Shown: positions 1-64,000 of the stretch, one piece after another
Layout of the letters: each line of letters starts with the position of its first letter
How positions within the stretch are numbered: the stretch's first letter is position 1
Source of the DNA: the human T2T-CHM13v2.0 reference genome, Homo sapiens
DNA: 64,000 bases
Reading direction: 5' to 3'
Assembly (NCBI GenBank): GCA_009914755.4
Contig: CP068257.2
Coordinates: 8,192,001 to 8,256,000 of the forward strand
The notes under the pieces: generated by a model
What the model was told of the DNA's origin: nothing
What the model saw: the letters and a program-made list of their open reading frames with translations, nothing else
The model's database searches: none
Position numbers and translations under genes: made by a program

Positions 1-52
1 GCTTCTGTCTAGTTTTTATGTGAATATATTTCCTTTTCCACTATAGGCCGTC
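1..52. repeat. 3' end of a preceding HOR copy (partial)
   Basis: Sequence 1-52 matches the last ~52 bp preceding the phase point in every other copy (e.g. 16657-16708). Confidence 0.8.
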
Positions 53-3000
53 ATGCGCTCCAAATATCCACTTGCAGATTCTACAAAAAGACTGTTTCCA
101 AACTGCTCAATCAAAAGAAAAGCTCAACTCTGTGAGTTGAATGAGCACATCACAAAGAAGTTTCTCAGAATGCTTCTATCTAGTTTTTATGTGAATATAT
201 TTCCTTTTCCACCACAGGCCACAAACCCTCCAAATATCCACTTGAAGATTCTACAAAAAGAGTGCTTCAAAAATACTCAATCAAAAGAAAGGTTCAACTC
301 TTCGAGATGGACGCACACATCACAAAGAAGCTTCTCAGAATGTTTCTGTCTAGTTTTTTTGTGAAGATATTTCCTTTTCCACTGAAGTCCTCAAGTCTCT
401 CCAACTATCTACTTTCAGAATCTCCAAAAAGAGTGTTTTAAATCTGCTGTACCAAAGAAAGTTTCATGTCTGAGATATGACTGCATACAACACAGAGAAC
501 TTTCTCAAAGTGCTTCTGTTTATTTTTCTTATGAAGATATTTCCTTTTCCACTATGGGCCACAGAGCGCTCCAAATATCCACTGGCAGATTCTACAAAAA
601 GAGTGTTTCAAAACTGCTCAATCAATAGAAAGTTTGAAGTCTGTGAGATGAATGTGCACATCACAAAGGAGTTTCTAAGAATGCTTCCATCTGAATTTTA
701 TGTGAGGATATTTCCTTTTTCACCATAGGCCTCAATACACTCCAAATATCCATTTACAGATAATACAAATGACTGTATCCAAACTGCTCAATCAAAAGAA
801 AGTTCAACTGTGCATGATGAATGCACACATCACAAGGGTGTTTCTCAGAAAGATTTTGTCTTGTTTTTAGGTGAAGATATTTCTTATTTCCCCAGAGGCC
901 TCAATGGGCTCTCAAATATTCCCTTTCATATTCTACTAAATGACTGTATCGAAGCTGCTCAATCAAAAGACGGGTTTAACAGTGTGAGACGAAAATACAC
1001 CTTCCTAGGAAGTTTCTCAGAATTCTTCTTTCTAGTTTTTTATGTGAAGATATTTCCTTTTCCACTATAGGCCTCAAAGCGTTCCAAATATCCAATTGCA
1101 GATACTACAAATAGAGCGTTTCAAAACTGCTCAATCAAAAGAAAGGTTCAACTCTGTGAGATGAATGCAGACATCAAAAAGAAGTTTCTCAGAATGCTTC
1201 CGCCTTGTTTTTATGTGAAGATATTTCCTTTTTCACCATAGGCCTCAAAGCACTGGTAATATCCATTTGTAGATACTACAAAAAGACTGTTCCCAAACTG
1301 CTCAATAAAAAGAAAGTTTCAACTCTATGAGATAAAAGCTAATATCACAAAGAAGTTTCTCAGAAACTTTCTATCTAGTTTTTATGTGAACATATTTCTT
1401 ATCACCCCATAGACCTCAATCGGCTCACAAGTATCCTTCTGCAGATTGTAAAAAACTACTGTTTCCAAACCGCTCAATCACAGGAAAGGTTTAACTCTGT
1501 GAAATGAATGCATCCATCACAGAGAAGTTTCTCAGAATGCTTCCGTCTCGTTTTCATGTGAAGAAGATTCCTTTTCCACCATATTCCTCATGCGCTCCAA
1601 ATAAACACTTGCAGATTCCGCTAAAAGAGTGTTTCAAAACTGCTCAATCAAAAGAAAGGTTCTAGTCGGTGAGATGAATGCACACATCACAAAGAAGTTT
1701 CTATGAATGCTTCTGTCTGATTTATATTGAAGATATTTCCTTTTTAACCGTAGGCCTCAGAGTGCTTAAAATATCCATTTGCAGATACTAGAAAAGACTG
1801 TTTCCAAACTGCTCAATCAAAATAAAGTTCAACTCAGTGAGATGAATGCACACATCACCAAGACGTTTCTGAGAAAGATTCTGTCTCGTTTTTATGTGAA
1901 GATATTTCCTGTTTCTCCAGAGGCATCAATGGGCTCACAAACATTCCTTTGCTATTCTACAAAATGACTGTTTAGAAGGTGCTCAATCAAAAAAAAAGTT
2001 CAACAGTGTGAGATGAATGCGCCCATTCAAAGGAAGTTTCTCAGAATTCTTCTATCTAGTTTTTATGTGAAGATATTTCCTTTTTCACTATAGGCCACAA
2101 AGTGCTCCAAATATCCACTTGCAGACTCTACAAAACGAGTGTATCCACACTGCTCAATCAAAAGAAAATTTCAACTGTGTGAGATGAATGCACACATCAA
2201 AATAAATTTCTCCAAAACTTCTGCCTACTTTTTATGGGAAGATATTTCGTTTTTCAACGTAGGCCAAAAGCACTCCAAATATCAATTTGCAGATTCTACA
2301 AAAAGACTGTTTCCAAACTGCTCAATCAACAGAAAGTTTCAACCCGGTGAGTAGAAGTCACACATGACAAAATAGTTTCTCAGAAGGTATCTGTCTAGTT
2401 TTTATGTGAAGATATTTCCTATCACCCCAGAAGCCTCAATGGGCTCACAAATATTCCTTTGCAGATTCTACAAAACGACAGTTTCAAAACTGCTGAATCA
2501 AAAGAAAGGTTCAACTCTGTGAGATGAATGCACAGATCACAAATAAGTTTCTCAGAATGCTGCTGTCTAGTTTTTATGGGAAGAGATTTCCTTTTCCACC
2601 ATAGGCCTCAAAGCTCTCCAAATAGCCATTTGCAGATACTGTAAAAAGACTGTTTCCAAACTGCTGAATCAAAAGAAAGGTTGAACTCCATGAGTTGAAT
2701 GCACACGTCACAAAGAAGTTTCTCAGAATGCTTCTGACTAGTTTTTATGTGAAGATATTTTCTTTTCCACCATAGGCCTCAAAGCGCTGAAAATATCCAC
2801 TTGAAGATTCTACAGAAAGAGAGTTTCAAAACTGCTCAAACAAAAGAAAGATTCAACTCTGTGAGATGAATGCACACATCACAAAGAAGTTTCTCAGAAT
2901 GCTTCTGTCTAGTTTTATGTAAAGATATTTCCTTTTCTACTATAGGCCACAAAGCATTCCAAATATCAACTTGCAGATTCTGCAGAAAGAGTTTTTCAAA

Positions 3001-3966
3001 GCTGCTCAATCAAAAGAAAAGTTCAACTCTTTGAGATGAATGCACACATCATGAAGTTCCTCAGAATGCTTCTATTTTTATGTGAAGATATATCCTTTTC
3101 TACCATAGACCACAAAACTCTCCAAATATCCCCTTGCAGTTTCTACTAAAAGAGTGTTTCCAAACTGCTCAATCAAAAGAAAGTTTCAACTCTGTGAGAT
3201 GAATGCACACATCATTAAGAAGTTTCTCAGTAATTTTCTGTCTAGTTTTTATGTGAAGATATTTCCTTTCCTACTATAGGCCTGAAAGTGCTGCAAATAT
3301 CCGTTTGCAGATACTGCAAAAAGACTGTTTCCACACTGCTCAATCAAAGGAAATGTCCAACTCTGTGAGTTGAATGCACGCATCTCAAAGAGATTACTTA
3401 TAATGATTCTGTCTAGTTTTGATGTGAAGATATTTGCTTTTCCACCAGTGGCCTCAAACTCTCCAAATATCCACTTGCAGATTCTACAATAAGAGTGTTT
3501 CAAAACTGCTCAATCAAAAGAAAGGTTCAACACTGTGAGATGAATGCACACGTCACAAAGCACTTTCTTAGAATGCTTCTGTCTAGCTTTTATGTGAAGA
3601 TATTTCCTTTTTCACCATAGGCTGCAAAGCGCTCCAAATATCCCTTTCAGATTCTACAGAAAGAGTGTTTCAAAACTGTTCAATCAAAAGAGAAACTCAA
3701 CACTGGTGATGAATGCACGCATCACAAAGCAGTTTCTCATAATGTTTCTGTCTAGTTTTTATGTGAAGATATTTCATTCTCCACTATAGGCCGTAATGCA
3801 CTCCTAATATCCACTTGCAGATTCTACAAAAAGACTGTTTGCAAACTGCTCAAACAAAAGAAAAGTTCAACTCTGTGAGTTGAATGAGCACATCACAAAG
3901 AAGTTTCTCAGAATGCTTCTGTCTAGTTTTTATGTGAATATATTTCCTTTTCCACTATAGGCCGTC
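53..3966. repeat. HOR copy 1, 23-mer, 3914 bp, haplotype I
   Basis: Copy defined from the 'atgcgctccaaatatccac' phase point at 53 to the next at 3967. The variant set matches copies 5, 6 and 9 (e.g. '…caaaaatactcaatc…', 'ttctcttatgaag'). Confidence 0.85.
2588..2604. other. Example pJalpha-type motif (ttccttttccaccatag; consensus TTCCTTTTYCACCRTAG) occupying the monomer position where CENP-B boxes occur in B-box-containing alpha satellite
   Basis: Exact 17-bp match to the pJalpha consensus. Similar or identical motifs recur in about half of the monomers of each HOR copy. No CENP-B box (TCCCGYTTCCAACGAAR in this orientation) is found in the window. Confidence 0.6.
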
Positions 3967-6900
3967 ATGCGCTCCAAATATCCACTTGCAGATTCTACAA
4001 AAAGACTGATTCCAAACTGCTCAATCAAAAGAAAAGCTCAACTCTGTGAATTGAATGAGCACATCACAAAGAAGTTTCTCAGAATGCTTCTATCTCGTTT
4101 TTATGTGAATATATTTCCTTTTCCACCACAGGCCACAAACACTCCAAATATCCACTTGAAGATTCTACAAAAAGAGTGCTTCAAAAATGCTCAATCAAAA
4201 GAAAGGTTCAACTCTTTGAGATGGATGCACACATCACAAAGAAGCTTCTCAGAATGTTTCTGTCTAGTTTTTTTGTGAAGATATTTCCTTTTCCACCGTA
4301 GTCCTCAAGTCTCTCCAAATATCTACTTTCAGAATCTCCAAAAAGAGTGTTTTAAAACTGCTGTACCAAAGAAAGTTTCATGTCTGAGATATGACTGCAT
4401 ACAACACAGAGAAGTTTCTCAAAGTGCTTCTGTTTATTTTTTTTATGAAGATATTTCCTTTTCCACTATGGGCCACAGAGCGCTCCAAATATCGACTTGC
4501 AGATTCTACAAAAAGAGTGTTTCAAAACTGCTCAATCAATAGAAAGTTTGAAGTCTGTGAGATGAATGCACACATCACAAAGGAGTTTCTAAGAATGCTT
4601 CCATCTGAATTTTATGTGAGGATATTTCCTTTTTCACCATAGGCCTCAGTACACTCCAAATATCCATTTACAGATAATACAAATGACTGTATCCAAACTG
4701 CTCAATCAAAAGAAAGTTCAACTGTGTATGATGAAGGCACACATCACAAGGCTGTTTCTCAGAAAGATTTTGTCTAGTTTTTAGGTGAAGATATTTCTTA
4801 TTTCCCCAGAGGCCTCAATGGGCTCTCAAATATTCCCTTTCATATTCTACTAAATGACTGTATCGAAGCTGCTCAATCAAAAGACGGGTTTAACAGTGTG
4901 AGACGAAAATACACCTTCCTAGGAAGTTTCTCAGAATTCTTCTTTCTAGTTTTTTATGTGAAGATATTTCCTTTTCCACTATAGGCCTCAAAGCGTTCCA
5001 AATATCCACTTGCAGATACCACAAATAGAGCGTTTCAAAACTGCTCAATCAAAAGAAAGGTTCAACTCTGTGAGATGAATGCAGACATCAAAAAGAAGTT
5101 TCTCAGAATGCTTCCGCCTAGTTTTTATGTGAAGATATTTCCTTTTTAACCATAGGCCTCAAAGCACTGGTAATATCCATTTGCAGATACTACAAAAAGA
5201 CTGTTCCCAAACTGCTCAATAAAAAGAAAGTTTCAACTCTATGAGATAAAAGCAAATATCACAAAGAAGTTTCTCAGAAACTTTCTATCTAGTTTTTATG
5301 TGAACATATTTCTTATCACCCCATAGACCTCAATCGGCTCACAAGTATCCTTCTGCAGATTGTAAAAAACTACTGTTTCCAAACCGCTCAATCACAGGAA
5401 AGGTTTAACTCTGTGAAATGAATGCATCCATCACAGAGAAGTTTCTCAGAATGCTTCCGTCTCGTTTTCATGTGAAGAAGATTCCTTTTCCACCATATTC
5501 CTCATGCGCTCCAAATAAACACTTGCAGATTCCGCTAAAAGAGTGTTTCAAAACTGCTCAACCAAAAGAAAGGTTCTAGTCGGTGAGATGAATGCACACA
5601 TCACAAAGAAGTTTCTATGAATGCTTCTGTCTGATTTATATTGAAGATATTTCCTTTTTCACCGTAGGCCTCAGAGTGCTTAAAATATCCATTTGCAGAT
5701 ACTAGAAAAGACTGTTTCCAAACTGCTCAATCAAAATAAAGTTCAACTCAGTGAGATGAATGCACACATCACCAAGACGTTTCTGAGAAAGATTCTGTCC
5801 CGTTTTTATGTGAAGATATTTCCTGTTTCCCCAGAGGCATCAATGGGCTCACAAATATTCCTTTGCATATTCTACAAAATGACTGTTTAGAAGGTGCTCA
5901 ATCAAAAAAAAAGTTCAACAGTGTGAGATGAATGCGCCCATTCAAAGGAAGTGTCTCAGAATTCTTCTATCTAGTTTTTATGTGAAGATATTTCCTTTTT
6001 CATTATAGGCCACAAAGTGCTCCAAATATCCACTTGCAGACTCTACGAAACGAGTGTATCCACACTGCTCAAACAAAAGAAAATTTCAACTGTTTGAGAT
6101 GAATGCACACATCAAAATAAATTTCTCCAAAACTTCTGCCTACTTTTTATGGGAAGATATTTCGTTTTTCAACGTAGGCCAAAAGCACTCCAAATATCAA
6201 TTTGCAGATTCTACAAAAAGACTGTTTCCAAACTGCTCAATCAACAGAAAGTTTCAACCCGGTGAGTAGAAGTCACACATGACAAAATAGTTTCTCAGAA
6301 AGTATCTGTCTAGTTTTTACGTGAAGATATTTCCTATCACCCCAGAAGCCTCAATGGGCTCACAAATATTCCTTTGCAGATTCTACAAAAAGGCAGTTTC
6401 AAAACTGCTGAATCAAAAGAAAGGTTCAACTCTGGGAGATGAATGCACAGATCACAAATAAGTTCCTCAGAATGCTGCTGCCTAGTTTTAATGGGAAGAG
6501 ATTTCCTTTTCCACCATAGGCCTCAAAGCTCTCCAAATAGCCATTTGCAGATACTGTAAAAAGACTGTTTCCAAACTGCTGAATCAAAAGAAAGGTTGAA
6601 CTCCATGAGTTGAATGCACACGTCATAAAGAAGTTTCTCAGAATGGTTCTGACTAGTTTTTATGTGAAGATATTTTCTTTTCCACCATAGGCCTCAAAGC
6701 GCTGAAAATATCCACTTGAAGATTCTACAGAAAGAGAGTTTCAAAACTGCTCAAACAAAAGAAAGATTCAACTCTGTGAGATGAATGCACACATCACAAA
6801 GAAGTTTCTCAGAATGCTTCTGTCTAGTTTTATGTAAAGATATTTCCTTTTCTACTCTAGGCCACAAAGCACTCCAAATATCAACTTGCAGATTCTGCAG

Positions 6901-8213
6901 AAAGAGTTTTTCAAAGCTGCTCAATCAAAAGAAAAGTTCAACTCCTTGAGATGAATGCACACATCATGAAGTTCCTCAGAATGCTTCTATTTTTATGTGA
7001 AGACATATCCTTTTCTACCATAGACCACAAAACGCTCCAAATATCCCCTTGCAGTTTCTACTAAAATAGTGTTTCCAAACGGCTCAATCAAAAGAAAGTT
7101 TCAACTTTGTGAGATGAATGCACACATCACAAAGAAGTTTCTCAGAATGCTTCTGTCTAGTTTTATGTAAAGATATTTCCTTTTCTACTATAGGCCACAA
7201 AGCACTCCAAATATCAACTTGCAGATTCTGCAGAAAGAGTTTTTCAAAGCTGCTCAATCAAAAGAAAAGTTAAACTCTTTGAGATGAATGCACACATCAT
7301 GAAGTTCCTCAGAATGCTTCTATTTTTATGTGAAGATATATCCTTTTCTACCATAGACCACAAAACGCTCCAAATATCCCCTTGCAGTTTCTACTAAAAG
7401 AGTGTTTCCAAACGGCTCAATCAAAAGAAAGTTTCAACTCTGTGAGATGAATGCACACAACATTAAGTAGTGTCTCAGTAATTTTCTGTCTAGTTTTTAT
7501 GTGAAGATATTTCCTTTCCTACTATAGGCCTGAAAGTGCTGCAAATATCCGTTTGCAGATACTGCAAAAAGACTGTTTCCACACTGCTCAATCAAAGGAA
7601 ATGTCCAACTCTGTGAGTTGAATGCACGCATCTCAAAGAGATTACTTCTAATGATTCTGTCTAGTTTTGATGTGAAGATATTTGCTTTTCCACCAGTGGC
7701 CTCAAACTCTCCAAATATCCACTTGCAGATTCTACAATAAGAGTGTTTCAAAACTGCTCAATCAAAGAAAGGTTCAACACTGTGAGATGAATGCACACGT
7801 CACAAAGCACTTTCTTAGAATGCTTCTGTCTAGCTTTTATGTGAAGATATTTCCTTTTTCACCATAGGCTGCAAAGCGCTCCAAATATCCCTTTCAGATT
7901 CTACAGAAAGAGTATTTCAAAACTGTTCAATCAAAAGAGAAACTCAACTCTGGTGATGAATGCACGCATCACAAAGCAGTTTCTCATAATGTTTCTGTCT
8001 AGTTTTTATGTGAAGATATTTCATTCTCCACTATAGGCCGTAATGCACTCCTAATATCCACTTGCAGATTCTACAAAAAGACTGTTTGCAAACTGCTCAA
8101 ACAAAAGAAAAGTTCAACTCTGTGAGTTGAATGAGCACATCACAAAGAAGTTTCTCAGAATGCTTCTGTCTAGTTTTTATGTGAATATATTTCCTTTTCC
8201 ACTATAGGCCATC
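3967..8213. repeat. HOR copy 2, 25-mer, 4247 bp (dimer duplication), haplotype II' (shares variants with edge copies 13-16)
   Basis: Phase point to phase point is 4247 bp. It contains two tandem 333-bp dimer units (6778-7443). SNVs such as 'caaacactccaaat' and 'ctttgagatggatgcac' are shared with copies 13-16. Confidence 0.85.
6778..7443. repeat. Tandem duplication of 333-bp alpha-satellite dimer (units 6778-7110 and 7111-7443) defining the 25-mer HOR variant; same event at 11025-11690, 15272-15937, 19520-20185
   Basis: The 'gagatgaatgcacacatcacaaagaagtttctcagaatgcttctgtctagttttatgtaaag…' unit starts at 6778, 7111 and 7444. In 23-mer copies the corresponding interval (e.g. 2863-3195) has one unit only. 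The two units differ at about 5 positions. Confidence 0.85.
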
Positions 8214-11200
8214 ATGCGCTCCAAATATCCACTTGCAGATTCTACAAAAAGACTGTTTCCAAACTGCTCAATCAAAAGAAAAGCTCAACTCTGTGAGTTG
8301 AATGAGCACATCACAAAGAAGTTTCTCAGAATGCTTCTATCTAGTTTTTATGTGAATATATTTCCTTTTCCACCACAGGCCACAAACCCTCCAAATATCC
8401 ACTTGAAGATTCTACAAAAAGAGTGCTTCAAAAATGCTCAATCAAAAGAAAGGTTCAACTCTTCGAGATGGACGCACACATCACAAAGAAGCTTCTCAGA
8501 ATGTTTCTGTCTAGTTTTTTTGTGAAGATATTTCCTTTTCCACCGTAGTCCTCAAGTCTCTCCAAATATCTACTTTCAGAATCTCCAAAAAGAGTGTTTT
8601 AAAACTGCTGTACCAAAGAAAGTTTCATGTCTGAGATATGACTGCATACAACACAGAGAAGTTTCTCAAAGTGCTTCTGTTTATTTTTTTTATGAAGATA
8701 TTTCCTTTTCCACTATGGGCCACAGAGCGCTCCAAATATCGACTTGCAGATTCTACAAAAAGAGTGTTTCAAAACTGCTCAATCAATAGAAAGTTTGAAG
8801 TCTGTGAGATGAATGCACACATCACAAAGGAGTTTCTAAGAATGCTTCCATCTGAATTTTATGTGAGGATATTTCCTTTTTCACCATAGGCCTCAGTACA
8901 CTCCAAATATCCATTTACAGATAATACAAATGACTGTATCCAAACTGCTCAATCAAAAGAAAGTTCAACTGTGCATGATGAATGCACACATCACAAGGGT
9001 GTTTCTCAGAAAGATTTTGTCTTGTTTTTAGGTGAAGATATTTCTTATTTCCCCAGAGGCCTCAATGGGCTCTCAAATATTCCCTTTCATATTCTACTAA
9101 ATGACTGTATCGAAGCTGCTCAATCAAAAGACGGGTTTAACAGTGTGAGACGAAAATACACCTTCCTAGGAAGTTTCTCAGAATTCTTCTTTCTAGTTTT
9201 TTATGTGAAGATATTTCCTTTTCCACTATAGGCCTCAAAGCGTTCCAAATATCCACTTGCAGATACCACAAATAGAGCGTTTCAAAACTGCTCAATCAAA
9301 AGAAAGGTTCAACTCTGTGAGATGAATGCAGACATCAAAAAGAAGTTTCTCAGAATGCTTCCGCCTAGTTTTTATGTGAAGATATTTCCTTTTTAACCAT
9401 AGGCCTCAAAGCACTGGTAATATCCATTTGCAGATACTACAAAAAGACTGTTCCCAAACTGCTCAATAAAAAGAAAGTTTCAACTCTATGAGATAAAAGC
9501 AAATATCACAAAGAAGTTTCTCAGAAACTTTCTATCTAGTTTTTATGTGAACATATTTCTTATCACCCCATAGACCTCAATCGGCTCACAAGTATCCTTC
9601 TGCAGATTGTAAAAAACTACTGTTTCCAAACCGCTCAATCACAGGAAAGGTTTAACTCTGTGAAATGAATGCATCCATCACAGAGAAGTTTCTCAGAATG
9701 CTTCCGTCTCGTTTTCATGTGAAGAAGATTCCTTTTCCACCATATTCCTCATGCGCTCCAAATAAACACTTGCAGATTCCGCTAAAAGAGTGTTTCAAAA
9801 CTGCTCAACCAAAAGAAAGGTTCTAGTCGGTGAGATGAATGCACACATCACAAAGAAGTTTCTATGAATGCTTCTGTCTGATTTATATTGAAGATATTTC
9901 CTTTTTCACCGTAGGCCTCAGAGTGCTTAAAATATCCATTTGCAGATACTAGAAAAGACTGTTTCCAAACTGCTCAATCAAAATAAAGTTCAACTCAGTG
10001 AGATGAATGCACACATCACCAAGACGTTTCTGAGAAAGATTCTGTCCCGTTTTTATGTGAAGATATTTCCTGTTTCCCCAGAGGCATCAATGGGCTCACA
10101 AATATTCCTTTGCATATTCTACAAAATGACTGTTTAGAAGGTGCTCAATCAAAAAAAAAGTTCAACAGTGTGAGATGAATGCGCCCATTCAAAGGAAGTG
10201 TCTCAGAATTCTTCTATCTAGTTTTTATGTGAAGATATTTCCTTTTTCATTATAGGCCACAAAGTGCTCCAAATATCCACTTGCAGACTCTACGAAACGA
10301 GTGTATCCACACTGCTCAAACAAAAGAAAATTTCAACTGTTTGAGATGAATGCACACATCAAAATAAATTTCTCCAAAACTTCTGCCTACTTTTTATGGG
10401 AAGATATTTCGTTTTTCAACGTAGGCCAAAAGCACTCCAAATATCAATTTGCAGATTCTACAAAAAGACTGTTTCCAAACTGCTCAATCAACAGAAAGTT
10501 TCAACCCGGTGAGTAGAAGTCACACATGACAAAATAGTTTCTCAGAAAGTATCTGTCTAGTTTTTACGTGAAGATATTTCCTATCACCCCAGAAGCCTCA
10601 ATGGGCTCACAAATATTCCTTTGCAGATTCTACAAAAAGGCAGTTTCAAAACTGCTGAATCAAAAGAAAGGTTCAACTCTGGGAGATGAATGCACAGATC
10701 ACAAATAAGTTCCTCAGAATGCTGCTGCCTAGTTTTAATGGGAAGAGATTTCCTTTTCCACCATAGGCCTCAAAGCTCTCCAAATAGCCATTTGCAGATA
10801 CTGTAAAAAGACTGTTTCCAAACTGCTGAATCAAAAGAAAGGTTGAACTCCATGAGTTGAATGCACACGTCATAAAGAAGTTTCTCAGAATGGTTCTGAC
10901 TAGTTTTTATGTGAAGATATTTTCTTTTCCACCATAGGCCTCAAAGCGCTGAAAATATCCACTTGAAGATTCTACAGAAAGAGAGTTTCAAAACTGCTCA
11001 AACAAAAGAAAGATTCAACTCTGTGAGATGAATGCACACATCACAAAGAAGTTTCTCAGAATGCTTCTGTCTAGTTTTATGTAAAGATATTTCCTTTTCT
11101 ACTCTAGGCCACAAAGCACTCCAAATATCAACTTGCAGATTCTGCAGAAAGAGTTTTTCAAAGCTGCTCAATCAAAAGAAAAGTTCAACTCCTTGAGATG

Positions 11201-12460
11201 AATGCACACATCATGAAGTTCCTCAGAATGCTTCTATTTTTATGTGAAGACATATCCTTTTCTACCATAGACCACAAAACGCTCCAAATATCCCCTTGCA
11301 GTTTCTACTAAAATAGTGTTTCCAAACGGCTCAATCAAAAGAAAGTTTCAACTTTGTGAGATGAATGCACACATCACAAAGAAGTTTCTCAGAATGCTTC
11401 TGTCTAGTTTTATGTAAAGATATTTCCTTTTCTACTATAGGCCACAAAGCACTCCAAATATCAACTTGCAGATTCTGCAGAAAGAGTTTTTCAAAGCTGC
11501 TCAATCAAAAGAAAAGTTAAACTCTTTGAGATGAATGCACACATCATGAAGTTCCTCAGAATGCTTCTATTTTTATGTGAAGATATATCCTTTTCTACCA
11601 TAGACCACAAAACGCTCCAAATATCCCCTTGCAGTTTCTACTAAAAGAGTGTTTCCAAACGGCTCAATCAAAAGAAAGTTTCAACTCTGTGAGATGAATG
11701 CACACAACATTAAGTAGTGTCTCAGTAATTTTCTGTCTAGTTTTTATGTGAAGATATTTCCTTTCCTACTATAGGCCTGAAAGTGCTGCAAATATCCGTT
11801 TGCAGATACTGCAAAAAGACTGTTTCCACACTGCTCAATCAAAGGAAATGTCCAACTCTGTGAGTTGAATGCACGCATCTCAAAGAGATTACTTCTAATG
11901 ATTCTGTCTAGTTTTGATGTGAAGATATTTGCTTTTCCACCAGTGGCCTCAAACTCTCCAAATATCCACTTGCAGATTCTACAATAAGAGTGTTTCAAAA
12001 CTGCTCAATCAAAGAAAGGTTCAACACTGTGAGATGAATGCACACGTCACAAAGCACTTTCTTAGAATGCTTCTGTCTAGCTTTTATGTGAAGATATTTC
12101 CTTTTTCACCATAGGCTGCAAAGCGCTCCAAATATCCCTTTCAGATTCTACAGAAAGAGTATTTCAAAACTGTTCAATCAAAAGAGAAACTCAACTCTGG
12201 TGATGAATGCACGCATCACAAAGCAGTTTCTCATAATGTTTCTGTCTAGTTTTTATGTGAAGATATTTCATTCTCCACTATAGGCCGTAATGCACTCCTA
12301 ATATCCACTTGCAGATTCTACAAAAAGACTGTTTGCAAACTGCTCAAACAAAAGAAAAGTTCAACTCTGTGAGTTGAATGAGCACATCACAAAGAAGTTT
12401 CTCAGAATGCTTCTGTCTAGTTTTTATGTGAATATATTTCCTTTTCCACTATAGGCCATC
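8214..12460. repeat. HOR copy 3, 25-mer, 4247 bp, haplotype II
   Basis: 4247-bp period; essentially identical to copy 4. Confidence 0.85.
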
Positions 12461-15400
12461 ATGCGCTCCAAATATCCACTTGCAGATTCTACAAAAAGAC
12501 TGTTTCCAAACTGCTCAATCAAAAGAAAAGCTCAACTCTGTGAGTTGAATGAGCACATCACAAAGAAGTTTCTCAGAATGCTTCTATCTAGTTTTTATGT
12601 GAATATATTTCCTTTTCCACCACAGGCCACAAACCCTCCAAATATCCACTTGAAGATTCTACAAAAAGAGTGCTTCAAAAATGCTCAATCAAAAGAAAGG
12701 TTCAACTCTTCGAGATGGACGCACACATCACAAAGAAGCTTCTCAGAATGTTTCTGTCTAGTTTTTTTGTGAAGATATTTCCTTTTCCACCGTAGTCCTC
12801 AAGTCTCTCCAAATATCTACTTTCAGAATCTCCAAAAAGAGTGTTTTAAAACTGCTGTACCAAAGAAAGTTTCATGTCTGAGATATGACTGCATACAACA
12901 CAGAGAAGTTTCTCAAAGTGCTTCTGTTTATTTTTTTTATGAAGATATTTCCTTTTCCACTATGGGCCACAGAGCGCTCCAAATATCGACTTGCAGATTC
13001 TACAAAAAGAGTGTTTCAAAACTGCTCAATCAATAGAAAGTTTGAAGTCTGTGAGATGAATGCACACATCACAAAGGAGTTTCTAAGAATGCTTCCATCT
13101 GAATTTTATGTGAGGATATTTCCTTTTTCACCATAGGCCTCAGTACACTCCAAATATCCATTTACAGATAATACAAATGACTGTATCCAAACTGCTCAAT
13201 CAAAAGAAAGTTCAACTGTGCATGATGAATGCACACATCACAAGGGTGTTTCTCAGAAAGATTTTGTCTTGTTTTTAGGTGAAGATATTTCTTATTTCCC
13301 CAGAGGCCTCAATGGGCTCTCAAATATTCCCTTTCATATTCTACTAAATGACTGTATCGAAGCTGCTCAATCAAAAGACGGGTTTAACAGTGTGAGACGA
13401 AAATACACCTTCCTAGGAAGTTTCTCAGAATTCTTCTTTCTAGTTTTTTATGTGAAGATATTTCCTTTTCCACTATAGGCCTCAAAGCGTTCCAAATATC
13501 CAATTGCAGATACTACAAATAGAGCGTTTCAAAACTGCTCAATCAAAAGAAAGGTTCAACCCTGTGAGATGAATGCAGACATCAAAAAGAAGTTTCTCAG
13601 AATGTTTCCGCCTTGTTTTTATGTGAAGATATTTCCTTTTTCACCATAGGCCTCAAAGCACTGGTAATATCCATTTGCAGATACTACAAAAAGACTGTTC
13701 CCAAACTGCTCAATAAAAAGAAAGTTTCAACTCTAGGAGATAAAAGCAAATATCACAAAGAAGTTTCTCAGAAACTTTCTATCTAGTTTTTATGTGAACA
13801 TATTTCTTATCACCCCATAGACCTCAATCGGCTCACAAGTATCCTTCTGCAGATTGTAAAAAACTACTGTTTCCAAACCGCTCAATCACAGGAAAGTTTT
13901 AACTCTGTGAAATGAATGCATCCATCACAGAGAAGTTTCTCAGAATGCTTCCGTCTCGTTTTCATGTGAAGAAGATTCCTTTTCCACCATATTCCTCATG
14001 CGCTCCAAATAAACACTTGCAGATTCCGCTAAAAGAGTGTTTCAAAACTGCTCAATCAAAAGAAAGGTTCTAGTCGGTGAGATGAATGCACACATCACAA
14101 AGAAGTTTCTATGAATGCTTCTGTCTGGTTTATATTGAAGATATTTCCTTTTTCACCGTAGGCCTCAGAGTGCTTAAAATATCCATTTGCAGATACTAGA
14201 AAAGACTGTTTCCAAACTGCTCAATCAAAATAAAGTTCAACTCAGTGAGATGAATGCACACATCACCAAGACGTTTCTGAGAAAGATTCTGTCTCGTTTT
14301 TATGTGAAGATATTTCCTGTTTCCCCAGAGGCATCAATGGGCTCACAAATATTCCTTTGCATATTCTACAAAATGACTGTTTAGAAGGTGCTCAATCAAA
14401 AAAAAAGTTCAACAGTGTGAGATGAATGCGCCCACTCAAAGGAAGTTTCTCAGAATTCTTCTATCTAGTTTTCATGTGAAGATATTTCCTTTTTCACTAT
14501 AGGCCACAAAGTGCTCCAAATATCCACTTGCAGACTCTACGAAACGAGTGTATCCACACTGCTCAATCAAAAGAAAATTTCAACTGTGTGAGATGAATGC
14601 ACACATCAAAATAAATTTCTCCAAAACTTCTGCCTACTTTTTATGGGAAGATATTTCGTTTTTCAACGTAGGCCAAAAGCACTCCAAATATCAATTTGCA
14701 GATTCTACAAAAAGACTGTTTCCAAACTGCTCAATCAACAGAAAGTTTCAACCCGGTGAGTAGAAGACACACATGACAAAATAGTTTCTCAGAAAGTATC
14801 TGTCTAGTTTTTACGTGAAGATATTTCCTATCACCCCAGAAGCCTCAATGGGCTCACAAATATTCCTTTGCAGATTCTACAAAACGACAGTTTCAAAACT
14901 GCTGAATCAAAAGAAAGGTTCAACTCTGGGAGATGAATGCACAGATCACAAATAAGTTTCTCAGAATGCTGCTGCCTAGTTTTAATGGGAAGAGATTTCC
15001 TTTTCCACCATAGGCCTCAAAGCTCTCCAAATAGCCATTTGCAGATACTGTAAAAAGACTGTTTCCAAACTGCTGAATCAAAAGAAAGGTTGAACTCCAT
15101 GAGTTGAATGCACACGTCATAAAGAAGTTTCTCAGAATGCTTCTGACTAGTTTTTATGTGAAGATATTTTCTTTTCCACCATAGGCCTCAAAGCGCTGAA
15201 AATATCCACTTGAAGATTCTACAGAAAGAGAGTTTCAAAACTGCTCAAACAAAAGAAAGATTCAACTCTGTGAGATGAATGCACACATCACAAAGAAGTT
15301 TCTCAGAATGCTTCTGTCTAGTTTTATGTAAAGATATTTCCTTTTCTACTCTAGGCCACAAAGCACTCCAAATATCAACTTGCAGATTCTGCAGAAAGAG

Positions 15401-16708
15401 TTATTCAAAGCTGCTCAATCAAAAGAAAAGTTCAACTCCTTGAGACGAATGCACACATCATGAAGTTCCTCAGAATGCTTCTATTTTTATGTGAAGATAT
15501 ATCCTTTTCTACCATAGACCACAAAACGCTCCAAATATCCCCTTGCAGTTTCTACTAAAAGAGTGTTTCCAAAAGGCTCAATCAAAAGAAAGTTTCAAAT
15601 CTGTGAGATGAATGCACACATCACAAAGAAGTTTCTCAGAATGCTTCTGTCTAGTTTTATGTAAAGATATTTCCTTTTCTACTATAGGCCACAAAGCACT
15701 CCAAATATCAACTTGCAGATTCTGCAGAAAGAGTTTTTCAAAGCTGCTCAGTCAAAAGACAAGTTCAACTCTTTGAGATGAATGCACACATCATGAAGTT
15801 CCTCAGAATGCTTCTATTTTTATGTGAAGATATATCCTTTTCTACCATAGACCACAAAACGCTCCAAATATCCCCTTGCAGTTTCTACTAAAAGAGTGTT
15901 TCCAAACGGCTCAATCAAAAGAAAGTTTCAACTCTGTGAGATGAATGCACACATCATTAAGAAGTGTCTCAGTAATTTTCTGTCTAGTTTTTATGTGAAG
16001 ATATTTCCTTTCCTACTATAGGCCTGAAAGTGCTGCAAATATCCGTTTGCAGATACTGCAAAAAGACTGTTTCCACACTGCTCAATCAAAGGAAATGTCC
16101 AACTCTGTGAGTTGAATGCACGCATCTCAAAGAGATTACTTATAATGATTCTGTCTGGTTTTGATGTGAAGATATTTGCTTTTCCACCAGTGGCCTCAAA
16201 CTCTCCAAATATCCACTTGCAGATTCTACAATAAGAGTGTTTCAAAACTGCTCAATCAAAAGAAAGGTTCAACACTGTGAGATGAATGCACACGTCACAA
16301 AGCACTTTCTTAGAATGCTTCTGTCTAGCTTTTATGTGAAGATATTTCCTTTTTCACCATAGGCTGCAAAGCGCTCCAAATATCCCTTTCAGATTCTACA
16401 GAAAGAGTATTTCAAAACTGTTCAATCAAAAGAGAAACTCAACTCTGGTGATGAATGCACGCATCACAAAGCAGTTTCTCATAATGTTTCTGTCTAGTTT
16501 TTATGTGAAGATATTTCATTCTCCACTATAGGCCGTAATGCACTCCTAATATCCACTTGCAGATTCTACAAAAAGACTGTTTGCAAACTGCTCAAACAAA
16601 AGAAAAGTTCAACTCTGTGAGTTGAATGAGCACATCACAAAGAAGTTTCTCAGAATGCTTCTGTCTAGTTTTTATGTGAATATATTTCCTTTTCCACTAT
16701 AGGCCGTC
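12461..16708. repeat. HOR copy 4, 25-mer, 4248 bp, haplotype II
   Basis: 4248-bp period with the dimer duplication present. Confidence 0.85.
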
Positions 16709-19700
16709 ATGCGCTCCAAATATCCACTTGCAGATTCTACAAAAAGACTGTTTCCAAACTGCTCAATCAAAAGAAAAGCTCAACTCTGTGAGTTGAATGA
16801 GCACATCACAAAGAAGTTTCTCAGAATGCTTCTATCTAGTTTTTATGTGAATATATTTCCTTTTCCACCACAGGCCACAAACCCTCCAAATATCCACTTG
16901 AAGATTCTACAAAAAGAGTGCTTCAAAAATACTCAATCAAAAGAAAGGTTCAACTCTTCGAGATGGACGCACACATCACAAAGAAGCTTCTCAGAATGTT
17001 TCTGTCTAGTTTTTTTGTGAAGATATTTCCTTTTCCACTGAAGTCCTCAAGTCTCTCCAACTATCTACTTTCAGAATCTCCAAAAAGAGTGTTTTAAATC
17101 TGCTGTACCAAAGAAAGTTTCATGTCTGAGATATGACTGCATACAACACAGAGAACTTTCTCAAAGTGCTTCTGTTTATTTTTCTTATGAAGATATTTCC
17201 TTTTCCACTATGGGCCACAGAGCGCTCCAAATATCCACTGGCAGATTCTACAAAAAGAGTGTTTCAAAACTGCTCAATCAATAGAAAGTTTGAAGTCTGT
17301 GAGATGAATGTGCACATCACAAAGGAGTTTCTAAGAATGCTTCCATCTGAATTTTATGTGAGGATATTTCCTTTTTCACCATAGGCCTCAATACACTCCA
17401 AATATCCATTTACAGATAATACAAATGACTGTATCCAAACTGCTCAATCAAAAGAAAGTTCAACTGTGCATGATGAATGCACACATCACAAGGGTGTTTC
17501 TCAGAAAGATTTTGTCTTGTTTTTAGGTGAAGATATTTCTTATTTCCCCAGAGGCCTCAATGGGCTCTCAAATATTCCCTTTCATATTCTACTAAATGAC
17601 TGTATCGAAGCTGCTCAATCAAAAGACGGGTTTAACAGTGTGAGACGAAAATACACCTTCCTAGGAAGTTTCTCAGAATTCTTCTTTCTAGTTTTTTATG
17701 TGAAGATATTTCCTTTTCCACTATAGGCCTCAAAGCGTTCCAAATATCCACTTGCAGATACTACAAATAGAGCGTTTCAAAACTGCTCAATCAAAAGAAA
17801 GGTTCAACTCTGTGAGATGAATGCAGACATCAAAAAGAAGTTTCTCAGAATGCTTCCGCCTTGTTTTTATGTGAAGATATTTCCTTTTTCACCATAGGCC
17901 TCAAAGCACTGGTAATATCCATTTGTAGATACTACAAAAAGACTGTTCCCAAACTGCTCAATAAAAAGAAAGTTTCAACTCTATGAGATAAAAGCTAATA
18001 TCACAAAGAAGTTTCTCAGAAACTTTCTATCTAGTTTTTATGTGAACATATTTCTTATCACCCCATAGACCTCAATCGGCTCACAAGTATCCTTCTGCAG
18101 ATTGTAAAAAACTACTGTTTCCAAACCGCTCAATCACAGGAAAGTTTTAACTCTGTGAAATGAATGCATCCATCACAGAGAAGTTTCTCAGAATGCTTCC
18201 GTCTCGTTTTCATGTGAAGAAGATTCCTTTTCCACCATATTCCTCATGCGCTCCAAATAAACACTTGCAGATTCCGCTAAAAGAGTGTTTCAAAACTGCT
18301 CAATCAAAAGAAAGGTTCTAGTCGGTGAGATGAATGCACACATCACAAAGAAGTTTCTATGAATGCTTCTGTCTGGTTTATATTGAAGATATTTCCTTTT
18401 TCACCGTAGGCCTCAGAGTGCTTAAAATATCCATTTGCAGATACTAGAAAAGACTGTTTCCAAACTGCTCAATCAAAATAAAGTTCAACTCAGTGAGATG
18501 AATGCACACATCACCAAGACGTTTCTGAGAAAGATTCTGTCTCGTTTTTATGTGAAGATATTTCCTGTTTCCCCAGAGGCATCAATGGGCTCACAAATAT
18601 TCCTTTGCATATTCTACAAAATGACTGTTTAGAAGGTGCTCAATCAAAAAAAAAGTTCAACAGTGTGAGATGAATGCGCCCACTCAAAGGAAGTTTCTCA
18701 GAATTCTTCTATCTAGTTTTCATGTGAAGATATTTCCTTTTTCACTATAGGCCACAAAGTGCTCCAAATATCCACTTGCAGACTCTACGAAACGAGTGTA
18801 TCCACACTGCTCAATCAAAAGAAAATTTCAACTGTATGAGATGAATGCACACATCAAAATAAATTTCTCCAAAACTTCTGCCTACTTTTTATGGGAAGAT
18901 ATTTCGTTTTTCAACGTAGGCCAAAAGCACTCCAAATATCAATTTGCAGATTCTACAAAAAGACTGTTTCCAAACTGCTCAATCAACAGAAAGTTTCAAC
19001 CCGGTGAGTAGAAGACACACATGACAAAATAGTTTCTCAGAAAGTATCTGTCTAGTTTTTACGTGAAGATATTTCCTATCACCCCAGAAGCCTCAATGGG
19101 CTCACAAATATTCCTTTGCAGATTCTACAAAACGACAGTTTCAAAACTGCTGAATCAAAAGAAAGGTTCAACTCTGGGAGATGAATGCACAGATCACAAA
19201 TAAGTTTCTCAGAATGCTGCTGCCTAGTTTTAATGGGAAGAGATTTCCTTTTCCACCATAGGCCTCAAAGCTCTCCAAATAGCCATTTGCAGATACTGTA
19301 AAAAGACTGTTTCCAAACTGCTGAATCAAAAGAAAGGTTGAACTCCATGAGTTGAATGCACACGTCATAAAGAAGTTTCTCAGAATGCTTCTGACTAGTT
19401 TTTATGTGAAGATATTTTCTTTTCCACCATAGGCCTCAAAGCGCTGAAAATATCCACTTGAAGATTCTACAGAAAGAGAGTTTCAAAACTGCTCAAACAA
19501 AAGAAAGATTCAACTCTGTGAGATGAATGCACACATCACAAAGAAGTTTCTCAGAATGCTTCTGTCTAGTTTTATGTAAAGATATTTCCTTTTCTACTCT
19601 AGGCCACAAAGCACTCCAAATATCAACTTGCAGATTCTGCAGAAAGAGTTATTCAAAGCTGCTCAATCAAAAGAAAAGTTCAACTCCTTGAGACGAATGC

Positions 19701-20956
19701 ACACATCATGAAGTTCCTCAGAATGCTTCTATTTTTATGTGAAGATATATCCTTTTCTACCATAGACCACAAAACGCTCCAAATATCCCCTTGCAGTTTC
19801 TACTAAAAGAGTGTTTCCAAAAGGCTCAATCAAAAGAAAGTTTCAAATCTGTGAGATGAATGCACACATCACAAAGAAGTTTCTCAGAATGCTTCTGTCT
19901 AGTTTTATGTAAAGATATTTCCTTTTCTACTATAGGCCACAAAGCACTCCAAATATCAACTTGCAGATTCTGCAGAAAGAGTTTTTCAAAGCTGCTCAGT
20001 CAAAAGACAAGTTCAACTCTTTGAGATGAATGCACACATCATGAAGTTCCTCAGAATGCTTCTATTTTTATGTGAAGATATATCCTTTTCTACCATAGAC
20101 CACAAAACGCTCCAAATATCCCCTTGCAGTTTCTACTAAAAGAGTGTTTCCAAACGGCTCAATCAAAAGAAAGTTTCAACTCTGTGAGATGAATGCACAC
20201 ATCATTAAGAAGTGTCTCAGTAATTTTCTGTCTAGTTTTTATGTGAAGATATTTCCTTTCCTACTATAGGCCTGAAAGTGCTGCAAATATCCGTTTGCAG
20301 ATACTGCAAAAAGACTGTTTCCACACTGCTCAATCAAAGGAAATGTCCAACTCTGTGAGTTGAATGCACGCATCTCAAAGAGATTACTTATAATGATTCT
20401 GTCTGGTTTTGATGTGAAGATATTTGCTTTTCCACCAGTGGCCTCAAACTCTCCAAATATCCACTTGCAGATTCTACAATAAGAGTGTTTCAAAACTGCT
20501 CAATCAAAAGAAAGGTTCAACACTGTGAGATGAATGCACACGTCACAAAGCACTTTCTTAGAATGCTTCTGTCTAGCTTTTATGTGAAGATATTTCCTTT
20601 TTCACCATAGGCTGCAAAGCGCTCCAAATATCCCTTTCAGATTCTACAGAAAGAGTATTTCAAAACTGTTCAATCAAAAGAGAAACTCAACTCTGGTGAT
20701 GAATGCACGCATCACAAAGCAGTTTCTCATAATGTTTCTGTCTAGTTTTTATGTGAAGATATTTCATTCTCCACTATAGGCCGTAATGCACTCCTAATAT
20801 CCACTTGCAGATTCTACAAAAAGACTGTTTGCAAACTGCTCAAACAAAAGAAAAGTTCAACTCTGTGAGTTGAATGAGCACATCACAAAGAAGTTTCTCA
20901 GAATGCTTCTGTCTAGTTTTTATGTGAATATATTTCCTTTTCCACTATAGGCCGTC
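16709..20956. repeat. HOR copy 5, 25-mer, 4248 bp, haplotype I at 5' end
   Basis: 4248-bp period. The 5' monomers carry haplotype-I variants (KNTQ-type) but the copy includes the dimer duplication, so it is a mosaic. Confidence 0.85.
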
Positions 20957-23900
20957 ATGCGCTCCAAATATCCACTTGCAGATTCTACAAAAAGACTGTT
21001 TCCAAACTGCTCAATCAAAAGAAAAGCTCAACTCTGTGAGTTGAATGAGCACATCACAAAGAAGTTTCTCAGAATGCTTCTATCTAGTTTTTATGTGAAT
21101 ATATTTCCTTTTCCACCACAGGCCACAAACCCTCCAAATATCCACTTGAAGATTCTACAAAAAGAGTGCTTCAAAAATACTCAATCAAAAGAAAGGTTCA
21201 ACTCTTCGAGATGGACGCACACATCACAAAGAAGCTTCTCAGAATGTTTCTGTCTAGTTTTTTTGTGAAGATATTTCCTTTTCCACTGAAGTCCTCAAGT
21301 CTCTCCAACTATCTACTTTCAGAATCTCCAAAAAGAGTGTTTTAAATCTGCTGTACCAAAGAAAGTTTCATGTCTGAGATATGACTGCATACAACACAGA
21401 GAACTTTCTCAAAGTGCTTCTGTTTATTTTTCTTATGAAGATATTTCCTTTTCCACTATGGGCCACAGAGCGCTCCAAATATCCACTGGCAGATTCTACA
21501 AAAAGAGTGTTTCAAAACTGCTCAATCAATAGAAAGTTTGAAGTCTGTGAGATGAATGTGCACATCACAAAGGAGTTTCTAAGAATGCTTCCATCTGAAT
21601 TTTATGTGAGGATATTTCCTTTTTCACCATAGGCCTCAATACACTCCAAATATCCATTTACAGATAATACAAATGACTGTATCCAAACTGCTCAATCAAA
21701 AGAAAGTTCAACTGTGCATGATGAATGCACACATCACAAGGGTGTTTCTCAGAAAGATTTTGTCTTGTTTTTAGGTGAAGATATTTCTTATTTCCCCAGA
21801 GGCCTCAATGGGCTCTCAAATATTCCCTTTCATATTCTACTAAATGACTGTATCGAAGCTGCTCAATCAAAAGACGGGTTTAACAGTGTGAGACGAAAAT
21901 ACACCTTCCTAGGAAGTTTCTCAGAATTCTTCTTTCTAGTTTTTTATGTGAAGATATTTCCTTTTCCACTATAGGCCTCAAAGCGTTCCAAATATCCACT
22001 TGCAGATACTACAAATAGAGCGTTTCAAAACTGCTCAATCAAAAGAAAGGTTCAACTCTGTGAGATGAATGCAGACATCAAAAAGAAGTTTCTCAGAATG
22101 CTTCCGCCTTGTTTTTATGTGAAGATATTTCCTTTTTCACCATAGGCCTCAAAGCACTGGTAATATCCATTTGTAGATACTACAAAAAGACTGTTCCCAA
22201 ACTGCTCAATAAAAAGAAAGTTTCAACTCTATGAGATAAAAGCTAATATCACAAAGAAGTTTCTCAGAAACTTTCTATCTAGTTTTTATGTGAACATATT
22301 TCTTATCACCCCATAGACCTCAATCGGCTCACAAGTATCCTTCTGCAGATTGTAAAAAACTACTGTTTCCAAACCGCTCAATCACAGGAAAGGTTTAACT
22401 CTGTGAAATGAATGCATCCATCACAGAGAAGTTTCTCAGAATGCTTCCGTCTCGTTTTCATGTGAAGAAGATTCCTTTTCCACCATATTCCTCATGCGCT
22501 CCAAATAAACACTTGCAGATTCCGCTAAAAGAGTGTTTCAAAACTGCTCAACCAAAAGAAAGGTTCTAGTCGGTGAGATGAATGCACACATCACAAAGAA
22601 GTTTCTATGAATGCTTCTGTCTGATTTATATTGAAGATATTTCCTTTTTAACCGTAGGCCTCAGAGTGCTTAAAATATCCATTTGCAGATACTAGAAAAG
22701 ACTGTTTCCAAACTGCTCAATCAAAATAAAGTTCAACTCAGTGAGATGAATGCACACATCACCAAGACGTTTCTGAGAAAGATTCTGTCTCGTTTTTATG
22801 TGAAGATATTTCCTGTTTCTCCAGAGGCATCAATGGGCTCACAAACATTCCTTTGCTATTCTACAAAATGACTGTTTAGAAGGTGCTCAATCAAAAAAAA
22901 AGTTCAACAGTGTGAGATGAATGCGCCCATTCAAAGGAAGTTTCTCAGAATTCTTCTATCTAGTTTTTATGTGAAGATATTTCCTTTTTCACTATAGGCC
23001 ACAAAGTGCTCCAAATATCCACTTGCAGACTCTACAAAACGAGTGTATCCACACTGCTCAATCAAAAGAAAATTTCAACTGTGTGAGATGAATGCACACA
23101 TCAAAATAAATTTCTCCAAAACTTCTGCCTACTTTTTATGGGAAGATATTTCGTTTTTCAACGTAGGCCAAAAGCACTCCAAATATCAATTTGCAGATTC
23201 TACAAAAAGACTGTTTCCAAACTGCTCAATCAACAGAAAGTTTCAACCCGGTGAGTAGAAGTCACACATGACAAAATAGTTTCTCAGAAAGTATCTGTCT
23301 AGTTTTTATGTGAAGATATTTCCTATCACCCCAGAAGCCTCAATGGGCTCACAAATATTCCTTTGCAGATTCTACAAAACGACAGTTTCAAAACTGCTGA
23401 ATCAAAAGAAAGGTTCAACTCTGTGAGATGAATGCACAGATCACAAATAAGTTTCTCAGAATGCTGCTGTCTAGTTTTTATGGGAAGAGATTTCCTTTTC
23501 CACCATAGGCCTCAAAGCTCTCCAAATAGCCATTTGCAGATACTGTAAAAAGACTGTTTCCAAACTGCTGAATCAAAAGAAAGGTTGAACTCCATGAGTT
23601 GAATGCACACGTCACAAAGAAGTTTCTCAGAATGCTTCTGACTAGTTTTTATGTGAAGATATTTTCTTTTCCACCATAGGCCTCAAAGCGCTGAAAATAT
23701 CCACTTGAAGATTCTACAGAAAGAGAGTTTCAAAACTGCTCAAACAAAAGAAAGATTCAACTCTGTGAGATGAATGCACACATCACAAAGAAGTTTCTCA
23801 GAATGCTTCTGTCTAGTTTTATGTAAAGATATTTCCTTTTCTACTATAGGCCACAAAGCATTCCAAATATCAACTTGCAGATTCTGCAGAAAGAGTTTTT

Positions 23901-24870
23901 CAAAGCTGCTCAATCAAAAGAAAAGTTCAACTCTTTGAGATGAATGCACACATCATGAAGTTCCTCAGAATGCTTCTATTTTTATGTGAAGATATATCCT
24001 TTTCTACCATAGACCACAAAACTCTCCAAATATCCCCTTGCAGTTTCTACTAAAAGAGTGTTTCCAAACTGCTCAATCAAAAGAAAGTTTCAACTCTGTG
24101 AGATGAATGCACACATCATTAAGAAGTTTCTCAGTAATTTTCTGTCTAGTTTTTATGTGAAGATATTTCCTTTCCTACTATAGGCCTGAAAGTGCTGCAA
24201 ATATCCGTTTGCAGATACTGCAAAAAGACTGTTTCCACACTGCTCAATCAAAGGAAATGTCCAACTCTGTGAGTTGAATGCACGCATCTCAAAGAGATTA
24301 CTTATAATGATTCTGTCTAGTTTTGATGTGAAGATATTTGCTTTTCCACCAGTGGCCTCAAACTCTCCAAATATCCACTTGCAGATTCTACAATAAGAGT
24401 GTTTCAAAACTGCTCAATCAAAAGAAAGGTTCAACACTGTGAGATGAATGCACACGTCACAAAGCACTTTCTTAGAATGCTTCTGTCTAGCTTTTATGTG
24501 AAGATATTTCCTTTTTCACCATAGGCTGCAAAGCGCTCCAAATATCCCTTTCAGATTCTACAGAAAGAGTGTTTCAAAACTGTTCAATCAAAAGAGAAAC
24601 TCAACACTGGTGATGAATGCATGCATCACAAAGCAGTTTCTCATAATGTTTCTGTCTAGTTTTTATGTGAAGATATTTCATTCTCCACTATAGGCCGTAA
24701 TGCACTCCTAATATCCACTTGCAGATTCTACAAAAAGACTGTTTGCAAACTGCTCAAACAAAAGAAAAGTTCAACTCTGTGAGTTGAATGAGCACATCAC
24801 AAAGAAGTTTCTCAGAATGCTTCTGTCTAGTTTTTATGTGAATATATTTCCTTTTCCACTATAGGCCGTC
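20957..24870. repeat. HOR copy 6, 23-mer, 3914 bp, haplotype I (near-identical to copy 1)
   Basis: 3914-bp period. Every spurious ORF (A, B, C, D, E, G) is identical to its counterpart in copy 1. Confidence 0.85.
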
Positions 24871-27800
24871 ATGCGCTCCAAATATCCACTTGCAGATTCT
24901 ACAAAAAGACTGTTTCCAAACTGCTCAATCAAAAGAAAAGCTCAACTCTGTGAGGTGAATGAGCACATCCCAAAGAAGTTCCTCAGAATGCTTCTATCTA
25001 GTTTTTATGTGAATATATTTGCTTTTCCACCACAGGCCACAAACCCTCCAAATATCCACTTGAAGATTCTACAAAAAGAGTGCCTCAAAAATGCGCAATC
25101 AAAAGAAAGGTTCAACTCTTCGAGATGGACGCACACATCACAAAGAAGCTTCTCAGAATGTTTCTGTCTAGTTTTTTTGTAAAGATATTTCCTTTTCCAC
25201 CGTAGTCCTCAAGTCTCTCCAAATATCTACTTTCAGAATCTCCAAAAAGAGTGTTTTAAAACTGCTGTACCAAAGAAAGTTTCATGTCGGAGATATGACT
25301 GCATACAACACAGAGAACTTTCTCAAAGTGCTTCTGTTTATTTTTCTTATGAAGATATTTCCTTTTCCACTATGGGCCACAGAGTGCTCCAAATATCCAC
25401 TGGCAGATTCTACAAAAAGGGTGTTTCAAAACTGCTCAATCAATAGAAAGTTTGAAGTCTGTGAGATGAATGTACACATCACAAAGGAGTTTCTAAGAAT
25501 GCTTCCATCTGAATTTTATGTGAGGATATTTCCTTTTTCACCATAGGCCTCAGTACACTCCAAATATCCATTTACAGATAATACAAATGACTGTATCCAA
25601 ACTGCTCAATCAAAAGAAAGTTCAACTGTGTATGATGAATGCACACATCACAAGGGTGTTTCTCAGAAAGATTTTGTGTAGTTTTTAGGTGAAGATATTT
25701 CTTATTTCCCCAGAGGCCTCAATGGGCTCTCAAATATTCCCTTTCATATTCTACTAAATGACTGTATCGAAGCTGCTCAATCAAAAGACGGGTTTAACAG
25801 TGTGAGACGAAAATACACCTTCCTAGGAAGTTTCTCAGAATTCTTATTTCTAGTTTTTTATGTGAAGATATTTCCTTTTCCACTATAGGCCTCAAAGCGT
25901 TCCAAATATCCACTTGCAGAAACTACAAATAGAGCTTCTCAAAACTGCTCAATCAAAAGAAAGGTTCAACTCTGTGAGATGAATGCAGACATCAAAAAGA
26001 AGTTTCTCAGAATGCTTCCGCGTTGTTTTTATGTGAAGATATTTCCTTTTCCACCATAGGCCTCAAAGCACTGGTAATATCCATTTGCAGATACTACAAA
26101 AAGACTGTCCCCAAACTGCTCAATAAAAAGAAAGTTTCAACTCTAGGAGATAAAAGCAAATATCACAAAGAAGTTTCTCAGAAACTTTCTATCTAGTTTT
26201 TATGTGAACGTATTTATTATCACCCCATAGACCTCAATCGGCTCACAAGTATCCTTCTGCAGATTGTAAAAAACTACTGTTTCCAAACCGCTCAATCACA
26301 GGAAAGGTTTAACTCTGTGAAATGAATGCATCCATCACAGAGAAGTTTCTCAGAATGCTTCCGTCTCGTTTCCATGTGAAGAAGATTCCTTTTCCACCAT
26401 ATTCCTCATGCGCTCCAAATAAACACTTGCAGATTCCGCTAAAAGAGTGTTTCAAAACTGCTCAATCAAAAGAAAGGTTCTAGTCGGTGAGATGAATGCA
26501 CACATCACAAAGAGGTTTCTATGAATGCTTCTGTCTGATTTATATTGAAGATATATCCTTTTTCACCGTAGGCCTCAGAGTGCTTAAAATATCCATTTGC
26601 AGATAGTAGAAAAGACGGTTTCCAAACTGCTCAATCAAAGTAAAGTTCAACTCAGTGAGATGAATGCACACATCACCAAGACGTTTCTGAGAAAGATTCT
26701 GTCTCGTTTTTATGTGAAGATATTTCCTGTTTCCCCAGAGGCATCAATGGGCTCACAAATATTCCTTTGCATATTCTACAAAATGACTGTTTAGAAGGTG
26801 CTCAATCAAAAAAAAAGTTCAACAGTGTGAGATGAATGCGCCCATTCAAAGGAAGTTTCTCAGAATTCTTCTATCTAGTTTTTATGTGAAGATATTTCCT
26901 TTTTCACTATAGGCCACAAAGTGCTCCAAATATCCACTTGCAGACTCTACAAAACGAGTGTATCCACACTGCTCAATCAAAAGAAAATTTCAACTGTGTG
27001 AGATGAATGCACACATCAAAATAAATTTCTCCAAAACTTCTGCCTACTTTTTATGGGAAGATATTTCGTTTTTCAACGTAGGCCAAAAGCACTCCAAATA
27101 TCAATTTGCAGATTCTACAAAAAGACTGTTTCCAAACTGCTCAATCAACAGAAAGTTTCAACCCGGTGAGTAGAAGTCACACATGACAAAATAGTTTCTC
27201 AGAAAGTATCTGTCTAGTTTTTATGTGAAGATATTTCCTATCACCCCAGAAGCCTCAATGGGCTCACAAATATTCCTTTGCAGATTCTACAAAACGACAG
27301 TTTCAAAACTGCTGAATCAAAAGAAAGGTTCAACTCTGTGAGATGAATGCACAGATCACAAATAAGTTTCTCAGAATGCTGCTGTCTAGTTTTTATGGGA
27401 AGAGATTTCCTTTTCCACCATAGGCCTCAAAGCTCTCCAAATAGCCATTTGCAGATACTGTAAAAAGACTGTTTCCAAACTGCTGAATCAAAAGAAAGGT
27501 TGAACTCCATGAGTTGAATGCACACGTCACAAAGAAGTTTCTCAGAATGCTTCTGACTAGTTTTTATGTGAAGATATTTTCTTTTCCACCATAGGCCTCA
27601 AAGCGCTGAAAATATCCACTTGAAGATTCTACAGAAAGAGAGTTTCAAAACTGCTCAAACAAAAGAAAGATTCAACTCTGTGAGATGAATGCACACATCA
27701 CAAAGAAGTTTCTCAGAATGCTTCTGTCTAGTTTTATGTAAAGATATTTCCTTTTCTACTATAGGCCACAAAGCATTCCAAATATCAACTTGCAGATTCT

Positions 27801-28785
27801 GCAGAAAGAGTTTTTCAAAGCTGCTCAATCAAAAGAAAAGTTCAACTCTTTGAGATGAATGCACACATCATGAAGTTCCTCAGAATGCTTCTATTTTTAT
27901 GTGAAGATATATCCTTTTCTACCATAGACCACAAAACTCTCCAAATATCCCCTTGCAGTTTCTACTAAAAGAGTGTTTCCAAACTGCTCAATCAAAAGAA
28001 AGTTTCAACTCTGTGAGATGAATGCACACATCATTAAGAAGTTTCTCAGTAATTTTCTGTCTAGTTTTTATGTGAAGATATTTCCTTTCCTACTATAGGC
28101 CTGAAAGTGCTGCAAATATCCGTTTGCAGATACTGCAAAAAGACTGTTTCCACACTGCTCAATCAAAGGAAATGTCCAACTCTGTGAGTTGAATGCACGC
28201 ATCTCAAAGAGATTACTTATAATGATTCTGTCTAGTTTTGATGTGAAGATATTTGCTTTTCCACCAGTGGCCTCAAACTCTCCAAATATCCACTTGCAGA
28301 TTCTACAATAAGAGTGTTTCAAAACTGCTCAATCAAAAGAAAGGTTCAACACTGTGAGATGAATGCACACGTCACAAAGCACTTTCTTAGAATGCTTCTG
28401 TCTAGCTTTTATGTGAAGATATTTCCTTTTTCACCATAGGCTGCAAAGCGCTCCAAATATCCCTTTCAGATTCTACAGAAAGAGTGTTTCAAAACTGTTC
28501 AATCAAAAGAGAAACTCAACACTGGTGATGAATGCACGCATCACAAAGCAGTTTCTCATAATGTTTCTGTCTAGTTTTTATGTGAAGATATTTCATTCTC
28601 CACTATAGGCCGTAATGCACTCCTAATATCCACTTGCAGATTCTACAAAAAGACTGTTTGCAAACTGCTCAAACAAAAGAAAAGTTCAACTCTGTGAGTT
28701 GAATGAGCACATCACAAAGAAGTTTCTCAGAATGCTTCTGTCTAGTTTTTATGTGAATATATTTCCTTTTCCACTATAGGCCGTC
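24871..28785. repeat. HOR copy 7, 23-mer, 3915 bp, haplotype III
   Basis: 3915-bp period. It carries a distinct SNV set ('gtgaggtgaatgagcacatccc', 'tttgcttttccacc', 'gcctcaaaaatgcgcaatc', 'cagatagtagaaaagacgg'). Confidence 0.85.
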
Positions 28786-31700
28786 ATGCGCTCCAAATAT
28801 CCACTTGCAGATTCTACAAAAAGACTGTTTCCAAACTGCTCAATCAAAAGAAAAGCTCAACTCTGTGAGGTGAATGAGCACATCCCAAAGAAGTTCCTCA
28901 GAATGCTTCTATCTAGTTTTTATGTGAATATATTTGCTTTTCCACCACAGGCCACAAACCCTCCAAATATCCACTTGAAGATTCTACAAAAAGAGTGCCT
29001 CAAAAATGCGCAATCAAAAGAAAGGTTCAACTCTTCGAGATGGACGCACACATCACAAAGAAGCTTCTCAGAATGTTTCTGTCTAGTTTTTTTGTAAAGA
29101 TATTTCCTTTTCCACCGTAGTCCTCAAGTCTCTCCAAATATCTACTTTCAGAATCTCCAAAAAGAGTGTTTTAAAACTGCTGTACCAAAGAAAGTTTCAT
29201 GTCGGAGATATGACTGCATACAACACAGAGAACTTTCTCAAAGTGCTTCTGTTTATTTTTCTTATGAAGATATTTCCTTTTCCACTATGGGCCACAGAGT
29301 GCTCCAAATATCCACTGGCAGATTCTACAAAAAGGGTGTTTCAAAACTGCTCAATCAATAGAAAGTTTGAAGTCTGTGAGATGAATGTACACATCACAAA
29401 GGAGTTTCTAAGAATGCTTCCATCTGAATTTTATGTGAGGATATTTCCTTTTTCACCATAGGCCTCAGTACACTCCAAATATCCATTTACAGATAATACA
29501 AATGACTGTATCCAAACTGCTCAATCAAAAGAAAGTTCAACTCTGTATGATGAATGCACACATCACAAGGGTGTTTCTCAGAAAGATTTTGTGTAGTTTT
29601 TAGGTGAAGATATTTCTTATTTCCCCAGAGGCCTCAATGGGCTCTCAAATATTCCCTTTCATATTCTACTAAATGACTGTATCGAAGCTGCTCAATCAAA
29701 AGACGGGTTTAACAGTGTGAGACGAAAATACACCTTCCTAGGAAGTTTCTCAGAATTCTTCTTTCTAGTTTTTTATGTGAAGATATTTCCTTTTCCACTA
29801 TAGGCCTCAAAGCGTTCCAAATATCCACTTGCAGAAACTACAAATAGAGCTTCTCAAAACTGCTCAATCAAAAGAAATGTTCAACTCTGTGAGATGAATG
29901 CAGACATCAAAAAGAAGTTTCTCAGAATGCTTCCGCGTTGTTTTTATGTGAAGATATTTCCTTTTCCACCATAGGCCTCAAAGCACTGGTAATATCCATT
30001 TGCAGATACTACAAAAAGACTGTCCCCAAACTGCTCAATAAAAAGAAAGTTTCAACTCTAGGAGATAAAAGCAAATATCACAAAGAAGTTTCTCAGAAAC
30101 TTTCTATCTAGTTTTTATGTGAACGTATTTCTTATCACCCCATAGACCTCAATCGGCTCACAAGTATCCTTCTGCAGATTGTAAAAAACTACTGTTTCCA
30201 AACCGCTCAATCACAGGAAAGGTTTAACTCTGTGAAATGAATGCATCCATCACAGAGAAGTTTCTCAGAATGCTTCCGTCTCGTTTCCATGTGAAGAAGA
30301 TTCCTTTTCCACCATATTCCTCATGCGCTCCAAATAAACACTTGCAGATTCCGCTAAAAGAGTGTTTCAAAACTGCTCAATCAAAAGAAAGGTTCTAGTC
30401 GGTGAGATGAATGCACACATCACAAAGAGGTTTCTATGAATGCTTCTGTCTGATTTATATTGAAGATATATCCTTTTTCACCGTAGGCCTCAGAGTGCTT
30501 AAAATATCCATTTGCAGATAGTAGAAAAGACGGTTTCCAAACTGCTCAATCAAAGTAAAGTTCAACTCAGTGAGATGAATGCACACATCACCAAGACGTT
30601 TCTGAGAAAGATTCTGTCTCGTTTTTATGTGAAGATATTTCCTGTTTCCCCAGAGGCATCAATGGGCTCACAAATATTCCTTTGCATATTCTACAAAATG
30701 ACTGTTTAGAAGGTGCTCAATCAAAAAAAAAGTTCAACAGTGTGAGATGAATGCGCCCATTCAAAGGAAGTTTCTCAGAATTCTTCTATCTAGTTTTTAT
30801 GTGAAGATATTTCCTTTTTCACTATAGGCCACAAAGTGCTCCAAATATCCACTTGCAGACTCTACAAAACGAGTGTATCCACACTGCTCAATCAAAAGAA
30901 AATTTCAACTGTGTGAGATGAATGCACACATCAAAATAAATTTCTCCAAAACTTCTGCCTACTTTTTATGGGAAGATATTTCGTTTTTCAACGTAGGCCA
31001 AAAGCACTCCAAATATCAATTTGCAGATTCTACAAAAAGACTGTTTCCAAACTGCTCAATCAACAGAAAGTTTCAACCCGGTGAGTAGAAGTCACACATG
31101 ACAAAATAGTTTCTCAGAAAGTATCTGTCTAGTTTTTATGTGAAGATATTTCCTATCACCCCAGAAGCCTCAATGGGCTCACAAATATTCCTTTGCAGAT
31201 TCTACAAAACGACAGTTTCAAAACTGCTGAATCAAAAGAAAGGTTCAACTCTGTGAGATGAATGCACAGATCACAAATAAGTTTCTCAGAATGCTGCTGT
31301 CTAGTTTTTATGGGAAGAGATTTCCTTTTCCACCATAGGCCTCAAAGCTCTCCAAATAGCCATTTGCAGATACTGTAAAAAGACTGTTTCCAAACTGCTG
31401 AATCAAAAGAAAGGTTGAACTCCATGAGTTGAATGCACACGTCACAAAGAAGTTTCTCAGAATGCTTCTGACTAGTTTTTATGTGAAGATATTTTCTTTT
31501 CCACCATAGGCCTCAAAGCGCTGAAAATATCCACTTGAAGATTCTACAGAAAGAGAGTTTCAAAACTGCTCAAACAAAAGAAAGATTCAACTCTGTGAGA
31601 TGAATGCACACATCACAAAGAAGTTTCTCAGAATGCTTCTGTCTAGTTTTATGTAAAGATATTTCCTTTTCTACTATAGGCCACAAAGCATTCCAAATAT

Positions 31701-32700
31701 CAACTTGCAGATTCTGCAGAAAGAGTTTTTCAAAGCTGCTCAGTCAAAAGACAAGTTCAACTCTTTGAGATGAATGCACACATCATGAAGTTCCTCAGAA
31801 TGCTTCTATTTTTATGTGAAGATATATCCTTTTCTACCATAGACCACAAAACGCTCCAAATATCCCCTTGCAGTTTCTACTAAAAGAGTGTTTCCAAACG
31901 GCTCAATCAAAAGAAAGTTTCAACTCTGTGAGATGAATGCACACATCATTAAGAAGTGTCTCAGTAATTTTCTGTCTAGTTTTTATGTGAAGATATTTCC
32001 TTTCCTACTATAGGCCTGAAAGTGCTGCAAATATCCGTTTGCAGATACTGCAAAAAGACTGTTTCCACACTGCTCAATCAAAGGAAATGTCCAACTCTGT
32101 GAGTTGAATGCACGCATCTCAAAGAGATTACTTATAATGATTCTGTCTGGTTTTGATGTGAAGATATTTGCTTTTCCACCAGTGGCCTCAAACTCTCCAA
32201 ATATCCACTTGCAGATTCTACAATAAGAGTGTTTCAAAACTGCTCAATCAAAAGAAAGGTTCAACACTGTGAGATGAATGCACACGTCACAAAGCACTTT
32301 CTTAGAATGCTTCTGTCTAGCTTTTATGTGAAGATATTTCCTTTTTCACCATAGGCTGCAAAGCGCTCCAAATATCCCTTTCAGATTCTACAGAAAGAGT
32401 ATTTCAAAACTGTTCAATCAAAAGAGAAACTCAACTCTGGTGATGAATGCACGCATCACAAAGCAGTTTCTCATAATGTTTCTGTCTAGTTTTTATGTGA
32501 AGATATTTCATTCTCCACTATAGGCCGTAATGCACTCCTAATATCCACTTGCAGATTCTACAAAAAGACTGTTTGCAAACTGCTCAAACAAAAGAAAAGT
32601 TCAACTCTGTGAGTTGAATGAGCACATCACAAAGAAGTTTCTCAGAATGCTTCTGTCTAGTTTTTATGTGAATATATTTCCTTTTCCACTATAGGCCGTC
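28786..32700. repeat. HOR copy 8, 23-mer, 3915 bp, haplotype III
   Basis: Near-identical to copy 7, with a private 'aagaaatgttcaac' variant at ~29875. Confidence 0.85.
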
Positions 32701-35700
32701 ATGCGCTCCAAATATCCACTTGCAGATTCTACAAAAAGACTGTTTCCAAACTGCTCAATCAAAAGAAAAGCTCAACTCTGTGAGTTGAATGAGCACATCA
32801 CAAAGAAGTTTCTCAGAATGCTTCTATCTAGTTTTTATGTGAATATATTTCCTTTTCCACCACAGGCCACAAACCCTCCAAATATCCACTTGAAGATTCT
32901 ACAAAAAGAGTGCTTCAAAAATACTCAATCAAAAGAAAGGTTCAACTCTTCGAGATGGACGCACACATCACAAAGAAGCTTCTCAGAATGTTTCTGTCTA
33001 GTTTTTTTGTGAAGATATTTCCTTTTCCACTGAAGTCCTCAAGTCTCTCCAACTATCTACTTTCAGAATCTCCAAAAAGAGTGTTTTAAATCTGCTGTAC
33101 CAAAGAAAGTTTCATGTCTGAGATATGACTGCATACAACACAGAGAACTTTCTCAAAGTGCTTCTGTTTATTTTTCTTATGAAGATATTTCCTTTTCCAC
33201 TATGGGCCACAGAGCGCTCCAAATATCCACTGGCAGATTCTACAAAAAGAGTGTTTCAAAACTGCTCAATCAATAGAAAGTTTGAAGTCTGTGAGATGAA
33301 TGTGCACATCACAAAGGAGTTTCTAAGAATGCTTCCATCTGAATTTTATGTGAGGATATTTCCTTTTTCACCATAGGCCTCAATACACTCCAAATATCCA
33401 TTTACAGATAATACAAATGACTGTATCCAAACTGCTCAATCAAAAGAAAGTTCAACTGTGCATGATGAATGCACACATCACAAGGGTGTTTCTCAGAAAG
33501 ATTTTGTCTTGTTTTTAGGTGAAGATATTTCTTATTTCCCCAGAGGCCTCAATGGGCTCTCAAATATTCCCTTTCATATTCTACTAAATGACTGTATCGA
33601 AGCTGCTCAATCAAAAGACGGGTTTAACAGTGTGAGACGAAAATACACCTTCCTAGGAAGTTTCTCAGAATTCTTCTTTCTAGTTTTTTATGTGAAGATA
33701 TTTCCTTTTCCACTATAGGCCTCAAAGCGTTCCAAATATCCACTTGCAGATACTACAAATAGAGCGTTTCAAAACTGCTCAATCAAAAGAAATGTTCAAC
33801 TCTGTGAGATGAATGCAGACATCAAAAAGAAGTTTCTCAGAATGCTTCCGCGTTGTTTTTATGTGAAGATATTTCCTTTTCCACCATAGGCCTCAAAGCA
33901 CTGGTAATATCCATTTGCAGATACTACAAAAAGACTGTCCCCAAACTGCTCAATAAAAAGAAAGTTTCAACTCTAGGAGATAAAAGCAAATATCACAAAG
34001 AAGTTTCTCAGAAACTTTCTATCTAGTTTTTATGTGAACGTATTTATTATCACCCCATAGACCTCAATCGGCTCACAAGTATCCTTCTGCAGATTGTAAA
34101 AAACTACTGTTTCCAAACCGCTCAATCACAGGAAAGGTTTAACTCTGTGAAATGAATGCATCCATCACAGAGAAGTTTCTCAGAATGCTTCCGTCTCGTT
34201 TCCATGTGAAGAAGATTCCTTTTCCACCATATTCCTCATGCGCTCCAAATAAACACTTGCAGATTCCGCTAAAAGAGTGTTTCAAAACTGCTCAATCAAA
34301 AGAAAGGTTCTAGTCGGTGAGATGAATGCACACATCACAAAGAGGTTTCTATGAATGCTTCTGTCTGATTTATATTGAAGATATATCCTTTTTCACCGTA
34401 GGCCTCAGAGTGCTTAAAATATCCATTTGCAGATAGTAGAAAAGACGGTTTCCAAACTGCTCAATCAAAGTAAAGTTCAACTCAGTGAGATGAATGCACA
34501 CATCACCAAGACGTTTCTGAGAAAGATTCTGTCTCGTTTTTATGTGAAGATATTTCCTGTTTCCCCAGAGGCATCAATGGGCTCACAAATATTCCTTTGC
34601 ATATTCTACAAAATGACTGTTTAGAAGGTGCTCAATCAAAAAAAAAGTTCAACAGTGTGAGATGAATGCGCCCATTCAAAGGAAGTTTCTCAGAATTCTT
34701 CTATCTAGTTTTTATGTGAAGATATTTCCTTTTTCACTATAGGCCACAAAGTGCTCCAAATATCCACTTGCAGACTCTACAAAACGAGTGTATCCACACT
34801 GCTCAATCAAAAGAAAATTTCAACTGTGTGAGATGAATGCACACATCAAAATAAATTTCTCCAAAACTTCTGCCTACTTTTTATGGGAAGATATTTCGTT
34901 TTTCAACGTAGGCCAAAAGCACTCCAAATATCAATTTGCAGATTCTACAAAAAGACTGTTTCCAAACTGCTCAATCAACAGAAAGTTTCAACCCGGTGAG
35001 TAGAAGTCACACATGACAAAATAGTTTCTCAGAAAGTATCTGTCTAGTTTTTATGTGAAGATATTTCCTATCACCCCAGAAGCCTCAATGGGCTCACAAA
35101 TATTCCTTTGCAGATTCTACAAAACGACAGTTTCAAAACTGCTGAATCAAAAGAAAGGTTCAACTCTGTGAGATGAATGCACAGATCACAAATAAGTTTC
35201 TCAGAATGCTGCTGTCTAGTTTTTATGGGAAGAGATTTCCTTTTCCACCATAGGCCTCAAAGCTCTCCAAATAGCCATTTGCAGATACTGTAAAAAGACT
35301 GTTTCCAAACTGCTGAATCAAAAGAAAGGTTGAACTCCATGAGTTGAATGCACACGTCACAAAGAAGTTTCTCAGAATGCTTCTGACTAGTTTTTATGTG
35401 AAGATATTTTCTTTTCCACCATAGGCCTCAAAGCGCTGAAAATATCCACTTGAAGATTCTACAGAAAGAGAGTTTCAAAACTGCTCAAACAAAAGAAAGA
35501 TTCAACTCTGTGAGATGAATGCACACATCACAAAGAAGTTTCTCAGAATGCTTCTGTCTAGTTTTATGTAAAGATATTTCCTTTTCTACTATAGGCCACA
35601 AAGCATTCCAAATATCAACTTGCAGATTCTGCAGAAAGAGTTTTTCAAAGCTGCTCAATCAAAAGAAAAGTTCAACTCTTTGAGATGAATGCACACATCA

Positions 35701-36615
35701 TGAAGTTCCTCAGAATGCTTCTATTTTTATGTGAAGATATATCCTTTTCTACCATAGACCACAAAACTCTCCAAATATCCCCTTGCAGTTTCTACTAAAA
35801 GAGTGTTTCCAAACTGCTCAATCAAAAGAAAGTTTCAACTCTGTGAGATGAATGCACACATCATTAAGAAGTTTCTCAGTAATTTTCTGTCTAGTTTTTA
35901 TGTGAAGATATTTCCTTTCCTACTATAGGCCTGAAAGTGCTGCAAATATCCGTTTGCAGATACTGCAAAAAGACTGTTTCCACACTGCTCAATCAAAGGA
36001 AATGTCCAACTCTGTGAGTTGAATGCACGCATCTCAAAGAGATTACTTATAATGATTCTGTCTAGTTTTGATGTGAAGATATTTGCTTTTCCACCAGTGG
36101 CCTCAAACTCTCCAAATATCCACTTGCAGATTCTACAATAAGAGTGTTTCAAAACTGCTCAATCAAAAGAAAGGTTCAACACTGTGAGATGAATGCACAC
36201 GTCACAAAGCACTTTCTTAGAATGCTTCTGTCTAGCTTTTATGTGAAGATATTTCCTTTTTCACCATAGGCTGCAAAGCGCTCCAAATATCCCTTTCAGA
36301 TTCTACAGAAAGAGTGTTTCAAAACTGTTCAATCAAAAGAGAAACTCAACACTGGTGATGAATGCACGCATCACAAAGCAGTTTCTCATAATGTTTCTGT
36401 CTAGTTTTTATGTGAAGATATTTCATTCTCCACTATAGGCCGTAATGCACTCCTAATATCCACTTGCAGATTCTACAAAAAGACTGTTTGCAAACTGCTC
36501 AAACAAAAGAAAAGTTCAACTCTGTGAGTTGAATGAGCACATCACAAAGAAGTTTCTCAGAATGCTTCTGTCTAGTTTTTATGTGAATATATTTCCTTTT
36601 CCACTATAGGCCGTC
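32701..36615. repeat. HOR copy 9, 23-mer, 3915 bp, hybrid: haplotype I (5') / haplotype III copy-8-like (3')
   Basis: Monomers 1 to ~6 carry haplotype-I SNVs. From ~33790 onward the SNVs are haplotype III, including the copy-8-specific 'aaatgttc' and 'ccgcgttg'. Confidence 0.8.
33760..33800. other. Haplotype switch (unequal crossover or gene-conversion breakpoint) inside HOR copy 9
   Basis: Upstream is 'gcagatactacaaatagagcgtttcaaaac' (haplotype I; haplotype III has 'gcagaaactacaaatagagcttctcaaaac'). Downstream is 'aagaaatgttcaac…ccgcgttg' (haplotype III, copy-8 type; haplotype I has 'aaaggttc…ccgccttg'). Confidence 0.7.
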
Positions 36616-39600
36616 ATGCGCTCCAAATATCCACTTGCAGATTCTACAAAAAGACTGTTTCCAAACTGCTCAATCAAAAGAAAAGCTCAACTCTGTGAGG
36701 TGAATGAGCACATCCCAAAGAAGTTCCTCAGAATGCTTCTATCTAGTTTTTATGTGAATATATTTGCTTTTCCACCACAGGCCACAAACCCTCCAAATAT
36801 CCACTTGAAGATTCTACAAAAAGAGTGCCTCAAAAATGCGCAATCAAAAGAAAGGTTCAACTCTTCGAGATGGACGCACACATCACAAAGAAGCTTCTCA
36901 GAATGTTTCTGTCTAGTTTTTTTGTAAAGATATTTCCTTTTCCACCGTAGTCCTCAAGTCTCTCCAAATATCTACTTTCAGAATCTCCAAAAAGAGTGTT
37001 TTAAAACTGCTGTACCAAAGAAAGTTTCATGTCGGAGATATGACTGCATACAACACAGAGAACTTTCTCAAAGTGCTTCTGTTTATTTTTCTTATGAAGA
37101 TATTTCCTTTTCCACTATGGGCCACAGAGTGCTCCAAATATCCACTGGCAGATTCTACAAAAAGGGTGTTTCAAAACTGCTCAATCAATAGAAAGTTTGA
37201 AGTCTGTGAGATGAATGTACACATCACAAAGGAGTTTCTAAGAATGCTTCCATCTGAATTTTATGTGAGGATATTTCCTTTTTCACCATAGGCCTCAGTA
37301 CACTCCAAATATCCATTTACAGATAATACAAATGACTGTATCCAAACTGCTCAATCAAAAGAAAGTTCAACTGTGTATGATGAATGCACACATCACAAGG
37401 GTGTTTCTCAGAAAGATTTTGTGTAGTTTTTAGGTGAAGATATTTCTTATTTCCCCAGAGGCCTCAATGGGCTCTCAAATATTCCCTTTCATATTCTACT
37501 AAATGACTGTATCGAAGCTGCTCAATCAAAAGACGGGTTTAACAGTGTGAGACGAAAATACACCTTCCTAGGAAGTTTCTCAGAATTCTTATTTCTAGTT
37601 TTTTATGTGAAGATATTTCCTTTTCCACTATAGGCCTCAAAGCGTTCCAAATATCCACTTGCAGAAACTACAAATAGAGCTTCTCAAAACTGCTCAATCA
37701 AAAGAAAGGTTCAACACTGTGAGATGAATGCAGATATCAAAAAGAAGTTTCTCAGAATGCTTCCGCGTTGTTTTTATGTGAAGATATTTCCTTTTCCACC
37801 ATAGGCCTCAAAGCACTGGTAATATCCATTTGCAGATACTACAAAAAGACTGTCCCCAAACTGCTCAATAAAAAGAAAGTTTCAACTCTAGGAGATAAAA
37901 GCAAATATCACAAAGAAGTTTCTCAGAAACTTTCTATCTAGTTTTTATGTGAACGTATTTATTATCACCCCATAGACCTCAATCGGCTCACAAGTATCCT
38001 TCTGCAGATTGTAAAAAACTACTGTTTCCAAACTGCTCAATCACAGGAAAGGTTTAACTCTGTGAAATGAATGCATCCATCACAGAGAAGTTTCTCAGAA
38101 TGCTTCCGTCTCGTTTCCATGTGAAGAAGATTCCTTTTCCACCATATTCCTCATGCGCTCCAAATAAACACTTGCAGATTCCGCTAAAAGAGTGTTTCAA
38201 AACTGCTCAATCAAAAGAAAGGTTCTAGTCGGTGAGATGAATGCCCACATCACAAAGAGGTTTCTATGAATGCTTCTGTCTGATTTATATTGAAGATATT
38301 TCCTTTTTCACCGTAGGCCTCAGAGTGCTTAAAATATCCATTTGCAGATAGTAGAAAAGACGGTTTCCAAACTGCTCAATCAAAGTAAAGTTCAACTCAG
38401 TGAGATGAATGCACACATCACCAAGACGTTTCTGAGAAAGATTCTGTCTCGTTTTTATGTGAAGATATTTCCTGTTTCCCCAGAGGCATCAATGGGCTCA
38501 CAAATATTCCTTTGCATATTCTACAAAATGACTGTTTAGAAGGTGCTCAATCAAAAAAAAAGTTCAACAGTGTGAGATGAATGCGCCCATTCAAAGGAAG
38601 TTTCTCAGAATTCTTCTATCTAGTTTTTATGTGAAGATATTTCCTTTTTCACTATAGGCCACAAAGTGCTCCAAATATCCACTTGCAGACTCTACAAAAC
38701 GAGTGTATCCACACTGCTCAATCAAAAGAAAATTTCAACTGTGTGAGATGAATGCACACATCAAAATAAATTTCTCCAAAACTTCTGCCTACTTTTTATG
38801 GGAAGATATTTCGTTTTTCAACGTAGGCCAAAAGCACTCCAAATATCAATTTGCAGATTCTACAAAAAGACTGTTTCCAAACTGCTCAATCAACAGAAAG
38901 TTTCAACCCGGTGAGTAGAAGTCACACATGACAAAATAGTTTCTCAGAAAGTATCTGTCTAGTTTTTATGTGAAGATATTTCCTATCACCCCAGAAGCCT
39001 CAATGGGCTCACAAATATTCCTTTGCAGATTCTACAAAACGACAGTTTCAAAACTGCTGAATCAAAAGAAAGGTTCAACTCTGTGAGATGAATGCACAGA
39101 TCACAAATAAGTTTCTCAGAATGCTGCTGTCTAGTTTTTATGGGAAGAGATTTCCTTTTCCACCATAGGCCTCAAAGCTCTCCAAATAGCCATTTGCAGA
39201 TACTGTAAAAAGACTGTTTCCAAACTGCTGAATCAAAAGAAAGGTTGAACTCCATGAGTTGAATGCACACGTCACAAAGAAGTTTCTCAGAATGCTTCTG
39301 TCTAGTTTTTATGGGAAGATATTTTCTTTTCCACCATAGGCCTCAAAGCGCTGAAAATATCCACTTGAAGATTCTACAGAAAGAGAGTTTCAAAACTGCT
39401 CAAACAAAAGAAAGATTCAACTCTGTGAGATGAATGCACACATCACAAAGAAGTTTCTCAGAATGCTTCTGTCTAGTTTTATGTAAAGATATTTCCTTTT
39501 CTACTATAGGCCACAAAGCACTCCAAATATCAACTTGCAGATTCTGCAGAAAGAGTTTTTCAAAGCTGCTCAATCAAAAGAAAAGTTCAACTCTTTGAGA

Positions 39601-40529
39601 TGAATGCACACATCATGAAGTTCCTCAGAATGCTTCTATTTTTATGTGAAGATATATCCTTTTCTACCATAGACCACAAAACGCTCCAAATATCCCCTTG
39701 CAGTTTCTACTAAAAGAGTGTTTCCAAACGGCTCAATCAAAAGAAAGTTTCAACTCTGTGAGATAAATGCACACATCATTAAGAAGTTTCTCAGTAATTT
39801 TCTGTCTAGTTTTTATGTGAAGATATTTCCTTTCCTACTATAGGCCTGAAAGTGCTGCAAATATCCGTTTGCAGATACTGCAAAAAGACTGTTTCCACAC
39901 TGCTCAATCAAAGGAAATGTCCAACTCTGTGAGTTGAATGCACGCATCACAGAGAGATTATTTCTAATGATTCTGTCTAGTTTTGATGTGAAGATATTTG
40001 CTTTTCCACCAGTGGCCTCAAACTCTCCAAATATCCACTTGCAGATTCTACAATAAGAGTGTTTCAAAACTGCTCAATCAAAGAAAGGTTCAACACTGTG
40101 AGATGAATGCACACGTCACAAAGCACTTTCTTAGAATGCTTCTGTCTAGCTTTTATGTGAAGATATTTCCTTTTTCACCATAGGCTGCAAAGCGCTCCAA
40201 ATATCCCTTTCAGATTCTACAGAAAGAGTGTTTCAAAACTGTTCAATCAAAAGAGAAACTCAACTCTGGTGATGAATGCACGCATCACAAAGCAGTTTCT
40301 CATAATGTTTCTGTCTAGTTTTTATGTGAAGATATTTCATTCTCCACTATAGGCCGTAATGCACTCCTAATATCCACTTGCAGATTCTACAAAAAGACTG
40401 TTTGCAAACTGCTCAAACAAAAGAAAAGTTCAACTCTGTGAGTTGAATGAGCACATCACAAAGAAGTTTCTCAGAATGCTTCTGTCTAGTTTTTATGTGA
40501 ATATATTTCCTTTTCCACTATAGGCCGTC
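36616..40529. repeat. HOR copy 10, 23-mer, 3914 bp, haplotype III
   Basis: 3914-bp period; ORF peptides are identical to copies 7 and 8. Confidence 0.85.
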
Positions 40530-43500
40530 ATGCGCTCCAAATATCCACTTGCAGATTCTACAAAAAGACTGTTTCCAAGCTGCTCAATCAAAAGAAAAGC
40601 TCAACTCTGTTAGTTGAATGAGCACATCCCAAAGAAGTTCCTCAGAGTGCTTCTATCTAGTTTTTATGTGAATATATTTGCTTTTCCACCACAGGCCACA
40701 AACCCTCCAAATATCCACTTGAAGATTCTACAAAAAGAGTGCCTCAAAAATGCGCAATCAAAACAAAGGTTCAACTCTTCGAGATGGACGCACACAACAC
40801 AAAGAAGCTTCTCAGAATGTTTCTGTCTGGTTTTTTTGTGAAGATATTTCCTTTTCCACCGTAGTCCTCAAGTCTCTCCAAATATCTACTTTCAGAATCT
40901 CCAAAAAGAGTGTTTTAAAACTGCTGTACCAAAGAAAGTTTCATGTCGGAGATATGACTGCATACAACACAGAGAACTTTCTCAAAGTGCTTCTGTTTAT
41001 TTTTCTTATGAAGATATTTCCTTTTCCACTATGGGCCACAGAGTGCTCCAAATATCCACTGGCAGATTCTACAAAAAGGGTGTTTCAAAACTGCTCAATC
41101 AATAGAAAGTTTGAAGTCTGTGAGATGAATGTACACATCACAAAGGAGTTTCTAAGAATGCTTCCATCTGAATTTTATGTGAGGATATTTCCTTTTTCAC
41201 CATAGGCCTCAGTACACTCCAAATATCCATTTACAGATAATACAAATGACTGTATCCAAACTGCTCAATCAAAAGAAAGTTCAACTCTGTATGATGAATG
41301 CACACATCACAAGGGTGTTTCTCAGAAAGATTTTGTCTAGTTTTTAGGTGAAGATATTTCTTATTTCCCCAGAGGCCTCAATGGGCTCTCAAATATTCCC
41401 TTTCATATTCTACTAAATGACTGTATCGAAGCTGCTCAATCAAAAGACGGGTTTAACAGTGTGAGACGAAAATACACCTTCCTAGGAAGTTTCTCAGAAT
41501 TCTTCTTTCTAGTTTTTTATGTGAAGATATTTCCTTTTCCACTATAGGCCTCAAAGCGTTCCAAATATCCAATTGCAGATACTACAAATAGAGCGTTTCA
41601 AAACTGCTCAATCAAAAGAAAGGTTCAACTCTGTGAGATGAATGCAGACATCAAAAAGAAGTTTCTCAGCATGCTTCCGCCTTGTTTTTATGTGAAGATA
41701 TTTCCTTTTCCACCATAGGTCTCAAAGCACTGGTAATATCCATTTGCAGATACTACAAAAAGACTGTCCCCAAACTGCTCAATAAAAAGAAAGTTTCAAC
41801 TCTAGGAGTTAAAAGCAAATATCACAAAGAAGTTTCTCAGAAACTTTCTATCTAGTTTTTATGTGAACGTATTTCTTATCACCCCATAGACCTCAATCGG
41901 CTCACAAGTATCCTTCTGCAGATTGTAAAAAACTACTGTTTCCAAACTGCTCAATCTCAGGAAAGGTTTAACTTTGTGAGATGAATGCATCCATCACAGA
42001 GAAGTTTCTCAGAATGCTTCTGTCTCGTTTCCATGTGAAGAAGATTCCTTTTCCACCATATTCCTCATGCGCTCCAAATAAACACTTGCAGATTCCGCTA
42101 AAAGAGTGTTTCAAAACTGCTCAATCAAAAGAAAGGTTCTAGTCGGTGAGATGAATGCACACATCACAAAGAGGTTTCTATGAATGCTTCTGTCTGATTT
42201 ATATTGAAGATATATCCTTTTTCACCGTAGGCCTCAGAGTGCTTAAAATATCCATTTGCAGATAGTAGAAAAGACGGTTTCCAAACTGCTCAATCAAAGT
42301 AAAGTTCAACTCAGTGAGATGAATGCACACATCACCAAGACGTTTCTGAGAAAGATTCTGTCTCGTTTTTATGTGAAGATATTTCCTGTTTCCCCAGAGG
42401 CATCAATGAGCTCACAAATATTCCTTTGCATATTCTACAAAATGACTGTTTAGAAGGTGCTCAATCAAAAAAAAAGTTCAACAGTGTGAGATGAATGCGC
42501 CCATTCAAAGGAAGTTTCTCAGAATTCTTCTATCTAGTTTTTATGTGAAGATATTTCCTTTTTCACTATAGGCCACAAAGTGCTCCAAATATCCACTTGC
42601 AGACTCTACAAAACGAGTGTATCCACACTGCTCAATCAAAAGAAAATTTCAACTGTGTGAGATGAATGCACACATCAAAATAAATTTCTCCAAAACTTCT
42701 GCCTACTTTTTATGGGAAGATATTTCGTTTTTCAACGTAGGCCAAAAGCACTCCAAATATCAATTTGCAGATTCTACAAAAAGACTGTTTCCAAACTGCT
42801 CAATCAACAGAAAGTTTCAACCCAGTGAGTAGAAGTCACACATGACAAAATAGTTTCTCAGAAAGTATCTGTCTAGTTTTTATGTGAAGATATTTCCTAT
42901 CACCCCAGAAGCCTCAATGGGCTCACAAATATTCCTTTGCAGATTCTACAAAACGACAGTTTCAAAACTGCTGAATCAAAAGAAAGGTTCAACTCTGTGA
43001 GATGAATGCACAGATCACAAATAAGTTTCTCAGAATGCTGCTGTCTAGTTTTTATGGGAAGAGATTTCCTTTTCCACCATAGGCCTCAAAGCTCTCCAAA
43101 TAGCCATTTGCAGATACTGTAAAAAGACTGTTTCCAAACTGCTGAATCAAAAGAAAGGTTGAACTCCATGAGTTGAATGCACACGTCACAAAGAAGTTTC
43201 TCAGAATGCTTCTGACTAGTTTTTATGTGAAGATATTTTCTTTTCCACCATAGGCCTCAAAGCGCTGAAAATATCCACTTGAAGATTCTACAGAAAGAGA
43301 GTTTCAAAACTGCTCAAACAAAAGAAAGATTCAACTCTGTGAGATGAATGCACACATCACAAAGAAGTTTCTCAGAATGCTTCTGTCTAGTTTTATGTAA
43401 AGATATTTCCTTTTCTACTCTAGGCCACAAAGCACTCCAAATATCAACTTGCAGATTCTGCAGAAAGAGTTTTTCAAAGCTGCTCAATCAAAAGAAAAGT

Positions 43501-44444
43501 TCAACACTTTGAGATGAATGCACACATCATGAAGTTCCTCAGAATGCTTCTATTTTTATGTGAAGATATATCCTTTTCTACCATAGACCACAAAACGCTC
43601 CAAATATCCCCTTGCAGTTTCTACTAAAAGAGTGTTTCCAAACGGCTCAATCAAAAGAAAGTTTCAACTCTGTGAGATGAATGCACACATCATTAAGAAG
43701 TTTCTCAGTAATTTTCTGTCTAGTTTTTATGTGAAGATATTTCCTTTCCTACTATAGGCCTGAAAGTGCTGCAAATATCCGTTTGCAGATACTGCAAAAA
43801 GACTGTTTCCACACTGCTCAATCAAAGGAAATGTCCAACTCTGTGAGTTGAATGCATGCATCTCAAAGAGATTACTTATAATGATTCTGACTAGTTTTGA
43901 TGTGAAGATATTTGCTTTTCCACCAGTGGCCTCAAACTCTCCAAATATCCACTTGCAGATTCTACAATAAGAGTGTTTCAAAACTGCTCAATCAAAAGAA
44001 AGGTTCAACACTGTGAGATGAATGCACACGTCACAAAGCACTTTCTTAAAATGCTTCTGTCTAGCTTTTATGTGAAGATATTTCCTTTTTCACCATAGGC
44101 TGCAAAGCGCTCCAAATATCCCTTTCAGATTCTACAGAAAGAGAGTTTCAAAACTGTTCAATCAAAAGAGAAACTCAACTCTGGTGATGAATGCACGCAT
44201 CACAAAGCAGTTTCTCATAATATTTCTGTCTAGTTTTTATGTGAAGATATTTCATTCTCCACTATAGGCCGTAATGCACTCCTAATATCCACTTGCAGAT
44301 TCTACAAAAAGACTGTTTGCAAACTGCTCAAACAAAAGAAAAGTTCAACTCTGTGAGTTGAATGAGCACATCACAAAGAAGTTTCTCAGAATGCTTCTGT
44401 CTAGTTTTTATGTGAATATATTTCCTTTTCCACTATAGGCCGTC
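40530..44444. repeat. HOR copy 11, 23-mer, 3915 bp, haplotype III with additional private SNVs
   Basis: Phase 'atg' located at 40530. Several private substitutions (e.g. 'ccaagctgctc', 'tgttagttgaatg', 'caaaacaaagg') fuse two spurious ORFs. Confidence 0.85.
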
Positions 44445-47400
44445 ATGCGCTCCAAATATCCACTTGCAGATTCTACAAAAAGACTGTTTCCAAACTGCTC
44501 AGTCAAAAGAAAAGCTCAAATCTGTGAGTTGAATGAGCACATCCCAAAGAAGTTCTTCAGAATGCTTCTATCTAGTTTTTATGTGAATATATTTGCTTTT
44601 CCACCACAGGCCACAAACCCTCCAAATATCCACTTGAAGATTCTACAAAAAGAGTGCTTCAAAAATGCGCAATCAAAAGAAAGGTTCAACTCTTCGAGAT
44701 GGACGCACACATCACAAAGAAGCTTCCCAGAATGTTTCTGTCTAGTTTTATTGTGAAGATATTTCCTTTTCCACCGTAGTCCTCAAGTCTCTCCAAATAT
44801 CTACTTTCAGAATCTCCAAAAAGAGTGTTTTAAAACTGCTGTACCAAAGAAAGTTTCATGTCTGAGATATGACTGCATACAACACAGAGAACTTTCTCAA
44901 AGTGCTTCTGTTTATTTTTCTTATGAAGATATTTCCTTTTCCACTATGGGCCACAGAGTGCTCCAAATATCCACTGGCAGATTCTACAAAAAGGGTGTTT
45001 CAAAACTGCTCAATCAATAGAAAGTTTGAAGTCTGTGAGATGAATGTACACATCACAAAGGAGTTTCTAAGAATGCTTCCATCTGAATTTTATGTGAGGA
45101 TATTTCCTTTTTCACCATAGGCCTCAGTACACTCCAAATATCCATTTACAGATAATACAAATGACTGTATCCAAACTGCTCAATCAAAAGAAAGTTCAAC
45201 TCTGTATGATGAATGCACACATCACAAGGGTGTTTCTCAGAAAGATTTTGTCTAGTTTTTAGGTGAAGATATTTCTTATTTCCCCAGAGGCCTCAATGGG
45301 CTCTCAAATATTCCCTTTCATATTCTACTAAATGACTGTATCGAAGCTGCTCAATCAAAAGACGGGTTTAACAGTGTGAGACGAAAATACACCTTCCTAG
45401 GAAGTTTCTCAGAATTCTTCTTTCTAGTTTTTTATGTGAAGATATTTCCTTTTCCACTATAGGCCTCAAAGCGTTCCAAATATCCACTTGCAGATACTAC
45501 AAATAGAGCGTTTCAAAACTGCTCAATCAAAAGAAAGGTTCAACTCTGTGAGATGAATGCAGACATCAAAAAAACTTTCTCAGAATGCTTCCGCCTTGTT
45601 TTTATGTGAAGATATTTCCTTTTTCACCATAGGCCTCAAAGCACTGGTAATATCCATTTGCAGATACTACAAAAAGACTGTTCCCAAACTGCTCAATAAA
45701 AAGAAATTTTCAACTCTATGAGATAAAAGCTAATATCACAAAGAAGTTTCTCAGAAACTTTCTATCTAGTTTTTATGTGAACATATTTCTTATCACCCCA
45801 TAGACCTCAATCGGCTCACAAGTATCCTTCTGCAGATTGTAAAAAACTACTGTTTCCAAACCGCTCAATCACAGGAAAGGTTTAACTCTGTGAAATGAAT
45901 GCATCCATCACAGAGAAGTTTCTCAGAATGCTTCCGTCTCGTTTTCATGTGAAGAAGATTCCTTTTCCACCATATTCCTCATGCGCTCCAAATAAACACT
46001 TGCAGATTCCGCTAAAAGAGTGTTTCAAAACTGCTCAATCAAAAGAAAGGTTCTAGTCGGTGAGATGAATGCACACATCCCAAAGAAGTTTCTATGAATG
46101 CTTCTGTCTGATTTATATTGAAGATATTTCCTTTTTCACCGTAGGCCTCAGAGTGCTTAAAATATCCATTTGCAGATACTAGAAAAGACTGTTTCCAAAC
46201 TGCTCAATCAAAGTAAAGTTCAACTCAGTGAGATGAATGCACACATCACCAAGACGTCTCTGAGAAAGATTCTGTCTCGTTTTTATGTGAAGATATTTCC
46301 TGTTTCCCCAGAGGCATCAATGGGCTCACAAATATTCCTTTGCATATTCTACAAAATGACTGTTTAGAAGGTGCTCAATCAAAAAAAAAGTTCAACAGTG
46401 TGAGATGAATGCGCCCATTCAAAGGAAGTTTCTCAGAATTCTTCTATCTAGTTTTTATGTGAAGATATTTCCTTTTTCACTATAGGCCACAAAGTGCTCC
46501 AAATATCCACTTGCAGACTCTACAAAACGAGTGTATCCACACTGCACAATCAAAAGAATATTTCAACTGTGTGAGATGAATGCACACATCTAAATAAATT
46601 TCTCCAAAACTTCTGCCTACTTTTTATGGGAAGATATTTCGTTTTTCAACGTAGGCCAAAAGCACTCCAAATATCAATTTGCAGATTCTACAAAAAGACT
46701 GTTTCCAAACTGCTCAATCAAGAGAAAGTTTCAACCCAGTGAGTAGAAGTCACACATGACAAAATAGTTTCTCAGAAAGTATCTGTCTAGTTTTTATGTG
46801 AAGATATTTCCTATCACCCCAGAAGCCTCAATGGTCTCACAAATATTCCTTTGCAGATTCTACAAAACGACAGTTTCAAAACTGCTGAATCAAAAGAAAG
46901 GTTCAACTCTGTGAGATTAATGCACAGATCACAAATAAGTTTCTCAGAATGCTGCTGTCTAGTTTTTATCGGAAGAGATTTCCTTTTCCACCATAGGCCT
47001 CAAAGCTCTCCAAATAGCCATTTGCAGATACTGTAAAAAGACTGTTTCCAAACTGCTGAATCAAAAGAAAGGTTGAACTCCATGAGTTGAATGCACACGT
47101 CACAAAGAAGTTTCTCAGAATGCTTCTGACTAGTTTTTATGTGAAGATATTTTCTTTTCCACCGTAGGCCTCAAAGCGCTGAAAATATCCACTTGAAGAT
47201 TCTACCAAAAGAGAGTTTCAAAACTGCTCAAACAAAAGAAAGATTGAACTCTGTGAGATGAATGCACACATCACAAAGAAGTTTCTCAGAATGCTTCTGT
47301 CTAGTTTTATGTAAAGATATTTCCTTTTCTACTATAGGCCACAAAGCACTCCAAATATCAACTTGCAGATTCTGCAGAAAGAGTTTTTCAAAGCTGCTCA

Positions 47401-48356
47401 ATCAAAAGAAAAGTTCAACTCTTTGAGATGAATGCACACATCATGAAGTTCCTCAGAATGCTTCTATTTTTATGTGAAGATATATCCTTTTCTACCATAG
47501 ACCACAAAACGCTCCAAATATCCCCTTGCAGTTTCTACTAAAAGAGTGTTTCCAAACGGCTCAATCAAAAGAAGTTTCAACTCTGTGAGATGAATGCACA
47601 CATCATTAAGAAGTTTCTCAGTAATTTTCTGTCTAGTTTTTATGTGAAGATATTTCCTTTCCTACTATAGGCCTGAAAGTGCTCCAAATATCCGTTAGCA
47701 GATACTGCAAAAAGACTGTTTCCAAACTGCTCAATCAAAGGAAATGTCCAACTCTGTGAGTTGAATGCACGCATCTCAAAGAGATTACTTATAATGATTC
47801 TGTCTAGTTTTGATGTGAAGATATTTGCTTTTCCACCAGTGGCCTCAAACTCTCCAAATATCCACTTGCAGATTCTACAATAAGAGTGTTTCAAAACTGC
47901 TCAATCAAAAGAAAGGTTCAACACTGTGAGATGAATGCACACGTCACAAAGCACTTTCTTAGAATGCTTCTGTCTAGCTTATATGTGAAGATATTTCTTT
48001 TTCACCATAGGCTGCAAAGCGCTCCAAATATCCCTTTCAGATTCTACAGAAAGAGTGTTTCAAAACTGTTCAATCAAAAGAGAAATTCAACTCTGGTGAT
48101 GAATGCACGCATCACAAAGCAGTTTCTCATAATGTTTCTGTCTAGTTTTTATGTGAAGATATTTCATTTTCCACTATAGGCCGTAATGCACTCCTAATAT
48201 CCACTTGCAGATTCTACAGAAAGACTGTTTGCAAACTGCTCAAACAAAAGAAAAGTTCAACTCTGTGAGTTGAATGAGCACATCACAAAGAAGTTTCTCA
48301 GAATGCTTCTGTCTAGTTTTTATGTGAATATATTTCCTTTTCTACTACAGGCCGTA
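44445..48356. repeat. HOR copy 12, 23-mer, ~3912 bp, divergent haplotype III derivative
   Basis: 3912-bp period with multiple private SNVs or small indels relative to copies 7-10. Confidence 0.8.
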
Positions 48357-51300
48357 ATGCGCTCCAAATATCCACCTGCAGATTCTACAAAAAGACAGTT
48401 TCCAAACTGCTCAATCAAAAGAAAAGTTCAACTCTGTGAGTTGAATGAGCACATCACAAAGAAGTTTCTCAGAATGCTTCTATCTAGTTTTTATGTGAAT
48501 ATATTTCCTTTTCCACCACAGGCCAAAAACACTCCAAATATCCACTTGAAGATTCTACAAAAAGAGTGCTTCAAAAATGCTCAATCAAAAGAAAGGTTCA
48601 ACTCTTTGAGATGGATGCACACATCACAAAGAAGCTTCTCAGAATGTTCCTGTCTAGTTTTTTTGTGAAGATATTTCCTTTTCCACCGTAGTCCTCAAGT
48701 CTCTCCAAATATCTACTTTCAGAATCTCCAAAAAGAGTGTTTTAAAACTGCTGTACCAAAGACATTTTCATGTCTGAGATATGACTGCATACAACACAGA
48801 GAAGTTTCTCAAAGTGCTTCTGTTTATTTTTTTTATGAAGATATTTCCTTTTCCACTATTGGCCACAGAGCGCTCCAAATATCCACTGGCAGATTCTACA
48901 AAAAGAGTGTTTCAAAACTGCTCAATCAATAGAAAGTTTGAAGTCTGTGAGATGAATGCACACATCACAAAGGAGTTTCTAAGAATGCTTCCATCTGAAT
49001 TTTATGTGAGGATATTTCCTTTTTCACCATAGGCCTCAATACACTCCAAATATCCATTTACAGATAATACAAATGACTGTATCCAAACTGCTCAATCAAA
49101 AGAAAGTTCAACTGTGTATGATGAATGCACACATCACAAGGGTGTTTCTCAGAAAGTTTTTGCCTAGCTTTTAGGTGAAGATATTTCTTATTTCCCCAGA
49201 GGTCTCAATGGGCTCTCAAATATTCCCTTTCATATTCTACTAAATGACTGTATCGAAGCTGCTCAATCAAAAGACGGGTTTAACACTGTGAGACGAAAAT
49301 ACACCTTCCTAGGAAGTTTCTCAGAATTCTTCTTTCTAGTTTTTTATGTGAAGATATTTCCTTTTCCACTATAGGCCTCAAAGCGTTCCAAATATCCACT
49401 TGCAGAAACTACAAATAGAGCGTTTCAGAACTGCTCAATCAAAAGAAAGGTTCAACTCTGTGAGATGAATGCAGACATCAAAAAGAAGTTTCTCAGAATG
49501 CTTCTGCCTTGTTTTTATGTGAAGATATTTCCTTTTTCACCATAGGCCTCAAAGCACTGGTAATATCCATTTGCAGATACTACAAAAAGACTGTTCCCAA
49601 ACTGCTCAATAAAAAGAAAGTTTCAACTCTATGAGATAAAAGCAAATATCACAAAGAAGTTTCTCAGAAACTTTCTATCTAGTTTTTATGTGAACATATT
49701 TCTTATCACCCCATAGACCTCAATCGGCTCACAAGTATCCTTCTGCAGATTGTAAAAAACTACTGTTTCCAAACCGCTCAATCACAGGAAAGGTTTAACT
49801 CTGTGAAATGAATGCATCCATCACAGAGAAGTTTCTCAGAATGCTTCCGTCTCGTTTTTATGTGAAGAAGATTCCTTTTCCACCATATTCCTCATGCGCT
49901 CCAAAGAAACACTTGCAGATTCCGCTAAAAGAGTGTTTCAAAACTGCTCAATCAAAAGACAGGTTCTAGTCGGTGAGATGAATGCACACATCACAAAGAC
50001 GTTTCTATGAATGCTTCTGTCTGATTTATATTGAAGATATTTCCTTTTTCACCGTAGGCCTCAGAGTGCTTAAAATATCCATTTGCAGATACTAGAAAAG
50101 ACTGTTTCCAAACTGCTCAATCAAAATAAAGTTCAACTCAGTGAGATGAATGCACACATCACCAAGACGATTCTGACAAAGATTCTGTCTCGTTTTTATG
50201 TGAAGATATTTCCTGTTTCCCCAGAGGCATCAATGGGCTCACAAATATTCCTTTGCATATTCTACAAAATGACTGTTTAGAAGGTGCTGAATCAAAAAAA
50301 AAGTTCAACAGTGTGAGATGAATGCGCCCATTCAACGGAAGTTTCTCAGAATTCTTCTATCTAGTTTTTATGTGAAGATATTTCCTTTTTCACTATAGGC
50401 CAGAAAGTGCTCCAAATATCCACTTGCAGACTCTACAAAACGAGTGTATCCACACTGCTCAATCAAAAGAAAATTTCAACTGTGTGAGATGAATGCACAC
50501 ATCAAAATAAATTTCTCCAAAACTTCTGCCTACTTTTTATGGGAAGATATTTCGTTTTTCAACGTAGGCCAGAAGCACTCCAAATATCAATTTGCAGATT
50601 CTACAAAAAGACTGTTTCCAAACTGCTCAATCAAGAGAAAGTTTCAACCTGGTGAGTAGAAGTCACACATGACAAAATAGTTTCTCAGAAAGTATCTGTC
50701 TAGTTTTTATGTGAAGATATTTCCTATCACCCCAGAAGCCTCAATGGGCTCACAAATATTCCTTTGCAGATTCTACAAAACGACAGTTTCAAAACTGCTG
50801 AATCAAAAGAAAGGTTCAACTCTGTGAGATGAATGCACAGATCACAAATAAGTTTCTCAGAATGCTGCTGTCTAGTTTTTATGGGAAGATATTTCCTTTC
50901 CCACCATAGGCCTCAAAGCTCTCCAAATAGCCATTTGCAGATACTGTAAAAAGACTGTTTCCAAACTGCTGTATCAAAAGAAAGGTTGAACTCCATGAGT
51001 TGAATGCACACGTCACAAAGAAGTTTCTCAGAATGCTTCTGACTAGTTTTTATGTGAAGATATTTCCTTTTCCACTATAGGCCTCAAAGCGTTCCAAATA
51101 TCCACTTGCAGAAACTACAAATAGAGCGTTTCAGAACTGCTCAATCAAAAGAAAGGTTCAACTCTGTGAGATGAATGCAGACATCAAAAAGAAGTTTCTC
51201 AGAATGCTTCTGCCTTGTTTTTATGTGAAGATATTTCCTTTTTCACCATAGGCCTCAAAGCACTGGTAATATCCATTTGCAGATACTACAAAAAGACTGT

Positions 51301-53975
51301 TCCCAAACTGCTCAATAAAAAGAAAGTTTCAACTCTATGAGATAAAAGCAAATATCACAAAGAAGTTTCTCAGAAACTTTCTATCTAGTTTTTATGTGAA
51401 CATATTTCTTATCACCCCATAGACCTCAATCGGCTCACAAGTATCCTTCTGCAGATTGTAAAAAACTACTGTTTCCAAACCGCTCAATCACAGGAAAGGT
51501 TTAACTCTGTGAAATGAATGCATCCATCACAGAGAAGTTTCTCAGAATGCTTCCGTCTCGTTTTTATGTGAAGAAGATTCCTTTTCCACCATATTCCTCA
51601 TGCGCTCCAAAGAAACACTTGCAGATTCCGCTAAAAGAGTGTTTCAAAACTGCTCAATCAAAAGACAGGTTCTAGTCGGTGAGATGAATGCACACATCAC
51701 AAAGACGTTTCTATGAATGCTTCTGTCTGATTTATATTGAAGATATTTCCTTTTTCACCGTAGGCCTCAGAGTGCTTAAAATATCCATTTGCAGATACTA
51801 GAAAAGACTGTTTCCAAACTGCTCAATCAAAATAAAGTTCAACTCAGTGAGATGAATGCACACATCACCAAGACGATTCTGACAAAGATTCTGTCTCGTT
51901 TTTATGTGAAGATATTTCCTGTTTCCCCAGAGGCATCAATGGGCTCACAAATATTCCTTTGCATATTCTACAAAATGACTGTTTAGAAGGTGCTGAATCA
52001 AAAAAAAAGTTCAACAGTGTGAGATGAATGCGCCCATTCAACGGAAGTTTCTCAGAATTCTTCTATCTAGTTTTTATGTGAAGATATTTCCTTTTTCACT
52101 ATAGGCCAGAAAGTGCTCCAAATATCCACTTGCAGACTCTACAAAACGAGTGTATCCACACTGCTCAATCAAAAGAAAATTTCAACTGTGTGAGATGAAT
52201 GCACACATCAAAATAAATTTCTCCAAAACTTCTGCCTACTTTTTATGGGAAGATATTTCGTTTTTCAACGTAGGCCAGAAGCACTCCAAATATCAATTTG
52301 CAGATTCTACAAAAAGACTGTTTCCAAACTGCTCAATCAAGAGAAAGTTTCAACCTGGTGAGTAGAAGTCACACATGACAAAATAGTTTCTCAGAAAGTA
52401 TCTGTCTAGTTTTTATGTGAAGATATTTCCTATCACCCCAGAAGCCTCAATGGGCTCACAAATATTCCTTTGCAGATTCTACAAAACGACAGTTTCAAAA
52501 CTGCTGAATCAAAAGAAAGGTTCAACTCTGTGAGATGAATGCACAGATCACAAATAAGTTTCTCAGAATGCTGCTTTCTAGTTTTTATGGGAAGATATTT
52601 CCTTTCCCACCATAGGCCTCAAAGCTCTCCAAATAGCCATTTGCAGATACTGTAAAAAGACTGTTTCCAAACTGCTGTATCAAAAGAAAGGTTGAACTCC
52701 ATGAGTTGAATGCACACGTCACAAAGAAGTTTCTCAGAATGCTTCTGACTAGTTTTTATGTGAAGATATTTTCTTTTCCACAGTAGGCCTCAAAGCGCTG
52801 AAAATATCCACTTGAAGATTCTACAAATGAGAGTTTCAAAACTGCTCAAACAAAAGAAAGATTCAACTCTGTGAGATGAATGCACACATCACAAAGAAGT
52901 TTCTCAGAATGCTTCTGTCTAGTTTTATGTAAAGATATTTCCTTTTCTACTATAGGCCACAAAGCACTCCAAATATCAACTTGCAGATTCTGCAGAAAGA
53001 GTTTTTCAAAGCTGCTCAATCAAAAGAAAAGTTCAACTCTTTGAGATGAATGCACACATCAGGAAGTTCCTCAGAATGCTTCTATTTTTATGTGAAGATA
53101 TAGCCTTTTCTACCATAGACGACAAAACGCTCCAAATATCCCCTTGCAGTTTCTACTAAAAGAGTGTTTCCAAACTGCTCAATCAAAAGAAGTTTCAACT
53201 CTGTGAGATGAATGCACTCATCAATAAGAAGTTTCTCAGTAATTTTCTGTCTAGTTTTTATGTGAAGATATTTCCTTTCCTACTATAGGCCTGAAAGTGC
53301 TCCAAATATCCGTTTGCAGATACTGCAAAAAGACTGTTTCCAAACTGCTCAATCAAAGGAAATGTCCAAATCTGTGAGTTGAATGCACGCATCTCAAAGA
53401 GATTACTCATAATGATTCTGTCTAGTTTTGATGTGAAGATATTTGCTTTTCCACCAGTGGCCTCAAACTCTCCAAATATCCACTTGCAGATTCTACAATA
53501 AGAGTGTTTCAAAACTGCTCAATCAAAAGAAAGGTTCAACACTGTGAGATGAATGCACACGTCACAAAGCACTTTCTTAGAATGCTTCTGTCTAGCTTTT
53601 ATGTGAAGATATTTCCTTTTTCACCATAGGCTGCAAAGCGCTCCAAATATCCCTTTCAGATTCTACAGAAAGAGTGTTTCAAAACTGTTCAATCAAAAGA
53701 GAAACTCAACTCTGGTGATGAATGCACGCATCACAAAGCAGTTTCTCATAATGTTTCTGTCTAGTTTTTATGTGAAGATATTTCATTTTCCACTATAGGC
53801 CGTAATGCACTCCTAATATCCACTTGCAGATTCTACAGAAAGACTGTTTGCAAACTGCTCAAACAAAAGAAAAGTTCAGCTCTGTGAGTTGAATGAGCAC
53901 ATCACAAAGAAGTTTCTCAGAATGCTTCTGTCTAGTTTTTATGTGAATATATTTCCTTTTCCACTATAGGCCGTA
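48357..53975. repeat. HOR copy 13, expanded to ~5619 bp (33 monomers) by internal 10-monomer tandem duplication; edge haplotype IV
   Basis: Phase point at 48357, next at 53976. The D and E monomer ORFs occur twice, 1706 bp apart (50083/51789 and 50444/52150). Confidence 0.85.
49351..52762. repeat. Near-identical tandem duplication of a ~1.7 kb 10-monomer block within HOR copy 13 (first copy ~49351-51062, second ~51063-52762)
   Basis: After the F-region monomer (…gcttctgactagtttttatgtg), the sequence at ~51060 jumps back to the monomer normally following C ('aagatatttccttttccactataggcctcaaagcgttccaaatatccacttgcagaaactac'). The D and E ORF peptides are duplicated identically, and I noticed only one SNV between the two copies. 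Confidence 0.8.
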
Positions 53976-56900
53976 ATGCGCTCCAAATATCCACCTGCAG
54001 ATTCTACAAAAAGACCGTTTCCAAAGTGCTCAATCAAAAGAAAAGTTCAACTCTGTGAGTTGAATGAGCACATCACAAAGAAGTTTCTCACAATGCTTCT
54101 ATCTAGTTTTTATGTGAATATATTCCCTTTTCCACCACAGGCCACAAACACTCCAAATATCCACTTGAAGATTCTACAAAAAGAGTGCTTCAAAAATGCT
54201 CAATCAAAAGAAAGGTTCAACTCTTTGAGATGGATGCACACATCACAAAGAAGCTTCTCAGAATGTTCCTGTCTAGTTTTTTTGTGAAGATATTTCCTTT
54301 TCCACCGTAGTCCTCAAGTCTCTCCAAATATCTACTTTCAGCATCTCCAAAAAGAGTGTTTTAAAACTGCTGTACCAAAGAAAGTTTCGTGTCTGAGATA
54401 TGACTGCATACAACACAGAGAAGTTTCTCAAAGTGCTTCTGTTTATTTTTTTTATGAAGATATTTCCTTTTCCACTATGGGCCACAGAGCGCTCCAAATA
54501 TTCACTGGCAGATTCTACAAAAAGAGTGTTTCAAAACTGCTCAATCAATAGAAAGTTTGAAGTCTGTGAGATGAATGCACACATCACAAAGGAGTTTCTA
54601 AGAATGCTTCCATCTGAATTTTATGTGAGGATATTTCCTTTTTCACCATAGGCCTCAATACACTCCAAATATCCATTTACAGATAATACAAATGACTGTA
54701 TCCAAACTGCTCAATCAAAAGAAAGTTCAACTGTGTATGATGAATGCACACATCACAAGGGTGTTTCTCAGAAAGTTTTTGTCTAGCTTTTAGGTGAAGA
54801 TATTTCTTATTTCCCCAGAGGTCTCAATGGGCTCTCAAATATTCCCTTTCATATTCTACTAAATGACTGTATCGAAGCTGCTCAATCAAAAGACGGGTTT
54901 AACAGTGTGAGACGAAAATACACCTTCCTAGGAAGTTTCTCAGAATTCTTCTGTCTAGTTTTTTATGTGAAGATATTTCCTTTTCCACTATAGGCCTCAA
55001 AGCGTTCCAAATATCCACTTGCAGATACTACAAATAGAGCGTTTCAAAACTGCTCAATCAAAAGAAAGGTTCAACTCTGTGAGATGAATGCAGACATCAA
55101 AAAGAAGTTTCTCAGAATGCTTCTGCCTTGTTTTTATGTGAAGATATTTCCTTTTTCACCATAGGCCTCAAAGCACTGGTAATATCCATTTGGAGATACT
55201 ACAAAAAGACTGTTCCCAAACTGCTCAATAAAAAGAAAGTTTCAACTCTATGAGATAAAAGCAAATATCACAAAGAAGTTTCTCAGAAAATTTCTATCTA
55301 GTTTTTATGTGAACATATTTCTTATCACCCCATAGACCTCAATCGGCTCACAAGTATCCTTCTGCAGATTGTAAAAAACTACTGTTTCCAAACCGCTCAA
55401 TCACAGGAAAGGTTTAACTCTGTGAAATGAATGCATCCATCACAGAGAAGTTTCTAAGAATGCTTCCGTCTCGTTTTTATGTGAAGAAGATTCCTTTTCC
55501 ACCATATTCCTCATGCGCTCCAAAGAAACACTTGCAGATTCCGCTAAAAGAGTGTTTCAAAACTGCTCAATCAAAAGAAAGGTTCTAGTCGGTGAGATGA
55601 ATGCACACATCACAAAGACGTTTCTATGAATGCTTCTGTCTGATTTATATTGAAGATATTTCCTTTTTCACCGTAGGCCTCAGAGTGCTTAAAATATCCA
55701 TTTGCAGATACTAGAAAAGACTGTTTCCAAACTGCTCAATCAAAATAAAGTTCAACTCAGTGAGATGAATGCACACATCACCAAGACGTTTCTGAGAAAG
55801 ATTCTGTCTCGTTTTTATGTGAAGATATTTCCTGTTTCCCCAGAGGCATCAATGGGCTCACAAATATTCCTTTGCATATTCTACAAAATGACTGTTTAGA
55901 AGGTGCTCAATCAAAAAAAAAGTTCAACAGTGTGAGATGAATGCGCCCATTCAACGGAAGTTTCTCAGAATTCTTCTATCTAGTTTTTATGTGAAGATAT
56001 TTCCTTTTTCACTATAGGCCACAAAGTGCTCCAAATATCCACTTGCAGACTCTACAAAACGAGTGTATCCACACTGCTCAATCAAAAGAAAATTTCAACT
56101 GTGTGAGATGAATGCACACATCAAAATAAATTTCTCCAAAACTTCTGCCTACTTTTTATGGGAAGATATTTCGTTTTTCAACGTAGGCCAAAAGCACTCC
56201 AAATATCAATTTGCAGATTCTACAAAAAGACTGTTTCCAAACTGCTCAATCAAGAGAAAGTTTCAACCTGGTGAGTAGAAGTCACACATGACAAAATAGT
56301 TTCTCAGAAAGTATCTGTCTAGTTTTTATGTGAAGATATTTCCTATCACCCCAGAAGCCTCAATGGGCTCACAAATATTCCTTTGCAGATTCTACAAAAC
56401 GACAGTTTCAAAACTGCTGAATCAAAAGAAAGGTTCAACTCTGTGAGATGAATGCACAGATCACAAATAAGTTTCTCAAAATGCTGCTGTCTAGTTTTTA
56501 TGGGAAGATATTTCCTTTCCCACCATAGGCCTCAAAGCTCTCCAAATAGCCATTTGCAGATACTGTAAAAAGACTGTTTCCAAACTGCTGTATCAAAAGA
56601 AAGGTTGAACTCCATGAGTTGAATGCACACGTCACAAAGAAGTTTCTCAGAATGCTTCTGACTAGTTTTTATGTGAAGATATTTTCTTTTCCACAGTAGG
56701 CCTCAAAGCGCTGAAAATATCCACTTGAAGATTCTACAAATGAGAGTTTCAAAACTGCTCAAACAAAAGAAAGATTCAACTCTGTGAGATGAATGCACAC
56801 ATCACAAAGAAGTTTCTCAGAATGCTTCTGTCTAGTTTTATGTAAAGATATTTCCTTTTCTACTATAGGCCACAAAGCACTCCAAATATCAACTTGCAGA

Positions 56901-57888
56901 TTCTGCAGAAAGAGTTTTTCAAAGCTGCTCAATCAAAAGAAAAGTTCAACTCTTTGAGATGAATGTACACATCAGGAAGTTCCTCAGAATGCTTCTATTT
57001 TTATGTGAAGATATAGCCTTTTCTACCATAGACCACAAAACGCTCCAAATATCCCCTTGCAGTTTCTACTAAAAGAGTGTTTCCAAACTGCTCAATCAAA
57101 AGAAGTTTCAACTCTGTGAGATGAATGCACTCATCAATAAGAAGTTTTTCAGTAATTTTCTGTCTAGTTTTTATGTGAAGATATTTCCTTTCCTACTATA
57201 GGCCTGAAAGTGCTCCAAATATCCGTTTGCAGATACTGCAAAAAGACTGTTTCCAAACTGCTCAATCAAAGGAAATGTCCAACTCTGTGAGTTGAATGCA
57301 CGCATCTCAAAGAGATTACTCATAATGATTCTGTCTAGTTTTGATGTGAAGATATTTGCTTTTCCACCAGTGGCCTCAAACTCTCCAAATATCCACTTGC
57401 AGATTCTACAATAAGAGTGTTTCAAAACTGCTCAATCAAAAGAAAGGTTCAACACTGTGAGATGAATGCACACGTCACAAAGCACTTTCTTAGAATGCTT
57501 CTGTCTAGCTTTTATTTGAAGATATTTCCTTTTTCACCATAGGCTGCAAAGCGCTCCAAATATCCCTTTCAGATTCTACAGAGAGAGTGTTTCAAAACTG
57601 TTCAATCAAAAGAGAAATTCAACTCTGGTGATGAATGCACGCATCACAGAGCAGTTTCTCATAATGTTTCTGTCTATTTTTTATGTGAAGTTATTTCATT
57701 TTCCACTATAGGCCGTAATGCACTCCTAATATCCACTTGCAGATTCTACAAAAAGACTGTTTGCAAACTGCTCAAACAAAAGAAAAGTTCAACTCTGTGA
57801 GTTGAATGAGCACATCACAAAGAAGTTTCTCAGAATGCTTCTGTCTAGTTTTTATGTGAATATATTTCCTTTTCCACTATAGGCCGTA
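53976..57888. repeat. HOR copy 14, 23-mer, 3913 bp, edge haplotype IV
   Basis: 3913-bp period; shares 'ccacctgcag', 'caaacactcc', 'gagatggatgcac' variants with copies 2, 13 and 16. Confidence 0.85.
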
Positions 57889-57984
57889 ATGTGCTCCAAA
57901 TATCCACCTGCAGATTCTACAAAAAGACTGTTTCCAAAGTGCTCAATCAAAAGAAAAGTTCAACTCTGTGAGATGAATGAGCAC

Positions 57985-58000
57985 ATCACAAAGAAGCTTC
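57985..58000. other. In-register deletion junction removing one ~170-bp monomer (fusion of HOR monomers 1 and 2)
   Basis: Before the junction the sequence follows monomer 1 (…gagcacatcacaaagaag). It then continues as monomer 2 (cttctcagaatgtttctgtctagtttttttgtg…). Compare copy 14 at 54060-54260. Confidence 0.7.
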
Positions 58001-60539
58001 TCAGAATGTTTCTGTCTAGTTTTTTTGTGGAGATATTTCCTTTTCCACCGTAGTCCTCAAGTCTCTCCAAATACCTACTTTCAGAATCTCCAAAAAGAGT
58101 GTTTTAAAACTGCTGTACCAAAGAAAGTTTCATGTCTGAGTTATGACTGCATACAACACAGAGAAGTTTCTCAAAGTGCTTCTGTTTATTTTTTTTATGA
58201 AGATATTTCCTTTTCCACTATTGGCCACAGAGCGCTCCAAATATCCACTGGCAGATTCTACAAAAAGAGTGTTTCAAAACTGCTCAATCAATAGAAAGTT
58301 TGAAGTCTGTGAGATGAATGCACACATCACAAAGGAGTTTCTAAGAATGCTTCCATCTGAATTTTATGTGAGGATATTTCCTTTTTCACCATAGGCCTCA
58401 GTACACTCCAAATATCCATTTACAGATAATACAAATGACTGTATCCAAACTGCTCAATCAAAAGAAAGTTCAACTGTGTATGATGAATGCACAAATCACA
58501 ATGGTGTTTCTCAGAAAGTTTTTGTCTAGTTTTTAGGTGAAGATATTTCTTATTTCCCCAGAGGCCTCAATGGGCTCTCAAATATTCCCTTTCATATTCT
58601 ACTAAATGACTGTATCGAAGCTGCTCAATCAAAAGACGGGTTTAACAGTGTGAGACGAAAATACACCTTCCTAGGATGTTTCTCAGAATTCTTCTTTCTA
58701 GTTTTTTATGTGAAGATATTTCCTTTTCCACTATAGGCCTCAAAGCGTTCCAAATATCCACTTGCAGATACTACAAATAGAGCGTTTCAAAACTGCTCAA
58801 TCAAAAGAAAGGTTCAACTCTGCGAGATGAATGCAGACATCAAAAAGAAGTTTCTCAGAATGCTTCTGCCTTGTTTTTATGTGAAGATATTTCCTTTTTC
58901 AAAATAGGCCTCAAAGCACTGGTAATATCCATTTGCAGATACTACAAAAAGACTGTTCCCAAACTGCTCAATAAAAAGAAAGTTTCAACTCTAGCAGATA
59001 AAAGCAAATATCACAAAGAAGTTTCTCAGAAACTTTCTATCTATTTTTTATGTGAACATATTTCTTATCACCCCATAGACCTCAATCGGCTCACAAGTAT
59101 CCTTCTGTAGATTATGAAAAACTACTGTTTCCAAACCGCTCAATCACAGGAAAGGTTTAACTCTGTGAAATGAATGCATCCATCACAGAGAAGTTTCTCA
59201 GAATGCTTCCGTCTCGTTTTTATGTGAAGAAGATTCCTTTTCCACCATATTCCTCATGCGCTCCAAATAAACACTTGCAGATTCCGCTAAAAGAGTGTTT
59301 CAAAACTGCTCAATCAAAAGAAAGGTTCTAGTCGGTGAGATGAATGTACACATCCCAAAGAAGTTTCTATGAATGCTTCTGTCTGATTTATATTGAAGAT
59401 ATTTCCTTTTTCACCGTAGGCCTCAGAGTGCTTAAAATATCCATTTGCAGATACTAGAAAAGACTGTTTCCAAACTGCTCAATCAAAATAAAGTTCAACT
59501 CAGTGAGATGAATGCACACATCACCAAGACGTTTCTGAGAAAGATTCTGTCTCGTTTTTATGTGAAGATATTTCCTGTTTCCCCAGAGGCATCAATGGGC
59601 TCACAAATATTCCTTTGCATATTCTACAAAATGACTGTTTAGAAGGTGCTCAATCAAAAAAAAAGTTCAACAGTGTGAGATGAATGCGCCCATTCAAAGG
59701 AAGTTTCTCAGAATTCTTCTATCTAGTTTTTATGTGAAGATATTTCCTTTTTCACTATAGGCCACAAAGTGCTCCAAATATCCACTTGCAGACTCTGCAA
59801 AACGAGTGTATCCACACTGCTCAATCAAAAGAAAATTTCAACTGTGTGAGATGAATGCACACATCAAAATAAATTTCTCCAAAACTTCTGCCTACTTTTT
59901 ATGGGAAGATATTTCGTTTTTCAACGTAGGCCAAAAGCACTCCAAATATCAATTTGCAGATTCTACAAAAAGACTGTTTCCAAACTGCTCAATCAAGAGA
60001 AAGTTTCAACCCGGTGAGTAGAAGTCACACATGACAAAATAGTTTCTCAGAAAGTATCTGTCTAGTTTTTATGTGAAGATATTTCCTATCACCCCAGAAG
60101 CCTCAATGGGCTCACAAATATTCCTTTGCAGATTCTACAAAACGACAGTTTCAAAACTGCTGAATCAAGAGAAAGGTTCAACTCTGTGAGATGAATGCGC
60201 AGATCACAAATAAGTTTCTCAGAATGCTGCTGTCTAGTTTTTATGGGAAGATATTTCCTTTTCCACCATAGGCCTCAAAGCTCTCCAAATATCCATCTGC
60301 AGATACTGTAAAAAGACTGTTTCCAAACTGCTGAATCAAAAGAAAGGTTGAACTCCATGAGTTGAATGCACACGTCACAAAGAAGTTTCTCAGAATGCTT
60401 CTGACTAGTTTTTATGTGTAGATATTTTCTTTTCCACCATAGGCCTCAAAGCGCTGAAAATATCCACTTGAAGATTCTACAGAAAGAGAGTTTCAAAACT
60501 GGTCAAACAAAAGAATGATTCAACTCTGTGAGATGAATG

Positions 60540-60555
60540 CACACTTCACAAAGCA
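60540..60555. other. In-register deletion junction removing ~672 bp (4 monomers, including the dimer unit and the following two monomers)
   Basis: '…gatgaatgcacacttcacaaag' joins directly to 'cactttcttagaatgcttctgtctagcttttat', which normally lies 4 monomers downstream (compare 56790-57500). Confidence 0.7.
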
Positions 60556-60959
60556 CTTTCTTAGAATGCTTCTGTCTAGCTTTTATTTGAAGATATTTCC
60601 TTTTTCACCATAGGCTGCAAAGCACTCCAAATATCCCTTTCAGATTCTACAGAGAGAGTGTTTCAAAACTGTTCAATCAAAAGAGAAATTCAACTCTGGT
60701 GATGAATGCACGCATCACAGAGCAGTTTCTCATAATGTTTCTGTCTATTTTTTATGTGAAGTTATTTCATTTTCCACTATAGGCCGTAATGCACTCCTAA
60801 TATCCACTTGCAGATTCTACAAAAAGACTGTTTGCAAACTGCTCAAACAAAAGAAAAGTTCAACTCTGTGAGTTGAATGAGCACATCACAAAGAAGTTTC
60901 TCAGAATGCTTCTGTCTAGTTTTTATGTGAATATATTTCCTTTTCCACTATAGGCCGTA

Positions 60960-61520
60960 ATGCGCTCCAAATATCCACCTGCAGATTCTACAAAAAGACT
61001 GTTTCCAAACTGCTCAATCAAAAGAAAAGTTCAACTCTGTGAGATGAATGAGCACATCACAAAGAAGTTTCTCAGAATGCTTCTATCTAGTTTTTATGTG
61101 AATATATTTCCTTTTCCACCACAGGCCACAAACACTCCAAATATCCACTTGAAGATTCTACAAAAAGAGTGCTTCAAAAATGCTCAATCAAAAGAAAGGT
61201 TCAACTCTTTGAGATGGATGCACACATCACAAAGAAGCTTCTCAGAATGTTTCTGTCTAGTTTTTTTGTGAAGATATTTCCTTTTCCACCGTAGTCCTCA
61301 AGTCTCTCCAAATATCTACTTTCAGAATCTCCAAAAAGAGTGTTTTAAAACTGCTGTACCAAAGAAAGTTTCATGTCTGAGATATGACTGCATACAACAC
61401 AGAGAAGTTTCTCAAAGTGCTTCTGTTTATTTTTTTTATGAAGATATTTCCTTTTCCACTATGGGCCACAGAGCGCTCCAAATATCCACTTGCAGATTCT
61501 ACAAAAAGAGTGTTTCAAAC
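60960..61520. repeat. HOR copy 16 (partial, first ~3.3 monomers) ending at array boundary
   Basis: Matches the first ~560 bp of the HOR unit, then homology to the HOR is lost at ~61515-61525. Confidence 0.8.
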
Positions 61521-64000
61521 CTGCTCAATCAAAAGGAAGATTTTACTCTATGAGATGAATGGACACATCACAGAGAAGTTTCTCAATATGCTTTTGTCTA
61601 GTTTTTATGTTAAGATGTTTCCTTTTCCATTCCATGAAGTAAAGTGATGCAAATATCCATTTGTAGATATTACAAAAAGACTGCTTCCAAACTCCTCGAT
61701 CAAAAGAAAGGTTCAACTCTGTGAGTTGAATGCACACATCACAAAAAATTTTCTCAGAATGCTTCTGTCTAGTTTTTATGTGAAGATATTTCCTTTTCCA
61801 CCATAGGCCTCAAAGCACTCAAAATGTCCGTTTGCAGACACTACAGAAAGACGCTTTCCAAGCAGCTCAATCAAAGGAAATGTTCAGCTCTGTGAATTGA
61901 ATGCACATCACAAAGTAGTTTCCCAGAATGTTTCTTTCCTGTATATATGTGAAGATATTTCCTTTTCCAATATAGGCCTCAAAGCACTCCAAATATCAAC
62001 TTGCAGATTCTGTGAAAAGGGTGTTTCAAACTTCCCAATCACAGGAAATGTTCAACTCTGTGAGATGAATGCACACAACATGAAGAATTTACTCAGAATG
62101 CTTCTGTCTGGTTTTTATTTGAAGATATTTCCTTATCCACTATAGGCCACAAAGCGCTCCATATATCCACTTGCAGATACTACAAAAAGAGTGTTTCCAA
62201 ACTGCTCAATCAAAAGAAAGGTTCAACTCCGTGAGTTGAATGCGCACATAACAAAGAATTTTCTCAGAATGCTTCTGTCTAGTTTTCATGTGAAGATATT
62301 TCCTTTTCCACCACATGCCTCAAAGCGCTCCAAAAATCCACAAGCAGATTCCATAAATAGAGTATTTCAAAACTGCTGAATCAAAAGAAAGTTTCAGCTC
62401 TGTGAGATGAATGCACACTTCACAATGAAGATTCTCAGAATGCTTCTGTCTAGTTTTTATGTGAAGATAATTCCTTTTCCACATTAGGCCTCAAAACTCT
62501 TCAAATATGCCTTGCAGATTCTACAAAAAGAGTGTTTCAAAACTGCTCAATCGAAAGAAAGGTTCAAGTCTGTGAGATGAATGCACATCTCAGAAAGACG
62601 TTTCTCAGAATGCTTCTGTCTAGTTTTTATTTGAAGATTTATCCTTTTCCACAATAGGCTGCAAAGTGCTCCAAATATCCACTTACAGATTCTTCAAAAA
62701 GAGTGTTTCCAGACTGCTCAATCAAAAGAAAGGTTCAACTCTGTTAGTTGAATGCACACATTACAACAAAGTTTATCAGAATGCTTCTGTCTAGTTTTTA
62801 GGTGAATATATTCCCTTTTAAACTGTAGTCTGCAAAGCACTCCAAATATTCACTTGCAGATTCTACAAAAAAAGTGATTCAAAATTGCTCAATCAAAAGA
62901 AGGGTTCAACAGTGTTAGTTGAATGCACACATCACAAAGAAGTTTCTCAGAATGCTTCTGTCTAGTTTTTATGTGAAGATATATCCTTTTCCACCGTAGG
63001 CCCCAAAGCACTCCAAATATCCACTGGTAGAGTCTACAAATGTGCGTTTCAATACTACTCAATCAAAAGAAACGTTCAACTTTGTGAGATGAAAGCACGC
63101 ATCACAAAGTTGTTTCTCAGAATGCTCTGTCTAGTTTTTATGTGAAGATATTTCCTTTTATACCATAGGCCCCAAAGTGTTCCAAATATCCACCTTCAGA
63201 TTCTACAAAAAGTGTGTTTCAAAACTGCTCAACCAAAAGAAAGGTTCAAACCTGTGAGATGAATGCACACATCACAAAGGAGTTTCTCAGAATGCTTCTG
63301 TCTAGTTTTTGTGTGAAGTTATTTCCTTTACCACCATAGGACTGAAAGAGCTCCAAATGTCCACTTGCAGAATCTACAAAAAGAGTGTTTCAAAATTGCT
63401 CAATCAAAATAAAAGTTCAACTCTGTTAGAAGAATGCACACATCACAAAAATTTCACAGAATGCTTCTGTCTATTTTTTATGTGAAGATATTTCCTTTTC
63501 CACTTGAGACTGGAAAGAGCTTCAAATATCCAATTGCAGATTCTGCAAAAGAGTGTTTCAAAACTGCTCAATCAAAGGAAAGGTACAATTCAGTGAACTG
63601 AATGTGCACATCAGAAGGAAGTTTCTTAGAATACCTCTGTGCAGTTATTATGTGAAGATATTTACTTTTCCACCATAGGCCCCAAGGCTCTCCAAATATC
63701 CAATTGCAGATTCAACAAAAAGTGTGTTTCAAAACTGCTCAATCAAAAGAAAGGTTCAACTCTGTGGGAGGAATGCTCACATCACACACAGGTTTCTCAG
63801 AATGCTTCTGTCTTTTTTCTGTGTGAAGATATTTCCTTTTCCACTAGAGGATGCAAAGCGCTCAAAATATCCACTTGCAGATTTTACAAAAGGGTGTTTC
63901 TAAAATGCTAAATCAAAATAGTTTCAAGTCTGTGAGATGAATGCATATATCCCAAAGAAGTTTCTCAGAATGCTTCTGTCTAGTTTTTATGTGAAGATAT
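61521..64000. repeat. Divergent monomeric alpha satellite (~14.5 monomers), same orientation as HOR array
   Basis: Roughly 171-bp units still recognisable as alpha satellite (ctccaaatatccacttgcagattctacaaaaag…aatgcacacatcacaaag…tagtttttatgtgaagatatttcc). Adjacent monomers differ by roughly 15-30%, and no higher-order periodicity is detectable in 2.5 kb. Confidence 0.8.

What the first reader, a model, noticed from the sequence alone, without database searches (positions are those of the whole stretch)
1..61520. CENP-B-box-free 23-mer alpha-satellite HOR array of unassigned identity
The array is built from a 23-monomer unit of ~3.9 kb with ~99% copy identity. I find no CENP-B box in any of roughly 370 monomers. 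The only 'caacg' is in a degenerate 'atttcgtttttcaacgtagg' monomer that lacks the essential CCCG. The pJalpha motif instead occupies that position in many monomers. In humans the only active centromeric array without B-boxes is DYZ3 on the Y chromosome, but its unit is a 34-mer (~5.7 kb), which this is not. B-box-free HORs are otherwise SF4/SF5-type, pericentromeric or inactive arrays, or non-human ape arrays. I do not recognise the unit, so its assignment is open.
Basis: partly seen in the sequence, partly recalled or inferred. Interest (0 to 1): 0.55.

Follow-up and report, generated by a model that had tools for sequence, protein, structure and literature searches.

The report
Known inactive chromosome-21 alpha-satellite array
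This is an already catalogued, inactive alpha-satellite repeat array (S4/6C13/14/21H1) on the short arm of human chromosome 21, so the missing CENP-B boxes are expected and the finding is ordinary.

Summary
Window 1 to about 61,520 is an alpha-satellite higher-order repeat (HOR) with a 23-monomer unit of 3,914-3,915 bp. Copies are on average 98.2% identical to each other (adjacent copies 98.9%). No CENP-B box occurs on either strand. Every monomer has an A-type (pJalpha-like) site or a decayed version of one.

The "unassigned identity" is resolved. All 23 monomers match, one-to-one and in order, the published consensus of the T2T-CHM13 chromosome 21 "23/25mer" array, with 0-2 substitutions each. 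The order of 23-, 25- and 33-monomer copies and the array end also match the published coordinates to within 2 bp. The window therefore corresponds to CHM13 chr21:~8,192,167-8,256,166.

The T2T centromere annotation calls this array S4/6C13/14/21H1. It is a 23-mer of suprachromosomal families 4/6, shared by chromosomes 13, 14 and 21, classed as a "pseudo"-centromere, with 1,125 CENP-A reads against 1.57 million for the live array. Shepelev et al. equate its hg38 model with D21Z5/pTRA-2.

It is not DYZ3 and not an ape array. Hybrid monomers at the junctions of three structural variants show that the array evolves by in-register unequal exchange. Novelty: already known. Interest: low.

The parts
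1..61520 (-). Alpha-satellite HOR array S4/6C13/14/21H1, the chr21 '23/25mer' array. Monomers lie in reverse orientation on the window + strand. The array continues off the left end of the window.
   Evidence: Monomer decomposition. One-to-one match to published consensus t1-t23. Coordinate anchors match CHM13 chr21. cenSat entry hor_21_1.
1..3743 (-). Copy 1, a 23-mer cut by the window start (begins at monomer A2). This is the fourth copy of the published array.
   Evidence: The published fourth-copy start maps to window 1,194; monomer H (t1) starts at 1,196.
3744..20733 (-). Four 25-monomer copies (4,247-4,248 bp) carrying a duplication of monomers R and S.
   Evidence: Matches the published '4 x 25mer' block with t11-t12 duplicated.
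19720..19890 (-). Hybrid S/Q monomer at the RS-duplication junction: S-specific bases throughout, then Q-specific bases in the last ~15 nt. The first S of each 25-mer also differs from the second S at 7-10 of 171 aligned positions.
20734..48133 (-). Seven canonical 23-monomer copies (3,912-3,915 bp).
   Evidence: Corresponds to the published '6 x 23mer' plus the first variant copy.
48134..53752 (-). 33-monomer variant copy (5,619 bp) with monomers G-P duplicated.
   Evidence: Published copy starts 8,237,753 and 8,243,372 are exactly 5,619 bp apart.
51035..51205 (-). Hybrid Q/G monomer at the junction of the 10-monomer duplication: four Q-specific bases in the first 13 nt, then G-specific bases. 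Q and G are the most similar monomer pair in the unit (90%).
53753..57665 (-). Canonical 23-monomer copy.
57666..60736 (-). 18-monomer copy lacking B (published t18) and R-U (published t11-t14).
   Evidence: Same deletions as published.
60397..60567 (-). Hybrid Q/U monomer at the R-U deletion junction: Q-specific bases, then U-specific bases in the last ~20 nt.
60737..61520 (-). Terminal part-copy: A1 A2 B C plus about 100 bp of D. This is the proximal end of the array.
   Evidence: The published array end 8,253,585 maps to window 61,419.
61521..64000 (-). Flanking monomeric (non-HOR) alpha satellite: about 14 unique A-type monomers, 74-88% identical to each other. This is the start of cenSat block mon_21_2.
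   Evidence: SF6 (Ha) is recorded in the paralogous blocks mon_13_1, mon_13_2 and mon_14_9.

Best explanation
The window is the proximal ~61.5 kb of the ~72.7-kb alpha-satellite HOR array S4/6C13/14/21H1 on the short arm of human chromosome 21, plus 2.5 kb of the monomeric alpha satellite next to it. It corresponds to T2T-CHM13 v2 chr21:~8,192,167-8,256,166 and lies about 2.7 Mb distal to the active centromere array.

It is a 'pseudocentromere'. A 23-monomer stretch of old, A-type (SF4/SF6) alpha satellite was amplified inside a dead monomeric layer. It has been kept homogeneous and reshaped by in-register unequal homologous exchange between similar monomers. That part is shown here by hybrid monomers at three structural-variant junctions.

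The array is shared with chromosomes 13 and 14 as part of the large duplicated segment that acrocentric short arms exchange. Its place inside that segment is inferred from the published annotation.

Because its progenitor monomers are A-type, it never had CENP-B boxes. By published CENP-A read counts it carries essentially no CENP-A, so it does not act as a centromere and is packaged as short-arm heterochromatin. The last step is inferred.
For: Sequence identity:
- All 23 published monomer types of the CHM13 chr21 23/25mer consensus (PMC12385485, Table S2) map one-to-one and in order onto the window's monomers.
- Each differs by 0-2 substitutions. The second-best monomer matches at 91% or less.

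Structure:
- The copy order matches the published description: 23, 4x25, 23-mers, a 13-monomer skip, loss of t18, loss of t11-t14, and an end after t19.
- Four coordinate anchors agree to within 2 bp with a single offset of +8,192,166.
- The 5,619-bp step agrees exactly.
- Intra-HOR divergence agrees: published mean 20.27% and minimum 6.43%; measured here 20.3% and 5.85%.

Name and status:
- T2T Table S3 row 43 gives S4/6C13/14/21H1: chr13/14/21, SF4/6, 23 monomers, master copy of 3,915 bp, state 'pseudo'. CENP-A reads are 1,125, against 1,572,599 for S2C13/21H1L.
- cenSat places hor_21_1 (72.8 kb) between mon_21_1 and mon_21_2. The v1.0-to-v2 shift is the same as for the active array.
- Shepelev 2015 classes GJ211961.2 = GJ212124.2 as SF4+ with a 3.9-kb HOR. 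It is 97% identical to the BAC array at hg38 chr21:~7.97-8.04 Mb, whose intra-array identity is 98.3%. I measured 98.2% here.

A-type only.

Unequal exchange: Q/G, Q/U and S/Q hybrid monomers at variant junctions.

Shared, inverted-on-chr14 segment: flank order in cenSat and PMC10172130.
Against: - I could not align the window to the assemblies themselves. The published consensus came through PDF-to-text conversion with letters lost in homopolymer runs (1-6 gap columns per monomer in 21 of 23).
- The link from the Gluncic array to the name S4/6C13/14/21H1 rests on coordinates, size and monomer number, not on a sequence alignment to the master HOR.
- The paralogous chr14 array (73.4 kb) could have the same internal structure, so chromosome 21 rather than 14 is likely (~85%) but not proven.
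- Inactivity (CENP-A, heterochromatin) is taken from published tables for other samples and cannot be measured from sequence.
- The old clone name is disputed: pTRA-2/D21Z5, pTRA-1/D21Z3.
Confidence: 0.95

Rival explanations
1. It is the same HOR family but from the paralogous array on chromosome 14 (or 13), or from a different human haplotype, rather than CHM13 chromosome 21.
For: cenSat lists the same HOR on chr13 (35.9 kb) and chr14 (73.4 kb). The shared 13p/14p/21p segment is more than 99% identical between chromosomes. A metagenome scaffold carrying the same HOR is only 98.5% identical to the best window copies, so other versions of the array exist.
Against: Copy order and four coordinate anchors fit the published chr21 description to within 2 bp. 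The CHM13 chr13 array (35.9 kb) is shorter than the 61.5 kb of array present in the window. The chr14 array differs in length from chr21 by about 550 bp.
Confidence: 0.12
2. It is a Y-chromosome (DYZ3-related) or non-human ape centromeric array, which is B-box-free because it is a live SF4-type centromere.
For: It is B-box-free and all A-type, as DYZ3 is. The window also contains one 33-monomer copy, close to DYZ3's 34.
Against: The unit is a 23-mer of 3.9 kb. The single 33-monomer copy is a one-off G-P duplication with a hybrid junction. DYZ3 PCR primers recalled from memory have no match within 3 mismatches. The monomers match a human chr21 consensus almost base for base. Published CENP-A reads are negligible.
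Confidence: 0.01
3. It is a latent or alternative centromere ('epiallele') that can carry CENP-A in some individuals, rather than a never-functional pseudocentromere.
For: The array is homogeneous (98-99%) and shows recent turnover. The T2T paper notes that inactive arrays can be competent for centromere function. Shepelev 2015 raises the question of transient centromere function for the analogous low-copy SF5 HORs, and of dead-centromere origin for the chr15 SF4+ arrays.
Against: There are no CENP-B boxes. From established knowledge, de novo centromere assembly on alphoid DNA requires them (Ohzeki 2002, PMC2173396, listed but not read). The array is only ~73 kb. It has 1,125 CENP-A reads against 1.57 million for the live array.
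Confidence: 0.02

Closest known systems
S4/6C13/14/21H1 (T2T HOR nomenclature), equal to the CHM13 chr21 '23/25mer HOR array' of Gluncic et al. 2025 and hg38 models GJ211961.2/GJ212124.2
   Same: 23 monomers. Unit of 3,915 bp. Monomer sequences match (0-2 substitutions each). Same 25-mer and period-33 variants, same array end, same monomeric flanks, and SF4+ A-type composition.
   Different: Nothing detected. Only the chromosome (21 versus the 14 or 13 paralogues) and the haplotype of origin remain formally open.
D21Z5 / pTRA-2 (X55367), an acrocentric alpha-satellite subfamily shared by chromosomes 13, 14 and 21
   Same: Shepelev 2015 equates it with GJ212124. It is SF4+, on the chr21 short arm, and shared among acrocentric chromosomes.
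   Different: Gluncic 2019 assigns the 3.9-kb 23-mer to D21Z3/pTRA-1 instead, so the historical clone name is uncertain.
DYZ3 (S4CYH1L), the human Y centromere HOR
   Same: SF4-type, all A-type monomers, no CENP-B boxes, long HOR unit.
   Different: DYZ3 is a 34-mer of ~5.7 kb on the Y chromosome and is the live centromere. This array is a 23-mer of 3.9 kb on acrocentric short arms and is inactive.
alpha21-II region of chromosome 21, the B-box-poor alphoid DNA distal to alpha21-I/D21Z1
   Same: Alphoid DNA on the short-arm side of the chr21 centromere that lacks regular CENP-B boxes. Shepelev cites Ziccardi's thesis on the alpha21-II region as the source for this HOR cluster.
   Different: alpha21-II is a broad region defined by mapping. 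Whether this particular array lies inside the originally cloned alpha21-II was not checked.

Membership tests
Alpha satellite | Head-to-tail tandem monomers of ~171 bp that match the primate alphoid consensus | tested here: met
   376 contiguous monomers of 162-172 bp, TRF period 171 at 78% matches, nhmmer hits across the whole window.
Higher-order repeat (HOR) array | A multi-monomer unit repeated at >95% identity, while monomers within the unit differ by 20-40% | tested here: met
   Copies are 96.6-99.9% identical (mean 98.2%). Monomers within the unit are 69-94% identical (mean 79.7%).
S4/6C13/14/21H1 | 23-monomer unit of ~3,915 bp | tested here: met
   Unit of 3,914-3,915 bp with 23 monomers. 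The T2T master HOR chr13:16,062,740-16,066,654 spans 3,915 bp.
S4/6C13/14/21H1 | Monomer-by-monomer sequence identity to the catalogued HOR | tested here: met
   Tested against the published CHM13 chr21 consensus: 23 of 23 monomers match in order with 0-2 substitutions each. That array is tied to the T2T name by coordinates and size. It was not aligned to the T2T HMM or master sequence itself.
S4/6C13/14/21H1 | Location on 13p/14p/21p between monomeric alpha-satellite blocks | tested here: met
   The array ends in monomeric A-type alpha satellite at 61,520. cenSat order is mon_21_1 / hor_21_1 / mon_21_2. The chromosome itself was inferred from structure, not aligned.
SF4+ (SF4/SF6) alpha satellite | All monomers are A-type (pJalpha site) and none is B-type (CENP-B box) | tested here: met
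   0 CENP-B boxes. The pJalpha motif fits 19 of 23 monomer types with at most 3 mismatches, and the other four carry a decayed A-type site.
SF4+ (SF4/SF6) alpha satellite | Monomers classify as Ga (SF4) and Ha (SF6) with the T2T or PERCON monomer models | not testable with these tools
   Class consensus sequences and HMMs are not available here. The SF4/6 label is taken from the published table.
DYZ3 (human Y centromere HOR) | 34-monomer unit of ~5.7 kb with Y-specific monomer sequences | tested here: not met
   The unit is 23 monomers and 3.9 kb. Y-alphoid primers recalled from memory have no match within 3 mismatches.
Active (live) centromeric HOR array | Regularly spaced CENP-B boxes (autosomes and X) | tested here: not met
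   None in 376 monomers.
Active (live) centromeric HOR array | CENP-A enrichment or a centromere dip region | not testable with these tools
   Published table: 1,125 CENP-A reads, state 'pseudo', against 1,572,599 reads for the live S2C13/21H1L.
D21Z5 / pTRA-2 | Sequence identity to clone X55367 | not testable with these tools
   The clone sequence is not held. The equivalence is asserted by Shepelev 2015 and contradicted by Gluncic 2019, who names pTRA-1/D21Z3.

The most novel reading that the evidence does not exclude
The array might not be inert filler. It is a homogeneous, B-box-free SF4/6 array that appears to sit inside the 13p/14p/21p pseudo-homologous segment (inverted on chr14). It could be a preferred substrate for heterologous exchange between acrocentric short arms, or an occasional alternative CENP-A site on some haplotypes. 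Nothing in this window supports that beyond evidence of recent unequal exchange within the array.
Probability: 0.04. Interest if true: 0.5.

Novelty: already known. Interest (0 to 1): 0.08.

Why it matters
It matters little as a discovery. The array is annotated in T2T-CHM13, has been modelled in hg38 since 2014, and has been described monomer by monomer.

It is a clean textbook example of two known points:
- HORs built from old A-type monomers lack CENP-B boxes and are not used as centromeres.
- HOR arrays change copy structure by unequal exchange between the most similar monomers.

The practical lesson for the scan is that 'B-box-free HOR I do not recognise' should first be checked against the roughly 50 inactive 'pseudo' HORs in the T2T catalogue, many of which lie on acrocentric short arms.

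Tried and rejected
- DYZ3: primers recalled from memory do not match the window. This is a weak test, because the primers came from memory, but it agrees with the unit size.
- Searches for T2T-style names (S4C13 and similar) returned only unrelated chemistry DOIs. One search call failed on a '/' in a term.
- Ziccardi 2016 (Chromosome Research) and the Science version of Altemose 2022 are not held. I used the bioRxiv version and its supplement instead.
- The 2019 Gluncic supplement holds only the separate 33mer HOR consensus (GJ212118/S4/6C13/14/21/22H8), not the 23-mers. I therefore could not test GJ212124 by sequence.
- Exact-protein look-ups of spurious ORFs: the first found nothing. The second found only a 683-bp metagenome scaffold, which says nothing about the chromosome.
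- The ungapped lag autocorrelation understated the HOR signal because of 1-bp indels. I replaced it with k-mer lags and monomer decomposition.
- I considered whether monomers F, I, L and O are a B-type remnant and rejected it: they have 8-10 mismatches to the full box and 4-6 to its essential bases.
Full report
**1. What is in the window**

The whole 64-kb window is alpha satellite. Composition is flat at 36-37% GC. Tandem Repeats Finder reports a single 171-bp array from 1 to 64,000. An nhmmer scan with the array's own consensus finds 376 contiguous monomers of 162-172 bp. The + strand of the window is the reverse complement of the conventional alphoid orientation.

K-mer lag analysis gives a dominant period of 3,914-3,915 bp. 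Local periods of 4,247-4,248, 5,619 and 3,743 bp also occur, and long-range repeats disappear after about 61 kb.

Clustering the monomers at 93% identity gives a unit of 23 monomers, written A1 A2 B C ... V. The window reads as follows:
- one 23-mer cut by the window start
- four 25-mers (R and S duplicated)
- seven 23-mers
- one 33-mer (G-P duplicated)
- one 23-mer
- one 18-monomer copy lacking B and R-U
- a terminal A1 A2 B C plus about 100 bp of D

The remaining 2.5 kb holds about 14 unique monomers that are 74-88% identical to each other, which is monomeric alpha satellite.

**2. Check of the observation**

HOR copies are 96.6-99.9% identical, with a mean of 98.2%. Adjacent copies average 98.9%. 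Monomers inside the unit are 69-94% identical, mean 79.7%.

The essential CENP-B box pattern NTTCGNNNNANNCGGGN has no match on either strand. No 17-mer comes within one mismatch of the nine essential bases. The only two-mismatch hits are 14 copies of one 17-mer, TTTCGTCTCACACTGTT, which does not lie at the box position.

At the box position, 19 of 23 monomer types carry the A-type pJalpha motif TTCCTTTTYCACCRTAG with at most 3 mismatches. Monomers F, I, L and O carry a decayed version, for example TTCTTATCACCCCAGAG.

'CAACG' occurs 19 times: 16 in monomer N (TTCGTTTTTCAACGTAG) and 3 in variant L monomers.

**3. Identity**

A literature search for a 23-mer alpha-satellite HOR led to Gluncic et al. 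2019 (PMC6718397) and 2025 (PMC12385485). The 2025 paper describes a '23/25mer HOR array' in T2T-CHM13 chromosome 21 from 8,180,952 to 8,253,585. Its copy order is 23, 2x25, 23, 4x25, 6x23, followed by five variant copies lacking t10-t22, t18, and t11-t14 plus t20-t23. The 25-mers duplicate t11-t12.

With t1 = H, t11 = R, t12 = S and t18 = B, this is exactly the structure seen in the window, starting from the fourth copy.

The paper's Supplementary Table S2 gives the consensus of all 23 monomer types. Aligned to my window-derived consensus monomers, t1-t23 map one-to-one and in order:
- t1-t15 = H-V, t16 = A1, t17 = A2, t18-t23 = B-G.
- Each differs by 0-2 substitutions.
- 21 of the 23 alignments also have 1-6 gap columns. 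These are letters lost from homopolymer runs in the PDF text.
- The second-best monomer always matches at 91% or less.

A single offset of +8,192,166 maps four published anchors onto the window:

| Published position | Maps to window | Observed in window |
|---|---|---|
| Fourth-copy start | 1,194 | H starts at 1,196 |
| Copy start 8,237,753 | 45,587 | H starts at 45,587 |
| Step to 8,243,372 | 5,619 bp | 5,619-bp lag |
| Array end 8,253,585 | 61,419 | last whole HOR monomer ends at 61,418 |

Published intra-HOR divergence is mean 20.27% and minimum 6.43%. Mine is 20.3% and 5.85%.

The supplement of the T2T centromere paper (bioRxiv 10.1101/2021.07.12.452052) supplies the official name. Table S3 row 43 reads:
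- name S4/6C13/14/21H1, on chr13/14/21, SF 4/6
- 23 monomers, 'straight' order
- master copy chr13:16,062,740-16,066,654 (3,915 bp)
- reference model GJ211961.2 (88,022 bp)
- state 'pseudo', 1,125 CENP-A reads, homogeneous, modern

The v1.0 cenSat table places the chr21 features as follows:
- mon_21_1 (12 kb), directly distal to the array
- hor_21_1(S4/6C13/14/21H1) at chr21:8,917,707-8,990,511 (72.8 kb)
- mon_21_2 (142.6 kb), directly proximal to the array
- active array S2C13/21H1L at 11.70-12.03 Mb, further proximal

The shift between v1.0 and the coordinates used by Gluncic is about 736.8 kb for this array and about 736.5 kb for the active array, so they are the same object.

Shepelev et al. 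2015 (PMC4496801) class GJ211961.2, which is identical to GJ212124.2 on chr21, as SF4+ with a 3.9-kb HOR. They report it as 97% identical to the array in BACs FP236243.10 and CT476838.7 at hg38 chr21:~7.97-8.04 Mb, whose intra-array identity is 98.3%. They equate GJ212124 with D21Z5/pTRA-2 (X55367). Gluncic 2019 lists the hg38 array (20 copies, unit 3,915 bp, at 7,970,290) but attributes a 3.9-kb 23-mer to D21Z3/pTRA-1. That naming conflict is unresolved.

**4. How it works**

*Shown here.* The array is built only of A-type monomers and sits directly against monomeric A-type alpha satellite.

Its structural variants are whole-monomer events, and three of the four have recombinant monomers at their junctions:
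- The 10-monomer duplication is joined by a monomer that is Q-like for its first ~13 nt and G-like afterwards. Q and G are the most similar pair in the unit, at 90%.
- The R-U deletion is joined by a Q/U hybrid.
- The first S of the 25-mer examined ends with Q-specific bases. In all four 25-mers the first S differs from the second S at 7-10 of 171 aligned positions.
- The B-deletion junction is a mosaic and is unclear.

This is the signature of in-register unequal homologous exchange, the standard mechanism for HOR expansion and homogenisation.

Copies 1 and 6, which bracket the four 25-mers, are 99.9% identical. This points to a recent multi-copy block event.

*From the literature.* The array carries about 1,400-fold fewer CENP-A reads than the live chr13/21 array, or about 190-fold fewer per base of reference model, and is classed as a pseudocentromere. 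SF4 (Ga) and SF6 (Ha) are old A-type families. The flank order is the same on chr13 and chr21 and reversed on chr14. This matches the >99%-identical 13p/14p/21p segment that is inverted on chr14 (PMC10172130).

*Inferred.* The array arose by amplification of a 23-monomer stretch of a dead SF4/SF6 layer. It spread among acrocentric short arms with that duplicated segment. It has no centromere function.

**5. Comparison and novelty**

The array is not DYZ3. The unit size differs, recalled Y primers are absent, and the single 33-monomer copy is a one-off duplication. It need not be an ape array.

It is a member of a catalogued HOR family, and all testable defining features were met. Formal Ga/Ha monomer classification, comparison with clone X55367 and chromatin state could not be tested here. 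Chromosome 21 rather than the chr14 paralogue is likely but not proven.

The finding is already known. Interest is low.

**6. Side observations**

- Monomers D-O retain an older periodicity of 3 and 6 monomers. Same-phase identity is 81.6% against 77.0% for other pairs (permutation p = 5x10^-5), and offset 6 is strongest at 83.9%.
- A1 and A2 are 94% identical, making them the youngest internal duplication in the unit.
- One spurious ORF from the array occurs on a 683-bp ENA metagenome scaffold that is 98.5% identical to the best window copies. This is presumably human DNA in that sample.

Noticed in passing
window 512-2562 and the same monomers (D-O) in every HOR copy: Inside the 23-mer, monomers D-O keep an older 3-monomer periodicity (phases D/G/J/M, E/H/K/N, F/I/L/O). 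Same-phase identity is 81.6% against 77.0% (permutation p = 5e-5) and is strongest at offset 6 (83.9%). This suggests an ancient trimer that was later duplicated as a hexamer. F, I, L and O share a distinctive decayed A-box plus CCTCAATGGGCTCAC and are 172 bp long. They may be the SF6 (Ha) component of the 'SF4/6' label.
   Followed up: partly
window 51035-51205, 60397-60567, 19720-19890 (and 57837-58007): Monomers at the junctions of the structural variants are recombinants: Q->G at the 10-monomer duplication, Q->U at the R-U deletion, and S->Q at the RS duplication. The B-deletion junction (57837-58007) is a mosaic and is unclear. This is direct evidence for in-register unequal exchange between the most similar monomers.
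   Followed up: yes
window 1-3743 versus 20734-24647: The two 23-mer copies that bracket the block of four 25-mers are 99.9% identical to each other (k-mer lag 20,904 bp). That is far closer than either is to its neighbours (98.3-99.1%), which suggests a recent multi-copy block duplication or conversion.
   Followed up: partly
window 3744-4085 (A1, A2) and every later copy: The two adjacent monomers A1 and A2 are 94% identical, much closer than any other pair in the unit. This is a relatively recent single-monomer duplication that turned a 22-mer into the 23-mer.
   Followed up: no
window 6816-7148 (R, S) and every copy: Monomer R is only 162 bp, and the next monomer S starts out of phase (AGAATGCTTCTATTTTTATG...). 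A ~9-bp deletion spans the R/S boundary and is fixed in all copies.
   Followed up: no
L001 (ENA metagenome scaffold ERZ28566469, 683 bp) versus window 24861-25543: A short metagenome scaffold carries the same HOR segment at 98.5% identity (10 mismatches in 683 bp). This is presumably human DNA in a metagenome sample, from a different copy, paralogue or haplotype.
   Followed up: partly
literature (PMC4496801 versus PMC6718397): The historical clone name for this 3.9-kb 23-mer is inconsistent. Shepelev 2015 gives D21Z5/pTRA-2 (X55367), while Gluncic 2019 gives D21Z3/pTRA-1. A figure legend in the 2019 paper also places the hg38 array (chr21:7.97 Mb) on the 'long arm', although that coordinate is on the short arm.
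   Followed up: partly

What the first reader, a model, noticed from the sequence alone, without database searches (positions are those of the whole stretch)
3967..20956. Block of four consecutive 25-mer HOR variants created by a 333-bp dimer tandem duplication
Copies 2-5 each carry two tandem 333-bp dimer units, where the 23-mer copies have one. The duplicated units differ at about 5 sites (~1.5%), so the duplication is older than the latest homogenisation. The variant sits as a contiguous 17-kb block flanked by 23-mers, which is the pattern expected when a structural variant HOR spreads locally by unequal crossover. Copy 5 combines the duplication with haplotype-I SNVs at its 5' end, so variant type and SNV haplotype have been shuffled.
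Basis: seen in the sequence. Interest (0 to 1): 0.5.

Follow-up and report, generated by a model that had tools for sequence, protein, structure and literature searches.

The report
Known 25-monomer variant of chr21 alpha satellite
The four longer repeat copies are real and were made by ordinary misaligned recombination inside a non-centromeric alpha-satellite array on the short arm of human chromosome 21, and this exact arrangement has already been published.

Summary
The window is primate alpha satellite, 377 head-to-tail monomers. Each 25-mer carries monomers R (163 bp) and S (170 bp) twice in tandem, which is 333 bp.

The locus is the "23/25mer HOR array" of T2T-CHM13 chr21, described by Gluncic et al. 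2025 (PMC12385485). All 23 published consensus monomers, the copy order and three published coordinates match.

- The first S of each RSRS is an S/Q hybrid monomer. The switch lies in the longest S/Q identity tract (30 bp), which marks an in-register homologous exchange offset by two monomers.
- Copy 3 is an exact chimera of copies 4 and 2. Copy 5 is a chimera of copies 6 and 4 with one mismatch. Two one-unit unequal exchanges therefore grew the block from two copies to four.
- The second of these exchanges also explains the "shuffled" 5' end of copy 5.
- The two dimer units differ at 6-8 sites in the crossover phase and 13 in monomer phase.

This is ordinary, already-known satellite dynamics, so interest is low.

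The parts
1..3914 (+). c1, a canonical 23-mer HOR copy (monomers A-W). It differs from c6 at only 4 sites.
3915..8161 (+). c2, a 25-mer (A..Q R S/Q R S T..W) of lineage 1
8162..12408 (+). c3, a 25-mer. It is an exact chimera of c4[1..x] + c2[x+1..end], with x between 862 and 1094.
   Evidence: perfect 4479-bp tract 4777-9255 = 9024-13502
12409..16656 (+). c4, a 25-mer of lineage 2
16657..20904 (+). c5, a 25-mer. It is a chimera of c6[1..x] + c4[x+1..end], with x between 1340 and 1488 and 1 mismatch.
   Evidence: perfect 3556-bp tract 14589-18144 = 18837-22392
6979..7148 (+). S/Q hybrid monomer of c2: S body with a Q-type 3' tail (CATCACAAAGAAGTTTCTCAGAAT). This is the duplication junction. The same hybrid lies at 11226-11395, 15473-15642 and 19721-19890.
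7100..7129 (+). 30-bp S/Q identity tract (TTCAACTCTGTGAGATGAATGCACACATCA in the consensus; c2 and c3 carry one later T). The S x Q exchange must have resolved inside it. Coordinates are derived from S positions 122-151.
20905..48304 (+). c6-c12, seven 23-mers with mosaic SNV haplotypes. c8 (28734-32648) is c7-like up to about position 57 of R, then identical to c4/c5 from the second R onward.
48305..53923 (+). c13, a 33-mer variant with a duplication of monomers G-P. The second G (51035-51205) is a Q/G hybrid.
57837..60907 (+). c15, an 18-mer variant lacking B and R-S-T-U. It has an A/B hybrid at 57837-58007 and a Q/U hybrid at 60397-60567.
61419..64000 (+). Array edge: divergent alpha-satellite monomers, 18-30 differences from any HOR class
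   Evidence: the published array end maps to window 61,419

Best explanation
The window is the non-centromeric '23/25mer' alpha-satellite higher-order-repeat array on the short arm of human chromosome 21. By coordinate matching it is T2T-CHM13 chr21:8,192,167-8,256,166.

Origin of the 25-mer. It arose once, by an in-register homologous exchange between misaligned copies offset by two monomers. Monomer S of one copy paired with monomer Q of another, and the exchange resolved inside their longest shared identity tract (30 bp). This left Q R [S/Q hybrid] R S T, a 333-bp tandem duplication.

Divergence. The variant then split into two lineages about 1% apart, partly through exchanges with neighbouring 23-mers.

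Recent growth. Two recent exchanges, each offset by exactly one HOR unit, each added one copy. A c4 x c2 exchange produced c3. A c6 x c4 exchange produced c5, which is why c5 has a 23-mer-type 5' end. Together they grew the block from two copies to four.

What is shown: the structure, the hybrid junction, the chimeric copies, the shared core haplotype and the identity of the locus.

What is inferred: that the molecular process is unequal sister-chromatid or homologue crossover rather than a replication-based out-of-register repair. Both leave the same sequence.
For: Monomer decomposition and copy coordinates.

Junction: the first S of every RSRS has a Q-type tail, while every other S has the S-type tail. 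The junction motif occurs 4 times, in the 25-mers only. The switch interval equals the longest S/Q identity tract, 30 bp against 17 bp for the next longest.

Single origin: six SNVs are fixed in c2-c5 and absent from all other copies. All six lie in monomers M-P, within 770 bp upstream of the duplication.

Recent growth: c3 and c5 are exact or 1-mismatch chimeras of their neighbours. Perfect tracts are longer than, or nearly as long as, one period.

Same mechanism elsewhere in the window: the 33-mer and the 18-mer also have hybrid monomers at their junctions.

Locus identity: all 23 published consensus monomers map one-to-one and in order onto classes H..W, A..G. The published copy order and variant deletions match (against 7, 8). 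Published starts 8,233,839, 8,237,753 and 8,243,372 and the array end 8,253,585 are reproduced exactly, or within 1 bp, from one anchor.

General knowledge: all HORs have whole-monomer structural variants, often with hybrid monomers (PMC9549924 section 2.5.2; PMC9248890).
Against: - No reads were available, so the assembly of the 8.7-kb perfect tandem (4777-13502) could not be checked here.
- Sequence alone cannot separate crossover from break-induced replication or template switching.
- The A x B junction of the 18-mer does not fall in one of the longest A/B identity tracts, so homology length does not explain every junction.
- No independent human sample carrying the S/Q junction was found in the collections searched. 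The control shows those collections hold almost none of this array.
Confidence: 0.88

Rival explanations
1. The same junctions and chimeras were produced by replication-coupled repair rather than reciprocal unequal crossover. Candidates are out-of-register break-induced replication or template switching at a collapsed fork.
For: The sequence signature is identical: an in-register hybrid monomer inside an identity tract, and neighbour chimeras. A BIR-based model for centromeric repeat evolution exists in the literature (bioRxiv 10.1101/731430, listed; not read).
Against: Nothing in the window discriminates between the two. Reciprocal products cannot be observed in a single haplotype.
Confidence: 0.3
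2. Assembly artefact: the 25-mer block is expanded or collapsed, or the 333-bp insertion is a misjoin.
For: 4777-13502 is a perfect 2.05-copy tandem, the kind of region where copy number is hardest to assemble.
Against: The two 25-mer lineages differ at 37-48 sites, and c2 and c3 differ at 11, so most copies are individually tagged. The insertion has a clean in-register hybrid junction and its own private SNVs. An array with the same 3915-bp unit and similar size (74.9 kb, 20 copies of which only 11 are complete 23-mers) is present in the separate hg38 assembly of chr21. I did not compare the hg38 sequence.
Confidence: 0.03
3. The RS duplication arose independently in several copies, or was pasted into pre-existing 23-mers by gene conversion, without any change in copy number.
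For: Gene conversion is active here. The 23-mer c8 carries a 2.1-kb tract identical to c4/c5 from the second R onward.
Against: All four copies have the same switch interval and share six private flanking SNVs. c3 and c5 are end-to-end chimeras of their two neighbours. That needs one unequal exchange each, but two exactly abutting conversion tracts each.
Confidence: 0.05

Closest known systems
23/25mer 'mixed Willard's/Cascading' HOR array of T2T-CHM13 chromosome 21 (Gluncic, Vlahovic, Rosandic, Paar 2025, Genes 16:885, PMC12385485)
   Same: It is the same locus. The monomer types match (their t1-t23 are my H..W, A..G). The duplicated pair t11,t12 is my R,S. The copy order matches (…23, 4x25, 6x23, then five variants lacking t10-t22, t18, and t11-t14 plus t20-t23). 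The coordinates match.
   Different: The paper gives the monomer-type scheme only. In the text I searched it does not describe the S/Q hybrid junction, the chimeric origin of individual copies, the core SNV haplotype or the hybrid junctions of the other variants.
Structural variants (StVs) of alpha-satellite HORs with hybrid monomers (Miga & Alexandrov 2021, PMC9549924; HORmon, PMC9248890)
   Same: Whole-monomer insertions and deletions relative to the primary HOR. A hybrid monomer of conserved ~171-bp length sits at the junction. Variants cluster locally.
   Different: Those surveys concentrate on live centromeric arrays. This array is a small one (73 kb) on the short arm with no CENP-B boxes.
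Variant repeat units of D17Z1 formed by homologous unequal crossing-over, with non-random breakpoints within the monomer (Waye & Willard 1986; Warburton & Willard 1992; Warburton, Waye & Willard 1993). Cited from my own knowledge; the first two appear in the reference list seen.
   Same: In-register exchange between different monomers of one HOR changes the monomer count. Breakpoints fall in a restricted, conserved part of the monomer.
   Different: Different chromosome, suprachromosomal family and array state. Only four junctions are available here, too few to test for non-randomness.
pTRA-1 / D21Z3 3.9-kb alpha-satellite subfamily of acrocentric chromosomes
   Same: A 3.9-kb, 23-monomer unit on chromosome 21. 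The 2019 paper assigns one of the two hg38 chr21 23-mer arrays to D21Z3.
   Different: The paper does not say which of the two arrays is D21Z3, and I had no pTRA-1 sequence to compare. The link is unproven.

Membership tests
Primate alpha-satellite higher-order repeat array | Head-to-tail ~171-bp monomers | tested here: met
   377 contiguous monomers of 163-172 bp, all on one strand
Primate alpha-satellite higher-order repeat array | Monomers within a unit are diverged while whole units are nearly identical | tested here: met
   Class consensuses differ by 12-55 of ~171 positions. 23-mer copies c1 and c6-c12 differ by a mean of 44 of 3915 positions, 1.1%.
T2T-CHM13 chr21 23/25mer HOR array (PMC12385485) | The 23 monomer types match the published consensus t1-t23 in order | tested here: met
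   Each t-monomer has a unique best class (score 150-167; runner-up no more than 137). The order is H..W, A..G.
T2T-CHM13 chr21 23/25mer HOR array (PMC12385485) | Published order of copies and of variant copies | tested here: met
   The window string is 23, 4x25, then 23-mers, then variants. In the paper's phase the variants lack t10-t22, t18, and t11-t14 plus t20-t23 (against 18).
T2T-CHM13 chr21 23/25mer HOR array (PMC12385485) | Published coordinates of copy starts and of the array end | tested here: met
   One anchor reproduces 8,233,839 and 8,243,372 exactly and the array end within 1 bp.
HOR structural variant made by in-register unequal homologous exchange | The insertion or deletion is a whole number of monomers | tested here: met
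   +2 monomers (R 163 bp + S 170 bp = 333 bp)
HOR structural variant made by in-register unequal homologous exchange | A hybrid monomer of normal length at the junction, with the switch inside a tract shared by the two parent monomers | tested here: met
   The S/Q hybrid is 170 bp. The switch lies in the 30-bp tract that is the longest S/Q identity.
HOR structural variant made by in-register unequal homologous exchange | A reciprocal deletion product, or copy-number polymorphism between haplotypes | not testable with these tools
   Only one haplotype is available. Scans of the public collections found no other copy of the junction.
Live (kinetochore-forming) centromeric HOR array | CENP-B boxes in a subset of monomers (typical of most live autosomal arrays) | tested here: not met
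   0 matches to the minimal box NTTCGNNNNANNCGGGN on either strand
Live (kinetochore-forming) centromeric HOR array | CENP-A occupancy, or position at the primary constriction | not testable with these tools
   The paper places the major 11-mer array at 10.96-11.30 Mb, about 2.7 Mb from this array. No chromatin data were available here.

The most novel reading that the evidence does not exclude
The monomer-level rearrangements in this CENP-B-box-free, non-centromeric array are not placed at random. Monomer Q is a partner in three of the four events (S x Q, Q x U, Q x G). Three of the four switch points fall in the same conserved ~40-bp segment near the 3' end of the monomer in this strand and phase. 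This could mark a sequence-determined exchange hotspot that does not depend on CENP-B, going beyond the trivial effect that exchanges resolve where identity tracts are longest.
Probability: 0.12. Interest if true: 0.4.

Novelty: already known. Interest (0 to 1): 0.15.

Why it matters
It matters little beyond bookkeeping. The locus and its 23/25-mer pattern are published, and structural-variant HORs spreading by unequal exchange are textbook satellite biology.

The added value is a clean worked example at base-pair resolution. It shows one founding two-monomer-offset exchange with its hybrid junction in the longest available identity tract. It then shows two datable one-unit exchanges whose products are exact chimeras of their neighbours.

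Such small, fully resolved short-arm arrays could serve as tractable markers for measuring exchange rates on acrocentric short arms across human pangenome assemblies.

Tried and rejected
1. Independent support for the S/Q junction. I scanned metagenome contigs and genome contigs with a 63-nt junction motif and found nothing. A control scan with a 31-nt S-specific motif found only two metagenome contigs, L001 and L002, and no genome contigs. Each contig holds a single HOR copy (R..Q) followed by divergent monomers. L002 begins with a Nextera adapter right at the informative position. The negative result is therefore uninformative.
2. Standard HOR name and suprachromosomal family. The SF1 atlas (PMC6447721) does not mention this HOR. 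Ziccardi et al. 2016 is not held. The pTRA-1/D21Z3 link remains a lead only.
3. Dating the duplication from the differences between the two units. I rejected this because the units descend from different parental positions or copies, and four of the 13 monomer-phase differences are the Q-derived tail. Converting the ~1% lineage divergence into years with a genome-wide mutation rate gives implausibly old dates. Much of that divergence is likely imported by exchange.
4. Recurrent origin of the duplication. Rejected on the shared junction and the core haplotype.
Full report
**What the sequence is.** Tandem Repeats Finder reports a single array with period 171/341 bp across the whole window. GC content is a flat 36-37%. 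A search with the 171-bp consensus cuts the window into 377 contiguous monomers, all on one strand and in the reverse orientation relative to the usual alpha-satellite consensus. Distances between repeated 24-mers peak at 3915 bp and 4247/4248 bp. Minor peaks lie at 1706, 3743, 5619 and 3071 bp. [quoted passage not shown]

**Checking the observation.**
- All-against-all edit distances between monomers are bimodal: at most about 9 within a class and at least 18 between classes.
- Clustering gives 23 classes, A-W, and an unambiguous monomer string:

| Copy | Type | Window coordinates |
|---|---|---|
| c1 | 23-mer | 1-3914 |
| c2 | 25-mer, A..Q RS RS T..W | 3915-8161 |
| c3 | 25-mer | 8162-12408 |
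| c4 | 25-mer | 12409-16656 |
| c5 | 25-mer | 16657-20904 |
| c6-c12 | 23-mers | 20905-48304 |
| c13 | 33-mer (G-P duplicated) | 48305-53923 |
| c14 | 23-mer | 53924-57836 |
| c15 | 18-mer (B and RSTU missing) | 57837-60907 |
| edge | A B C, then 15 divergent monomers | 60908-63971 |

- R is 163 bp and S is 170 bp, so the extra unit is 333 bp.
- The tandem arrangement, its restriction to copies 2-5 and the flanking 23-mers are all confirmed.

**Differences between the two units.**
- In monomer phase the two RS units of one copy differ at 13 positions.
- Sliding the comparison phase shows a minimum of 6 (c2, c3) or 8 (c4, c5) when the unit starts 20-49 bp upstream of R.

**The duplication junction.**
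- Aligning the first S of each RSRS with the S and Q consensuses shows an S body joined to a Q-type 3' tail. The tail reads CATCACAAAGAAGTTTCTCAGAAT, where S normally has CATCATTAAGAAGTTTCTCAGTAA.
- The monomer is thus an S/Q hybrid of normal length. The structure is Q R [S/Q] R S T. This is the product expected when S of one copy pairs in register with Q of another, an offset of two monomers, and an exchange resolves between them.
- The switch must lie in TTCAACTCTGTGAGATGAATGCACACATCA. This is the longest uninterrupted identity between S and Q, 30 bp against 17 bp for the next longest.
- Four of the 13 monomer-phase differences are simply this Q-derived tail.
- A 63-nt motif spanning the S-specific body and the Q-specific tail occurs four times in the window, once per 25-mer, with none expected by chance.

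**Single origin and later history.**
- Six SNVs are fixed in all four 25-mers and absent from every other copy. All six lie in monomers M-P, within 770 bp upstream of the duplication. Two further sites downstream are shared only with c8. Together with the common junction, this core haplotype argues for one founding event.
- The four copies form two lineages. c2 and c3 differ at 11 sites, all in the first 862 bp. c3 and c4 differ at 37 sites, all after position 1094. c4 and c5 differ at 20 sites, 19 of them before position 1341.
- c3 equals c4[1..x]+c2[x+1..end] with zero mismatches for any x from 862 to 1094. c5 equals c6[1..x]+c4[x+1..end] with one mismatch for x from 1340 to 1488.
- Correspondingly, 4777-9255 is identical to 9024-13502 (4479 bp, more than one period). 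14589-18144 is identical to 18837-22392 (3556 bp).
- Each of c3 and c5 is therefore the new copy made by one exchange offset by exactly one HOR unit. The block grew from two diverged 25-mers (c2 and c4, 48 differences, 1.1%) to four.
It is the direct result of the c6 x c4 exchange, not an extra shuffling step.
- Exchange with 23-mers is also visible in c8. It is c7-like up to about position 57 of R, then identical to c4/c5 from their second R onward, a 2101-bp tract.

**The same mechanism elsewhere in the window.** The other variants carry hybrid monomers too.
- In the 33-mer, the second G has a Q-type head, from a Q x G exchange offset by ten monomers.
- In the 18-mer, Q has a U-type tail, from a Q x U exchange that deleted RSTU.
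- In the 18-mer, A has a B-type tail, from an A x B exchange that deleted B.
- The Q x U interval contains the longest Q/U identity tract. The Q x G interval is a 19-bp tract, the third longest. The A x B junction is not in a top tract.

**Identity of the locus.**
- A literature search found Gluncic et al. 2025 (PMC12385485). It describes a "23/25mer HOR array" at T2T-CHM13 chr21:8,180,952-8,253,585. The order is 23mer, 2 x 25mer, 23mer, 4 x 25mer, 6 x 23mer, followed by five variants lacking t10-t22, t18, and t11-t14 plus t20-t23. The 25-mers carry duplicated monomers t11 and t12.
- The consensus monomers t1-t23 from their supplement map one-to-one and in order onto my classes H..W, A..G. This makes t11,t12 = R,S.
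- In their phase, my c12-c16 reproduce their five variants exactly.
- Anchoring monomer H of c12 to their 8,237,753 reproduces their 8,233,839 and 8,243,372 exactly, and the array end at window 61,419.
- The window is therefore chr21:8,192,167-8,256,166 of T2T-CHM13.
- Two further 25-mers lie just upstream, outside the window, separated from this block only by c1.
- An array with the same 3915-bp unit is also in hg38: 20 copies, of which 11 are complete 23-mers, 74.9 kb.
- In the text I searched, the 2025 paper does not discuss the hybrid junction or the chimeric copies.

**Function and state.** The array has no CENP-B boxes and is strongly CpG-depleted, with an observed/expected ratio of 0.29. 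It lies about 2.7 Mb from the major 11-mer array of chr21. It is most likely an inactive short-arm array. Chromatin data would be needed to show this.

**Comparison with what is known.** Whole-monomer structural variants with hybrid monomers are stated to be present in all HORs (PMC9549924 section 2.5.2; PMC9248890). Their origin by homologous unequal crossing-over goes back to work on D17Z1 (my own knowledge; references seen). Nothing here departs from that picture. Sequence alone cannot separate reciprocal crossover from out-of-register break-induced replication.

**Dead ends.**
- Scans of the metagenome and prokaryotic-genome collections for the junction found nothing.
- A control motif found only two uninformative contigs.
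- The standard HOR name and suprachromosomal family could not be established.

1. The age argument from unit-to-unit differences is weak, although its conclusion holds on other evidence.
2. The mosaic 5' end of copy 5 comes from the same exchange that created copy 5.
3. More 25-mers lie upstream of the window.

The feature is already published for this very locus and is an ordinary example of satellite turnover, so interest is low.

Noticed in passing
window 48305-53923 (second G at 51035-51205): A 33-mer variant made by duplication of monomers G-P. The second G has a Q-type 5' head, so it is a Q/G hybrid from an exchange offset by ten monomers. A perfect 1529-bp tract at offset 1706 links 49341-50869 to 51047-52575.
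   Followed up: partly
window 57837-60907: An 18-mer variant lacking B and R-S-T-U. Its A has a B-type tail and its Q has a U-type tail, so both deletions also have hybrid junctions.
   Followed up: partly
window 61419-64000: The HOR array ends after A B C. It is followed by 15 divergent monomers, 18-30 differences from any class. This coincides with the published array end.
   Followed up: partly
window 1-3914 vs 20905-24818, and upstream of the window: c1 and c6 differ at only 4 sites. The 12,410 bp that the paper places before monomer H of c1 (23+25+25) equals len(c4+c5+c6) exactly. This hints that a [25,25,23] super-unit was copied as a block. It cannot be tested inside the window.
   Followed up: no
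window 28734-32648 (c8): This 23-mer is a recombinant. It is c7-like up to about position 57 of R, then identical to 25-mers c4/c5 from their second R onward (2101-bp tract 31692-33792 = 15700-17800 = 19948-22048). It is either a parent of the 25-mer 3' half or a 25-to-23 exchange product.
   Followed up: partly
whole HOR unit: Monomers F, I, L and O are each other's closest relatives (27-29 differences between F-L, L-O and I-O), suggesting an old three-monomer sub-period in E-P. A and W differ by only 12, suggesting an old adjacent duplication. Q is unusually close to G (18) and U (21), and it takes part in three of the four rearrangements.
   Followed up: no
whole window: No CENP-B box on either strand. 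CpG observed/expected is 0.29.
   Followed up: partly
L001 1-13317; L002 1-6945 (metagenome contigs OJLY01000833.1, OWJD01000894.1): Human alpha satellite in metagenome assemblies. Each contig has one copy of this HOR (R..Q, 96-100% to the class consensuses) followed by divergent monomers. That edge (Q then divergent) differs from the edge in the window, so the contigs probably come from a paralogous 23-mer array. L002 starts with a Nextera adapter.
   Followed up: partly

What the first reader, a model, noticed from the sequence alone, without database searches (positions are those of the whole stretch)
49351..52762. Very recent ~1.7 kb (10-monomer) tandem duplication inside a single HOR copy
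Two 10-monomer blocks lie back to back. I found a single difference between them (ctgctgtctag vs ctgctttctag), and the spurious ORF peptides at 50083/51789 and 50444/52150 are identical. The junction lies in the shared 'tagtttttatgtgaagatatttcc' monomer-boundary sequence, as expected for out-of-register unequal exchange between monomers 6 and 16 of the HOR. Because the two blocks are near-identical, this is either a very young structural variant or a potential assembly artefact.
Basis: seen in the sequence. Interest (0 to 1): 0.5.

Follow-up and report, generated by a model that had tools for sequence, protein, structure and literature searches.

The report
Ten-monomer duplication in alpha-satellite repeat
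One copy of a 23-monomer alpha-satellite repeat on the short arm of human chromosome 21 carries a back-to-back, almost identical 1.7-kb (10-monomer) repeat; it is real but ordinary, and this exact structure is already described in the T2T-CHM13 reference genome.

Summary
Window 49341-51065 equals 51047-52771 apart from one base (50870 G vs 52576 T). The period is 1706 bp, which is 10 alpha-satellite monomers. Other copies of the same block typically differ by about 28 sites.

The window is a CENP-B-box-free 23/25-monomer higher-order repeat (HOR) array. Published consensus monomers tile it in order. Three published copy-start coordinates give one identical offset, placing it at T2T-CHM13 chr21:8,192,171-8,256,170. 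A 2025 paper already lists this block as a "variant HOR copy lacking t10-t22".

The junction is a clean single switch inside a 19-bp identity tract (TTTTTATGTGAAGATATTT), in register with the monomer. That is the signature of out-of-register homologous exchange, so this is an ordinary HOR structural variant.

"Very recent" holds only in relative terms. One difference in 1.7 kb allows roughly 4 kyr to 3 Myr. Several other 2-4.6 kb repeat pairs in the window have the same mismatch density.

A 13-monomer deletion across two freshly duplicated 23-mers gives the same monomer order, and this sequence cannot exclude it.

An assembly artefact is unlikely but cannot be tested without reads. Interest is low.

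The parts
1..61436 (-). Alpha-satellite 23/25-monomer HOR array. The canonical alphoid orientation is on the minus strand. Copy order in the window: 23, 4x25, 7x23, 33, 23, 22, then a truncated copy.
   Evidence: TRF period 171 across the whole window. Autocorrelation peaks at 3915 bp. Monomer string. Published t1-t23 consensus monomers tile the window in order. Published coordinates fit with one offset. No CENP-B boxes.
48323..53941 (.). The single 33-monomer HOR copy (5619 bp = 23 + 10 monomers) that contains the duplication.
   Evidence: Monomer table. The 5619-bp spacing equals the published 8,237,753 -> 8,243,372 spacing.
49341..51046 (.). Block 1 of the duplicated unit: monomers G-P (published t23 + t1-t9), 1706 bp.
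51047..52752 (.). Block 2 of the duplicated unit, 1706 bp, identical to block 1 except for one base.
51047..51065 (.). Novel P>G junction. This 19-bp crossover interval (TTTTTATGTGAAGATATTT) is identical in both parental junctions. All P-type informative sites lie to its left and all G-type sites to its right, with 0 conflicts.
   Evidence: Three-way alignment of the recombinant against the P>Q and F>G parents. The 51-mer across the junction is unique in the window at 0 mismatches.
49341..49359 (.). Parental F>G copy of the 19-bp tract, at the left edge of the duplication.
52753..52771 (.). Parental P>Q copy of the 19-bp tract, at the right edge of the duplication.
52576..52576 (.). The only difference between the blocks: T, the derived state, in block 2. 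The partner position 50870 has G, as do the homologous sites of all other HOR copies.
   Evidence: Private sites: 0 in block 1 and 1 in block 2.
61437..64000 (-). Divergent monomeric alpha satellite flanking the array. It shows no HOR periodicity, and its monomers differ from one another by 12-27%.

Best explanation

The array is an inactive, CENP-B-box-free 23/25-monomer HOR on the short arm of human chromosome 21, about 2.7 Mb from the 11-mer array at 10.96-11.30 Mb that the 2025 paper calls the major HOR array. One 23-monomer copy became a 33-monomer copy by tandem duplication of ten whole monomers (G-P, equal to published t23 + t1-t9; 1706 bp).

Inferred mechanism: two copies of the same HOR unit paired out of register by ten monomers. 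The partners could be sister chromatids or homologues, or one strand during replication template switching. A single exchange occurred inside a 19-bp tract that is identical at the P/Q and F/G monomer boundaries. The result is a hybrid but normal-length monomer at the new P>G junction.

Since then one G>T substitution has arisen in the second block. No function is expected. The event is one step in the normal unequal-exchange turnover of satellite arrays.

Shown here: the structure, the junction, the polarity of the single difference, and the identity of the locus. Inferred: the molecular pathway, and that the event was a duplication rather than a deletion.
For: There is 1 mismatch in 1725 bp at a shift of 1706 bp. 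The monomer order ...F[G-P][G-P]Q... occurs in only one of 16 copies.

The recombinant switches once from P-type to G-type with 0 conflicting informative sites, within a 19-bp identity tract and in monomer register.

The other three structural variants in the window are the RS duplication, the loss of B and the loss of RSTU. They show the same in-register pattern with 15-30 bp identity tracts, so this is the array's usual mode of change.

The two blocks are each other's closest relatives. They share 7 derived sites found in no other copy, and have 0 and 1 private sites. The next HOR copy is their sister, with 6 sites shared by the three and 12-13 differences from each block. A single event in one copy explains all of this.

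Among the 14 other adjacent pairs of HOR copies, only one is as similar (0 differences) over the same block. That makes the two-step deletion route less likely.

Locus identity: the published consensus monomers tile the window. Three published copy starts give the identical offset of 8,192,170, and the array start and end fit within 1 bp. The published description of the variant copies (lacking t10-t22, t18, and t11-14 plus t20-23) matches the window's monomer string exactly.

The review literature states that all HORs have structural variants explained by whole-monomer indels with roughly 171-bp hybrid monomers.
Against: The monomer order alone does not separate a 10-monomer duplication from a 13-monomer deletion between two adjacent near-identical 23-mers. 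Near-identical adjacent copies do exist in this array: 0 and 2 differences per 1706 bp.

Two papers report the hg38 version of this array as 440 monomers with 11 complete copies. By my count CHM13 has 427 monomers and 10 full 23-monomer copies. A single 13-monomer indel could explain that difference. The two papers used different algorithms and array boundaries, so this is only a lead.

No independent read or haplotype evidence for the junction could be obtained.
Confidence: 0.63

Rival explanations
1. A 13-monomer deletion instead of a 10-monomer duplication. The HOR copy first duplicated as a whole 23-mer, the commonest event in such arrays. An out-of-register exchange between the P/Q boundary of the first copy and the F/G boundary of the second then removed Q..F (13 monomers, about 2209 bp). 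That leaves F[G-P][G-P]Q. The mechanism and the 19-bp junction are the same; only the register differs.
For: It produces the same monomer order and junction.

Recently duplicated whole HOR units are common in the window, for example 4.6 kb with 3 mismatches and 3.9 kb with 2 mismatches. Adjacent copies with 0-2 differences per 1706 bp exist.

The published alignment scheme itself treats the block as a copy 'lacking t10-t22'.

The hg38 array is reported as 13 monomers (2,244 bp) longer, with one more complete copy than my count for CHM13.
Against: It needs two events within the time that allowed only one substitution in 1.7 kb.

In the part of the array around the variant, adjacent copies differ by 13-32 sites per 1706 bp, so they are not near-identical.

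The hg38 numbers come from a different algorithm with different boundaries and a different row count (20 vs 19). They fit equally well with 'no duplication plus one extra 23-mer elsewhere'.
Confidence: 0.22
2. An older 10-monomer duplication whose two copies have been kept almost identical by gene conversion. In that case the low divergence does not date the event.
For: The window shows mosaic identity between non-adjacent copies. For example, the C-F blocks at 360, 17016, 21264 and 33008 are identical while neighbouring segments differ. This is compatible with conversion operating in the array.
Against: Identity runs without a break over the whole 1706-bp unit, right up to both edges, with no patchwork.

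The other internal duplication (RS in the 25-mers) has diverged by 4.5% without being homogenised.
Confidence: 0.07
3. Assembly artefact: a false tandem duplication introduced when the repeat graph was resolved. The true sequence would then be a plain 23-mer.
For: Near-identical tandem blocks in satellites are a classic place for assembly errors. No read data were available here.
Against: The window coincides base-for-base in spacing with T2T-CHM13 chr21. From established knowledge, that assembly comes from an effectively haploid cell line and was validated with long reads that are much longer than the 3.4-kb structure.

The flanking HOR copies differ by 1-2% and give unique anchors.

The two blocks differ by a derived base. 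A haploid genome with only one block could not supply both alleles, unless the T is a consensus error.

The junction looks like a normal in-register recombinant, as do the older, amplified variants in the same array.
Confidence: 0.04

Closest known systems
The 23/25mer HOR array of T2T-CHM13 chromosome 21 (8,180,952-8,253,585) described by Gluncic et al. 2025 (PMC12385485)
   Same: It is the same locus. The consensus monomers t1-t23 tile the window. The copy order from the fourth copy onward is the same: 23, 4x25, 6x23, then 5 variants. Published coordinates fit with a single offset. Their 'second variant copy lacking t10-t22', and the 'period 33' between the copies starting at 8,237,753 and 8,243,372, are this 10-monomer block.
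   Different: The paper records the block only as a truncated row in an alignment scheme. It discusses a '13-monomer subsequence' repeated at period 33. It does not report the near-identity (1 difference in 1706 bp), the 19-bp junction, the polarity of the difference, or the duplication-versus-deletion question.
HOR structural variants (StVs) of alpha satellite, e.g. the 13-, 14- and 15-mer variants of the 16-mer D17Z1, as reviewed by Miga & Alexandrov 2021 (PMC9549924)
   Same: Gain or loss of whole monomers within a HOR. The junction monomer is a hybrid of normal length. The origin is attributed to unequal crossover or conversion between misaligned monomers (Smith 1976 model, cited there).
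   Different: This variant is a singleton in a small inactive array on an acrocentric short arm. It is not an amplified variant in an active centromere, so it has no known bearing on kinetochore position.
The RS (t11-t12) duplication that defines the 25-mer variant of the same array
   Same: It is also an internal, in-register tandem duplication of whole monomers in the same HOR. Its junction lies in a 27-30 bp identity tract.
   Different: It is old and amplified. Its two RS copies differ by 15/333 (4.5%), and the 25-mer unit occurs 4 times in the window and 6 times in the array. The G-P duplication is about 75-fold less diverged and occurs once.
The '33mer HOR' reported in hg38 chromosome 21 by Gluncic et al. 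2019 (PMC6718397)
   Same: A repeat length of about 33 monomers on chromosome 21.
   Different: It is a different entity. The hg38 33mer has 33 distinct monomer types, a 5639-bp unit and four copies about 5% diverged, and it sits in a centromere-model contig at 10.86 Mb. Here there is a single 5619-bp copy built from 23 monomer types. The 2025 paper states that no 33mer HOR exists in CHM13. The two sequences were not aligned here.

Membership tests
Alpha-satellite higher-order repeat array | Tandem monomers of about 171 bp | tested here: met
   TRF period 171 over 1-64000. There are 376 monomers of 163-173 bp.
Alpha-satellite higher-order repeat array | Higher-order periodicity: monomers within a unit are diverged, and units are nearly identical to one another | tested here: met
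   The autocorrelation peak is at 3915 bp, equal to 23 monomers. There are 23 monomer types in fixed order. Units differ by 0-2.3% over the G-P block, whereas unrelated monomers differ by more than 10%.
T2T-CHM13 chr21 23/25mer HOR array (Gluncic 2025) | Sequence match to the published t1-t23 consensus, in order | tested here: met
   All 23 reverse-complemented consensus monomers align consecutively. Scores are 150-171 of about 170, and t6 matches 171/171. The lower scores reflect characters lost when the PDF was converted to text.
T2T-CHM13 chr21 23/25mer HOR array (Gluncic 2025) | Same copy order and same base-pair spacing as the published coordinates | tested here: met
   The offset is 8,192,170 for each of three published copy starts. 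The array start and end agree within 1 bp. The pattern of variant copies is identical.
Suprachromosomal family SF4+ / clone family pTRA-1 (D21Z3) | Monomer classes of SF4+; identity to the pTRA-1 clone or the GJ211961 reference model | not testable with these tools
   No SF classifier or clone sequence was available. The indirect evidence is limited. The 88,022-bp acrocentric model GJ211961.2 is classed SF4+, and it has the same length as the hg38 '23mer' array, one of two 23mers that the 2019 paper links to pTRA-1/D21Z3. The absence of CENP-B boxes is consistent with this.
HOR structural variant made by out-of-register homologous exchange | Gain or loss of an integer number of monomers | tested here: met
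   1706 bp equals exactly the monomers G-P (10 monomers).
HOR structural variant made by out-of-register homologous exchange | Junction in monomer register, with a single parental switch inside a tract of shared identity | tested here: met
   There are 0 conflicting informative sites, and the interval is 19 bp at 51047-51065. The junction monomers keep their normal length of 171 bp.
HOR structural variant made by out-of-register homologous exchange | Junction present in the underlying reads or in other haplotypes | not testable with these tools
   No human reads or assemblies are available. The 19 metagenome contigs carrying this HOR are collapsed to about one unit and are uninformative. Four exact-peptide look-ups found nothing.
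Assembly artefact (false duplication) | Copies indistinguishable, with no copy-specific variant | tested here: not met
   There is one difference. The T at 52576 is derived relative to all other HOR copies.
Assembly artefact (false duplication) | Abnormal read depth, or no reads spanning the structure | not testable with these tools
   No read data are available.
hg38 '33mer HOR' (Gluncic 2019) | 33 distinct monomer types repeated as a unit of 5639 bp in several copies | tested here: not met
   There is a single 5619-bp copy, made of 23 monomer types with ten repeated. No direct sequence alignment to the 33mer consensus was made.

The most novel reading that the evidence does not exclude
The 33-monomer copy is a young, still-polymorphic human variant. 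Together with the several other repeat pairs of similar mismatch density (about 6e-4) in the same 60 kb, it would record a recent burst of exchange in an inactive SF4+ array on an acrocentric short arm. That would support the idea that acrocentric short arms have their own active recombination and homogenisation machinery, independent of kinetochore function. The P>G junction would then also be a chromosome-21p haplotype marker.
Probability: 0.15. Interest if true: 0.3.

Novelty: already known. Interest (0 to 1): 0.1.

Why it matters
It matters little on its own. Whole-monomer duplications and deletions in alpha-satellite HORs have been known since the 1980s. This particular block is already in the T2T-CHM13 reference and in a published monomer map.

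Three modest points remain.

(1) It is a clean, datable example of a single out-of-register exchange, with a 19-bp crossover tract, in an inactive acrocentric array.

(2) The junction 51-mer could serve as a marker to genotype chr21p haplotypes. Its genome-wide uniqueness must be checked first.

(3) The duplication-versus-deletion ambiguity is a general caution when reading HOR variants from monomer order alone.

Tried and rejected
(1) I searched public collections for independent copies of the novel junction. A 50-mer specific to monomer G found 19 human-derived contigs in metagenome assemblies. Bacterial and archaeal genomes gave none. All 19 contigs are short-read assemblies collapsed to about one HOR unit. 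They contain F>G and P>Q junctions but no P>G. Four contigs seemed to end at monomer P, but base-level inspection showed they run on into Q-type or array-edge sequence. These results neither support nor contradict the junction.

(2) I made exact-peptide look-ups of four spurious ORFs in public assemblies. Three of the four are private to the duplicated copy. Nothing was on record. The only ORFs spanning the junction are 20-26 aa, below the tool's 30-residue minimum.

(3) I tried to find the official T2T HOR name (S4C...) or D21Z3 details by text search. It returned only irrelevant hits.

(4) My first clustering labelled a separate monomer type 'W' in the last three copies. This is a threshold artefact. 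Those monomers differ from the canonical t16 by only 2-3 sites.

(5) I considered equating the feature with the hg38 '33mer HOR' and rejected it. The unit length, copy number, monomer content and location all differ.

(6) Chance similarity is rejected: 1 difference against a background median of about 28.
Full report
OBSERVATION. The whole 64-kb window is alpha satellite. Tandem Repeats Finder reports a 171-bp period from 1 to 64000. The exact extent is 49341-51065 against 51047-52771, 1725 bp. The one difference is at 50870 (G) against 52576 (T). The unit is therefore 1706 bp (49341-51046 and 51047-52752), followed by a third copy of its first 19 bp. Its single difference, its identical ORF pairs and its junction motif are all correct.

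WHAT THE ARRAY IS. Anchoring on a conserved 15-mer cuts the window into 376 monomers. Clustering them gives a fixed order of 23 monomer types (A...W, 3914-3915 bp), in agreement with the autocorrelation peak at 3915 bp. The copy order in the window is as follows:
- one 23-mer;
- four 25-mers, with monomers R and S duplicated;
- seven 23-mers;
- one 33-mer, with G-P duplicated (the finding);
- one 23-mer;
- one 22-mer lacking B;
- a last copy lacking RSTU, which ends after C at about 61.4 kb.
After that come divergent monomers with no higher-order periodicity. No CENP-B box exists on either strand, even allowing three mismatches.

WHERE IT COMES FROM. A literature search found a 2025 paper on the T2T-CHM13 chromosome 21 assembly (PMC12385485). 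It describes a 23/25mer array at 8,180,952-8,253,585 with the copy order 23, 2x25, 23, 4x25, 6x23, followed by five variant copies. The second, fourth and fifth of these lack t10-t22, t18, and t11-t14 plus t20-t23. The window shows exactly this pattern from the fourth copy onward.

The paper's 23 consensus monomers, reverse-complemented, align consecutively along the window. This gives G = t23, H-P = t1-t9, Q = t10 and R,S = t11,t12. Three published copy starts (8,233,839; 8,237,753; 8,243,372) map to window positions 41669, 45583 and 51202 with the same offset of 8,192,170. The published array start and end fit within 1 bp.

The window therefore corresponds to T2T-CHM13 chr21:8,192,171-8,256,170, and the finding to about chr21:8,241,511-8,244,941. 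The array lies on the short arm, about 2.7 Mb from the 11-mer array at 10.96-11.30 Mb that the paper calls the major HOR array.

A similar 'reverse 23mer' array is reported in hg38 at chr21:7,970,290. The acrocentric 88,022-bp reference model has the same length as the other hg38 23mer array and is classed SF4+. The 2019 paper links one of the two 23mers to pTRA-1/D21Z3. I could not test these family assignments directly.

Nineteen human-derived contigs in metagenome assemblies carry the same HOR at up to 99.1% identity. The family is therefore present in independent human samples.

ANATOMY OF THE JUNCTION. I aligned the novel P>G junction with its two parental junctions, P>Q on the right and F>G on the left. 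Every informative site to the left is P-type and every one to the right is G-type, with no conflicts. The switch lies in a 19-bp tract, TTTTTATGTGAAGATATTT (51047-51065), that is identical in both parents. The junction is in register with the 171-bp monomer, and the junction monomers keep their normal length.

The other structural variants in the window behave the same way. The RS duplication (27-30 bp tract), the loss of B (15 bp) and the loss of RSTU (28 bp) are all in register. Their breakpoints cluster in a different conserved part of the monomer. This is the classic signature of homologous exchange between misaligned monomers. It matches the reviewed description of HOR structural variants as whole-monomer indels with hybrid monomers of about 171 bp.

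AGE. The single difference is a derived T in block 2. Block 1 and the homologous sites of all other HOR copies have G. In an alignment of all 16 G-P blocks, the two blocks share 7 derived sites seen nowhere else. Block 1 has 0 private sites and block 2 has 1. Six more derived sites are shared only with the next HOR copy, which differs from each block by 12-13 sites. The tree is therefore ((block 1, block 2), next copy). The split between the blocks is roughly 7% as old as this copy's separation from its sister.

In absolute terms, one substitution in 1725 bp corresponds to about 0.58 Myr (95% Poisson range 0.015-3.2 Myr) at 0.5e-9 per bp per year. If the rate is raised 4.1-fold it is about 0.14 Myr (0.004-0.79 Myr). 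That factor is the upper end reported for pericentromeric flanks.

So 'recent' is justified relative to the array. The typical inter-copy distance is about 28 sites per 1706 bp, and the internal RS duplication has diverged by 4.5%. 'Very young' is not established.

The duplication is also not exceptional in this window. At least a dozen other pairs of 1.5-4.6 kb have no more than 3 mismatches. Examples are 13749-18375 vs 17997-22623 (3 in 4627), 25964-29877 vs 33794-37707 (2 in 3914) and 1-3717 vs 20905-24621 (3 in 3717). Their mismatch densities are about the same.

DUPLICATION OR DELETION. The order F[G-P][G-P]Q can arise in two ways by the same exchange between a P/Q and an F/G boundary.

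In the first route, the partners are the same HOR copy misaligned by 10 monomers. This gives a 10-monomer duplication in one event.

In the second route, the partners are two adjacent copies misaligned by 13 monomers. This gives a 13-monomer deletion, and it requires the two copies to have been near-identical. That means a whole-unit duplication shortly before, so two events in all.

The sequence cannot separate the two routes, because the diagnostic segment would have been deleted. I favour the duplication for three reasons:
- It needs one event.
- Adjacent copies in this part of the array differ by 13-32 sites per 1706 bp.
- Only 1 of the 14 other adjacent pairs is as similar.

Against this, whole-unit duplications are frequent here. 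In addition, the hg38 array is reported as 440 monomers, 74,877 bp and 11 complete copies. CHM13 has 72,634 bp, and by my count 427 monomers and 10 full-length 23-mers. That difference of 13 monomers and one complete copy could be explained by a single 13-monomer indel. The two papers used different algorithms, boundaries and row counts, so I treat this only as a lead. My estimates are 0.63 for the duplication and 0.22 for the deletion.

ARTEFACT OR CONVERSION. I could not examine reads, and four points argue against an assembly artefact:
- The window matches T2T-CHM13.
- The flanks differ from neighbouring copies by 1-2% and anchor long reads.
- The two blocks differ by a derived base, which a haploid genome with only one block could not supply.
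- The junction looks like the older, amplified variants in the same array.
I give the artefact 0.04.

An older duplication kept identical by gene conversion is possible, since mosaic identity between distant copies exists. It is not favoured, because the identity is uninterrupted up to both edges and the RS duplication has diverged freely. I give it 0.07.

COMPARISON WITH WHAT IS KNOWN. The kind of feature is textbook: a HOR structural variant made by unequal exchange (Smith 1976 model, and D17Z1 variants as reviewed). This instance is already in the public reference. It appears in a published monomer map as a 'variant copy lacking t10-t22' that produces a weak 'period 33' signal. That paper does not note the near-identity, the junction or the duplication/deletion question. 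The hg38 '33mer HOR' of 2019 is a different object.

VERDICT. The novelty rating is 'already known', and interest is low (0.1). The most novel reading still open is a recent burst of exchange in an inactive acrocentric array, with the junction usable as a chr21p haplotype marker. I give it about 0.15 probability and modest interest.

Noticed in passing
window 4777-22623: There are four consecutive 25-monomer copies carrying an internal duplication of monomers R,S (published t11-t12). The S>R junctions lie at 7100-7126, 11347-11373, 15594-15623 and 19842-19871, within 27-30 bp identity tracts. The two RS copies inside each unit differ by 15/333 (4.5%). This is an old internal duplication that was later amplified as a 25-mer unit.
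   Followed up: yes
window 57982-57996 and 60526-60553: There are two whole-monomer deletions near the distal end of the array: loss of B (a 22-mer) and loss of RSTU. Both are in monomer register, within 15-bp and 28-bp identity tracts. Their breakpoints fall in a different conserved part of the monomer (...CTGTGAGATGAATGCACACATCACAAAGAAG...) from that of the G-P duplication.
   Followed up: yes
window 1-3717 vs 20905-24621; 25964-29877 vs 33794-37707; 22857-26288 vs 34602-38033: Long near-identical stretches (2-3 mismatches in 3.4-3.9 kb) occur between non-adjacent HOR copies 2 to 5 units apart. There is also mosaic sharing: the C-F blocks at 360, 17016, 21264 and 33008 are identical while neighbouring segments differ. 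This suggests multi-unit segmental duplications and/or gene conversion within the array.
   Followed up: partly
window 61437-64000: The HOR array ends after monomer C at about 61414-61436, matching the published end at 8,253,585. It gives way to monomeric alpha satellite in the same orientation. These monomers are 12-27% diverged from one another and 10-20% from any HOR monomer.
   Followed up: partly
whole window: No CENP-B box was found on either strand, neither the core motif nor the 17-mer with up to 3 mismatches. This is consistent with an inactive array of an old family (SF4+ type).
   Followed up: yes
loci L001, L006, L008, L009, L015, L019 (metagenome contigs): Human-derived contigs in metagenome assemblies carry this HOR flanked by monomeric alpha satellite, but with array edges different from those in the window: monomeric>R... 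on the left and ...Q>monomeric on the right. In the window the array ends after C, and in CHM13 it starts at t1 (H). These contigs may come from paralogous arrays of the same family on other acrocentric chromosomes, or they may be assembly collapses.
   Followed up: no
literature vs window (hg38 chr21:7,970,290 array): The hg38 version of the array is reported as 440 monomers, 74,877 bp and 11 complete copies. CHM13 has about 427 monomers, 72,634 bp and 10 full 23-mers. The difference of about 13 monomers and one complete copy may mean that the 33-mer region differs between these two human haplotypes.
   Followed up: no
window 49005-49346 and 54624-54965: The 2025 paper says t21-t22 are replaced by new monomer types t24-t25 in the variant copies. 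In the window these monomers (E, F) differ from the canonical ones by only 4-7 and 2-3 sites. The 'new types' are therefore minor sequence variants and not different monomers.
   Followed up: partly

What the first reader, a model, noticed from the sequence alone, without database searches (positions are those of the whole stretch)
61480..61560. Sharp, in-register boundary between homogeneous HOR array and divergent monomeric alpha satellite
Up to ~61515 the sequence matches the HOR at ~98%. From 'caaacctgctcaatcaaaaggaagattttactc' onward it has no specific similarity to the next HOR monomer, only generic alpha-satellite similarity. Satellite orientation and monomer phase are preserved across the junction. 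There is no intervening non-satellite sequence or transposon, which suggests the array expanded within pre-existing monomeric alpha satellite. Such boundaries mark the transition from (peri)centromeric HOR to monomeric layers and are useful anchors for locating this array.
Basis: partly seen in the sequence, partly recalled or inferred. Interest (0 to 1): 0.55.

Follow-up and report, generated by a model that had tools for sequence, protein, structure and literature searches.

The report
Known chr21 alpha-satellite HOR/monomeric edge
This is the real but already annotated edge of an inactive 23-monomer alpha-satellite repeat array on the short arm of human chromosome 21, where the uniform array stops inside one 171-bp unit and older, diverged alpha satellite continues in the same phase.

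Summary
The whole window is head-to-tail 171-bp alpha satellite in one orientation. Positions 1-61,520 are a 23-monomer higher-order repeat (HOR) with four 25-mer variants, and its copies are 98.3-99.4% identical to consensus. The last HOR monomer (61,351-61,520) is 97.6% identical to its class. The next monomer is only 75.9% identical to the expected class. None of the 14 following monomers fits the 23-mer in any cyclic register, and they are 71-85% identical to each other. Monomer phase is kept and nothing is inserted. The exchange point can only be placed within 61,472-61,520.

Copy order, copy spacing and consensus sequences identify the window as T2T-CHM13 chr21, about 8,192,171-8,256,170. 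This is the published "23/25mer" array, named S4/6C13/14/21H1 and classed as inactive. It lies 2.7 Mb distal of the active centromere. The T2T cenSat track already annotates hor_21_1 followed by mon_21_2, 142 kb of monomeric alpha satellite. Chromosome 13 carries a paralogous arrangement.

The junction is best read as an in-register unequal exchange. Three hybrid-monomer deletions with the same signature lie in the last three HOR copies. The novelty is nil.

The parts
1..61520 (-). Part of the homogeneous 23-monomer alpha-satellite HOR array S4/6C13/14/21H1 (hor_21_1). The window starts inside the array, and the monomers are reverse-complemented relative to the usual alpha-satellite consensus.
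   Evidence: There are 23 monomer classes in fixed order. Same-class monomers 23 apart have a median identity of 97.1%. Copies are 98.3-99.4% identical to consensus. Published t1-t23 consensus monomers match at 96.5-98.2%. Copy starts match published CHM13 chr21 coordinates to within 1 bp.
5041..22030 (-). Four consecutive 25-mer variant HOR copies in which monomers Q and R (published t11-t12) are duplicated.
   Evidence: The class string shows QRQR in four copies with spacing of 4,247-4,248 bp. The same run of '4 x 25mer' is published.
50966..51136 (-). In-register P/F hybrid monomer that marks a 13-monomer deletion within a HOR copy.
   Evidence: Diagnostic bases are class P for about the first 82 columns and class F from about column 101 onward. 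The published second variant copy lacks t10-t22.
57939..58109 (-). In-register A/B hybrid monomer that marks a one-monomer deletion.
   Evidence: Diagnostic bases are mostly class A for about the first 42 columns, with two class-B bases among them, and class B afterwards. The published fourth variant copy lacks t18.
60499..60668 (-). In-register Q/U hybrid monomer that marks a four-monomer deletion (rest of Q, R, S, T, start of U).
   Evidence: Diagnostic bases are class Q in about the first 26 columns and class U from about column 55, apart from one stray Q-type base near column 125. The published fifth variant copy lacks t11-t14.
61351..61520 (-). Terminal HOR monomer (class C), which carries the junction in its last third.
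   Evidence: It has 4 mismatches in 170 bp against the class-C consensus. Class-C private bases run up to 61,471.
61472..61520 (.). Breakpoint interval, a 49-bp tract within which the switch from HOR to flank must lie.
   Evidence: There is no class-diagnostic position between 61,471 and 61,520. Base 61,520 is private to this copy.
61521..64000 (-). Start of the divergent monomeric alpha satellite (mon_21_2). It holds 14 full monomers and one partial monomer, in the same orientation and phase.
   Evidence: Pairwise identity is 71-85.5% (mean 80.6%). The best HOR class is never the expected one, with a maximum of 88.4%. No register fits. cenSat annotates 142.6 kb of monomeric alpha satellite from here.

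Best explanation
The feature is the centromere-proximal edge of the inactive 23/25-mer alpha-satellite HOR array S4/6C13/14/21H1 on human chromosome 21p. In T2T-CHM13 the junction falls at about chr21:8,253,642-8,253,690, in the coordinates used by Gluncic et al. 2025. There the array abuts old monomeric alpha satellite, annotated mon_21_2, whose monomers are classed SF4 and SF6 where the table checked here lists them, 86 kb and more beyond the junction.

Shown: a 23-monomer unit was amplified and is kept about 98-99% uniform. This uniformity stops within a single monomer. The flank is about 20% diverged alpha satellite in the same orientation and exact 171-bp phase, with no foreign DNA.

Inferred: the array arose by amplification of a 23-monomer stretch inside a 'dead' monomeric alpha-satellite cluster. 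Its present end is a hybrid monomer made by in-register unequal homologous exchange (or an equivalent replication-template switch) between a class-C HOR monomer and a flank monomer. The exchange used the generic 49-bp tract 61,472-61,520. The same process produced the three in-register hybrid-monomer deletions found in the last three HOR copies. The junction is therefore most likely a secondary edge that truncated the last copy after monomer C, rather than the original end of the amplified unit.
For: Identity of the locus: the copy order is 23, 4x25, 7x23 (the published six canonical 23-mers plus the first 'variant' copy, which is also 23 monomers long). Then come copies lacking P-E, A and QRST, which equals the published order. 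Copy starts map to the published 8,233,839 / 8,237,753 / 8,243,372 within 1 bp. Published consensus monomers match at 96.5-98.2% in the expected frame.

Annotation: cenSat lists mon_21_1 | hor_21_1 (S4/6C13/14/21H1, 72,804 bp) | mon_21_2. The HOR table lists it as 23 monomers, SF4/6, 'pseudo' and homogeneous.

Sharpness and register.

In-register recombination near the edge: P/F, A/B and Q/U hybrid monomers.

Secondary edge: the published array begins with t1 (my G/H) and ends in t19/t20 (my C), which is not a whole number of units.

Age contrast: HOR copies differ by about 1-2% and flank monomers by about 19%. L1PA3 and L1PA4 elements are annotated in mon_21_2, and none of the rows seen in the L1 table falls inside the HOR.

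[quoted passage not shown] SF4+ HORs on acrocentrics are read as amplifications in dead arrays (PMC4496801).
Against: The recombination partner is not observable, so the exchange mechanism is inferred from the hybrid structure only. The immediate flank monomers are no closer to HOR monomers than generic alpha satellite (at most 88%). The seed of the HOR is therefore not visible in the 2.5 kb of flank in this window. The upstream edge of the array lies outside the window, so 'embedded in monomeric satellite' rests on the published annotation. Only 14 flank monomers are available, so periodicities longer than 13 monomers cannot be excluded from the sequence itself. SF classification of the flank was not computed here.
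Confidence: 0.8

Rival explanations
1. The C|flank junction is the primary end of the originally amplified segment. Under this reading the flank is simply what followed monomer C in the ancestral monomeric array, and no later exchange occurred at this edge.
For: A tandem amplification of a monomeric stretch would by itself give a sharp, in-phase, insertion-free boundary with an unrelated next monomer, as seen. The breakpoint tract is uninformative.
Against: The published array starts at t1 (G/H) and ends in t19/t20 (C), so it is not a whole number of units. At least one edge must be secondary. This edge is where three in-register deletions cluster. Base 61,520 and the atypical first flank monomer do not help either way.
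Confidence: 0.15
2. The downstream sequence is not truly monomeric. It would instead belong to a different long-period or low-copy HOR (period over 13 monomers), such as the 21-mer divergent HOR or the two-copy 52-mer reported on chr21.
For: Only 14 flank monomers are in the window, so long periods are untestable here. Gluncic et al. report a 52-mer 'in physical proximity' to the 23-mer array without giving coordinates in the text.
Against: cenSat labels the next 142.6 kb as monomeric. The 52-mer sits at monomer number ~2300 in chromosome order. By my own rough count from the annotated alpha-satellite block lengths, the 23/25-mer array falls within about the first 500 monomers. That places the 52-mer hundreds of kb away. 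No pair among the 14 monomers exceeds 85.5%.
Confidence: 0.04
3. The downstream sequence is a divergent continuation of the same 23-mer (a dHOR).
For: None was found.
Against: The expected classes D through Q give 75-84% identity and are never the best match. Mean identity for the expected register is 0.797, against 0.78-0.82 for all 23 registers.
Confidence: 0.01
4. The junction is an assembly artefact, such as a collapse or misjoin inside a satellite.
For: Satellite arrays are prone to misassembly. The window alone cannot prove that the join is genuinely contiguous.
Against: An independent clone-based assembly (hg38 chr21, about 7.97 Mb) holds the same reverse-oriented 23-mer array of similar size, with 20 copies and 74,877 bp. 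CHM13 chr13 has the paralogous mon|HOR|mon arrangement with flanks of matching size. The join is in exact monomer phase.
Confidence: 0.02

Closest known systems
T2T-CHM13 cenSat features hor_21_1 (S4/6C13/14/21H1) and mon_21_2 on chr21p (Altemose et al. 2021/2022, Table S1), equal to the '23/25mer HOR array' of Gluncic et al. 2025 (PMC12385485)
   Same: It is the same locus. The HOR is the same 23-mer with the same consensus monomers. The order of 23-mer, 25-mer and deleted copies is the same, as are the copy coordinates. The annotated array length of 72,804 bp equals the published 72,633 bp plus one monomer.
   Different: Nothing of substance differs. Published boundaries are given at monomer resolution in a frame shifted by 65 bp. 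This analysis adds the base-level breakpoint interval (61,472-61,520) and the hybrid nature of the variant-copy junctions.
CHM13 chr13 paralog: mon_13_1 | hor_13_1 (S4/6C13/14/21H1) | mon_13_2
   Same: The HOR family is the same. The flanks have nearly identical lengths, and HSat3 blocks lie on both outer sides. The likely cause is a shared acrocentric segmental duplication.
   Different: The chr13 HOR array is 35.9 kb, against 72.8 kb on chr21. The window holds more than 61 kb of HOR and so cannot be the chr13 copy. Whether the junction base sequence is identical was not testable here.
HOR-to-monomeric transitions at centromere cores (chromosomes X, 8 and 17; Shepelev et al. 2009, PMC2729386)
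   Same: There is an abrupt change from about 98% uniform HOR to 60-80% similar monomeric alpha satellite, with only one or two aberrant HOR copies at the border.
   Different: Those transitions flank live SF1-3 arrays that carry CENP-B boxes. This array is SF4/6, has only type-A monomers and no CENP-B box. It is annotated inactive and lies 2.7 Mb from the active array.
SF4+ 'pseudocentromere' HORs of acrocentric short arms and chromosomes 15 and 20 (Shepelev et al. 2015, PMC4496801)
   Same: These are homogeneous, low-copy HORs built from old-family monomers. They are interpreted as recent amplifications inside dead monomeric arrays. The hg38 model GJ211961.2 of this HOR is listed there as SF4+.
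   Different: None. This array is a member of that group.

Membership tests
Alpha satellite | Head-to-tail monomers of about 171 bp that match the alpha-satellite consensus | tested here: met
   TRF reports period 171 with 376 copies. nhmmer finds 377 monomer hits of length 163-173 bp.
HOR S4/6C13/14/21H1 (23-mer) | 23 distinct monomer classes in fixed order, with unit copies at least about 95% identical | tested here: met
   Classes A-W are recovered. Median identity at a lag of 23 monomers is 97.1%. Copies are 98.3-99.4% identical to consensus.
HOR S4/6C13/14/21H1 (23-mer) | Sequence match to the published consensus monomers of the chr21 23/25-mer HOR | tested here: met
   Six published monomers (t1, t11, t19, t20, t21, t23) align at 96.5-98.2% in the expected order and frame. 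The residual differences are at least partly losses from PDF text extraction.
HOR S4/6C13/14/21H1 (23-mer) | Location at CHM13 chr21 hor_21_1 (copy order and coordinates) | tested here: met
   One fitted offset reproduces three published copy starts within 1 bp, and also the array end. Direct alignment to the assembly is not possible with these tools.
Monomeric alpha-satellite layer (mon_21_2, SF4/SF6) | No higher-order periodicity, with neighbouring monomers about 15-30% diverged | tested here: met
   The 14 monomers are 71-85.5% identical to each other at every lag from 1 to 13. Longer periods cannot be tested within the window. cenSat labels this stretch monomeric.
Monomeric alpha-satellite layer (mon_21_2, SF4/SF6) | Monomers classed as Ga (SF4) or Ha (SF6) by the HumAS-HMMER or PERCON models | not testable with these tools
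   No SF consensus or HMM was obtainable. The published inversion table lists Ga/Ga and Ha/Ha monomers in mon_21_2, at 86 kb and 125 kb beyond the junction.
Monomeric alpha-satellite layer (mon_21_2, SF4/SF6) | Type-A monomers without a CENP-B box | tested here: met
   The CENP-B core motif has 0 matches on either strand. 327 of about 376 monomers carry the type-A site.
Edge of a live (kinetochore-forming) centromere core | The HOR array is the CENP-A-bound active array of the chromosome | not testable with these tools
   The published table calls this HOR 'pseudo'. The active chr21 array is S2C13/21H1L, which starts at 10.96 Mb in the coordinates used by Gluncic et al., 2.7 Mb away.
Divergent HOR (dHOR) continuation | The HOR monomer order is preserved at reduced identity | tested here: not met
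   The expected class is never the best match, and no cyclic register stands out.

The most novel reading that the evidence does not exclude
The terminal junction and the three hybrid-monomer deletions packed into the last three copies could record a directional, edge-localised erosion process. Repeated in-register unequal exchange would be confined to the proximal end of an inactive acrocentric HOR array. Comparing the chr13, chr14 and chr21 paralogs and pangenome haplotypes could then give a rate and direction for how 'pseudocentromere' arrays shrink against a fixed monomeric flank.
Probability: 0.1. Interest if true: 0.3.

Novelty: already known. Interest (0 to 1): 0.08.

Why it matters
The finding matters little beyond bookkeeping. 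The boundary is real, and it shows cleanly how homogenisation of a higher-order repeat stops within one 171-bp unit. However, the locus, its HOR family, its variant copies and the HOR/monomeric transition are already in the T2T-CHM13 centromere annotation and in a dedicated 2025 paper. Abrupt HOR-to-monomeric transitions have been described since at least 2009. The useful outcome is that the window is now placed (human chr21p, inactive S4/6C13/14/21H1 array). There is also a caution: the flank is duplicated on chr13, so it is not a unique anchor.

Tried and rejected
1. I scanned metagenome contigs and genome contigs for two flank-specific exact words, hoping to find independent (contaminant human) copies of the junction or a pre-insertion state. 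All four scans gave 0 hits. These collections are microbial, so the result is uninformative.

2. I tried to read Ziccardi et al. 2016 (alpha-satellite clusters on 21p) by DOI, PubMed id and a guessed PMC id. It is not held.

3. I looked for SF4 (Ga) and SF6 (Ha) consensus monomers in the Shepelev 2009 supplements in order to class the flank monomers. No sequences are held.

4. I considered that the T at 61,491 (class C usually has G) moves the breakpoint upstream. I rejected this as undecidable, because three other C copies also carry T.

5. I considered a claim that the breakpoint tract is the most conserved part of the monomer. Column conservation there (0.82-0.92) is not higher than elsewhere, so I dropped the claim.

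6. The first naive coordinate offset ignored the 65-bp frame shift of the published monomers. It was corrected.

7. An exact mapping of the cenSat v1.0 boundary to window coordinates is uncertain by up to about 0.3 kb, because the v1.0-to-v2.0 shift could only be inferred. The array-length agreement (72,804 = 72,633 + 171) suggests the annotated end includes the hybrid monomer.
Full report
**What is in the sequence.** Tandem Repeats Finder reports a single 171-bp array over the whole 64-kb window, and base composition is flat throughout. I cut the window into monomers with nhmmer. This gave 377 hits, all on one strand, with no gap larger than 20 bp between neighbours. I then computed all pairwise identities for the 375 full monomers. 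Identity is about 79% at every monomer lag except 23 (median 97.1%) and, for a subset, 25 and 46-48.

Single-linkage clustering at 93% gives exactly 23 classes (A-W), which recur in a fixed order. Read in the published frame (a unit running from G to F), the window holds:
- a six-monomer tail of one copy;
- one 23-mer;
- four 25-mers with monomers Q and R duplicated;
- seven 23-mers;
- a copy truncated to ten monomers;
- one further 23-mer;
- a copy lacking A;
- a last copy that lacks QRST and stops after C at 61,520.

The 14 complete monomers that follow (61,521-63,904) belong to no class.

**Check of the observation.** Aligned to the class consensus, the last A, B and C monomers have 3, 2 and 4 mismatches. 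From 61,520 onward, identity to the expected D, E and F classes is 75.9%, 78.3% and 76.2%. That is the level seen between any two HOR classes (mean 80.0%). The expected class is never the best match for any of the 14 monomers. When all 23 cyclic registers of the HOR are tried, in both directions, mean identity stays at 0.78-0.82 with no outlier.

The 14 monomers are 71-85.5% identical to each other at every spacing, so no repeat with a period of 13 monomers or fewer exists there. The terminal C monomer is 170 bp, as in every other copy, and the next monomer begins at 61,521. Orientation and phase are therefore exactly preserved, and nothing is inserted.

One refinement concerns the position of the switch. 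The last base private to class C is 61,471. Positions 61,472-61,519 are generic alpha-satellite sequence. The T at 61,491 is shared with three other C copies. Base 61,520 is private to this copy. The switch point therefore lies somewhere within 61,472-61,520.

**Identification of the locus.** A literature search for a 23-mer alpha-satellite HOR led to Gluncic et al. 2025 (PMC12385485). They describe a '23/25mer' array on T2T-CHM13 chromosome 21 running from 8,180,952 to 8,253,585. Its copy order is 23, 2x25, 23, 4x25 and 6x23. Five variant copies follow, of which the second lacks t10-t22, the fourth lacks t18, and the fifth lacks t11-t14 and t20-t23.

With t1 equal to my G/H, this is exactly the pattern in the window. 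A single offset maps my copy starts to 8,233,839, 8,237,754 and 8,243,372, against the published 8,233,839, 8,237,753 and 8,243,372. Six published consensus monomers align to my class consensus at 96.5-98.2%, reverse-complemented and shifted by 65 bp. This frame shift explains why the paper ends the array one monomer earlier, since its t20 would be half class C and half flank. With the shift, window position 1 is chr21:8,192,171 and the breakpoint interval is 8,253,642-8,253,690. That is 2.71 Mb distal of the active 11-mer array, which starts at 10,963,339.

**What the public annotation says.** The T2T cenSat table (Altemose et al., bioRxiv 10.1101/2021.07.12.452052, Table S1, v1.0 coordinates) lists three adjacent features:
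- chr21 8,905,724-8,917,707, mon_21_1;
- chr21 8,917,707-8,990,511, hor_21_1 (S4/6C13/14/21H1);
- chr21 8,990,511-9,133,092, mon_21_2.

An HSat3 block follows. The annotated HOR length of 72,804 bp equals the Gluncic length (72,633 bp) plus one monomer. The HOR table lists S4/6C13/14/21H1 as a 23-mer of suprachromosomal families 4/6. It marks the array 'pseudo' (not the live centromere) and homogeneous, and gives the hg38 model as GJ211961.2.

mon_21_2 contains annotated Ga (SF4) and Ha (SF6) monomers and L1PA3/L1PA4 insertions, the first 20.8 kb beyond the junction. This fits the published L1 dating of the SF4 layer (PMC2729386). CHM13 chr13 carries the same arrangement. Its flanks are 11,954 and 142,950 bp, against 11,983 and 142,581 bp on chr21, but its HOR array is only 35.9 kb. 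The block is therefore a shared acrocentric duplication in which only the HOR copy number differs.

The clone-based hg38 assembly independently holds a reverse-oriented 23-mer array of 20 copies and 74.9 kb at about chr21:7.97 Mb. This argues against an assembly artefact.

**How it most likely works.** Three things are shown directly:
- a 23-monomer unit is kept about 98-99% uniform, slightly less so in the last five copies;
- this uniformity ends within one monomer;
- the flank is old, about 20% diverged alpha satellite in the same phase.

No CENP-B box core motif occurs anywhere in the window, and most monomers carry the type-A site. This fits old-family (SF4+) satellite (PMC4496801).

The rest is inferred. 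The array is probably a recent amplification inside a dead monomeric cluster, which is the published reading of SF4+ HORs on acrocentric short arms. Its present end is probably a hybrid monomer produced by in-register unequal homologous exchange.

Support for exchange comes from the three internal rearrangements in the last three copies. Each proves to be an in-register hybrid monomer:
- P/F at 50,966-51,136, a 13-monomer deletion;
- A/B at 57,939-58,109, a one-monomer deletion;
- Q/U at 60,499-60,668, a four-monomer deletion.

In addition, the published array begins at t1 and ends in t19/t20, which is not a whole number of units, so at least one edge must be secondary. The alternative is that C|flank is the original end of the amplified segment. 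I cannot exclude this from the window and give it 0.15.

[quoted passage not shown] This particular boundary is already annotated at monomer resolution. It differs from the classical cases only in that the HOR is an inactive SF4/6 array far out on 21p rather than the live core.

My work adds only the base-level breakpoint interval and the hybrid-monomer nature of the variant copies. Interest is low.

**What led nowhere.** Exact-word scans of the metagenome and prokaryotic genome collections for flank-specific sequence found nothing. Ziccardi et al. 2016 could not be read. No SF consensus sequences were available to class the flank monomers directly.

Noticed in passing
window 1127-61520 (classes D to O of every HOR copy): The 23-mer has an internal three-monomer sub-period, DEF|GHI|JKL|MNO. 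D, G and J are 84-86% alike, E and K 87%, H and N 82%, and F and L 83%. Every third monomer (E, H, K, N) carries a distinct 'CCCCAGAGGC.TCAATGGGCTC'-type site and is the class least like the flank monomers (74-78%). These may be the SF6 component of the 'S4/6' name and a relic of an older trimeric repeat. This reading is inferred and was not classified with SF models.
   Followed up: partly
window 50966-51136, 57939-58109, 60499-60668: All three structural deletions in the last HOR copies are in-register hybrid monomers (P/F, A/B, Q/U). The published description lists only which monomer types are absent.
   Followed up: yes
window 61521-61691: The first flank monomer is the most aberrant of the 14, at 71-79% identity to the others. 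Its usual 'CCACCATAGGCCTCAAAGCGCTCC' stretch is replaced by 'CCATTCCATGAAGTAAAGTGATGC' at about 61,628-61,651. The cause is unknown.
   Followed up: no
window, class R monomers (18 copies, e.g. within 5041-22030): Class R is 163 bp, about 8 bp shorter than the other classes, and this length is kept in all copies. It is one of the two monomers duplicated in the 25-mer variant.
   Followed up: no
window 45519-61520: Identity of HOR copies to consensus falls slightly toward the array edge, from about 99.0-99.4% to 98.3-98.5% in four of the last five copies (the truncated ten-monomer copy stays at 99.0%). The fall coincides with the cluster of structural variants.
   Followed up: partly
window 4358-13021 (C monomers of three 25-mer copies): Three of the four 25-mer copies share private substitutions in class C and class D (for example a G and the T that corresponds to position 61,491). 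The terminal C monomer also has the T. The 25-mer block therefore looks like a distinct HOR haplotype that was amplified as a block.
   Followed up: no
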